DNA from: Bugula neritina
Taxonomy: Eukaryota; Animalia; Bryozoa
Direction of reading: 5' to 3'
Assembly: GCA_964035545.1 (NCBI GenBank)
Contig: OZ037772.1
Span: forward strand, 10,166,818-10,230,817
DNA: 64,000 bases
The translations under genes were made by a program, and so were the position numbers. Positions within the stretch are counted from its first letter, which is position 1, and the number at the start of each line of letters is the position of its first letter. Below, piece after piece: positions 1 through 64,000 of this stretch. Under the pieces are notes generated by a model. The model saw only the letters and a program-made list of their open reading frames with translations. It was not told the DNA's origin and did no database searches.

Positions 1-594
1 TGTGCTGCATTTAGTTGATCAACAATTGCGGACGAGTAGCATCTCTCGATGGTGGTCGGTTTCAATAGTTCAAGGTCACATGATGAACTCGTCTTAAGTT
101 TCAATAGAATCTAAACACACTAATTTTTAGCTCATGATCATTTATCTAATTACATATGATCAATGGCCTATTTCAAATAGCAAGAATTTGGCATGCATAA
201 TGCACAGGACAAACTAATTGCTGAAGCAGCGTGACTTATTATCAGTGGCCGGGGTGTGGAAAATTTGGTTAGAATACGCTATGAATTGACTACTAATATA
301 TTAGTGCTTTGTAATCCATACGCAAGAATCTATTTGATGAACATGGTGACATGGGAACATGGTGACAATGTCATTTTTCAAATGTTGTATTTAACTTTAA
401 ACCAATAATTAGTTCAATCACAAAGCAAAAATTAAATGGAAAAACTATAAATATTTAGCCATTCAATTCTCAGTTCATTTTGAAGTTCAATAAATGGCTT
501 TCTTTGGAGTTCAATCTGTTCGTTACTGATGTGTTTTTAAAAGGTATTGCTAACTTATACTAACTTATTATAGAACAATAATTATCTGCAGTAT

Positions 595-897
595 GTTATT
601 TTATAGCGTTGTATTGTATTTTATTGTATAGCATTGCATTGTGTTTTATTGTATAGCATTGCATTGTATTTTATTGTATAGCATTGTATTGTATTTTATT
701 GTATAGCATTGCATTGTATTTTATTGTATAGCATTGTATTGTATTCTATTGTATAGCATTGTATTGTATTTTATTGTATAGCATTGTATTGTATTTTATT
801 GTATAGCATTGCATTGTATTTTATTGTATGGCACTGCATTGTATGTTATTGTATAGCATTGTATTGTATTTTATTGTATAGCATTGCATTGTATTTA
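595..897. repeat. ATTGT-based pentamer/25-bp tandem repeat (homolog at ~62220-62330)
   Basis: Repeated TTATTGTATAGCATTGYATTGTATT. Confidence 0.85.
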
Positions 898-2918
898 TCA
901 ATTTCTTCCACCAATTAAAGAGAGAGTGACTTATTACTATAGTAAATCTCACCCAAATACATTTATTATTTCTACTGTAGTATTACTTATAAGATGTGAC
1001 CAGCTCCTTGAAGTGTTGCTTGTATATGTTGAGTTAAAAAACATGAATATTGTAGCAGAGGTAGCATGTAACAGTGTTGACTATTAAATAGACAGAACAT
1101 GTCTTCTAATATTTCTATAACTATACTCAGATTGAATATAGTTCCTTCTCACTGCTTAAAGAACTCTGACCTATAATATTATAAGATAACTCACCACAGT
1201 ATATACAACTCTAATCATTAGCAACTATAATATTATTATGCTTTGTACAATGTTTACTATATATAATATAGTAGAGATGGAAGGTTAAAAGAAGCGCATG
1301 CACAAAAGATAATACTAAAGCGTTAAATTTTATATCATATGGTCTGATATATAATATAACATGTCAGTTGGATTGTTGTTGCTGCATGGAAATCAATTTG
1401 AGTTTGTAGAAATGTTTAAAGAGTTTTGGTGAACAGAATGTGAAGGTTGACAAAACTTTATCTGAAACTTGTTTCTTTTGCAAAGCAGACATGCTGTTTT
1501 GGCTTCATCTCTGCTTTTATGTATTATATAAATTTGAATTATAAATAACGATTCCATTACTGAAAAAGAATAATATCTCTGTATGTCAATACTTTGTAGA
1601 TAGAAATTGTTTGCTTTTTCACCAAATGAAGGGTAGTTCAAGTTTGTAGAAATATCATATCTTTTGTAGAATAAGCTTTTTAGTGAAAGTTTTAATTCCA
1701 GCTTATAATAGCACTGAATAGTACGCTGTATAATAAGCTGGAGAAGAGAAAGCAGTTTAGCTGCACTCAAATTATTAGTATGGCAATAATCTCTAGAAAA
1801 AAGCTAGTCATTTGCATTATGATCTTTTTCAGAGTAATAGAAACAGTTTATACTAAATAAAAATTGATTGTTTATGAACTACTAACTAATTCCTATTTGT
1901 AACGTGTCTAATTATAGATGTGTGATATTTTATAGAAGGTGATAATAAAAATACTAAAGGATATTAAAAGTAAAACCGGATATAATTTTGGGATTTCTCT
2001 TTATTAACTGAAGAACCAATTGCCAAATAAAAATCAATCTAATCTTCATTAAATGAGCTGCTTATTGTAAGGGAATAATGTGCTATTTCTTGCTACTGAT
2101 TATAATTTCATACCACAGCTGAAAACAGTTTCACATCATATCATATCTCAACGCAACACAGCAATCTGTATATATTATTAGCAAAATCTGATGCATTAGT
2201 AATTTCTAAGACAGCAAACATAGACACAAATAATTGGGCTTGATATAATTGCAAATAACAAAAGTTTAGTCAAGATAGAAAATAATAGGAAATTGAGTGA
2301 AAATTTTGCAAATTTAAAGTACATAATATATATGTAGCCACCACCAATAAGATTATTATATAAAGTTTACATATTTGTAGAAATAGATTGTGTATAATTG
2401 ATATAACGTCCACTGTGAAGTAGAAAGTTAAACATGCAGACGACTATAGTGAAGTAAACTGACTTAGTTGACTGATTAAAGCAGAGATGTACTGGGAAGG
2501 TAACTCCATATGTATGACTCAACACGTTGTGTTCTACAAAGCATAGCAGAGATGTCTAGTATATACAATATCTGACATGTTATAATAACATAATACTATG
2601 AGACATTAGTATACGTTGTATGCATTGTAAACTGTTGTTTTATAATTTAACTATTGATTGATAACCAATCAGGGGAGATAACTGGTAATAATGTGTACAA
2701 TACTATATAGGTAACCAACAATATTATTATAATACTATAGAGAGTCATAATATTTCTATGCAATAAAAAGCAATTCAACACACAATATTATACAACAAGA
2801 TGCAGTGTAAAACTATTCAATGCAAAGCAGCATTAGAAAGATGAATTAGAAAGGCACTCAGTACCTCTCACAACATTTACTGACCTTTATTAGAGTATCC
2901 CAGTCATTTAGTTCACCT

Positions 2919-5900
2919 TCACTTCAGCTGATAAAACTTAACTTGTCCATTAGAAGAGTGTACTGGAACTACTAGAGTAGAGCCAGTGATGTGGAGATCA
3001 GGTATGTAACTCTTTATAGTAGATATCCTGGTTAGTAACTTGCCTGTAGAGATAAAATTCATAATGTTCTTTTTTAGGAATCAAAGATAATATTAAAAGA
3101 GTGCAGTTTATTTGTAGGAAATATATAAATATGAATGAACTCATTTTATCATATTATAACACATATATTTCATACACTATGTGTATTCTACACAGTAACT
3201 AACCTGTATGTAATGATAGTACACAGAGTGTGATAGGTTCAGCATCATCAGCCACAAGTACAAACTCATCTCTATAGCAGGTCACTCCACAAGGTTCAGC
3301 CACTTCCTTACACTGCCAGATAATGTCACCTGATGTGGTGTCTACTTTGTATACTAGAGATGAGTGATACTGAGATATAATAATTGAGTTATTATCTGCA
3401 GCAGACAGATGTACAGCAGTATCAGTGAGTAGAAGACAGGGTAAAGTGTTTACTACCTCCCCATTCAGAGAGTAGAATACTAGAGTTTTATTCAGCCTGT
3501 CAGGAATAGCTATCTGATTGTTTATGATGGCAAGTTGATTTACCCACTCTGATTTATTATCTGTATGAGTCCAGCTGGTGATGAATCTCCCTTTAAGGTC
3601 ATGAACTCTTACAGTTGAATCAGAAAACAGAGTATATATCCTATCATTATGTACTGAGATACTCATCACATTGCTACCTTTAATAGAGATGAATGATTTA
3701 GTTACTTTGTTGTTCTCATCTATCCTGTGTACACCTTCATAACACCCAGCATATGTGATACCTTTATAGGTGTGAACAGAATAGCAGTGTGGAGAAACTT
3801 TTGCAGTGCTTATCAGTTCCGCAGTCTTGGGTGGTGGAGGTGAGACAACCAGTCCTTGTTCAGGAGTTATACTTGCAGTTCTTTCATTGGTCAGCTCAAT
3901 CTCTGTATCTCTTTTTTCTTCTGTAATAAAAATATTGACATGCATGACATAGTAATATATTATAAAAGCAGCTGATACATCAGAAAAACTAGCAGATATG
4001 TAAACATACATGCATATTTTTGGGCTCCGCTACACAAACAGCAGTGCTAGCAACACTGCAATGATCATGCACTTTTCATTTAAAAATTAATTTTATAAGT
4101 TTGATCTTTTAGACCAAATTATTTTTATGGGAACCAACTATTGAATAAAAATCACTGCAGAAAAAAATCAGCAGCTGTGTTCATGTCAACAAATTATTAA
4201 AATCAATTCTAATGATATTCTATTTAGTGATATACTACTATATTAAATTAGGTTCTGTTCACCAATTAACTTGTATTAGTATTCTCCAAGAGTATAAGCA
4301 CAGCTATTGCACAAGTGTGTAAATCTATATAATGTAGTTGAAAGAAGTATACATATTGGGGGAGATGTAGGCCACTTCCTCCTCAGTGAAAATTAATTAC
4401 TAAAGATTCCCACTAACATTATTTACCATATAACTTGGTTTAATAGGATCTTGTAGGGGTGTAGTGTGGCAATAGTACAAACCCAGTTTTGAAAATAATA
4501 GTGTCTTAATTTAAATCAGTATTTGTAATGTATTTTTATAACACGGATCAATAGAGTGAAATACCAGATGATGAAAAAGTAACAGTTGGCAACATAGCTA
4601 TAGCTTACATACAAATATACCTCAAATTCACAAGTCAAAATATACTTACTTGATCATGTTACCTAATTACGGTTAGATAAAAAACTTCCTAAAGATAAAT
4701 AGGATTATTGAGCCATTCAATATCTTGTTTTAAGTAGTTTTGCATATTGATAGCATAAAAATGACCTTTAACATCTATAAAACTGACCTTTGACCTCTAC
4801 AGATGCTACAAGATCAAAATGTGCCAACTTAGGAATCTCTTCTGTCAACAGTCTATCAATCTCCTTCTTCATGTCACGATATGACTTGATGATGTCAACC
4901 TAACAATATTATATATACACACAATGTGACACTGTGTAGCAGGTGTCTAAGAGTTGTCTGCTATTATAGAGAATGCTAGAATTGAGTATAGACATTGAGA
5001 ACAACAACAATGCTGTGTTTGACACCAACTAAACCATCTAAAAGCAGCATTACAATGCAAAAGATTGCAGGATCGAGAGTGAAAAGCCCAATTCATAGGA
5101 AAAAAAAGCTTCTACAAACTAATTGGCAGACTTTACACTAATTATATGCCCTATAGTATTATACAGTGTGCTATAATATTATACAGTACCCTATGGTATT
5201 ATACAGTGTTCTATAGTATATTATACAGTGTGCTATAGTATTATACAGTGTGCTATGGTATATTATACAGTGTACTATAGTATTATACAGTATCCTATAG
5301 TATTATACAGTATCCTATATATAGTATTATACAGTATATTCCTATATATAGTATTTATACAGTATCCTATAGTATTAAACAGTGTCCTATAGTAGAAAAT
5401 TATTTTAGTTACATTATATCTATTTATATTATTTAAATGATCTATAGATGTTATATAAAATAGTCAAACTGCTACAGATACACACACCATAGCATCTACT
5501 ATCCATACTCTGTAGCTAACCTCATGACTTTGGTCTAACTTAGCCTCTATTCCTTCTCTGTGATTATAAAGCTTACAGTATCTAACCCCCACTTCCTCAC
5601 CATGAAGTTCACTGCTTGACTCTCAGTCTTTTCTCTCTTCTCCACCAGTTCTTTTTCCAGTTTGTCATACTTCTGTTGAATAGCTGCTATCTAAATACAG
5701 TCACATTAAATATAGGAGAAGATAGTTTGGTTTGAGGAGTGTCTGAGTGTATAATCATCTTGCATCTACCAAAAAAGTAGCTTATCTCAGATGATTATAA
5801 AAAAACTATAAACAAACTCTCACAGTTACTATATGATCTTTATAATTATCAAATTTAAAAACCATGTAATAGTCACCTGATCATCACGCTGTTTACATAG

Positions 5901-7351
5901 CATCCCCAGTAACTTTTTGGTTTCAGCTCTAAACTCATCAATGTTTGCAGCTATCTGTTTGTAATATCCAGATAAGTTGTCTTCTCTTGCCTTCAACTTT
6001 GTGACTTCCACTAGCTGCATTGTTAAATCCTTCAATGTCAAGAGTGTATGCTGTGATGTACCTAAAGTAATATATACAAAGTATAATGTATAAGCTGTTG
6101 TGTACCTGAATCATGTAATATATATTGCAAGTAAACAGAAGAATAGACACTTACCATCGACACATACCCCAGCTGTAGGTACACACTGAGTACAGAGTAG
6201 CTTGAGACAGACTTTACAACCCAAAGTATACTCTACGTCTGCATGTGTCTCACACATTCTCTTCTCTAATTTAGCAGCACGAGCTTTATACTCTGTCATA
6301 TTTATTCTAGAATGTTCCTCGGCCAGATTGTCATGGTCCTAAGACAAATATATACAAAAGAGTTTGTGGCTTACTAACGATTTTACATCTAAGATTGCAT
6401 ATAATATACATTATAATGGTCCTAATGTCATGATCATATAATGCCTAAAGTATATATGCAATAGTATACAATTTAAAAATATTTAAAGATATATTGTACA
6501 ATCTATTACAATAAAAGCATGGATGTAAGAAATCAATCTTGAGAGTTATGTCTCCTTGATCATAACTTTTATCTTATGTATAATAAACTACAGCATGCTG
6601 ATCGATAAATTTTAGGAGGTAAAGACACAAAACCAATTCATGTAAGCAAATGAGTGAAAACAAGTGAAACCAAATGAATGTTTTCGATTGATGAATCAAA
6701 TCAAATATTGTAAATAATTTGTTGCAAAGCTGATTAAATTATTTCTCTGCAAAGTATCACCAAAATCTCAAGCTTTCAGTTTCAAAATATCACATATAAA
6801 GATATACACACAGAAAACACGAAAAATAGTGTTAACTTACAATGACATGTTTAGCACAGTACAGTTTGGAACAAACTAAACAATACATCAGAGCAGGTGT
6901 GTTATTAACTCCTGACTTTGTACAGACTTCACAAAGTATAGACTTATCTATCTGTTTCATCTGGTCTGCTGTTGGTAACTTATCAGGTGTTGTATTGAAC
7001 ACTTGTCTGTAACATAAATGATAAATTTATTGTTGATATATCATCAATTAGTTTTATCTTAGAGAACATTTATCAATCAACACTCATAGTATAATTTGCT
7101 CTGTTCCACCTCGTGATATTATATCAACTGTAATATATACTAGACAGCAGACGTAGCGAAAACCACATAGCAAATACTTTGACATAAACTTACCGACATA
7201 TTCCACATTTAAGAGCATTTAGCCTTCCATAAAATTCATTCAAACACTTGTCACAGTGTGGGTGAGTACAAGGCAGTGCCTTAATTTCCTCTAACTTGAG
7301 TTTAGATAAACAAATAGTACATCTCACCATCTGTTGTGGTTTGGATGCCAT
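2919..7351 (-). pseudogene. TRIM-like RING/B-box/B-box/coiled-coil/NHL-like propeller gene, copy 1; frameshifted in exon 5
   Basis: Exons 7351-7194 (C3HC4 RING: CTIC...CTHPHCDKC...CGIC), 7006-6841 (B-box), 6338-6155 (B-box), 6061-5877, 5690-5521, 4899-4788, 3920-3204 and 3043-2919, all GT-AG. Exon 5 is 170 nt versus 171 nt in copies 2 and 3 (ttcctcaccat vs ttcctctaccat), giving a premature TAG at 5547-5549. Confidence 0.85.
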
Positions 7352-7916
7352 TTTGTTCTACAATTACATCATATTAGGACGACACAATCATGTTGATCAC
7401 AATGATTTCAGAGCAGTTATCAATACTTATACAAGTGGATGGCAAGAGAATTAAAAGAAGATTTGGACATTGCCCAAGTTAAAAGAACAGCAAACAATTC
7501 TATCACCAACTATCTGATATTAATATTGAATTATTTACATCTACATCTAGCAAGGGCTGACACTAGACTAGGTAGTAACTTTGCGTTCGAGGCTGTCGTC
7601 ATTTCGACTGTGGTGTTAACCAACTTACAGTTAGTGATTCATTAACGTTCAACCTATTATTGTTAAAGTTAATAATTAATTCATTATGAAAATGACAATA
7701 CCTTTATCGTTCATTTTGATATTAGTTGAGTGAGACTGAGAGCAAGCATTGCAATCTGCCAGTCACAATCACAATGACAATCACAGTGGCAATGATGTAT
7801 TTTTAAAACTAATGACAATCACAATGTGATGGATGATTACAGTTAATGTTATAACCATAATCCTAATAGCTAAAGGTAAAAGTTGAATGTAAATATGGTA
7901 AATTAAAATTGACTCA

Positions 7917-8100
7917 CCAAAAAAGTGTTCACTGAGTGACTCAGGTTCTTCAATTCTAATAGTAATTGTGTTCAATCGAATGGATATGATTGACCTACTT
8001 CTAGTTCTACTCAAAACTGCTTTGCAAGCTGCTGCGAGGAAGTTGAAAATGAAACGGCGCTACAGATGAGTAATAGAAATTTCCCGAGTTGGAAATTTTA
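7917..8100 (-). promoter_or_regulatory. Putative TRIM non-coding first exon and promoter with ISRE-like and kB-like motifs, copy 1
   Basis: Donor GTGAGT at 7916-7911; GAAAATGAAAC at 8045-8055; GGGAAATTTC (minus strand) at 8076-8085; TGACTCA near 7937. Confidence 0.45.
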
Positions 8101-9043
8101 CGTGCTCGTAGATAAAGTCTGCAAAACAGACGTTGCTGAATCATTTGTTTACCGGGAATAATTCCGATGTTACATTAGCCGAAAGCTGTACTGCATTTGA
8201 CGCAACAGCGATGTGAAGAGCAGACTACTCTTACACTACAATTCTCTCTCAATAGCAATAATATAATAACTATTATCCATCAGTTATTAAAAGCTAACAC
8301 ATTTCTTTATTCAAAATCTTAAGCATCCGAAACAAATTGTTTATTACATTGCATTGGTAGCTGCATATCCTAAGAGGAGTAAAATGTTTGGCCAAAAAAG
8401 TCACAAATCTGTGCATTAACCATCTAACACTGACCTGCACCTTTCTCTATTACTACTATGAGTTATACTATATTACAGACTTGAAATAAATTGTAGTCAG
8501 TGGAGTCAGTGAATCATTTCCTTTTATTGGCTTTGCAGAATATTTTCTTGCTTATATCCAATATTTTAGTCACATCAAATGATATAGTATGACTCTAACA
8601 AGTAGCATGTAATGGCGAAGGTATATAGAAGCTTATAAGATTTATATACAGGTATTTTATAGTTGTGTATTTTACTTTTTATATCAAAAGCATATCATGT
8701 AACCTGCCAGTATATTAACATATCCCAATCGTTGTCACATACTGGAGACCATTATAAACCAACAACTAATAAAATGAAACTTGCTTATCATTGTCATTTG
8801 TCATCTTTGACCTAGTTTAAATACAAACCAATCAGAATTGATTTAAATACTGAGATTTATTTACAATAATACAAAAGTCATAAACTCTAAATGATAAAAA
8901 CTATAGTAGGCTATATAATATAACTATAATAAATTATTCAGCACTTTGACACAATGTCCGCTGTGACTTAGTGCACTCTGTTTATCACACTGACTAGGTT
9001 GAGACGGGTACAAGTTACTCGTACAGTACAATACTAGATAGCC

Positions 9044-11032
9044 TCAGCTCCCCTTGGCTACTTTCTTCAACTGGTGCCACCACTCCAAACTCTTATTGTT
9101 GGTATTGAGAGAATGCTGAAGCTCTCTCCAATGTTCAGCTCCTCTCTTGTCACCGTCTGCACTGATGTACACTCTACCAACCACCTGTCAAGTATAAGTG
9201 TCGGTATGTATTCATAGTGTGTGAGCAGGTGCCCAGCAGGTACCATAAAAGGAGTTGACTACAGGACTCCTGCTGATTGTTAGAAACTGAGCAAATTATA
9301 ATTATTAAATGTTTTAATTTCTGAGCATTCCTGTTCAAAATATTTATTATAACCACAAAATTTCTTTCCAAATTTACCAAAATTTTTATAAAAATAAAAT
9401 TTAAACACTAATTATTGTTAAAGTATTATTAAACGAAAGGCAACCGAGCATTATAGCAATATAACTCAAATGTTCAAATGAGTCTAAAGGACTTAAACTC
9501 AGCCTTAACATAGCTCGAGTTTCCAGGTTATGCTATAGAAATGTTGATATATGAAATAATATCTACAGAACAGCGGAACTCCTTGGTAGACGCCCTCACC
9601 TCATAACTACTGATTTTCACTTTACACAAGTCTACGACTATACTCATATCAGCTAGTTTCACGTGTTGAGGCAGAGCTAGAACTATCTCCTGGTTGAAGA
9701 GTGGATTAGTAGTCACTTTGATGTTATCTATAGTACGTTTCTTCTTCAACTTCTTTCCATCTTCTAGCACCGTCACTCTTACCGTTAGGCCTGTAATATT
9801 TTTAAAAATTAAGAGTTTTAGCATCTGATAATCATAAAATATATCATATTCCTATAAAATATATTATATCTCTATAAAAATTAGTCCCTGCCACGCAGGA
9901 GTTGCACCACACAGCTCCGGCTTACAAGTAAGCACGCTACCATCGCACCACAGGGGCTGCTGGGTAAACTCAACAATACGTCCCACCCAGTTCTCTAGAA
10001 ATTTGCTGGCTCTTTTACTACTGCCTTAGACATCTGCCTCCCCCTCTCCACCCCCCCCCCGTCTTTCAATCACCTTGGATTACTATAACTGCTATAAAAC
10101 TTTACGAAATAACATGTAAAACTTTTTCCCCCACTAGGATTTAAACCCAAGACGAGTCCTCCGAGTCGGAAGGAAGTATGCTACCATTGCACCACATGGG
10201 GCTCTCTTTCATTATCCTTTCAAAATTAAACCCTTTTGACACTTAAAAACAATTTCAAAATCTGACTGTTAAACATGGAATATATTATAAAATTTCAAAA
10301 GTTTAATTATCCAATAATTATAAAATATGCATCACTCTTTTTATATGCACTTTAGTGAAAATTGTATATTGTTCACATTAACACAGCTTTTAAAGCATCA
10401 GCTATCTTTGAAGTTGCTTACCCAGTACTGCGATTTCGTCTTCTATGTGTAAATCTTTTGCTTTAGCAAAAAAAAGGTGAGCGTAAGATTATCTTTAGCC
10501 TTTGTGCTCTTCATGGAAAACAGCAGCTCTCCGACATAATTCTAAAGGATAATTTGGAAAACATATATAATACTATTATAAATAAATAAATAAACAAATA
10601 GAGTCCTGTACACATATACACTTTGCAGCTTGCATTTAATATATATTTACATTTCTTTTGCATACATTATAAACACATTTCATCTAACTACATAAAAACA
10701 TATTAATTTATGATGAATGCAACACACAGGTGCATTACATATGCATAATGTAAATACTATAATATTAAATGTTATATTTATAATTATATGTAGTTTTATT
10801 TTATTTACAATACTGTATTCACTGTATACTGTGAATTTTAAATAATGAAATATATTCACCTCTTCATGGTCATGTGACTCAGGTAGACATCTGTCAATGT
10901 GTTTCTCTACGTATAATGACTCATCATGTGGTAGACTATTTAAACGTAGTTGGACAACTCCAACTTTCTCCGTCTTCACAAACTGATCGTAGTCATACAG
11001 GTGACATAACAGATGTTTCCCTGAGAGATCAT
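9044..11032 (-). pseudogene. Synaptotagmin-like C2 gene, 3' half only (end of C2A plus C2B), copy 1
   Basis: Exons 11032-10860 (LYDYDQF..KVG), 10541-10422, 9790-9600 (KKLKKKRT..NPLFNQE) and 9184-9044 (EHWREL...WWHQL*, the synaptotagmin WHxL terminus). No upstream TM or early-C2A exons. A 1-nt deletion in the A-run at ~10468-10475 relative to copies 2 and 3. Confidence 0.8.
9886..10205 (-). mobile_element. Dimeric tRNA-like SINE relic in the synaptotagmin intron (also 54815-55135; collapsed to one unit at 37625-37695)
   Basis: Two tRNA-like heads (TGGTGCRATGGTAGC...GGTGCAACTCC / GGTTTAAATCC). Copy 2 is deleted between the repeated ctaccattgcaccaca. Confidence 0.55.
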
Positions 11033-11171
11033 CTAATTGAATACAGAACACCAGAATATTGCTGTGATTCTAGTAATAATACAGTCGAGTGATAAAAACA
11101 CTCATTTCACAAGCATGTAACAGAAACAAAATTCGACATAATAGGTGGGATGATAGACACCGAATACAGTG

Positions 11172-11326
11172 CACTACTGTACTTACTTGATAAATACTAT
11201 ACCACTGTATTTACTTAGTAAATACTATACCACTGTACTTACTTAGTAAATACTATACCACTGTACTTACTTAGTATATACTATACCACTGTACTTACTT
11301 AGTAAATACTATACCACTGCACTTAC
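11172..11326. repeat. 28-bp minisatellite, ~5.5 units
   Basis: Unit ACTATACCACTGTACTTACTTAGTAAAT, abutting the PTGES2 exon 7 donor. Confidence 0.9.
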
Positions 11327-14261
<2,935 letters not shown>

Positions 14262-14555
14262 CTTTGTTAAATGTACGAATTTGATCAGCTGTAGTAGCCT
14301 TCGCTTGATAAATACTCTACCCTTACAAATTGTGAAGCTGGCTTAGGTGAATATTTAGAGGCAACTTTAGGCTATTTAGAGTACAATAAGGTCGTTTTTA
14401 ACACCAGTATATTAGCAACTAGCCGGTGTCTTTAAAGACGCAAATAGTTCTGAGTTATGTAATACGCGCATTCGTAGAGCATAACTCCTTCTTATTTGCG
14501 CAGAGGCGAGGCGAGTCAAATAGTGCACTAGCTCCGGTGTGATGTAAGATTATCC

Positions 14556-16868
<2,313 letters not shown>

Positions 16869-16876
16869 GATTATCC

Positions 16877-19356
<2,480 letters not shown>

Positions 19357-19854
19357 GATTATCCCAATAAACTAAAACTTCTTTTAGTTGTAATTATCGT
19401 TCAACGATTATACCCTTTGAAGAGCATTCTCCGTAATGATCATAGATCAATAAACACACTAGAATCTCAGATCAAAATAATAATAGCTATAGCTATAATA
19501 GTTTAAGATTTATACTAAAAAACAAGTTTATTCGGTGTATTTTTTATCAGCAACCAGAGAAACTTGATAAAATACATCCAGCTAAATTTGTAGCCCAAGT
19601 TTGATTAATGAAGGATGTCATTAACCCCTGGTGACTTCCAATCTCAATTCACAAAAGAAGCATTAGTATATAAAATTTATAAATAAATGTGTAACTAAAT
19701 TGTGTAAATTAACAAAATTATGGATATACAGAAAAATACACTATATTCAGATTGGAAATGTACAGTTTACAAAAATAGGCTGAGTATTTGTATCATATAT
19801 GCAATGTGCTGAAAATGAGAAATTAAGAAGATATTATATAAGTATAATGAGAGA

Positions 19855-20061
19855 AGGAAGCAAATGTGGTCTAGCAGTTAGAGCGTTTACTTAGTGACAA
19901 ACCCTGACAAAGGCCATTGGAGATGTTAGGAAGAGCATCCAGTCATAAATGCTCCTTTGTCTCATCTGAACAAGTTCTTAGCCGGATTCAACAAAAAAAT
20001 TTCCAGCAGGAGTTTCTCACAGGGATAGCGACTATAAACTTGCGTGAATGAGTTGTTTAAG
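19855..20061 (+). mobile_element. tRNA-derived SINE
   Basis: Box A-like TGGTCTAGCAG, core GGAAGAGCATCCAG, flanking direct repeat taatgagaga. Absent in copies 2 and 3; related copy at ~48870-49050. Confidence 0.7.
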
Positions 20062-20602
20062 TAATGAGAGAGTGCACAATATTCTGTTAGAAGCATGTAA
20101 ATTATAGCCTGAGTTTCAAGTCAACTGGTGAATAGGAAACTAAAATGAGCAGTAATTCTATAGTGAAGGAACAGGTTCAGCCTATGATCCAACCATGCAT
20201 GTAGATAGTTTCTAGAGAAGAGAATTCCTCTAGCATGCCTAAAATTAGTAAATGAAAAGCTACAATAACAACTATACATTGAACGAAATAAGCTAATTTA
20301 CATAAATCAGACTTTGATGTACAGAAAGACTAATAGTAAAACTATATATTACATATACCCCATAATCTACGTCTTATATTTGTTCTTGATTGAAATAATA
20401 TAGACTGAAAGAAAGTATAAGCTGCACAGCATAAATTATCTGACATAATATATATGTCTACTATACGCTACACTACACTGCGCTGTACTGCACTGCACTG
20501 CACTGCACTGCACTACACTGCACTATACCGCACTACACTACACTACACTGCACTGCACTGCACTGCACTACACTGCACTACACGACACTACACTACACTA
20601 CA

Positions 20603-20865
20603 AAGGATTTTTCCCAAATCTAGTAAAATTTCAATAAATACACCTAAATAATTAAAGTTCTTTTTAATTTTGCTTAATTTCTCATGTCTCTTCCTAATTA
20701 TTCAGCTACATTATGCAGAGTGTTATGAAAAAACCATATAACTCTCTGAAATCAAAAGTAGCTGAAGAATTAGAAAAAAACATGGGAAATCGAGCAAAAT
20801 TAAGAAGAACCTTGATTATTTAGGTGTATTTATTGATATTTTACTAGTTTTGGGCAAAAGCCCTT
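20603..20865. mobile_element. MITE with ~105-bp imperfect inverted arms
   Basis: 20603-20709 is the approximate reverse complement of 20758-20865. It sits where spacer sequence is missing between copies 1 and 2. Confidence 0.75.
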
Positions 20866-21042
20866 ATTCATTAGCGGCTAATTTGTAAAAAATAACTAAA
20901 AACTTGAGATTTTCAGTGTGTACTAAATTAAGAAAATGACCCTTAAATACTAAATGAAAATTGATTGTTTATAAACTACTGACCAATTCCTATTTGTAAC
21001 ATGTCTAATAGATGTGTGATATTTTCTAGAAGGTGATAATAA

Positions 21043-21346
21043 TGTGGTGGCTCGTGGAGCTACCAACAGCACGATACGCGGGGTCGCGCATTGACCCGGA
21101 ACAATGTACTTAGCCAATCAGCGAGGCTGCTAGTTAGTAGCAGTAGTTAGCTTCGCGCTACTTGTCAGTTGTGAATAGTGTAATAGATTAATAGACGTGT
21201 AGATTTCCGAATACTCTGTACCGTTTTTATTATGTATCTTATACTCAAAATATACTCTTATTAACTCGGCTTATCTTGGTGGAGTTCTCTCGCACTAAAT
21301 AGACTCTCTTGATTGCACATCAACCTAAATACTGGAAATTACAACA
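21043..21346 (+). mobile_element. Solo LTR related to the Gypsy LTR
   Basis: TGTGGTGG...ACAACA termini, 4-bp TSD ATAA, similar to the reverse complement of 28108-28413. Empty site in copy 1 at ~1945. Confidence 0.9.
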
Positions 21347-22260
21347 ATAAAACGGTTACAGAGTATTTAAAGTAAAACTAGATACAATTTTGGATTTCTC
21401 TTTATTAGACAAAGAATCAATTGCTAATTATAAAAGGCAATTTTATTTTTATCAAAGGAACTGCTTATTGTAAAGGAATAATGTGCTATTTCTTGTTATA
21501 CTGATAATAATTCCATACAATAATTGAAAACAGCTTCACAGCATGTCACATCTCAATCTCCAACACAGCAATCTGTTCGTATTAATAAGGAAATCTGATG
21601 CATTGGTAATTTCTAAAACAGCAAACATAGAGACAATTAATTTGGCTGGATAATTGCAAAGAACAAAAGTTTATAGTCAGGATAAAAAATATTAGGAAAT
21701 TTAAAGAAAATTTTGCAAATTTAAAGTACATAATATACATGTAGCCACCACCAGTGAAAACTTTTATAGCCTATAAAGTTTACAGATTAATTATAGAAAC
21801 ATATCGTGTATAATTGATATAACACACAATAACCTGGATTTTCCGGTATATAATACACCAGTAAAAGAACTTGAGTGATAATAATGAATTAAAAATACTG
21901 CTTGTACAATTTTTGACGGATCACGTGGTTATAGCCTGTTTAGTAGTCCACTGTAAAGTAGGAAGTTAAACATGCAGGCGTCTATAGTGAAGTGAACTGA
22001 CTTAGTTGACTCATTAAAGCAGAGATGTACTGGGAAGGTAACTCCTTATGTATGACTCAACATGTTGTGTTCTACAAAGCATAGCAGGGATGTCTAGTAT
22101 ATACAATATCTGCCATGTTATAATAATACAATATTATGAGACATTAGTATATACACTGTATTGTAAACAGTTGCTTTATAATTTAACTATTGATTGATAA
22201 CTAATCAGGGGAGATAACTGGTAACAATGTGCACACTACTATATAGTTAACTGACAAGAT

Positions 22261-22526
22261 TGTAGTGGGCAGTGAAGCGTAGGACCATGTGCTCACTAGC
22301 CAATTAGTAATCGGACACGTGACTTTTCCCCTATTGTAACTAGGTTCCAGATTGTAACATTAGTGTGCTCAGTCAGAGCGTGATGCTGATATGAAAAGAG
22401 TATTTTATGTTTATGTAGTAAATAAATCTACTATCTCGATTCTCCATCTGGTATCTAACCATGCAACGTGGATAACTATAACATATACAAATTCTCACAC
22501 CTAATTTAATTGCAAAAATTATAACA
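22261..22526 (+). mobile_element. Solo LTR, second family
   Basis: TG...CA insertion absent from copies 1 and 3; internal AATAAA; near-TSD agat/atat; ends resemble 61004-61355. Confidence 0.7.
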
Positions 22527-22732
22527 ATATTATTATTATAATAATATAAAAAAATTCATAATATTTCTATGCAATAAAATGCAATACAACACAAAATATT
22601 ATATAACAAAATGCAATGTAAAACTACTCAATACAAAGCAGCATTAAAAATACGAATTAGAAAGGCACTCAGTACCTCTCACAACAACATTTACTGACCT
22701 TTATTAGAGTATCCCAGTCTATCAGCTCACCT

Positions 22733-25700
22733 TCACTTGAGCTGATAGAACAGAACTCGGTCATTAGGAAAACGTACTTGAATTACTAGAGTAGAGCCAG
22801 TGAGGTGTAGATCAAAAATGTCACTGTACTTAAGAGGTAGCCTGGTTAGTAACTTGCCTGTTGAGATAAAGGACATAATTAATGTTCCTCTATAGGAATC
22901 AAAGATAATATAAAGAGAGTGCATTTTGTTTGTAGGAAATATATAAATTATATGAATGAACTAATTTTCTCAAATAACAATGCAGGTATATTGTAGACTA
23001 TGTGTATTCTACACAGTAACTAACCTGTATGTAATGATAGTACACGGAGTGAGGAAGGTTTAGTATCATCAGCCAGAAGTACAAACTCATCTCTATAGCA
23101 GGTTACTCCACGAGGTGTAGCCACTTCCTCACACTGCCAGATGATGTCACCTGATGAGGTGTCTACTTTGTATACTAGAGATGAGTTAGGTTGAGATATA
23201 ACAATTGAGTTATTATCTGCAGCAGACAGACATACAGGAGTATCAGTAAGTAGAGGACAAGGTAGAGTGTTTACTACCTCCCCAGTCAGAGAGTAGAATA
23301 CTAGAGTCTTATTCAGCCTGTCAGGAATAGCTATCTGATTGTTTATGATGGCAAGCTGATTTATCCACTGGAGTTTATTATCTGTATGAGTCCAGCTGGT
23401 GATGGACTTTCCTTCAAGGTCATGAACTCTCACAGTTGAATCAGAAGACAGAGTATATATCCTATCATTATGTACTGAGATACTCATCACACCTCCATAC
23501 TTATGAATAGAGATGAATGATTTGGTTACTTTGTTGTTTTCATCTATCCTGTGTACACCTCCATCACACCCAGCATATGTGACACCTTTATAGGTGTGAA
23601 AAGAGTAGCAGTATGGAGAAACTTCAACAGCTTTTATCAGTTCTACAGCCTTGGGTAGTGGAGGTGAGAGAACTAGTCCTTGTTCAGGAGTTATACTTGC
23701 TGTTCTTTCATTGGTTAACTCAATCTCGGTATCTCTTTTCTCTTCTGTAATAAAATATTGACATGCATGACATGGTAATATAATATAAAACAGCTGATAC
23801 ATCAGAAAAACTAGCAGATATGTAAACATACATGTATATATTTACACATCACTACACAAACAGCAGTGCTATAGCAACACTGCAATGATCATGCATTTTC
23901 CATTTGAAAATAAATATTATAATTTTGACAGTTTAGACCAGATTATTTTTATGGGAATCAACTATTGAAAAAAATTTACTGCGGAAAAAAATCAGCAGCT
24001 GCATGCATTCATGTCAACAAAATATTAAAGTCAATTCTAATGATATTCTATTTAGTGATATACTACTATATATTAAATTAGGTTATGTTCACCAAAAACT
24101 TGTATTAGTATTCTCCAAGAGTAAGCACAACTATTGCACAAGTGTGTAAATCTATAGAATAGTTGAGAGAAGCTTACAGATGGGGGAGATGTAGGCCACT
24201 CCCTCCTCAGTGTAAATTAAACACTAAAGATTTCCAATAACATCATTTATCTTAAAACATAGTTTAATAGTAGTTTTAGAAAATGTTAGTTCCTTCATCA
24301 TGTTAAGTTAAAATATTAGATATAATATATTGTTATAACACAGGTCAATAGAGAGAAATGCCAGATGAGGAAAATGTAACAGTTAGCAACATATAGCTTA
24401 CACACATAATACACCTTCAATCTAAAAGTCAAAATATTCTTCCGTGATGATTTTACTTATAAATACGGCAAGATACAAAGTGTCATAAAAATGAAAAACT
24501 CTTATAGTTCTATTCAATATCTTTTAAATAATTTTGCATGGATAACATATAAAACCAACCTTTCACTTCCGCAGATGTTACAATACCAAATCGTGTCAAC
24601 TTAGGAATCTCTTCTGTCAACAGTCTATCAATCTCCTTCATATCACGATATGACTTGATAATGTCAACCTAACAATATTACATATACACACAATGTGACA
24701 CTGTGTAGCAGGTGTTATAGAGTTGTCTGCTATTATAGAGAATGCCAGTGTTGAGAATGAACAATGAAATCAACAACAATTCTATATTTGACACACACAA
24801 ATTCATCTAAAAAGCAGCATTGCAATGCAAAAGACTGATGGATCGAGATTGCTATGCCGTATTAGGGAAACAGACTACTGCCAACTATAAAGGGGTAAGG
24901 TTTATTCTAATAAACTGTACCTTAAGGGAGCACAGATTTCAAAGCTGACGCTAATGTGCAGTGGGCTATGCTATTAAATACAGTATCCTAATATAGCATT
25001 ATACAGCATCTTCTAGTATTATACAGTATTGTATAGTATTATACTGCAGTATCCTACTATACCATACAAAGTGCTATAGTATTATACAGTATCATATAGT
25101 GTTATGTAGTGTCCTATGGTACTATACAGTATGCTATGATATTAAAAGTACTATGGTATTATTGTATTATACAGTATCCTACGGTATTATAATACAGTGT
25201 CATATAGTGTTAGTACACTGGGTACCTTGCAGACCGACAGCAAATAAAATGGAATACTCTGGTGACTGGAGGCCACTCAGTAAAACTTAACTTGGGCTGA
25301 GCCACAATGACAGCATTTTTCAAATTAATTCATTCCAAATTCTTATAAATCATTACACAATGAAGTCCCATTAACTACTACAGGCTGCATGTTTTAGCAT
25401 GCATACAAAGATACATGTATTTAAAAAGTATTTTTTCCACTCTAATTTATATATCTGATAGAGCAACATAATTTTATGTTTATGCCTTTGAGGGTGGCAT
25501 AAATGTTGGACAGTCCTGTGTTATACAGCATGATATGTTATAGTACAGTTCCATTACTGCCTCTATTGGTTATTACCTGATCCATTTTCTACTTATGTAC
25601 TCTTTAGATGTTATTTACAGATAGAGAAACAATGAATATAGACTTTATATAAAGACATTGAAATATATAAAACTGTTACAGATCCTAACATCTACTATAT

Positions 25701-27544
25701 ATGCTCTGCAACTAACCTCATGACTTTGGTCTAACTTAGCCTCTATTCCTGTTTTGTGATTATACAGCTCACAGTATCTAGCCCCAACTTTCTCTACCAT
25801 GAAATTCACGGCTTGCCTCTCAGTCTTTTCTCTCTTCTCCACCAGTTCTTTTTCCAGTTTGTCATACTTCTGTTGAATAGCTGCTATCTAAATACAGTCA
25901 CATTAAATGTTAGACAAGCTAGAATAGTTTGAGGAGTGACTGAGTGTATAACCACCTTGCATCTACCAAAAAGTAGCTTATCTCAGATGATTATAAAAAA
26001 GCTATAAACAAACTCTCACAGTTTCTATATGATCTTTATAACTATCAAATTTAAAAACCATGTAATAATCACCTGATCATCACGCTGTTTACATAGCATC
26101 CCCAGTAACTTTTTGGTTTCAGCTCTAAACTCATCAATGTTTGCAGCTATCTGTTTGTAATAACCAGATAAGTTGTCTTCTCTTGTCTTCAACTTTGTGA
26201 CTTCCACTAGCTGCATTGTTAAATCTTTCAATGTCAAAAGTTTATGCTGGGATGTACTTAAAGTAATATATACAAAGTAATGTATAAGCTGTTGTGTACC
26301 TGAATCATGTAATATATATAGCAAGTAAACAGAAGAATAGACACTTACCATCATCACATACACCAGCTGTAGGCACACACTGAGTACAGAATAGTTTGAG
26401 ACAGACTTTACAACCCAAAGTATACTCTACGTCTGCATGTGTCTCACACATTCTCTTCTCTAACTTAGCAGCGCGAGCTATATACTCTGTCATATTTATT
26501 CTAGAATGTTCCTCAGCCAGATTGTCATGGTCCTAAGACAAATATATACAAAAGAGTTTGTGGCTTACTAACGATATTACATCTAAGATTGCATATAATA
26601 TACATTATAATGGTCCTAATGTCATGATCATATAATGCCTAAAGTATATATGCAATAGTATACAATTTAATAATATTCAAAGATATATTGTACAATCTAT
26701 TACAATAAAAGCATGGATGTAAGAAATCAATCTTGAGAGTTATGTCTCCTTGATCATAACTTTTATCTAATGTATAATAAACTACAGCATGCTGATCGAT
26801 AAATGTTAGGAGGTAAAGACTCAAAACCAATTCATGTGAGCAAATGAGTAAAAACAAATGGAAACAAAAAAATGTTTTCAATTGATGAACCAAATCAAAT
26901 ATTGCAAACAATTTGTTGCAAAACCATTAAATTATTTCTCCGCAAAGTATCACCAAAATCTCAAGCTTTTAGTTTCAGAATATCACATGTAAGGATATAT
27001 ACACAGATGACACTAAAAATAGTGTTAACTTACAATGACATGTTTAGCACAGTACAGTTTGGAACAAACTAAACAATACATCAGAGCAGGTGTGTTATTA
27101 ACTCCTGACTTTGTACAGACTTCACAGAGTATAGACTTATCTATCTGTTTCATCTGGTCTGCTGTTGGCAACTTATCAGGTGTTGTATTGAACACTTGTC
27201 TGTAATATAAATGATAAATTTATTGTTGATAGATCATCAATTAGCCACATAGCATACAGTATTTAATATCCTACGTTCATAGCATAATTGGCTCTGTTCC
27301 ACCTTGTGATATTCTATTAACTTTAATATATACTATACAGTAGACGTAGCGAAAACCAAATCACAAATACTTTAACATAAACCTACCGACATATTCCACA
27401 TTTAAGAGCATTCAGCCTTCCATAGAATTCATTCAAACACTTGTCACAGTGTGGGTGAGTACAGGGTAATGCCTTACATTCCTCTAACTTGAGTTTAGAT
27501 AAACAAATAGTACATCTCACCATTTGTTGAGGTTTAGATGCCAT
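22733..27544 (-). CDS. TRIM-like RBCC-NHL gene, copy 2; exon 4 acceptor mutated, possibly non-functional
   Basis: Exons 27544-27387, 27199-27034, 26532-26349, 26257-26073, 25887-25717, 24668-24560, 23744-23025 and 22857-22733. Exon reading frames are open, but the exon 4 acceptor is ttaaG rather than ttagG (position 26258). Confidence 0.8.
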
Positions 27545-28700
27545 TTTGTTCTACAATTACATCATATTAGGACGACATAATCATATTGATTACATTGATT
27601 TCACATCAGTTACCAATACTCATACAAGTGGATAACAAGAGAATTAAAAGAAGATTTGGACATTGCCCAAGTTCCAAGAACAGCAAACAATTCTATCATC
27701 AACTATCTGATATTATTATTGAATTACTTACATCTACATCTAGCAAGGGCTGACACCGGATTTGGTAGTAACTTTGCGTTTGAGGCTGTCGTCATTTCGA
27801 CTGTGGTGTTAACCAACTTACAGTTAGTGAGTCATTAACATCCAACCTATTATTATTACAGTTAATAATTAAATCATAATGAAAATGACAATACTTTTAA
27901 CATTCATTTTGATATTAGTTAAGTGAGACTGAAACCCAGCATCGCAATCTGCCAGTCACAATCACAATGACAATCACAGTGGCAAACAATAAATTCAATC
28001 ATGTGTTTTTAAAACTAAGTCTAATGTCAATGTGATGGATGATTACAGTTAATGTTATACTTTTACTGTTTTAGTTTTAACCATAATCCTAATACTAATA
28101 GTAATAGTGTTGTAATCTTCAGATTTAGGGTTGATATGCTATCCAGAGAGTCTATTTATCTAGTATAGAACTGCACCAGGCTAAGTCGAGTGAACGAGTA
28201 TATTTTATACACAATGATACATTACAAAAACACGATACATTATTTCTAACAAGTTACACATCTAATCTATTTCACACTCTAGCTTCGACTGAGTTAGCAG
28301 CGGGAAACTACAATTGCTGCTAACTATCAACTACGCTAATTGGCTATCCATTGTTCCGGGTCAATTACGCGACCCTACATGTTGTGCTGCTGGTAGTTCC
28401 ACGAACCACCACACCGCCCCCACCAGCAGAAAGCCATCTTTCTGATATATATATAAAAAAAACATTCAATAGTAATTGCATACATCAGTGAACAAAATAA
28501 TACATAATATACAGGAAGAGACATAATAATAGACAGAGTCATTATAACGATCCGTTGCATACAATTGGCCAGCTGTAGATAGACGAGGAATACTAGCTAG
28601 CTGTGGTATTAGACAAGGAATAACCTGTCTAGCAGTTAAGCATTTGCACGATTTTGGTTCCTCACCAAATGTGGAGTTGTGGAGTATTCTGGGTAGCATA

Positions 28701-29522
28701 CTAGAGTCCTTGTTGGGCACGCCGGTGCTTGGCTTGGCATGTACGCAGTTTCCGTTTCATACGGCATACGGATCCCTTCAGCTGGAAGAGTCCTGTGGTA
28801 GTGTTAAGTAGATCTGGCGCCAGCTGGGTGAACTCTTCTTGTAATCGTAGGAGGCGTTCTTCTACTGTAGCTAGTCGTACTGGGTCTGGGGACGGTGTCC
28901 GTCTGCGGCGTAAGGGTGGACTGGGGGACCTGGTCCGTCTCTTCGCCGGGGTAGGGGAGATCTCTCCTTCTTCTGGATATGTAGTTTCCTCGGGGGTGTA
29001 TGTAATTGGAGGGCGGTCAGACACCAGCGGGGATTGTTGGCGGGCGTTGTCTAACACACGTTGGAACCCCGAGGATAGAACGGCTAATAGCATGGCCTTC
29101 TTTACCAGAGGTCGTATATATGTGAGGAACTCCGGGTACAGCTTAGCGTCGACCACATAGTTTTCTCCAGGGAAACAGCCCGCCGCTCTGTGTCTGGTGA
29201 CGGGGTAGGGATACACATCATTGTACCCGCAGGGGCAGAAGGTCAGTAGGAGATGAGCATTGACGTGTAGTTTAAGGGAGCGGTGAGAGGCGCAATCTTC
29301 ACCACAGATCTGGCATCTCGTCCGTCCTCTGGACCCCCAGGCTGTTTCTATTTCTTCTTCGGTTTGTGGAGACACCCACCGCCAACGGCGGCGTAGTGGC
29401 TCAGGCCGGTCACCACTAGCATAGTCCTCCGGATACGGAGCGGGAAGTGTCCTATCTCGTACCCTGGTTGTAGCGGGTCGAGTGTAATCTGAAAAAGTTT
29501 CAACAGTGTTAGTACAGTACAC
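28701..29522 (-). CDS. Gypsy accessory ORF3 (C2H2-type zinc finger, R/S/P-rich patch, coiled coil); not env-like
   Basis: 273-codon sense-strand ORF between pol and the 3' LTR: CQICGEDCASHRSLKLHVNAH, CPCG...VTRH, KRRTRSPSPPLRRRRTPSP. No ATG start; preceded by CTGAC...CAGCAG acceptor-like sequence. Confidence 0.65.
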   Translation of the reverse strand: MYCTNTVETFSDYTRPATTRVRDRTLPAPYPEDYASGDRPEPLRRRWRWVSPQTEEEIETAWGSRGRTRCQICGEDCASHRSLKLHVNAHLLLTFCPCGYNDVYPYPVTRHRAAGCFPGENYVVDAKLYPEFLTYIRPLVKKAMLLAVLSSGFQRVLDNARQQSPLVSDRPPITYTPEETTYPEEGEISPTPAKRRTRSPSPPLRRRRTPSPDPVRLATVEERLLRLQEEFTQLAPDLLNTTTGLFQLKGSVCRMKRKLRTCQAKHRRAQQGL

Positions 29523-29801
29523 TGCTGTGTTGTCAGCTTGAACAGCTTGGCAACTCCTAATTCAGTTACCTCGTAGAGATTAATGATAGTGAATAGTCAG
29601 ATAGAACCGTATTGCAATGAGACTATAAAAATCTCTAAGTCAAACTGAGTTCTTACTACGGTATTTCACTAACCTATCTCCAGCTCGATTGACTCAGTGA
29701 GTCAGAGCTGAGCGATGCAATCTAGTTTCGTATTAAGATATAGTTAACTCACCCCACGATCTGTTGTCGTAAGACATACTGAATGTGTGAAATGGTTTGA
29801 A

Positions 29802-32800
29802 CTACTGCTTAGAAACACGTCTACTCTTGACTGCATCAGCGTATGAAAAGATCGAGCAACGTGGTTGGGGTGCGTGATTAAGACTTTGTGCACCCGGCGG
29901 ATGAATTTTGTTTCTACTTCCGCCGATACAAAAGTTGATATTTCCGTGGTGTTGACAACTCCCACATTTGCTCGATTCTTTTCTCGTACGGTTTTCCCCT
30001 AGACTTTCATGTGTGCCGCTTTTAACGCAGTCACATACGAAGTCCTTCAAGTATGCGGGGGGTTGCCTCGTACGCTGTCCCCTTTCTAGGGGGGGTGACA
30101 CGCTTGCCGGTTCGTTAGTAGGGGCCTCTAATGGCGTCTCTACTTCGCCGTCAGCAGTCACCTCTTCTTGTTCTCCGGATGGAGCCCCTCCCTCCGTGGG
30201 GGTTTGCACTTCCGGAACCGGCTCGGTTTCTGGAAGTGATGGAATTAGACTTGGCGGTGGCGGACACGCTTCTGTTGGTAGAAGCTGCCGCTCCTCTCTC
30301 ACCAAGTTTTCTTCCCGCGGTATGACCACCTCGTATTCAGGTCCATGCCGCCGTCGCCCGCGCGTTGTTGTCTGCCTTCTGGGCTCTAACAACGGGGGGG
30401 GCTTCTCCCACTCCGCCGGGGCTAGCCCAATACGGTTTCAAGCGAGGCTCATTCTGGATAGACACCTGTCCTGAGCGCTCAATCTTGTACGTATGATTGG
30501 GCATAGCCTCGACGACCACGTAGGGGCCTACGAACTTAGGCTTCAGCTTATCAGCCTGTCCGCGGCGCCTACGGTAATTGACCATCCACACCTTATCTCC
30601 TCTTTGATAGAGGGGTGGTTCATCGGAATCTTCGTGCCGCACCTTCCACTGCTGTTGACGCAGTATCTCGTGTGCGGCCTTCATCCGTTCCACTAGTTCA
30701 CTGGCATACTCATGGACTGAGTTATCCTGCTCTGGAACGTGATAGGTGAGATGGTCAGGGACACGAGTCTCTCTCCCGAGCATCAAGAGGTTTGGGGGTC
30801 TCACCAGTACTGGTGTGTGGGGTGCTACGGTATGCACGCATGACTTGCGGCAACACCGTATCCCATTCCTCTTGACCTCGTCCAAGGAGGAGACTCCGGA
30901 GTGCATCACCTAGCATCCGGTTGTTGCGCTCCACCACCCCGTTACCTTGAGGGTGGTAGGGGGTGGTCCTGCTCTGATTTACTCCCCAGAGGTGGCAAAG
31001 GTCGCTCATCAGTTGAGACTGGAATTGAGCGCCTTGATCAGAGTGTATCTGTTCGGGAAGCCCAAAATAACAGAATACATGTTGGTCTAGTGCCCTGGCC
31101 ACTGTTGGGGCTGATGCATCTGGGATAGCCAGAGCATCCGCCCACCTAGTAAAGTGGTCGGTTAGTACTAGGATCCAATTATTGCCTCTGGGGGTCAGGG
31201 GCATGGGTCCGACCAGGTCTACAGCGACTACTTGCCAGGGCCTGCCAGCATATAGCCTCCGCCGTCCTGCTTCACCAGGGGGGCGGCTATGCTTACTGGC
31301 CTGGCAGATCTCACACTGTTTGACTCTGAGCCGGACGTCACGCTCCATCTGCGGCCAATACCACCGGAGTCGTAATTTGGACATCACTCGCTTGACCCCT
31401 GCGTGGGCCTGCTTGTGAGTATCCCAAATCAACTCACGGCGGATGGCTGTGGGGCAGACTACCCTCTTCCTTTCCGGGTGTCTGCCGCTGGCAGCTAGAG
31501 AGATGGTTAGCAACCCATCCTGCCCGATCCGCAGCGAGTCCCAACGCTGACAGTATAGCCGGAACTCGGCGCATCCCTGTCTTATGCGTTCCTCGCTGGG
31601 TCGTCGCCCTTCCCGTTTGGCCCGGTATATGTCTGCTACGACTCCCGGCAGCTCTTCTTGGAGCTTCTTCAGCTCTCGAACATTACCGGCCAGTACAGGG
31701 TTGGCGCGGAGGTTTTGCACATCCTCCGGGGGCTCGTCAACTCTTTGCCTGAGTTGACCTTGATCCCAGTCAAACGGTGCTCCGTGATGAGCCAGCGTCT
31801 CCAACTCGCATCGTGGGGGACCTCCGTCCCTCCTCTCGATGTTGAGACACTGTTTGCAACCTCCGTCAGGTCGGCGACTCAGCCCATCCGCATTGCTGTG
31901 TCTCTTGCCCGGTCGATGTTCGATCCGGTATGAGAATTCAGCTAGGATTTCGAGCCACCGGGCGACCTGACTAGAGGGCTCTGCTCTCCTGCACAACCAG
32001 ATCAGCGAGGCATGATCCGTACGCAGCCGGAACTTCCTGCCATATAGGTATGGTCTGAAGTGCTTCACTGACTTGATTACTGCCAGCAGTTCCTTGCGGG
32101 TAGTGCAGTAATTTCGTTCAGCGGGAGAGAGAGACTTGCTGTAGTAGGCTACTACTACTTCTCGGCCTTCCTGCACTTGTGACAGCACAGCGCCAACATT
32201 CTGGTCACTGGCGTCCGTGTCTAGGATGTACTCCAGAGTGGGGTCTGGGTAGGCCAAGATGGGCGCCGTTAGGAGGCAGCCCTTGAGGCGGTCGAACGCT
32301 TCTTGTTCGATTGGGGTCCACTGCCACGTCACTCCCTTTGCGGTAAGCCGGTTTAACGGCTGGGCTATGCCCGCAAAGTCTGGTATGTATTGCCTGTAAT
32401 ACCCTACCAGCCCCAAGAAAGCCCGGAGTCCGGTCAAGTCTTGGGGGGTGACCCAGTCTTCTACTGCCTGTACCTTTTCGGGATCCGTTGCCACGCCGTT
32501 TCGACCGACAACGTGCCCCAGGTACTTGACCTCCGGCTGCAACAGAGCGCACTTGGAAGGTTTGAGCTTAAGACCGGCACCTCGGAGTCTCTCGAAAACC
32601 TCCTGCAGACGACTGACATGTGTCTCGAAGTCTGGGGAGATTACGATGACATCATCGAGGTAGACCAGCAGTGTCTTCCAATGGAGTCCGCTAAGGACTT
32701 GTTCCATCAGCCTCTGGAAGGTGGCTGGGGCGGAGGTTAACCCGAAGGGCAGCACCTTCCACTTCCACAAACCGTCCCGTGTGATAAACGCCGCTTTCTC

Positions 32801-34432
32801 TTGGGCGTCGGGACTCAGAGGAACCTGCCAATAGCCGCTTAGCAAGTCTAGTGTACTGAAGTACTTGCTGCCGGCTAGGGCGTCCAATGACTCGTCAATA
32901 CGAGGTAGAGGGTAGGCGTCCTGTATGGTTACGCTATTGAGTTTGCGGTAGTCCACACAGAACCACCAACTGCCGTCTTTCTTCCGGACCAGTACGACTG
33001 GCGAGCTCCACGCGCTATGGGCGGGCTCTATCAGTCCCCGGTCCAGAAGATCCCGTACTTGTCGGCTAACCTCCTTCTCTTTCTCCGGCCCCAGCCTGCG
33101 TGTGGGCTGCCGGACAGGGACTGTCCCTGCAGTCAGCGGTATTTCGTGTTTGACAATTCCAGTCAGTCCCACGTCATGCTCTCCGCTGCTGAACACATCA
33201 CCGTAGTCGCGTAGTAACTTGGCCATAGCCTGGCGCTCTCTGTTACTCGCGCAGCCGTTACTGGCCGTCTCGTATAACTCCCGGAGATGTGTTGGGACTG
33301 CCCCTCGTCCCTGAATAGGGTGTCGAGGGAGTGCCTCTGTCGCATCACCCAGCGACGGGCCTACGTCTCCCTCTTGAACAGAGTGAAAACGGCCCAGCAT
33401 CGACCCAGCCGGGAGCTTGATAGGCTCGGTAAAGGGGTTGACGCACTGCACTAAGATCTCCCCTTGCTCAGTCAGCTGATTCAGACTGCTGGCAAGTTGG
33501 ATCTTTTCGTGCGCGCCTTCAACCACCCCGAGTCCAGAGATCCGGCTACTATTCACCCTGCAGTGAATGGTAGCCCGGGAGCGGCCTGGTATGGTACGGT
33601 TGCGTACCACTTGCACACCTCCCACTAAAGGGCAGCCGAACTTGTCGACGCAGGCGAGTTCCCGCCCGGACATCATCATTGCAGATCTGCTAAAATCTAT
33701 GTGACATCCGTGCCGTTTAAGGAACGGCATCCCGAAGATAGCATCCTCCTTGAGCTGACTGACGATGAACGTCTCTTGGATCGTTTGATCGCGGACTCGT
33801 CCCGTCAGCTCAATTATACCATAGAAGGGAAGGCACGACCCGTCAGCTAGGGTGCCGTATTCCCCTTCGTATGCTTCCATCTCGCCCCTGACCCTAGCAC
33901 TGAGGGTGTCGAAGAGTTGGCGGCTTAAGAGGTTTGTGGTACAGCCCGAATCAATGAGAAAAGTAACAGCTTTGCCTTCCAGTTTACCGGGCAAGAAATA
34001 GCTGTTCCCATGGGGCTGCACCTGAACTCTCCCTTCAGGCCTTACTCTCGCAGGGAGTACCTCCCTCGCTTTGGGTCGCGAAGGAGGTCTTTTGGGGCGG
34101 TGATAGGTAGGCCTCGGGGGTGCCGAGGCTAGATTCTCAGCTACCTTTGTGTGCTCCCATCCAGATTCTTGGACTTGTAGCCCTGTGAATCTGTTGTGAA
34201 GGGGCATAGAAAAGGCAGCTGCGGGGCGAAGCCCTTTGCTGGTCCGTCGTGGCTGTTGCCACTGTTGGTTGCCAGTACGCGGTACCCGTCTGGGTGACCT
34301 GCGTTTCTTCTTCCCTAGAGGTTTCGTCGGCCCGCGGAAGGTGGGAACATCTGCGGGCCGCGGTAGTTTAACCCCTGATTTAGGAAGGGACAATATCGGC
34401 GGAAATGTCCTTGATTTCCGCACTCCCAGCAA
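29802..34432 (-). CDS. pol: Gypsy Pol (protease, RT, RNase H, integrase); integrase C-terminus broken by two frameshifts
   Basis: LIDSG protease, YLDD RT, TDAS RNase H, HHCC plus DDE integrase in ORF 30755-34432. GPY/F module in ORF 30337-30909. Tail RTRQPPAYLKDF in ORF 29802-30392. Confidence 0.93.
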
Positions 34433-35272
34433 AAACTGACCGTTTCTCCCTGTGGCGGCGCCGATGGCCGCATGGGCTCAGGGGCGGTACTCACTGGGTT
34501 TTGTGGCGTCAGTGTTGCTATCAGCTTGGCTAGCATGTCCGTCAGTTGAGTGACTTTTGGTGCCGTCGCCAACTGGGACACGGCAGCCGCGGCGGGGGTT
34601 TCCTCCCCTTGTCCCGCGGCCGTGTCTGCGCGGTCTATCTCCACTTGGCGGGAGCTTCCGCGACTTATGCATTTGGTTAGCTAGGAGGTAAGCTTCCCCC
34701 TCAGTCAGAGCATCTTCAACGGTGGTGACTCCCCTAGCTAGAAACTGGTGGTGGAGACCCAGATCGTCGACAGATGCTATGAAAGCGTCGAGGGTGTACC
34801 TCTCGCGGTTGACTGGGGGCAAGTCGCTGTACGCGATCTGTGCCAGCTTCATGACCGCGGCGGCATGCTCCCGCAGCGGGGTGCGGGGATCACGCCGCAA
34901 CCTCTGTAATCGGGCCCTGGCATCTGTAGCCGAGAGGCCAAAGCGGGCCCGCAGAGAAGCAAAGATATTATCAATGTCTACGCCCAGCCCATAGGGCTTG
35001 GCTTTGTCCATCAATGCCATTCTAAGCTTCAGCAGGGCCACCCTAGGGGGCCACTGAGCGACGTCCATTACGTCGCTAAACTCTTGAATAAATTGTTCCA
35101 CCTCCTCTTCACCCGTGAAGGTGGGCGCCTTTAACCTGTAGCGGTCTTCAGCTAGTTCTCGCGGAACCCTTCGCTCTTCTACTACATGGTTAACAGGCAT
35201 TGTCTCTACAGCATTGTCTCTACGCTCACCTTCGATTGCCGGTGGTTGAGTTTCAGCATTTTCAGTCTCCAT
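34315..35272 (-). CDS. gag: Gypsy Gag, split by a frameshift near 34650, with C-terminal CCHC zinc knuckle
   Basis: ORF 34478-35272 (APTFTGEEEVEQF capsid-like) continues in ORF 34315-34644, which contains CWECGNQGHFRRYC. Confidence 0.85.
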
Positions 35273-35669
35273 CTTGGATGCACTATCCCACTGCTGCCAC
35301 CACTGTTGTAATCTTCAGATTTAGGGTTGATATGCTATCCAGAGAGTCTATTTATCTAGTATAGAACTGCACCAGGCTAAGTCGAGTGAACGAGTATATT
35401 TTATACACAATGATACATTACAAAAACACGATACATTATTTCTAACAGGTTACACATCTAATCTATTTCACACTCTAGCTTCGACTGAGTTAGCAGCGGG
35501 AAACTACAATTGCTGCTAACTATCAACTACGCTAATTGGCTATCCATTGTTCCGGGTCAATTACGCGACCCTACATGTTGTGCTGCTGGTAGTTCCACGA
35601 ACCACCACACCAGTAATAGTAAAAGTAGAAGTTGAATATCAATAATATGGTAAATTAAAATTGGCTCAC

Positions 35670-35850
35670 CAAAAAAGTGTTCGCTGAGTGACTCAGGTTC
35701 TTCAATTCTAATAGTAATTGTGTCCAATCGAATGGATATGATTGACCTACTTCTAGTTCTACTCAAAACTGCTTTGCAAGCTGCTGCGAGGAAGTTGAAA
35801 ATGAAACTGCGCTACATATGAGTAATAGAAATTTCACTAGTTGGAAATTT
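35670..35850 (-). promoter_or_regulatory. Putative TRIM first exon/promoter, copy 2
   Basis: Homologous to copy 1; GAAAATGAAACT at 35797-35808; the first kB-like site is degenerate. Confidence 0.4.
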
Positions 35851-36800
35851 TGCGTACTATAGATAAAGTCTGCACAACAGACGGTACTGAATAAGTTGTT
35901 TACTTGGAGTAATTCCGATGTTACATTAGCCGAAAACTGTAATACATTTGACGCAATGGCGATGTGAAGAGGGGATTACTCTTACACTACAATTCTTTCT
36001 CAATAGCAATATAATAACTATTATCCATCAGTTATTAAAAGGTGATGGTTACACATTTCTTTATTCAAAATCTTAAGCATCCGTAAAAATTGTTTATTAG
36101 ATTGCATTGGCAGCTGTATATCCTAAGAGGAGTAAAATGTTTGGCCAAAAAAGTCACAAATCTGTGCATTAACCATCTAACACTGACCTGCACCTTTCTC
36201 TATTACTACGAGTACTATGAGTTATACTATATTATAGACTTGAAATAAATTGTAGAGTGAGTGGATTCGGTAAATCATTTTCTTTAATTGGCTTTGCATT
36301 TTATATGCCAAATATTTTCCTGCTTAGTCACATCAAATGATATAGTATGACTATAATGAGTAGCATGTAATGGCGAAGTTATATAGAAGCTTATAAGATT
36401 TATAAACAGGTATTTTATAGTTGTGTATTTTACTTTTTATATCGAAAGCATATCATGTAACCTGCCAGTATATTAACATATCCCAATCGTTGTCACATAC
36501 TGGAGACCATTATAAACCACGACTAATAAAATGAAACTTGCTTATCATTGTCATTTGTCATCATTGACCTAGTTTAAATACAAACCAATCAGAATTGATT
36601 TAAATACTGAGATTTATTTACAATAATACAGAAGTCATAAACTCTAAATAATAAAAACTATAGTAGGCTATATAATATAACTATAATAAATTATTCAGCA
36701 CTTTGACACAATGTCCGCTGTGACTTAGTGCACTCTGTTTATCACACTGACTAGGTTGAGACGGGTACAAGTTACTCGTACAGTACAATACTAGATAGCC

Positions 36801-38537
36801 TCAGCTCCCCTTGGCTACTTTCTTCAACTGGTGCCACCACTCCAAACTCTTATTGTTGGTATTGAGAGAATGCTGAAGCTCTCTCCAATGTTCAGCTCCT
36901 CTCTTGTCACCGTCTGCACTGATGTACACTCTACCAACCACCTGTCAAGTAATGTCAGTGTGTGTTTATAGTGTGTGAGCAGGTGCCCAGCAGGTACCAT
37001 GGATAGAGTTGACAGAACATCTGATGATTATTAGAAACTGAGCAAATTGTGACTAAATTACTGAGCATTTTTGTTCAAGATATTAATTATGACGAAATTT
37101 TTTTTTCCATGTTTACCAAAATTTTGATGAAGATAAAATTTAAACACTAATTATTTTTAAAGTATATTCTTAGATAAAAGGCAACCGACCATAGCAATAT
37201 AACTCAAGTGTTCAAGTGAGTCTAAATGACTTAAACTCAGCCTTAACATAGCTCGAGTTTCCAGGTTATGCTATAGAAATGTTGATATATGAAATAATAT
37301 CTACAGAACAGCGGAACCCCTTGGTAGACGCCCTCACCTCATAACTACTGATTTTCACTTTACACAAGTCTACGACTATACTCATATCAGCTAAGTTCAC
37401 GTGTTGAGGCAGAGCTAGAACTATCTCCTGGTTGAAGAGTGGATTAGTAGTCACTTTGATGTTATCTATAGTACGTTTCTTCTTCAACTTCTTCCCATCC
37501 TCTAGCACCGTCACTCTTACCGTTAGGCCTGAAATATTTTTAAAAATTAAGAGTTTGAGTATCTGATAATTATAAAATATATCATATTCCTATAAAATAT
37601 ATTATATCTCTAACAGGAATTGGTCCCCACCAGGAGTCGCACCACAGACTTCCGGCTTACAAGTAAGCACGCTACCATTGCACCACATGGGCTCTCTTTC
37701 ATTTTTTTTTATATGCGATCCTTTCAAAATTAAACCCTTTTAACATATGAAAACAATTTCAAAATCTGACTATTAGGCCTGGAATATATTATAAAACTCT
37801 AAAAGTTTAATTATCCAATAATTACAAAATATACATCACTCTCTTTTACATGCACTTTAGTAAAAATTATATATTTTTCACATTAACACAGCTTTTAAAG
37901 CGTCAACTATCTTTGAAGTTGCTTACCCAGTACTGCGATTTCGTCTTCTATGTGTAAATCTTTTGCTTTAGCAAAGAAAAAAGTGAGCGTAAGATTATCT
38001 TTAGACTTTGTGCTCTTCACGGAGAACAGCAGCTCTCCGACATAATTCTAAAGGATAATTTGTAAAACATATACAATATTATAAATAAATAAATAAATAG
38101 AGTCCTGTACACATATACACTTTGCAGCTCGCAGCATTTATTAAATATTTATGTTTTTTTGCATACATTGTAAACGTATTTTATATATAGCTACATAGAA
38201 TCGTATTAATGCATGATGAATGCAATACACACAGGTGCATTACACATGCATAATGTAAATACTATAATATTAAATGTTATATTCATTATTATATGTAGTT
38301 TTATTTTACTTAGAATACTGTATTCACTGTGTACTGTGATTCTTAAATAATGAAATATACTCACCTCTTCATGGTCATGTGACTCAGGTAGACATCTGTC
38401 AATGTGTTTCTCTACGTATAATGACTCATCATGTGGTAGACTATTTAAACGCAGTTGGACAACTCCAACCTTCTCCGTCTTCACAAACTGATCGTAGTCA
38501 TACAGGTGACGTAACAAATGTTTCCCTGAGAGATCGT
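36801..38537 (-). pseudogene. Synaptotagmin-like 3' half, copy 2
   Basis: Same four exons as copy 1 (ORFs 38206-38517 and 37266-37514); 5' part of the gene absent. Confidence 0.8.
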
Positions 38538-38676
38538 CTAATTAAATACAGAACACCAGAATATTGTTGTGATTCTAGTAATAATACAGTCGAGTGATAA
38601 AAACACTCATTTCACAAGCATGTAACAGAAACAAAAATCGACATAATAGGTGGGATGATAAACACCGAATACAGTG

Positions 38677-39139
38677 TACTACTGTACTTACTTAGTAAAT
38701 ACTATACCACTGTACTTACTTAGTAAATACTATACCACTGTACTTACTTAGTAAATGCTATACCACTGTACTTACTTAGTAAATACTATACCACTGTACT
38801 TACTTAGTAAATACTATACCACTGTACTTACTTAGTAAATACTATACCACTGTACTTACTCAGTAAATACTATACCACTGTACTTACTTAGTAAATACTA
38901 TACCATTGTACTTACTTAGTAAATACTATACCACTGTACTTACTCAGTAAATACTATACCATTGTACTTACTGAGTAAATACTATACCATTGTACTTACT
39001 TAGCAAATACAATACCACTGTACTTACTTAGTAAATACTATATCACTGTACTTACTTAGTATATACTATACCACTGTACTTACTTAGTAAATACTATACC
39101 ACTGTACTTACTTAGTATATACTATACCACTGTACTTAC
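38677..39139. repeat. 28-bp minisatellite, ~16.5 units
   Basis: Same unit as 11172-11326. Confidence 0.92.
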
Positions 39140-42130
<2,991 letters not shown>

Positions 42131-43470
42131 CTTTGTTAAATGTACGAATTTGATAAGCTGTAGTAGCCCTCGCTTGAGAAAAACTCTACCCCTACAGATT
42201 GTGAAACTGGCTTAGGTAAATATTTAGAGGCAACTTTAGGCTATTTAGCGTACATTAGGGTCGTTTTTAACACCAGTATATCATCAAATAGCCGATGTTT
42301 TCAAAGACGCAAACGGTTTTGCGTTATGTAATACACGGATTTAGATAGAGCATAACTCCTTCTTATTTGCGCAGGGGCGAGTTAAATGGTGCACTAGCTT
42401 CGGTGTGATGTAAGATTATCCCAATAAACTAAAACTTCTTATAGTTGTAATTATATTTCAATGATTATACCCTTTGAAGAGCATTCTCCGTAATGATCAT
42501 AGATCAATAAACACACTAGAATTTCAGATTAAAATAATAATAGCCATAGCTATAATAGTTTAAGAATTATACTAAAAAGCAAGTTTATGGTAGGTTTAAT
42601 ATTTGGTGTGATTTTTTATCAGCAACCAGAGAAAGTTGATAAAATACATCCAGCTGAATTTGTAGCCCAAGTTTAATTAATGAAGGATGTCATTAACCCC
42701 TTGAGATCTCCAATCTCAATTCAAAAAGAAACATTATTATACAAAATTCATAAATATATGTGTAACTAAATGGTGTAAATTAACAAAACTATGGATATAT
42801 ACATAAAAAATACAATATATTCAAATTGGAAATGCATAGTTTACAAAAAATAGACCAAACATCTGTATCATATGCAATGCGCTAGAAATGAAAAATTAAG
42901 AAAATGTTATGTAAGTAATGAGAGACTGCACAATATTCTGTTAGAAGCATGTAAATTATAGTCCGATTTCCAAGTCAACTAATGAGTAGGAAATTAAAAT
43001 GAGCAGTAATTCTATAGTGAAGGGACAGGTTCAGTCTATGATCTAACCAGGGATAGTTTCTAGAGAAGAGAATTTTTCTAGCATGCCTAAAAATAGTACA
43101 TGAAAGCTACAATAATGATTATACAGTGAACAACATAAGCTAATTTACATAAACCAGACTTTGGTGTGCAGAAAAAATAACAGTGAAACTATATACTACG
43201 TATACCCCATAATCTACGTCTTATATTTGTTCTTGATTGAAATAATATAGACTCAAAGCAAAGTATAAGCTGCACAGCATAAATTATCTGACATAATATA
43301 TAATATGTCTACTATACGCTACACTGCACTGCTACATGCACTGCACTATACTACATGCACTGCACTGCACTACATGCACTGCACTGCACTACACTACACT
43401 ACATGCCCTGCCCTGCACTGCACCGGCAGGATACTATCTTATATACTATAATGCACTTACGCCTATCAAT

Positions 43471-43548
43471 TTCTATCAGCTGAAGTGCCATGAAACTGAA
43501 CTAATAGGGTCAGTAATTGCTGTGGGAGATACGGAGTCCTACTTCATG
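43471..43548 (+). pseudogene. Inverted relic of a TRIM terminal exon and 3' UTR
   Basis: TTCTATCAGCTGAAGTG...TGAACTAATAGGGTCAGTAA resembles the TRIM end FYQLK* plus UTR (reverse complement of 2850-2937). Confidence 0.65.
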
Positions 43549-43616
43549 TTTGTATTGTACTTGTTGACTGTACTTAGTAGTTCCTTCTCGCTTTATCATT
43601 ATCATTCTGCTACATT

Positions 43617-43723
<107 letters not shown>

Positions 43724-43773
43724 AATAGGTATACGAGAAACATTGTTGATTTATTACTTTATTAGGTAAAGTA

Positions 43774-43822
43774 ATTACACTGATATTTCGGGTACCACTG
43801 TACCCATCTTCAGAGTAGCAAT
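43774..43822 (-). ncRNA. Minimal hammerhead ribozyme motif (pLTR copy)
   Basis: Reverse complement of 45232-45280. Confidence 0.8.
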
Positions 43823-43852
43823 GAATCTATATAATTAAATTGCTCTTTTCCT

Positions 43853-43929
<77 letters not shown>

Positions 43930-43973
43930 GTATACGAGAAACATTGTTACTTATTATTTTATTAGGTAAAGTA

Positions 43974-44022
43974 ATTACACTGATATTTCGGGTACCACTG
44001 TACCCATCTTCAGAGTAGCAAT
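43974..44022 (-). ncRNA. Minimal hammerhead ribozyme motif (pLTR copy)
   Basis: Reverse complement of 45232-45280. Confidence 0.8.
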
Positions 44023-45231
44023 GAATGAAATTCAAAAATTATTATGTTACGTTAGACGTTATGCATGACACAAAGAATAGAGAGTGACAGTTATTGTAAA
44101 TTATTGAAACTTAAAGGAGATAATCTTATTTTATATATTACGCAGGTCAAAAATTATACTGATTTTTTTGCATAAAAAATAAATTAGAGTTGACAAAAAA
44201 AATAGATATCCAAATATAAAAACAGCAATAATTAGTGAAACTATGTGAGAGTTGAGTAGCGTGGAGCTATTGATAGAGTTTTAGTGGTATGGAGTAATTT
44301 TGTTTATTGAGTTGCGGTTTTATTTGTTTAATGTAGAGAGCTTCGGCTACTTTTTGATGGTGGATTCCTTTAAATGAATGATTTAAAACTGTTACATTGT
44401 CTATTGATATGTTTCCATGATTAGTGGTAGAGATGTGTTGATAAATTTTGGAATTGATGTCATTGCAGTACGTTCATGTATCCTGTGTGATAGGCGACGT
44501 CCGGTTTCGCCTACATATATGTTTGTTGACAGGTAGCTTCAGGGCAGGTTATTTTATAGACTAGGTTGTGAATGTGTTCTTTATTGGTTTTATCTTTGAG
44601 ATTAAAATGTGAACTTAAGGGGGTTCCTTTAAATAAAATACGGGCATTGAGTTCATTTGAAAAAGAGTCTGTAATTAATTTATTGAGGGAGCGGATTAGT
44701 TTTTCTCCTGTTACTCCTTTATAAGGCAGCTGAAGTAAAATGTGTTTCCTGTTGTCTTTTTCACTCAGTAGTCGGTCACCAATGTTGTTAATAGTTTTCT
44801 CTATTACATATTTAGGGTAACCATTTTTATGTTCAAAAACATTTCGAATATAGTTTAGTTCTTGGGTCTTAAGTGCTGGAGTAGAACAGATTTTATTAGC
44901 CCTTAATACTAGTGACTTGAGTGTGCTTAGCTTCCACGTTTTTAGTGAGAAAGAGTTCCAATGTAAGTATGTATCGTTATGTGTTGGTTTGCGGAATACT
45001 GTGGTTTCCACTGAGCTATTGTGTCGCAAAACAGTAACATCCAGAAAAGAAAGTGATTTATTGGTTTCTAGTTCGTGAGTAAATTTTATGTTAGGATGAA
45101 AATTATTAAGTGTGTTGAGTGTTGTGTTAATATACTCAGGGTCTATTGTTGCAAATGTGTCATCTATGTATCTCTATTCTTTGTGTCATGCATAACGTCT
45201 AACGTAACATAATAATTTTTGAATTTCATTC

Positions 45232-45280
45232 ATTGCTACTCTGAAGATGGGTACAGTGGTACCCGAAATATCAGTGTAAT
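45232..45280 (+). ncRNA. Minimal hammerhead ribozyme motif (inverted pLTR)
   Basis: ATTGCTACT-CTGAAGA-T-GGGTAC-AGTG-GTACCC-GAAA-TA-TC-AGTGTAAT: CUGANGA and GAAA cores, 6-bp stem II, stem I closure, AUC cleavage triplet. Confidence 0.8.
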
Positions 45281-45358
45281 TACTTTACCTAATAAAGTAA
45301 TAAATAACAATGTTTCTCGTATACCTATTTATAATCAAATTGCTACCTCGTAAAGATA

Positions 45359-45468
<110 letters not shown>

Positions 45469-46066
45469 TATATATATATATAATGTGATAATAATGAATA
45501 AAATACAGTGCTTGTAAAACTTTAGCGCATCACATGGTTACAGTCTGTCTGTAGTCCACTGCAAAGCAAAAACATGCTGATGCAGAGGGGGGTACTTGAC
45601 ATAGTTGACTGAATAAAGAGTTTTGGTGTACTGGGAAGGTAACTCCTTATGTATGACTCAACATGATGTGTTCTACAAAACACAGCAGAGATGTCTAGTA
45701 TATAGTATATAATATATCTGCCATGTTATAATAATATAATACTATATATGAGACGTTAGTATACATCGTATGCAAATTGTAAACAGCTGCTTTATAATTT
45801 AACTATTGATTGATAACTAATCAGGGGAGATAACTGGTAATAATGTGCACACTACTAGGTAACCAACAATATTATTATAATACTATAGAGAGTCATAATA
45901 TTTCTATGCAATAAAATGCAATTCAACACACAATATTATACAACAAGATGCAATGTAAAACTACTCAATACAAAGCAGCATTAGCAAGATGAATTAGTAA
46001 GGCACTCAGTACCTCTCACAACATTTACTGACCTTTATTAGAGTATCCCAGACATTTAGTTCACCT

Positions 46067-49000
46067 TCACTTCAGCTGGTAGAACTTGACTTGTCCATTA
46101 GAAGACCAATCTGAAACTACCAGAGTAGAGCCAGTGAGGTGTAGATCATGTATGGAACTGTTTTCAGTAGATATCCTGGTTAGTAACTTGCCTACCAAGA
46201 AAAACAGCATGATGTTCTTTTTTTAAGACTCAAAGATAATATAAAGAGAGTGCAGTTTATTTGCAGCAAATAACTATAAATATGAATGAACTCATTTCAT
46301 CAAATTATAACACATATATTTCATACACTATATGTATTCTACACAGTAACTAACCTGTATGTAATGATAGTACACAGACTGTGTTACGTACAGCATCATC
46401 AGCCACAAGTACAAACTCATCTCTATAGCAGGTCACTCCACAAGGTTTAGCCACATCCTTACACTGCCAGATGATGTCACCTGATGAGGTGTCTACTTTG
46501 TATACTAGAGATGAGTGACGCTGAGATATAATAATTGAGTTATTATCTGTAGCAGACAGACGTACAGAGGTATCAGCGAGTAGAGGACAGGGTAGAGTGT
46601 TTACTACCTCCCCATTCAGAGAGTAGAATACTAGAGTTTTATTCAGCCTGTCAGGAATAGCTATCTGATTGTTTATAATGGCAAGCTGATTTATCCACAA
46701 GAGTTTATTATCTGTATGAGTCCAGCTGGTGATGGACCTCCCTTCAAGGTCATGAACTCTTACAGTTGAATCAAAAGACAGAGTATATATCCTATCATTA
46801 TGTACTGAGATACTCATCACATGACCACCTTTAATAGAGATGAACGATTTAGTTACTTTGTTGTTCTCATCTATCCTGTCTACACCTCTACCACACCCAG
46901 CATATGTAACACCTCTATAGGTGTAAACAGAATAGCAGTCTGGAGAAACTTTAACAGAGTTTATTAGTTCTACAGACTTGAGTGGTGGAGGTGAGACAAC
47001 CAGTCCTCGTTCAGGAGTTATCCTTGCTCTCTTTTCATTGGTCAATTCAATCTCTGTATCTCTTTTCTCTTCTGTAATAAAATATTGACATGCATGACAT
47101 GGTAATATAATATAAAACACGGCTGATACATCAGAAAAACTAGCAGATATGTACACATACAGGTATATATTGGTGCATCACTACACAAACAGCAGTGCTA
47201 TAGCAGCACTGCAATGACCGTGCACTTTTCATTTAAAAAATTATTATTACAATTTTGCTTTCCGTACCAGATTATTTTTATGGGAATCAACTATTAAAAA
47301 AATTTAAAAAATCAGCAGCTCCCTTCATGTCAACAAAATATTAAAGTCAATTCTAATGATATTCTATTTAGTTTGTTTGTTTGTTTGTTTGTTTGGTTTA
47401 TTTCATCAAAGGTATTTAATAACACAAGGACATTAGAAAATGCCAAGGAGGCGATGATGAGGCCCATTGCGCTATAGCCTAGCTAGTCATGCGCGGGCCA
47501 ACACGAGCTGACAGCGACTCTATCCAGAAAAATACAAAAAAAATACAACTATTCTAACAGATAAAGCCTCAACTTCCTCCCAAATTCATTAGGGTTGCTA
47601 ATTGACCGTAAAGGGATTGGCAGTTCATTCCATAGTGCCACCTCCTGATAACAGTTTCTTCTGTGACCTGCTGCTGTTTGAGAGTGAGGAAGGGGGAGAT
47701 TTATGAATGATTGACGTGTATTGATAGAGTGAGTGGGAAAAAAATTGTCAGAGTAGAAAAAAGAATGAGCTTTCTTTAACACTTTAAAACGGTAAATCTG
47801 GTATATTGAGAGAACTTTATGCTTAGTAAATAGAGGCGCTGATGGATGGTCAAACGGTTTTTTGTTCATGATACGCATTACCTTTTTTTGAAAAATAAAA
47901 ATCTTGTTTAGATGGGTATTAGCTGCATTTCCCCAGGCCTCTGCACAATAATTTAACTTGGAATTGATGAAAGAATTATATATCAAAAGTAAAATTTTTT
48001 GAGGGAGATATTCAGAACATCGGTATATTAATCCACTAAGTGGTCGTAATTTTGTAAGTAGGTTTGAGATGTGCAAGCTCCAATTTAAATTTTTATCTAT
48101 TTGTACACCTAGAAAAGTTATGCTGTTAGAGTAATTTATAGGTCTTTTATTTAATAATATACAGTTTTCTAGAATTTGAAAAGGATTTTGGTAGTTTTTT
48201 AAAACAATATAGTTGCATTTTTCATAGTTTATAGTGAGTTTGTTTTTATTGCACCAAATTGACAGAGAGTTTAGATCTTGATTTATAGCTTCCAAATGGG
48301 AGTTCAAATCTTTTGATTCAAAAAATAAATTAGTGTCGTCGGCATAGAAAATGGGATTAAAAAGTTTAAATTGTTGAGCAAGATCGTTTATATATATCAA
48401 AAATAAGGTAGGGCCCAAGACAGATCCCTATATTAAATTAGGTTATGTTCATCAAAAACTTGTATTAGTATTCTCCAAGAGTAAGCACAGCTATTGCACA
48501 AGTGTGTAAATCTATAGAATAGTTGAGAGAAGCTTACAGATTGGGGGAGATGTAGGCCACTTCCTCCTCAGTGTAAATTAAATACTAAAGATTCCCACTA
48601 ACATTATTTACTTCAAAACTTGGTGTAATAGTATTTTGTAGGTATGTAGTGTGGCAATAGTATATAAACCCAGTTTTGGAAAATATCATTATATAGTAAT
48701 GCTTTCATCATGTTAAATTAAACTATTATATATAATGTATTTTTATAAGACAAATATATAAAGTGAAATACTAGTCAAACGCGCTAACTCCTAAACTGAG
48801 GCTGCTCCTAAAAATATATGTCCTCGCTTAGGGCATATTTCTGAGAGCAGCCGGAGTCTATGAGTTAGATCGATTGCTCAGTAAGCACAAAGTCAAGGAT
48901 TCGAGCCCGGACAAAGGCTATTGGTGATGTTAGAAAGAGCATCCAGTCATAATTGCTCCTGTGCCTCATTTAAATAAGTCTTTAGCCCTCTTTAACAAAA

Positions 49001-52000
49001 ACCTCAGGGGTTTCTCACAGAGATGGTGACTATAGACTTGCAAGAGTTTTTTTATATTGAGTGAAATACCAAACGAGGAAAATGAAAATGAAAATGTAAC
49101 AATTAGCAACATATAGCTTACATACATAATATACCTGAAATCTAAAGGTCAAAATATACTTCCGTGATGATGTTATTTAAATACGACAAGACATAACAAA
49201 ATGTCATAAAATGACCATTTATTATAGTTCTATTCAATATGTTGTTTTAAATAATTTTGCATGGAAAACATATAAAACCAACCTTTGATTTTAACTGATG
49301 TTACAAAATCAAAATCCATCAACTTAGGAATCTCTTCTGTCAACAGTCTATCAATCTCCTTCTTCATATCACGATATGACTTGATGATGTCAACCTAACA
49401 ATATTAAATATACAGACAATGCGACACTGTGTAGCAGGTGCTTGGGAGTTGTTTGCTTATATTATCGAGCATGTCAGGGTTGAGTATGGACAATGAGATC
49501 AACAACAATGCTACATTTGACACTAACAAAACCATCTAAAACAGCAGTGCAATGCAAAACGTTGAAGGATAGAGATTGCAATGCAGTATAAGGGAAACAT
49601 ACTTCTACAAACTAATGGGTAAAGTTTAAGATAATAAACTGTACCCTAAGAAAGCACAGATTTCAAAATTGACAGTGTGCTATATGGTATTAAATACAGC
49701 ACCCTAATACAGTATTATAAAAAATAGTATATTGTGAAGTGCCCTATACGATTATACACTATACTGTATCATATGGTATTAACTATTATACTGCAGCATC
49801 CTACAGTAGTTTACAGTATTCTATGGTATTATACAGTAACGTATAGTATTATATAATGTCCTATAGGACTATATATAGTACTATATACAGTATCCTATGA
49901 TATTATAAGTATTAATTATGGTATTATTGTATTATACAGTATCCTACGGTATTATAATACAGTGTCATATAGCGTTATAGTACCGGGTGTCAAACCTTTT
50001 CAGACCGAGGGCAAATGAAGTGAAATATTCTAATGACAACTACCAGTCTGTTAAACTTAGCTTGAAATGTGAAAACGGTGACAGTATTTTTTTAATTGCT
50101 TCATTCAAAATTCTTATAAATCGTTACACAATGAAGTCCTATTAACTAATACAGGCTGTATGTTTTAGCAATGTATACAAAAAGGCATTTAATTAAGGGT
50201 GTTTTTCCACTTTAATTAGCATATCTGAGCAAAAAACTTTGCTTTATGTCTTTGAGGGTGGCATAAATGTTGGACAGCCCTATATTATAGTAGTCCCATT
50301 ATTGGTCATTACCTGATCCATTTTCTACTTATATAATCTTTAGATGTTATTTACAGATAGAGAAACAAGAAATATAGAAACTATATAAAGACACTGAAAT
50401 ATTGCATAAAACTGCTACAGATCATAACATCTACTATCCATACTCTACAACTAACCTCATGACTTTGGTCTAACTTAGCCTCTATTCCTTCTCTGTGATT
50501 ATACAGCTCACAGTATCTAGCCCCCACTTCCTCTACCATGAAATTCACTGCTCGACTCTCAGTCTTTTCTCTCTTCTCCACCAGTTCTTTCTCCAGTTTG
50601 TCATACTTCTGTTGAATAGCTGCTATCTAAATACATTCACATTAAATGTTAGACAAGTTAGAATAGTTTGAAGAGTGTCTGAGTGTATAACCATCTTGCA
50701 TCTATCAAAAAGTAGCTTATCTCAGATGATTATAAAAAAGTTATAAACAAACTCTCACAATTTCTATATATGATCTTTATAATTATTAAATTTAAAAACC
50801 ATGTAATAATCACCTGATCATCACGCTGTTTCCATAGCATCCCCAGTAACTTTTTGGTTTCAGTTCGAAACTCATCAATGCTTGCAGCTATCTCTTTGTA
50901 ATAACCAGATAACTTGTCTTCTCTTGTCTTTAACTTTGTGACTTCCACCAGTTGCATTGTTAAATCTTTCAATGTCAAGAGTGTATGCTGTGATGTACCT
51001 GATGTAATATATACAAAGTAATGTATAAGCTGTTGTGTACCTGAATCATGTAATATATATAGCAAGTAAACAGAAGAATAGACACTTACCATCATCACAT
51101 ACCCCAGCTGTAGGTACACACTGAGTACAGAGTAGTTTGAGACAGACTTTACAACCCAAAGTATACTCTACATCTGCATGTGTCTCACACATTTTCTTCT
51201 TTAACTTAGCAGCACGAGTTTTATATTCTGTCATATTAATTCTAGAATGTTCTTCAGACACAATATCATGATCCTAAGATAAATATATACAAAAGAGTTT
51301 GTGGCTTAATAATAATAGTATATCTAAGATTGCATATATACAATATAATGGTCCTAATGTCATGATCGTATAATGCCTAAAGTATATATGCAGTAGAATA
51401 CAACTTAATAACATTTAAAGATATATTGTACAATCTATTACAATAAAAGCATGAATGTAAGAAATCAATCTTGAGAGTTGTGTCTCTTGGTCATAACTTT
51501 TATCTAATGTATAATAAACTACAGCATGCTGATCGATAAATGTTTGGAGGTAAAGATGCAAAACCAATTCATGTGAGCAAATGAGTGAAAACAAGTGAAA
51601 CTAAATGAATGTTTTCGATTGATGAATCAAATCAAATATTGTAAATAATTTGTTGCAAAGCTGATTAAATTATTTCTCTGCAAAGTATCACCAAAATCTC
51701 AAGCTTTCAGTTTCAAAATATCACATGTAAAGATATACACAGATGACACTAAAAATAGTGTTAACTTACAATGACATGTTTAGCACAGTACAGTTTGGAA
51801 CAAACTAAACAATACATCAGAGCAGGTGTGTTATTCACTCCTGACTTTGTACAGACTTCACAGAGTATAGACTTATCTATCTGTTTCATCTGGTCTGCTG
51901 TTGGTAACTTATCAGGTGTTGTATTGAACACTTGTCTGTAACATAAATGATACATTTATTGTTGATAGATCATCAATTAGTTTTATCTTAGAGAACATTT

Positions 52001-52280
52001 ATCAATCAACGCTCATAGTATAATTTGCTCTGTTGCACCTTGTGATATTATATTAACTGTAACATATACTAGACAGCAGACGTAGCGAAAACCACATAGC
52101 AAATACTTTGACATAAACTTACCGACATATTCCACATTTAAGAGCATTTAGCCTTCCATAGAATTCATTCAAACACTTGTCACAGTGTGGGTGAGTACAA
52201 GGCAGTGCCTTAATTTCCTCTAACTTGAGTTTAGATAAACAAATAGTACATCTCACCATTTGTTGTGGTTTAGAAGCCAT
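46067..52280 (-). CDS. TRIM-like RBCC-NHL protein, copy 3, intact (~605 aa, putative E3 ubiquitin ligase)
   Basis: Exons 52280-52123, 51935-51770, 51273-51090, 50998-50814, 50626-50456, 49394-49283, 47071-46355 and 46191-46067. All are GT-AG and phase-consistent, totalling 1818 nt and ending FYQLK*. Confidence 0.9.
47372..48428 (-). mobile_element. 5'-truncated CR1/L2-group LINE in intron 6 of TRIM copy 3
   Basis: Open RT C-terminal ORF 47549-48418 (GSVLGPTLFLIYINDL, YADD, FLGV); AATAAA plus (CAAA)n tail. Absent in copies 1 and 2. Confidence 0.92.
48870..49050 (+). mobile_element. tRNA-derived SINE (same family), preceded by a short hairpin at 48780-48870
   Basis: Box B-like GGATTCGAGCCC; shares gacaaaggc.attgg.gatgttag.aagagcatccagtcataa with 19905-19950. 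Confidence 0.65.
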
Positions 52281-52854
52281 TTTGTTCTACAATTACATCA
52301 TATTAGGACGACATAATCATATTGATCACAATGATTTCACATCAGTTACCAATACCAATACAAGTGGATGGCAAGAGAATTAAAAAAAGATTTGGGCATT
52401 GCCCAAGTTCAAAGAACAGCAAACAATTCTATCAACTATCTGATATTATTATCGAACTATTTACATCTACATCTAGCAAGGGCTGACACTGGACTTGGTA
52501 GTAACTTTGCGTTTAAGGCTGTCGTCATTTCGACTGTATCGTTAACCAACTTACAATTAGTGAGTCATTAACATTCAACCTATTATTAAAGTTAATAATT
52601 AAATCATAATGAAAATGACAATACTTTTAACATTCATTTTGATATTAGTTAAGTGAGACTGAAACTAAGCATCGCAATCTGCCAGTCACAATCACAATGA
52701 CAATCACAGTGGCAATCAATAAATTCAATCATGTATTTTTAAAACTAATGTGATGGATGATTACAGTTATAACCATAATCGGTTAATCCTAATAGTAATA
52801 CTAATAGTAAAAGTAGAAGTTGAATATCAATATGGTGAATTGAAATTGGCTCAC

Positions 52855-53040
52855 CAAAAAAGTGTTCGCTGAGTGACTCAGGTTCTTCAATTCTAATAGT
52901 AATTGTGTCTAATCGAATGGATATGATTGACCTACTTCTAGTTCTACTCAAAACTGCTTTGCAAGCTGCTGCGAGGAAGTTGAAAATGAAACTGCGCTAC
53001 AGATGAGTAATAGAAATTCCCCGAGTTGGAAATTTCACGT
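52855..53040 (-). promoter_or_regulatory. Putative TRIM first exon/promoter, copy 3
   Basis: GAAAATGAAACT at 52982-52993; GGGGAATTTC (minus strand) at 53013-53022. Confidence 0.45.
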
Positions 53041-53983
53041 ATAATCGATTAAGTCTGCACAACAGACGTTGCTGAATTGTTCGTTGACTCGAAATAATTC
53101 CGATGTTACATGAGCTGAAAGTTGTACCGCATTTGACGCAAAGGCGATGTGAAGAGCAGACTACTCTTACACTACAATTCTTTCTCAATAGCAATATAAT
53201 AACTATTATCCATCAGTTATTTTAAGCTGATGGTTACACATTTATTTATTCAAAATCTTAAGCATCCGTAAAAATTGTTTATTAGATCGCATTGGCAGCT
53301 GTATATCCTAAGAGAAGTAAAATAGGTTGGCCAAAAAGTCACAAATCTGTGCGTTAACCATCTAACACTGGCGTGCACTTTTTTTCTTTGTTACTGCAAT
53401 GAGTTATACTATATTATAGACTTGAAATAAATTGTAGAGTCAGTGGAGTCAGTAAATCATTTTCTTTAATTGGCTTTGCATTTTATATGCAGAATATTTT
53501 CTTGCTTAGACACATCAAATGATATAGTATGACTATAACGAGTAGCATGCACTGGCGAAGGTATATAGAAGCTTATAAGATTTATAAACAGGCATTTTAT
53601 AGTTGTGTGTTTTACTTTTTATATCAAAAGCATATCATGTAACCTGCCAGTATATTAACATATCCCAATCGTTGTCACATACTAGAGACCATTATAAACC
53701 AACAACTAATAAAATGAAACTTGCTTATCATTGTTATTTGTCATCATTGACCTAGTTTAAATACAAACCAATCTGAATTGATTTAAATACTGAGATTTAT
53801 TTACAATAATACAGAAGTCATAAACTCTAAATGATAAAAACTATAGTAGGCTATATAATATAACTATAATAAATTATTCAGCACTTTGACACAATGTCCG
53901 CTGTGACTTAGTGCACTCTGTTTATCACACTGACTAGGTTGAGACGGGTACAAGTTACTCGTACAGTACAATACTAGATAGCC

Positions 53984-55971
53984 TCAGCTCCCCTTGGCTA
54001 CTTTCTTCAGCTGGTGCCACCACTCCAAACTCTTATTGTTGGTATTGAGAGAATGCTGAAGCTCTCTCCAATGTTCAGCTCCTCTCTTGTCACCGTCTGC
54101 ACTGATGTACACTCTACCAACCACCTGTCAAGTATAAGTGTCAGTATGTATTCATAGTGTGTGAGCAGGTGCCCAGCAGGTACCATGGATGGAGTTCACA
54201 GAACATCTGATGATTATTAGAAACTGAGCAAATAGTGACTAAATTACTGAGCATTTTTGTTCAAGATATTAATTATGACGAAAGATTTTTTTTCCAGTTC
54301 CACCAAAATTTTGATGAAGATGAAAGTTAAACACTAATTATTTTTAAAGCATATTCTTAGATAAAAGGCAACCGAGCATAGCAATATAACTCAAGTGTTC
54401 AAGCAAGTCTAAATGACTTAAACTCAGCCTTAACATAACTCGAGTTTCCAGGTTAAGCTATAGAAATGTTGATATATGAAATAATATCTACAGAACAGCG
54501 GAACTCTTTGATAGACGCCCTCACCTCATAACTACTGATTTTCACTTTACACAAGTCTACGACTATACTCATATCAGCTAAGTTCACATGTTGAGGCAGA
54601 GCTAGAACTATCTCCTGGTTGAAGAGTGGATTAGTAGTCACTTTGATGTTATCTATAGTACGTTTCTTCTTCAACTTCTTCCCATCCTCTAGCACCGTCA
54701 CTCTTACCGTTAGACCTAGAATATTTTTAAAAATTAAGAGTTTGAGCATCTGATAATTATAAAATATATTATATTCCTTTAAAATATATTATATCTCTAT
54801 AAAAAATTAAGGTCACTGTCATGCAGGAGTCGCACCACACACCTCCGGTTTTCAAGCAGGCACGCTACCATTGCACCACAGGGGCTGCTGGATAAACTCA
54901 ACAATACGTCCCACCCAGTTCTCTAGAACTTTGCTGGCTCTTCTACTACCGCTTTAGACATCCTCCCTCCCCCTCCACTCCCCTCCCCGGTCATTCAACT
55001 ACCTCGGATTACTATAACTACTATAAAACTTTACGAGAGGTTGAAATAACATGTAAAACTTTTGCCCCCACTAGGATTTAAACCCAAGACGAGTACTCCG
55101 AGTCGGAAGGATTGCTACCATTACACCACATGGGCTCTCTTTCATTATCCTTTCAAAATTAAACCCTTTTTACACTTCAAAACAATTTCAAAATCTGACT
55201 GTTAAGCATGGAATATATTATAAAACTTTAAAAGTTTAATTATCCAATAATTATAAAATATACATCACTCTCTTTTACATGCACTTTAGTAAAAATTATA
55301 TATTTTTCACATTAATACAGCTTTTAAAGCATCAGCTATCTTTGAAGTTGCTTACCCAGTACTGCGATTTCGTCTTCTATGTGTAAATCTTTTGCTTTAG
55401 CAAAGAAAAAGGTGAGCGTAAGATTATCTTTAGCCTTTGTGCTCTTCACGGAAAACAGCAGCTGTCCGACATAATTCTAAAGGATAATTTGTAAAACATA
55501 TATAATATTATTATAAATAAATAAATAAATAAATAGAGTCCTGTACACATATACACTTTGCAGCTTGCATTTAATATATATTTACATTTCTTTTGCATAT
55601 ACATTATAAACACATTTCATCTAACTACATGGAATCGTATTAATTTATGATGAATGCAACACACACAGGTGCATTAAATATGCATAATGTAAATACTATA
55701 ATATCAAATGTTATATTCATTATTATATGTAGTTTTATTTTATTTAGAATACTGTATTCACTGTGTACTGTGATTCCTAAATAATGAAATATACTCACCT
55801 CTTCATGGTCATGTGACTCAGGTAGACATCTGTCAATGTGTTTCTCTACGTATAATGACTCATCATGTGGTAGACTATTTAAACGCAGTTGGACAACTCC
55901 AACTTTCTCCGTCTTCACAAACTGATCGTAGTCATACAGGTGACATAACAGATGTTTCCCTGAGAGATCGT
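53984..55971 (-). pseudogene. Synaptotagmin-like 3' half, copy 3
   Basis: Same four exons with open frames (ORFs 55640-55990 and 54453-54749); 5' part of the gene absent. Confidence 0.8.
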
Positions 55972-56110
55972 CTAATTGAATACAGAACACCAGAATATTG
56001 CTGGGATTCTAGTAATAATACAGTCGAGAGATAAAAACACTCATTTCACAAGCATGTAACAGAAACAAAAATCGACATAATAGGTGGGATGATAAACACC
56101 AAATACAGTG

Positions 56111-56349
56111 TACTACTGTACTTACTTAGTAAATACTATACCACTGTACATACTTAGTAAATACTATACCACTGTACTTACTTAGTAAATACTATACCAC
56201 TGTACTTACTTAGTATATACTATATCACTGTACTTACATAGTAAATACTATACCACTGTACTTACTTAGTAAATACTATATCACTGTACTTACTTAGTAA
56301 ATACTATATCACTGTACTTACTTAGTAAATACTATACCACTGTACTTAC
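56111..56349. repeat. 28-bp minisatellite, ~8.5 units
   Basis: Same unit as 11172-11326. Confidence 0.92.
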
Positions 56350-59247
<2,898 letters not shown>

Positions 59248-60444
59248 CTTTGTTAAATGTACGAATTTGATCAGCTGTAGTAGCCTTCGCTTGATAAATA
59301 CTCTACCCTCTACCCTCTACAAATTGTGAAACTGGCTTAGGTAAATATTTAGAGGCAACTTTAGGCTATTTAGAGTACATAAAGGTCGTTTCTAACACGA
59401 GTATATCGGCAACTACCCGGCGTCTTTAAAGACGCAAATAGTTGTGTATTATGTAATACGCGCATTTAGGTAGAGCATAACTCCTTCTTATTTGCGCAGA
59501 GGCGAGTCAAATAGTGCACTAGCTCCGGTGTAATGTAAGATTATCCCAATAAACTAAAACTTCTTATAGTTTTAAATTGTAATTATAGTTCAATGATTAT
59601 ACCCTTTGAGGAGCATTCTCTGTAATGATCATATATCAATAAACACAGTAGAATCTCAGATCAAAATAATAATAATAGCTATAGCTATAATAGTTTAGGA
59701 TTTATACTATAAAGCGAGTTTATGATAGGTTTATTAATTGGTGTATTTTTTATCAGCAACCAGAGAAAGTTGATAAAATACATCCAGCTGAATTTGTAGC
59801 CCAAGTTTAATTAATGAAGGATGTCATGAACCCCTTGAGATCTTCAATCTCAATTCGCAAAAGAACCATTAGTATATAAAATTTATAAACAAATGTGTAA
59901 ATAAATTGTGTAAATTAACAAAATTATAAATATACCACATAAAAAATACAATATATTCAAATTGGAAATGCATAGTTTACAAAAAATAGACCAAACATCT
60001 GTACCATATGCAATGCGCTAGGAATGAAAAATTAAAAAAATGTTATGTAAGTAATGAGAGAGTGCACAATATTCTGTTAGAAGCATGTAAATTATAGTCC
60101 AAGTTTCAAGTCAACTGGTGAATAGGAAATTAGAATGAGCAGTAATTCTATAGGGAAGGGACAGATTCAGTCTATGATCTAACCAGGGATAGTTTCTAAA
60201 GAAGAGAATTTCTCTAGCATGCCTAAAAATAGTACATGAAAGCTACAATAATAATTATACAGTGAACAACATAAGCTAATTTACATAAATCAGACTTTAG
60301 TGTGCAGAAAAAATAACATTGAAACTATATATTACATATACCCCATAACCTACGTCTTAGATTTATTCTTGATTGAAATAATATAGACTGAAAGCAAAGT
60401 ATAAGCTGCACAGCATAAATTATCTGACATAATATATATGTCTA

Positions 60445-60936
60445 CTATACACTACACTGCACTGCACTGCACTGCACTGCACTGCACTGCACTGCACTGC
60501 ACTGCACTGCACTGCACTGCACTGCACTGCACTGCACTGCACTGCACTGCACTGCACTGCACTGCACTGCACTGCACTGCACTGCACTGCACTGCACTGC
60601 ACTGCACTGCACTGCACTGCACTGCACTGCACTGCACTGCACTGCACTGCACTATACTACACTATACTATACTGTATTATATATACTACACTATACTATA
60701 CTATATTATACTATACTATATACTTTATAATTATACTATATATACTATACTACACTATACTATACTATACTATATACTTTACTATACTATATACTATACT
60801 ATACTATACTATACTATACTATACTATACTATACTATACTATGCTGTGCTATACTATACTATACTATACTATACTATACTATACTATACTATACTATGCT
60901 ATACTATACTATACTATACTATACTATACTATACTA
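60445..60936. repeat. (ACTGC)n followed by (ACTAT)n microsatellite; shorter degenerate homologs at 20460-20600 and 43310-43422
   Basis: About 40 perfect ACTGC units at 60451-60650, then ACTAT repeats. Confidence 0.95.
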
Positions 60937-61003
60937 TGTGGTCCCCTTGGTCACCTTTCACCGCCGTAGACTGGCATATACTATCCTATATACTATATAA
61001 TAC

Positions 61004-61355
61004 TGTAGTGAGTAGTGCAAGTACAAATACAGGAATCGCCCTCTCCCTACTCTTGGAATACTTAGACTCTTATGTAGCAACCAATTAGCAGCTCCGGAAG
61101 ATATGCTTCCGAGTCACGTGACACTTCCCGGGTTATTAACATTATATCACGTTGTTGTAAGCGGAGGCTTGTAGTAGTAACATGTGTTAGTAGTTGACTC
61201 TTGTATAGGATAATTTGATGTGATGTTTGGTTTATGCTTTATTGTGGATAATAAATATAATTACTCGACAGCTACCTTAGTAATTGATAACAGAATAACC
61301 AGCTAGCTATACGCAAGTAAATAACTCACGCTCAGTAATTGCACAAATTACTACA
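61004..61355 (+). mobile_element. Solo LTR, second family
   Basis: TGTAGTG...CTACA termini with 4-bp TSD ATAC; empty site in copy 2 at ~43452. Confidence 0.8.
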
Positions 61356-61375
61356 ATACACTTGTGTCTATCAAT

Positions 61376-61448
61376 TTCTATCAGCTGAAGTGAAACTGAA
61401 CTAATAGGGTCAGTAATTGCTGTGGAAGATACGGAGTCCTACTTCATG
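61376..61448 (+). pseudogene. Inverted relic of a TRIM terminal exon and 3' UTR
   Basis: TTCTATCAGCTGAAGTGA (FYQLK*) followed by UTR-like sequence. Confidence 0.65.
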
Positions 61449-63521
61449 TTTGTATTGTACTTGTTGACCATGCTTAGTAGCTCTTTCACTATCCGAACTA
61501 TATCATTATATCATTCTGCTACATTCAATGCCACTCACCACGTCTCCATGCTTCGCAATTTTGCTAATGGAGGTTTTTCATTTTGTGCAAAGGAACATTA
61601 TCAATGGAATAAAATCACAACCCATGTGCTGCATTTAGTTGATCAACAATTGCAGACGAGTAGCATCTCTCGTTGGTGGCCGGTCTCAATAGTTCAAGGT
61701 CACATGATGAACTCGTCTTAAGTTTCAATAGAATCTAAGCACACTAATTTTTAGCTCATGATCATTTATCTAATTACATATGATCAATGGCTTATTTCAA
61801 ATAGCAAGAATTTGGCATGCACAATGCACAGGACAAACTAATTGCTGAAGCAGCGTGACTTATTATCAGTGGCCGGGGTGTGGAAAATTTGGTTAGAATA
61901 CGCTATGAATTGACTACTAATATATTAGTGCTTTGTAATCCATACGCAAGAATCTATTTGATGAACATGGTGACATGGGAACATGGTGACAATGTCATTT
62001 TTCAAATGTTATATTCTACTTTAAACCGATAATTAGTTCAATCACAAAGCAAAAATTAAATGGAAAAACTATAAATATTTAGCCATTCAATTCTCAGTTT
62101 ATTTTGAAGTTCAATAGACGGCTTTCGTTGGAGCTCAATCTTATTGGTATTGATGTGTTTTTAAAAGGTGTTGCTAACTTATACTAACTTATTATAGAAC
62201 AGTAACTATCTGCAGTATCATATTGTATAGCATTGTATTGTATGTTATTGTATAGCATTGTATTGTTTTTTATTGTATAGCATTGCATTGCTTAGCATTG
62301 CACTGTTTAGCATTGTATTGTTTAGCATTGTAATGTGCTATAATTTTATTGTCGTGTTGTATTGTGTTGTGAAGCCACCACCTTTATATTATTATTTATT
62401 GTGTTTTAATATTATGTATTGTACCAAAACAGTGGAATAGTATGTTTTTATTATTGTATAGTGAACATTAAAGCGTGTAATATCCATGCAAGTAGATTAT
62501 ATGATACAACATGTTATATACTGTGTAAAATATGAGCTATATGGTATATTATAATACATAAATAGAATAAGATATACTTTTAAATACATTAATCAGAGTT
62601 GCATGATGATCATTAATGCTGAACGTAAAGACATAGTAAAAACTTTTAACTGCACAACCCTGCTAACATAGTTCTATGACATTCACTGTATACTTTTTTA
62701 ATTAGAAATACTTATACTTACAATACAACCTCAAATACTTTACTTATACATTCACCTTTTAAAACAAATCTTTCAGTTAAAAATTCCTCTCATTGGAACT
62801 GTTGTCATGTTATTTTAAATAAATATATATATGTTGTCTTAGTAAAAATTTTGATAAAAAGTTACAAGCAGGAAAAAAAGGTTGTGTTTTTGTGAAATTA
62901 AATTTCCTCACTTCAACAACCTGCTGTATTTTATGCAAACACTATACATATGAACACCTATGTATAACAGGTACAACATGTCACCCAGAACACTTAGATT
63001 GTGTATCACATGGTATAATGTTTGAAATTAAAATCACATTGCAACTAAACAGTGAAAAGATCAATACTTGAGAGACAATAAATTCAACTACCTCGAAATA
63101 AGATAACAAAAACCATTGCCAGCGGAAAAGTGGCAAGTTAAAATATTAAAGTTGTTAGACTAATTATCTGTATCTTAAGATCAATAAAGTATTCTGCTGT
63201 ATCCACACAATCCTCTGAAAGCTACAATAAACTAGTCCTGAATGAAACAGAATCTTCACAAGCAACTCATATGACTAATTGTAAGGAAACTGGAAAATCT
63301 GATTAGGGGGGAGTCATCAATTTCATTTGTGTGTCCAATCAGAATTGTGTATCTGTTCTATAGGTTTAATCATAGCAATCATAGATCTTATTGTGTACAT
63401 AGAAATTTATTGTTTGCTAACTATTGAGATATATTGATTTCTTCCGCACCAATGAAAGAGAGAGTGACTTACTAGTAAAACTTATCAAAATATATTTACT
63501 ATTTATACATTAGTTTAGTAT

Positions 63522-64000
63522 TGTTATAGTTTTCAGATTTAGGGTTGATGTGTCACCAAGAGAGTCTATTTATCACTAGAGAAACTTCACCAGTTAAGTC
63601 GAGTAGATATCGTTATATTTAATACAAGAATACATAATAAAAATCCAATGTACAACAGTAATGATACGCACGTCTATTTAGTTTACAGCACTATCCTCAA
63701 CTGAGCTAGTAGCGCGAAGCGGCTACTATTACTTATAAAACAACCTAGCTAATTGGCTAATACATTGTTCCGGGTCAATACGCAACCTTGCGTATTGTGT
63801 TGCTGGTAGCTCCACGAGCCACCACACTGCCCCCTCCAGCAGAAAGCCCACTTTCTGATAAAATAAACTCACATAAAAAAACGTATACTTCGGGGGGGGG
63901 GTAAGAGAACAGTATAAAAGTATATACAAAAAAAAACAACAACTGATAAAAAAAATATACAGGTATATATAACGTGCACACTAAGTAATAAGCAAGAGAA
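63522..64000 (-). mobile_element. 3' LTR (63522-63826), PPT and start of the internal region of another related Gypsy element running off the window
   Basis: Similar to 28108-28450, including ttcagatttagggttgat, ttccgggtcaat and the cccc..cagcagaaagcc PPT region. Confidence 0.88.

Follow-up and report, generated by a model that had tools for sequence, protein, structure and literature searches.

Textbook accounts divide TRIM proteins into an old and conserved group, which includes the NHL class, and a young, fast-evolving antiviral group of vertebrates built on the B30.2 domain (PMC2533329, PMC3137616). Known TRIM-NHL members number three to five per genome, evolve slowly and regulate development or RNA (PMC4015489; 'group 1' in PMC2533329). 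The NHL domain's top surface, which the d-a and b-c loops make up, is its ligand-binding surface and binds RNA in Brat (PMC4015489). The fast-evolving B30.2 group is confined to vertebrates and absent from invertebrates (PMC2533329). In antiviral TRIM families, positive selection, assessed by the logic of M1a/M2a and M7/M8 comparisons, is concentrated in loops at the surface of the C-terminal binding domain (PMC3137616). We found no publication on TRIM expansion in Bryozoa and no published account of an immune receptor repertoire in this phylum.

The bryozoan genes described here share with TRIM-NHL proteins (class VII or subfamily C: Brat, Mei-P26, Thin/TRIM32, TRIM2, TRIM3, LIN-41/TRIM71) the order of RING, B-box-like fingers, putative coiled-coil and, as predicted, a C-terminal six-bladed NHL propeller, and these proteins are the best profile and structural matches of that propeller. 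Unlike them, the bryozoan family has more than 150 propeller exons, is arranged in tandem arrays and has a putative top face under positive selection; its propeller gets no score from the Pfam NHL repeat model, and a linker of about 45 residues stands in place of the filamin domain. The second close system comprises primate TRIM5/TRIM22 and teleost finTRIM, btr and hltr/TRIM35-like genes. Common to both are tandem multigene arrays, lineage-specific expansion, birth-and-death turnover and a focus of selection on contact loops of the C-terminal domain (17 of 18 sites here). However, the binding domain of TRIM5/finTRIM-type genes is B30.2/PRY-SPRY, whereas the bryozoan genes have an NHL propeller and a lophotrochozoan host; antiviral function and inducibility were demonstrated for some of the former and are hypothetical in the bryozoan family. 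Because their C-terminal domain is NHL-type and not B30.2, the bryozoan genes resemble the TRIM5/finTRIM type without belonging to it.

Among substrate adaptors of ubiquitin ligases, the F-box and MATH-BTB families of nematodes and plants are expanded and positively selected, and have been proposed to form an innate defence repertoire. As in the bryozoan family, a constant ubiquitination module is coupled to a fast-diversifying substrate-binding domain. These adaptors belong to other protein families and phyla and work in cullin-RING complexes, whereas the bryozoan genes encode the RING in the same polypeptide.

Organization of the array

In the window (the whole 64-kb stretch of DNA that was analysed), three units of roughly 20 kb follow one another in tandem, at approximately 2000-20600, 21400-43400 and 45500-60600, each with one eight-exon gene on the minus strand. 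The exon order is RING, the B-box-like fingers 1 and 2 and the putative coiled-coil, followed by the predicted six-bladed NHL-type propeller. As assembled, copy 3 is the sole copy in the window free of disabling change:

52123-52280, minus strand: exon 1, which has the start codon and encodes the C3HC4 RING finger (ATG; GT donor; runs X1, X2 and X4 show the RNA joint 51935/52123; weak Pfam RING matches)
51770-51935, minus strand: exon 2, B-box 1 (RNA joints on both sides; ANCHR-like B-box, E 2e-4; omega 0.18)
51090-51273, minus strand: exon 3, B-box 2 (RNA joints on both sides; zf-B_box E 2.7e-4, under the Pfam cut-off; Cys/His invariant)
50814-50998, minus strand: exon 4, putative coiled-coil part 1 (RNA joints 50995/51087 and 50626/50814; omega 0.32)
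50456-50626, minus strand: exon 5, putative coiled-coil part 2 (RNA joints 50626/50814 and 49391/50453; omega 0.25)
49283-49394, minus strand: exon 6, last part of the putative coiled-coil, and linker (acceptor set by RNA joint; donor inferred from reading phase and GT)
46355-47071, minus strand: exon 7, linker and NHL-type propeller blades 1-5 with 18 positively selected codons (AG/GT splice sites; open frame; AlphaFold pLDDT 90; Brat NHL Z 20.5; site models)
46067-46191, minus strand: exon 8, last blade and stop codon (AG acceptor; 40-codon frame; M1a/M2a 2dlnL 46.7)

Transcripts are spliced as modelled, with canonical sites agreeing with RNA joints in three runs from three studies. These joints were read on copy 3 only, and the exon 6/7 and 7/8 junctions, which lie outside read coverage, rest on splice sites and reading frame. 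Rfam and tRNA scans of the window gave no matches.

Two arrays on chromosome 8 of Bugula neritina together contain about 36 close paralogs, the three genes among them. At least 151 propeller-exon matches occur in the 216-Mb genome of this species, and all named relatives found are from the bryozoan Watersipora subatra. Nearly all of the closest propeller exons (29 of 30) have an open frame, AG/GT sites and a length that is a multiple of three. We describe the genes as belonging to a large family of TRIM-NHL-type RING ubiquitin ligases that is transcribed and has been amplified in tandem, the ligase activity being predicted.

The other two copies of the window are arranged as follows, their lesions being given as assembled:

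27387-27544, minus strand: copy 2 exon 1 (RING), one amino-acid change against copies 1 and 3
24560-27199, minus strand: copy 2 span with exons 2, 3, 5 and 6 (27034-27199, 26349-26532, 25717-25887, 24560-24668), enclosing exon 4
26073-26257, minus strand: copy 2 exon 4, acceptor AA and not AG
23025-23744, minus strand: copy 2 exon 7, with an open propeller frame of 720 nt
22733-22857, minus strand: copy 2 exon 8
7194-7351, minus strand: copy 1 exon 1 (RING)
4788-7006, minus strand: copy 1 span with exons 2, 3, 4 and 6 (6841-7006, 6155-6338, 5877-6061, 4788-4899), enclosing exon 5
5521-5690, minus strand: copy 1 exon 5, 1-bp deletion (170 nt, not 171) that shifts the frame, from an alignment of 17 copies
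3204-3920, minus strand: copy 1 exon 7 (propeller), open frame
2919-3043, minus strand: copy 1 exon 8 and stop codon

The initial annotation took each copy to be an E3 ligase. As assembled, this fails: in copy 1 a deletion outside any homopolymer run shifts the frame of exon 5, and in copy 2 the splice acceptor that is AG in the other 14 copies with unbroken exon 4 is lost. Exon 6 of copy 2 has, in addition, an in-frame 3-nt deletion. Full-length examination covered 17 paralogs, the remaining ones of the local arrays being represented by their exon 7/8 loci, and 9 of the 17, about half, have a single disabling lesion. Copies are gained and lost rapidly, that is, the family undergoes birth-and-death turnover.

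Conserved ligase half and identity of the propeller

The TRIM architecture with an NHL-type propeller and a conserved RING, as proposed in the initial annotation, is supported. RING exons of copies 1 and 3 differ by exactly 4 synonymous and 0 nonsynonymous changes, and the one amino-acid change claimed for copy 2 is I to C, which needs two nucleotide changes. The RING pattern is C-x2-C-x13-C-x-H-x2-C-x2-C-x12-C-x2-C, with all eight zinc ligands invariant in 14 copies; on this single exon, Pfam RING models reach E-values of 8e-6 to 4e-4, slightly under their cut-offs. Cys/His positions are invariant in both B-box exons. The zf-B_box match of exon 3 scores 21.5 against a cut-off of 24.1 bits, and full-length relatives from Watersipora give equal sub-threshold B-box matches. 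The putative coiled-coil encoded by exons 4-6 has about 155 residues, many of them charged, and evolves under purifying selection.

All searches and the fold prediction were made exon by exon. A profile of the family matches NHL domains with E-values from 2e-10 to 3e-9 (Brat 2e-10, Thin 5e-10, TRIM3 7e-10, and also TRIM2), and language-model neighbours of the propeller are NHL clusters. The Pfam NHL repeat (PF01436) had no match on the propeller exon, where weak generic propeller matches alone were obtained. The AlphaFold model of this exon (pLDDT 90.3) covers five of six blades. Its top eight structural matches in VIA-align are all TRIM-NHL (Z 19.8-20.5, rmsd 2.4-3.2 A over 202-210 residues), with Brat, Mei-P26, TRIM3 and TRIM2 as the closest folds at Z of about 20; YWTD propellers follow within 1 Z unit, and therefore the fold alone is not decisive for NHL. 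Plain Foldseek against PDB was rejected as a fold assignment: it returned a mixture of WD40, NHL, YncE and BamB propellers, and the VIA-align re-ranking was the informative step. A hypervariable d-a loop is repeated six times, five times in exon 7 and once in exon 8, which indicates six blades. The C-terminal domain is, according to these models, a six-bladed NHL-type propeller.

Diversifying selection in the propeller

Between copies 1 and 3 the propeller exon differs at exactly 39 residues, in agreement with the earlier hand count, and the other pairs differ at 41 and 44. All nine variable patches listed in the initial annotation are present in the translations, and the last exon has variable patches too. 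Fourteen columns show three states among the three copies, 9 of them among the 18 positively selected codons. The dN of the propeller exon is about four times that of the RING exon, with dS equal or lower; omega for exons 1 to 8 is 0.14, 0.18, 0.35, 0.32, 0.25, 0.39, 0.80 and 0.84, at dS of 0.13-0.22.

The claim that propeller dN/dS well exceeds 1 at specific sites is upheld by site models on 29 intact paralogous exons, where 2dlnL is 365 for M1a/M2a, 394 for M7/M8 and 338 for M8a/M8. The positive-selection class takes up 9% of codons in exon 7, with omega of about 5. Approximately 18 codons of exon 7 and 5 of exon 8 (for which M1a/M2a gives 2dlnL of 46.7) have dN/dS of about 5-6. These models are our own implementation, with naive empirical Bayes posteriors and beta in 6 categories; codon models were run on a nucleotide tree whose branch lengths were fixed up to a scale and scaled within models. 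Control exons 1-6 gave 2dlnL of 7.3 and no site above 0.95, and this ligase and dimerisation half is under purifying selection.

One might argue that there is no adaptive diversification here at all: decaying duplicates would be under relaxed constraint, with patchy gene conversion homogenising the 5' exons while the propeller drifts. Disabling lesions in about half of the examined copies agree with this, as do the star-like tree (internal branches make up 9% of total length), the high four-gamete incompatibility and the much better fit of separate segment trees than of a single tree. Approximately 36% of informative site pairs fail the four-gamete test, and therefore reticulation or recurrent mutation among paralogs is substantial. 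In a PHI-type recombination test the incompatibility was independent of distance (p 0.96-1.0), which speaks neither for nor against conversion tracts. However, neutral decay would bring omega to 1 and not to 5, and M8 is preferred, by the margin given above, over M8a, whose extra class has its omega set to 1. Framework residues of the same exon have omega of 0.36-0.45, with 34 codons individually under purifying selection, and the 29 intact exons vary in length by multiples of three only. The signal is kept when the 8 lesion-free copies alone are used (2dlnL still 115.6). Since dS is 0.13 in the propeller exon, not above the 0.19 of the RING exon, differential conversion does not explain the contrast between them. 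Flanking introns, named in the initial annotation as a possible sign of conversion if equally divergent, are not equally raised: their median divergence of 0.19-0.28 is in line with dS. This explanation is disfavoured, and we consider it extremely improbable.

As a general remark on the method, reticulation or recurrent mutation can inflate likelihood-ratio tests. With separate trees for three segments, 2dlnL was 365 and the selected sites were unchanged.

Selected sites and the top face

As the initial annotation required, the selected sites cluster on one face: all but one of the 18 are situated in d-a or b-c loops, and these loops account for 30% of the propeller (binomial 2e-8), the face being assigned from secondary structure and propeller topology. 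When the face is defined from structure alone, in a tree-free manner, its omega is 1.28 (95% CI 0.84-1.92), not significantly above 1, against 0.36 elsewhere in the propeller. In the profile alignment, selected sites 125 and 126 lie opposite Brat Y829 and P830. Residue states at selected sites are a mixture of acidic, basic, aromatic and aliphatic. Judged by predicted topology, nearly all selected codons would thus be situated in loops that by definition form the ligand-binding top face.

In a second non-adaptive scenario, the loop variation comes from local hot spots of mutation, or from other paralogs by conversion over very short tracts, and selection would do no more than tolerate it. Synonymous pairwise divergence at the 18 selected codons is indeed 0.37, about twice that elsewhere (0.19), and in-frame indels are concentrated in the same propeller loops. 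Yet a higher mutation rate by itself offers no route to omega above 1, and a per-site test with free synonymous rates still finds 9 sites with nonsynonymous excess at p<0.01, where about 1.3 are expected by chance. Moreover, every blade has its selected positions at the equivalent structural site (i and i+2 relative to the NHL Pro-x-Gly), which points to function rather than DNA context. We regard hot spots or short conversion tracts as a highly unlikely source of the pattern.

Possible function of the family

The family may have an immune-recognition role. Each intact paralog would couple a differently specified binding face to one shared ubiquitin-ligase module, and the family would then constitute a repertoire, encoded in the germline, of proteins for recognition inside the cell. 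Conflict with targets that change fast, for example viruses, mobile elements, microbial effectors or symbionts, probably keeps this repertoire diverse, and the ligands may be proteins or RNA. As an overall explanation, a TRIM-NHL ligase family with a diversifying binding face, serving as a germline recognition repertoire probably driven by conflict, appears to us reasonably probable.

The same diversifying repertoire could serve a purpose other than defence, namely paralog-specific regulation of RNA or proteins. Conceivable settings include germline, mobile-element silencing, zooid differentiation, management of the bryostatin-producing symbiont and colony compatibility. Brat, LIN-41, Mei-P26, TRIM2 and TRIM3 are developmental regulators, with RNA bound on the same top face (PMC4015489). 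Immune-type promoter motifs (NF-kB, Relish-like, ISRE) were not found within 600 bp upstream of 10 copies or near the window genes, the single NF-kB match of the window being inside a retrotransposon and at chance level. The transcript-bearing runs, too, are ordinary colony or symbiont-study libraries and not challenge experiments. On the other hand, sustained dN/dS of about 5 at some 20 contact-loop sites, together with fast birth and death, is typical of antagonistic coevolution and not of housekeeping regulation. As for colony compatibility, allorecognition systems of colonial animals known so far consist of surface proteins, whereas TRIMs are cytoplasmic. A purpose outside defence therefore seems to us possible, if rather doubtful.

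A more specific version of the recognition repertoire can be imagined as well. The NHL top faces of Brat and LIN-41 bind RNA sequence-specifically, and because of this the bryozoan family might form a germline set of ubiquitin ligases that recognise RNA in a sequence-specific way, each paralog being adapted to another RNA of a virus or transposon. We think this unlikely. If true, it would represent an innate, protein-encoded counterpart of nucleic-acid-guided defence. To our knowledge, the NHL domain has so far been known only from conserved developmental regulators.

Taken together, the supposedly conserved NHL class here forms a very large, fast-turnover family with, as predicted, a positively selected ligand face. 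If it is a true recognition repertoire, the strategy of TRIM5 and finTRIM genes would have been invented independently on another scaffold, and dozens of natural variants would be at hand for studying how NHL domains specify their ligands. The family would then also be an entry point to immunity or symbiont control in Bryozoa, in the very animal that is the source of bryostatin.

Organization of the array and size of the family

Compared with itself, the window resolves into three tandem units of about 20 kb each, 87-94% identical in nucleotide sequence, and every unit has a single gene of eight exons on its minus strand (copies 1-3 in units 1-3). Searching the 216,009,554-base assembly with the propeller exon gave at least 151 matches, of which about 36 have 66-86% identity and lie mostly within two arrays on chromosome 8:

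Arrays of propeller-exon matches on chromosome 8
5.42-5.79 Mb, plus strand, propeller-exon matches
10.12-10.39 Mb, minus strand, propeller-exon matches

On other chromosomes there are over 100 additional matches with 25-44% identity. The nearest named proteins are those of Watersipora subatra, also a cheilostome bryozoan. The tree of exon 7 is star-like, and members of the two arrays are intermingled in it. These arrays lie on opposite strands and contribute cross-array pairs to the tree (e.g. loci L003/L007, L010/L021 and L005/L014), which is consistent with inverted duplication of a whole array or with exchange between arrays.

Other elements in the units

The units also contain sequences of different origin. 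A Ty3/gypsy-type LTR retrotransposon occupies 28108-35611 within unit 2, upstream of the TRIM gene; its GC content is 50-57%, that of the host 33%. The two LTRs, each 308 bp long (28108-28415 and 35304-35611), share 99.7% identity, and the insertion is therefore recent. Protease, reverse transcriptase, RNase H and integrase core share a single frame and the C-terminal SH3-like part of the integrase lies in another; the open reading frames 28701-29522, 29802-30392 and 34478-35272 (gag position) gave no Pfam match. Intron 6 of copy 3, and of no other copy, harbors a reverse transcriptase fragment of a non-LTR retrotransposon (47373-48428, minus strand), covered by contigs in 4 of 4 runs. The same intron of copy 3 contains a short interspersed repeat of about 135 bp (48906-49004) with extreme contig depth, around 2e5, in all runs. 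At first look this repeat has 2,693 candidate loci genome-wide, with matches of about 90% identity on every chromosome and no tRNA or Rfam match.

Unit 1 alone has an extremely AT-rich block of about 4.8 kb (14548-19364, GC 13-17%), composed of degenerate TA-rich repeats that together form a large inverted repeat (14548-16427 versus 19363-17578, 87% identity). It is absent from unit 2, where about 42423 runs straight to 42906, and from unit 3 (about 59548 to 60042). Each unit further contains PTGES2-like exons, namely an N-terminal and a glutaredoxin-like one (E 4e-8), and weak C2-domain exons (both at 9531-14261 in unit 1). Between the C2-like and PTGES2-like exons sits a minisatellite with a 28-bp period, found at 38677-39141 in unit 2 (about 17 copies) and, with fewer copies, at 56101-56351 in unit 3; 11178-11491 of unit 1 aligns to this stretch.

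Gene model and identity of the propeller

Contigs of three RNA-type runs, taken from three studies, contain the GT..AG joints that set the junctions of exons 1-6 in copy 3, and the reading phases are concordant with them. The donor of exon 6 and the junction between exons 7 and 8 are placed by canonical splice sites and reading phase only. The resulting gene starts with a RING in exon 1, followed by B-box-like fingers in exons 2 and 3. Exons 4-6 encode a charged, presumably helical region; after a linker of about 45 residues comes the propeller of exons 7 and 8. The whole is predicted to total about 600 residues; the Watersipora proteins have 563-626. The last 14 nt of exon 6 exist in two distinct versions among the paralogs (loci L031-L051), and that of copy 3 recurs in L036, L045, L047 and L050. 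This suggests that short segments have been exchanged between copies.

Searches and fold prediction were run exon by exon, with exons kept separate. The Pfam NHL repeat model gives no score on the propeller exon. With a profile of 110 family members, the best solved structures are the NHL domains of Brat (E 2e-10), Thin, TRIM3, TRIM2, TRIM71 and Mei-P26. The AlphaFold model of exon 7 (pLDDT 90.3, pTM 0.85) aligns best to the NHL domains of Brat, Mei-P26, TRIM3, Thin and TRIM2 (Z 19.8-20.5, rmsd 2.4-3.2 A over about 205 residues). YWTD propellers score less than one Z unit lower, and plain Foldseek on this model does not discriminate between propeller types. Language-model neighbours are NHL clusters, mostly molluscan. 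In combination with a front of RING, B-box-like fingers and putative coiled-coil, the propeller matches identify the genes as divergent members of the TRIM-NHL type that lack a filamin domain.

Selection on the propeller exons

The initial annotation had described an invariant RING joined to a hypervariable propeller, and its hand counts proved exact: copies 1 and 3 differ in the RING exon by 4 synonymous and 0 nonsynonymous changes (copy 2 has one residue changed) and in the propeller exon by 39 residues. All nine variable patches it quoted were found, and the last exon has such patches as well. Pairwise omega (Nei-Gojobori) for exons 1-8 is 0.14, 0.18, 0.35, 0.32, 0.25, 0.39, 0.80 and 0.84. 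Equally divergent flanking introns, it had been argued, would let gene conversion account for this contrast. Yet dS is similar across exons (0.13-0.22) and lowest in exon 7, and the median divergence of flanking introns and 3´ flank, 0.19-0.28, is on par with dS. It is therefore nonsynonymous change specifically that is in excess in the propeller exons; neither regional divergence nor a difference in gene conversion accounts for it.

For site-level analysis we used 29 paralogous exon-7 sequences, all open, with AG/GT sites and lengths that are multiples of three. Codon site models were run in our own implementation (GY94, F3x4 frequencies, fixed topology, branch lengths scaled as a set).

Likelihood-ratio tests of codon site models (2dlnL)
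Exon 7, M1a vs M2a: 365.4
Exon 7, M7 vs M8: 394.4
Exon 7, M8a vs M8: 338.3
Exon 7, separate trees for three segments, M1a vs M2a: 365.1
8 copies without detected lesion, M1a vs M2a: 115.6
Exon 8, M1a vs M2a: 46.7
Control exons 1-6, M1a vs M2a: 7.3

The predicted dN/dS above 1 at specific sites is indeed present. A class with omega 5.3-5.6 holds about 9% of exon-7 codons, and the posterior exceeds 0.95 at 18 of them (residues 44, 46, 60, 82, 83, 85, 112, 123-126, 168, 170, 184, 185, 208, 210 and 227); the run with segment trees gives a nearly identical set. Omega of whole exon 7 is 1.09 in the 8 undamaged copies. In exon 8, 15% of codons have an omega of 6.5. No site of control exons 1-6 has a posterior above 0.95 under M1a/M2a. 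When the synonymous rate is freed, the per-site test yields 13 sites at p<0.05, 9 of them at p<0.01 (about 1.3 expected), and it also shows purifying selection at 34 codons. In the four-gamete test, about 36% of informative site pairs are incompatible, irrespective of their distance; paralogs have therefore undergone substantial exchange or recurrent change, which is a caveat on the likelihood-ratio tests.

One face of the propeller

Selected sites are spaced about 40 residues apart and return to the same two places in each blade. One directly precedes strand a and takes in positions i and i+2 on either side of the NHL Pro-x-Gly; the other is the turn that links strand b to strand c. In NHL propellers these d-a and b-c loops constitute the top surface, where ligands bind (PMC4015489). 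Clustering of the variable sites on one face had been anticipated, and 17 of the 18 selected sites map to predicted top-face loops, to which 30% of the propeller belongs (binomial 2e-8), on the basis of secondary structure and propeller topology. The exception, residue 112, stands at the start of a strand d. In the profile alignment, selected residues 125 and 126 lie opposite Y829 and P830 of Brat. If the face is set from structure alone, its tree-free omega is 1.28 (CI 0.84-1.92) versus 0.36 for the rest, an estimate that agrees with the site models and is not decisive by itself.

Damaged copies and turnover

The proposal that each copy is an E3 ligase does not hold for the window as assembled. 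In copy 1, exon 5 has lost 1 bp outside any homopolymer run, and the exon 4 acceptor of copy 2 reads AA instead of AG, leaving copy 3 as the sole one free of disabling change. Lesions occur in 9 of 17 paralogs examined full-length and comprise frameshifts by small duplications, lost splice sites, premature stops and broken propeller exons. The family turns over by birth and death, and its members are not all working ligases. Decay of duplicates under neutrality cannot explain why omega far above 1 is found beside strongly constrained framework residues.

Possible role of the family

In the literature, the fast-evolving group of TRIM genes is described as carrying B30.2 and as missing from invertebrates, and the NHL class as conserved (PMC2533329). 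Our literature search found no paper on TRIM expansion in bryozoans or on positive selection at an NHL face. In the 600 bp preceding 10 of the genes, no NF-kB, Relish-like or ISRE motifs were found. The steps established are that the RING module is conserved, that the top face diversifies, and that the genes are transcribed and correctly spliced. On the proposed reading, each intact paralog would ubiquitinate a different bound target, or nucleate signalling on it, and the family would then constitute a germline recognition repertoire. By analogy with TRIM5 and the multigene TRIMs of fish (PMC3137616), such a repertoire may serve in defence.

Follow-up and report, generated by a model that had tools for sequence, protein, structure and literature searches.

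The locus studied here raises the question of how the first seven exons of a PTGES2 gene came to stand directly in front of the mid-C2A exons of a synaptotagmin, on the same strand and three times over within the window (the whole 64-kb stretch of DNA that was analysed). An earlier note had taken the joint at 11033-11326 for the breakpoint of one duplication, re-amplified later, with the two half-genes as passengers of a TRIM gene. We put at about 65% the probability that the joint is a founding tandem-duplication breakpoint which was re-amplified together with TRIM and is now an intron, in a locus that was kept by selection.

A tandem array of a TRIM gene and two half-genes

Self-comparison of the window revealed three collinear tandem units, A (approximately positions 2000-20600), B (approximately 21364-43423) and C (approximately 45485-60583), each of about 15-17 kb without insertions and with all their genes on the minus strand. 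Since positions 1-692 match 61625-62321, the array extends past both ends of the window. The units differ from each other by 6-9%, as well as in their transposon insertions and minisatellite lengths, and the spacing from junction to junction is 27.5 kb between A and B (about 15 kb once two inserts are subtracted) and 17.4 kb between B and C. The closest public proteins to the window are Bugula neritina entries named Su(P), which is the fly name for PTGES2, and this assigns the window to that bryozoan or to a close relative. Several cryptic species go under the name B. neritina (PMC11480708).

Two of the units carry large insertions of their own. An AT-rich palindromic insert of 4.8 kb (14548-19364; 13-17% GC, TA-rich repeats) is found in unit A only, where about 300 bp separate it from the PTGES2 start codon downstream. 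A 7.5-kb LTR retroelement (28059-35614; GC 50-57%) lies in unit B, about 500 bp ahead of the RING exon of TRIM; its restriction to this unit and the 99.7% identity of its direct repeats of 308 bp (28108-28415 and 35304-35611) mark it as a young insertion.

The whole gene of each unit is of the TRIM type and is located at 3202-7357 in unit A, 23023-27550 in unit B and 46353-52286 in unit C, always on the minus strand. Those of its exon frames that were found, for a RING, two B-boxes, a coiled coil and a beta-propeller, are open in every unit. In scans of single exons, zf-RING_2 and zf-B_box remained below threshold (26.5 bits against a cut-off of 27.3, and 21.5 against 24.1, respectively), with the two matches standing in the expected order and followed by the coiled-coil-like exon. 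The RING and B-box exons share 90-100% amino acid identity between units, whereas the propeller exons (3202-4029, 23023-23832 and 46353-47168) are far more divergent, with 76-81%.

Exon borders of the half-genes were taken from splice joints in RNA contigs of four public runs, placed on positions 9000-14400, where CT..AC on the plus strand corresponds to GT..AG on the gene strand. The 5′ half of PTGES2 in unit A (11327-14261, minus strand) was identified by these joints, by Pfam (Glutaredoxin/GST_N), by tblastn with a bryozoan orthologue and by translation, and it consists of exons 1 to 7 at 14261-13719, 13281-13156, 13073-12984, 12429-12303, 12187-12091, 11760-11670 and 11448-11327. It covers 398 codons in an intact frame and includes the exon with the glutaredoxin-like CPFC motif, the glutaredoxin/GST-N fold being placed by Pfam in exon 2. 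The corresponding seven exons span 39140-42130 in unit B, where the frame is also intact, and 56350-59247 in unit C, where exon 1 contains an in-frame stop codon (both on the minus strand). In one of the runs (X7), a joint from 11760 to 12303 skips exon 5 and connects exon 4 to exon 6.

That PTGES2 stops after exon 7, as the earlier note had stated, was borne out by the tblastn comparison with the Watersipora protein (P0004, 414 amino acids), in which each unit was matched over residues 1-327 only; exons 8 and 9 were found nowhere in the 64-kb window. Like PTGES2/mPGES-2 of known structure (1z9h, 2pbj), the array copies have the N-terminal anchor region, the CPFC glutaredoxin-like domain and the start of the helical domain, but they stop near chain residue 210 of 290 of the solved mPGES-2 (1z9h), without the last 80 or so residues of the solved domain. 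Taken as PTGES2 proteins, they thus have the glutaredoxin domain and lack the C-terminal 80-90 residues, which belong to exons 8 and 9.

Downstream on the same strand, the synaptotagmin-type half of unit A (9037-11032) is composed of four exons, S1 to S4, placed by RNA joints at 11032-10860, 10541-10421, 9789-9597 and 9181 to about 9037, and contains the second part of C2A, the whole of C2B and the native stop. Exon S2 of this unit is short of one base, which causes a frameshift; the RNA contigs have the extra base at 10467/10470. The native frame is intact in the S1-S4 exons of unit B (36794-38537) and unit C (53977-55971), which are likewise on the minus strand. The assignment of S1 to the middle of C2A agrees with its alignment to positions 82-115 of the 131-residue C2A chain of a synaptotagmin (8fam) and to positions 54-96 of the 104 of the Pfam C2 profile. 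A 'synaptotagmin-7-like' protein of Watersipora (P0040, 505 amino acids) was matched in each unit over residues 297-500 only, and nothing equivalent to its residues 1-296 was detected anywhere in the 64-kb window. Exons S1-S4 thus share with this protein and with the C2A/C2B structures of synaptotagmin-1 the last part of C2A, the whole C2B domain and the C-terminus; the unit has no transmembrane region, no linker and none of the first 60% or so of C2A, and so falls short of a synaptotagmin with a membrane anchor and two complete C2 domains.

The intron between S2 and S3 harbours an element of about 380 bp in units A (9860-10240) and C (54785-55170) that is largely missing in unit B (37598-37741). 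In a metatranscriptome run, the copy at 9860-10240 reached a depth of up to about 35,000 with many different loose ends, and it is therefore probably a dispersed repeat; its identification as a tRNA gene was rejected because ARAGORN finds none there.

The joint and its parent genes

RNA contigs of two runs (X8 and X7) contain a joint from 11327 to 11032 with GT..AG ends that splices exon 7 of PTGES2 to S1, from which it follows that 11033-11326 functions as an intron with these ends in a chimeric transcript. The depth at this joint was 14 in run X8, compared to 47 at the joint between exons 6 and 7, and 202 compared to 386 in run X7. Transcription and splicing across the joint are thus documented in both runs by contigs that carry variants of the draft-assembly copies and of the complete gene, and not those of units A, B and C.

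In unit A, this intron (11033-11326, minus strand) is made up of 5.5 copies of a 28-bp minisatellite (11176-11326) and a remnant of 143 bp (11033-11175) that extends up to the S1 acceptor. As the earlier note had reported, the junction recurs at 38538-39139 in unit B and 55972-56349 in unit C (minus strand in each case), with 16.6 and 8.6 minisatellite copies that span 38677-39141 and 56111-56351, respectively. Within the window, the 143-bp sequence is present at these three junctions only, and it is all that is left of a synaptotagmin intron, namely its 3′ end. The minisatellite changes into this remnant at the identical base in units A, B and C and in a contig (L005) of an independent B. neritina draft assembly (GCA_010799875.2), as expected if all these copies go back to a single joint; in another copy of that draft (contig L006), a secondary deletion took out exon 7 and the joint. 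Every 28-bp unit of the minisatellite, whose copy number is different in each array unit, repeats the motif of the exon 7 donor (AAGTAAGT), and the intron therefore opens with 5 to 22 donor-like sites in a row.

A further contig of the draft assembly (L003) contains a complete PTGES2 with nine coding exons, where exons 8 and 9 correspond to residues 327-406. Upstream of this gene lie the TRIM and spacer of the array, collinear and with about 88% identity. After the donor of exon 7, about 22 copies of the same 28-bp minisatellite (11871-12487 of the contig) are followed by 130 bp of unrelated intron and by exon 8, and the contig ends 300 bp beyond exon 9. Because the complete PTGES2 has this minisatellite right after exon 7, alignment of the junction to the parental intron 7 places the PTGES2-side breakpoint inside the minisatellite, at 11175|11176 of the window. 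Of the ancestral order put forward in the earlier note (synaptotagmin, TRIM, PTGES2), this contig fits the TRIM-PTGES2 part through its upstream TRIM and spacer and its minisatellite after exon 7; the placement of synaptotagmin before TRIM stays a proposal.

Loose ends in the RNA contigs indicated that exon 7 is also joined to a further exon (...KRKYGLEDDVRQS) and S1 to an upstream exon (...FEESFLFETE). Neither of the two 30-base loose ends occurs in the window with 7 mismatches allowed, and these connections, from exon 7 to exon 8 and from an upstream exon to S1, mean that a complete PTGES2 and a complete synaptotagmin are expressed. The complete PTGES2 is seen as DNA of the draft assembly, and the complete synaptotagmin as RNA loose ends. 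Neither the beginning of the genuine PTGES2 exon 8 nor the S1 peptide was matched in scans of metagenome contigs, and a large profile search with S1 returned the Watersipora orthologue and no complete Bugula synaptotagmin. Watersipora is of no help as an outgroup for gene order: its PTGES2 locus has no synaptotagmin or TRIM within 10 kb, and its synaptotagmin is on a contig of equal length.

The draft assembly was built from raw PacBio reads and polished once, and its one-base indels are unreliable; an example is a one-base insertion in exon 2 of its complete PTGES2 (positions 10037-10041 of contig L003). In the database, these loci are represented by truncated or chimeric Su(P) models from this draft (241, 246, 541 and 580 residues), and users of the annotation should be warned that those of 541 and 580 residues are PTGES2::synaptotagmin chimeras.

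Conservation and reading frames of the half-genes

We compared the sequences of units A, B and C, taking the neutral expectation (27% synonymous changes) from the substitution spectrum of the introns. In introns, 313 of 2782 aligned columns vary (11.3%), with 9.7% at 11-40 nt from the exon borders, whereas variability in exons is four times lower: 19 of 653 sites (2.9%) in PTGES2 exons 2-7 and 16 of 631 (2.5%) in S1-S4. The changes in PTGES2 exons 2-7 are 16 synonymous and 3 nonsynonymous (P = 3e-7), with 16 of the 19 variable sites at codon position 3, and those in S1-S4 are 11 synonymous and 5 nonsynonymous (P = 6e-4). Pairwise omega ranges from 0.02 to 0.10 for PTGES2 and from 0.11 to 0.13 for the synaptotagmin half, values that are obtained in the native frames and in no other, with a synonymous divergence of 0.055-0.096 that equals the divergence of introns. 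PTGES2 exon 1, in which conservation is poor even from one bryozoan to another, showed an omega near 0.55.

A similar picture was obtained with sequences from outside the window. Against the complete PTGES2, the ratios of synonymous to nonsynonymous changes in the three window copies are 19:0, 21:2 and 17:1. When two chimeric copies of the draft were added, synonymous divergence in the synaptotagmin half of the resulting five copies rose to up to 0.2, with no more than 5 amino acid differences in 210 residues. Of the marks of a neutral pseudogene, changes spread evenly over codon positions, an omega near 1 and a divergence at the level of introns were not found in the half-genes. Given that coding-type conservation is confined to exons while synonymous divergence is neutral, we read these patterns as purifying selection on the chimeric copies during most of their history. 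This comparison of sequences leads us to infer that the chimeric locus was kept by selection for most of that time and was not an inert passenger, which departs from the role that the earlier note had assigned to the half-genes.

Changes private to a single copy (18 synonymous, 15 nonsynonymous) are less biased than shared ones (32:1), so that constraint may have relaxed recently, and some chimeric copies may be decaying now. In addition, the closest pair of units changes from one segment to another and site patterns conflict, both of which, judged from the alignments, fit an exchange between units.

Despite this conservation, none of the three window copies keeps the reading frame across the splice from exon 7 to S1: exon 7 breaks off two bases into a codon, and S1 in turn opens with a codon that lacks just its first base (phase 2 onto phase 1). 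The message consequently encodes PTGES2 minus about its last 90 residues, with the frame ending in ...RLKRK and a stop at the joint in unit A, and 11 codons later in units B and C. There are lesions besides in two of the copies, the S2 frameshift in A and the exon 1 stop in C, and unit B is intact in both halves. In the synaptotagmin frame, no start codon was found upstream of C2B, which leaves this half without a usable start of its own. This, the out-of-frame joint in every window copy, the two lesions, the weaker bias of private changes and the RNA variants, which are not those of units A, B and C, count against our main explanation.

Several routes by which the two halves could be read in one frame were considered. 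Skipping of exon 5 as a frame rescue was rejected, as it runs into stop codons in all three units, and so were later donors inside the minisatellite, which lie behind an in-frame TAA. Among canonical combinations, exon 4 to S1 alone stays in frame in every copy, and this splice is absent from the joints listed in the RNA contigs. In draft contig L005, exon 7 ends in AAA instead of AAAA, which puts exon 7 and S1 in frame and is the basis of the 541-residue model (P0045); we give it little weight because the draft was polished once and has other one-base indels, including one in the complete gene.

Origin of the joint

Our explanation starts from an ancestral order, along the gene strand, of a synaptotagmin-like gene, TRIM and PTGES2. 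A duplication would have started inside an intron of synaptotagmin, 143 bp ahead of S1 with its mid-C2A start, and ended in the 28-bp minisatellite found from the donor of PTGES2 intron 7 onward. Placed head to tail, the two copies would create the adjacency of PTGES2 exons 1-7 with S1-S4, and unequal exchange between units would then copy the joint together with TRIM, while the joint itself would turn into an intron across which exon 7 is spliced to S1. If one duplication was followed by re-amplification, all copies should share a breakpoint and a complete gene should resemble a terminal unit, as is observed, and the identical base in units A, B, C and L005 agrees with the proposal of a single founding junction that connects intron 7 of PTGES2 with an intron of synaptotagmin. 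The same holds for the absence from the 64 kb of PTGES2 exons 8-9 and of the 5′ exons of synaptotagmin, whose presence inside the unit would have spoken against that proposal. The reading of the joint as a duplication breakpoint is well supported on the PTGES2 side and, overall, plausible.

Chimeric genes formed by tandem duplication have been documented in population surveys of Drosophila yakuba and D. simulans (PMC4069613, PMC4503668, PMC5460883). As in those cases, the promoter-bearing 5′ part of one gene stands head to tail with the 3′ part of a neighbour on the same strand, which is the novel adjacency expected of such chimeras, and transcription crosses the joint. In the Drosophila chimeras, the genes in between are duplicated whole and complete parents are located at the flanks; in the Bugula array, it is TRIM that lies in between. 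The Bugula joint differs from them in being old (synonymous divergence between copies of 0.05-0.2) and re-amplified into arrays, and also in lying inside a minisatellite and out of frame, although both halves look constrained.

The most serious rival is that the half-genes are inert passengers of TRIM amplification, conserved as a by-product of exchange with functional parents. The out-of-frame joint of all window copies, the lesions in A and C, the weaker bias of private changes and the exchange between units revealed by conflicting site patterns and segment-wise shifts of the closest pair are all in keeping with it. We nevertheless regard it as unlikely, since variability falls in the exons alone, and does so sharply (to 2.5-2.9%, from 9.7% at 11-40 nt into the introns), whereas conversion tracts would ignore exon borders; for this same reason, conversion by the parents was judged an unlikely cause of the conservation. 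Moreover, the exons were not simply overwritten, because their synonymous divergence equals that of introns, and copies that branched off one parent lineage would have spent at least half of their path under neutrality, which implies an omega of at least 0.5, compared to the 0.02-0.13 observed. Inertness was also what the earlier note had supposed, and on this point it fails on the low omega in native frames and on the fourfold difference between exons and introns.

The two remaining rivals concern the joint itself. A deletion between neighbouring PTGES2 and synaptotagmin genes, with TRIM and the fusion unit amplified afterwards, would yield the same adjacency of a 5′ PTGES2 part and a 3′ synaptotagmin part on one strand, and it gains some room from the end of contig L003 at 300 bp after exon 9, which keeps the DNA downstream of the complete PTGES2 out of view. 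Nonetheless, it appears very improbable: the array's TRIM and spacer directly upstream of the complete PTGES2 (about 88% identity) are predicted for the terminal unit of a duplication and are left unexplained by a deletion, and both complete genes are still expressed. That the repeated joint is an artefact of assembly, from a collapsed or mis-joined repeat, is scarcely credible. Tandem arrays are hard to assemble, and beyond this no specific support for an artefact was found; the three copies differ by 6-9% and have different transposon insertions and minisatellite lengths, and the same joint appears in RNA contigs and in an independent assembly made from other data.

A more far-reaching version of the founding duplication is that the PTGES2::synaptotagmin locus is a selected multi-copy new gene, co-amplified in a cassette of two genes with TRIM and producing a shortened PTGES2 and an in-frame, membrane-anchored glutaredoxin-C2 fusion. 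We advance it tentatively, as a possibility at odds well short of even. The fusion would be made through exon 4-S1 splicing or from copies whose exon 7 is one base shorter.

Under the founding-duplication reading, the locus shows cleanly how a chimeric gene arises from a single tandem duplication, its joint being carried along afterwards as an immune-type TRIM array expands; what is unexpected is that fragments joined out of frame both still evolve like coding sequence. If the conservation holds genome-wide, the array is more than TRIM plus junk and becomes a case for how partial-gene duplicates persist, and the birth of a glutaredoxin-C2 fusion would be directly testable.

Other minisatellites are scattered in each unit (591-896, 5150-5394, 20464-20602, 43319-43423 and 60450-60937) and are built of related short motifs (CACTG, ACTAT, TATAGTATTATACAGTG). 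A possible guide of the founding exchange would be repeats of this kind in the two parent introns.
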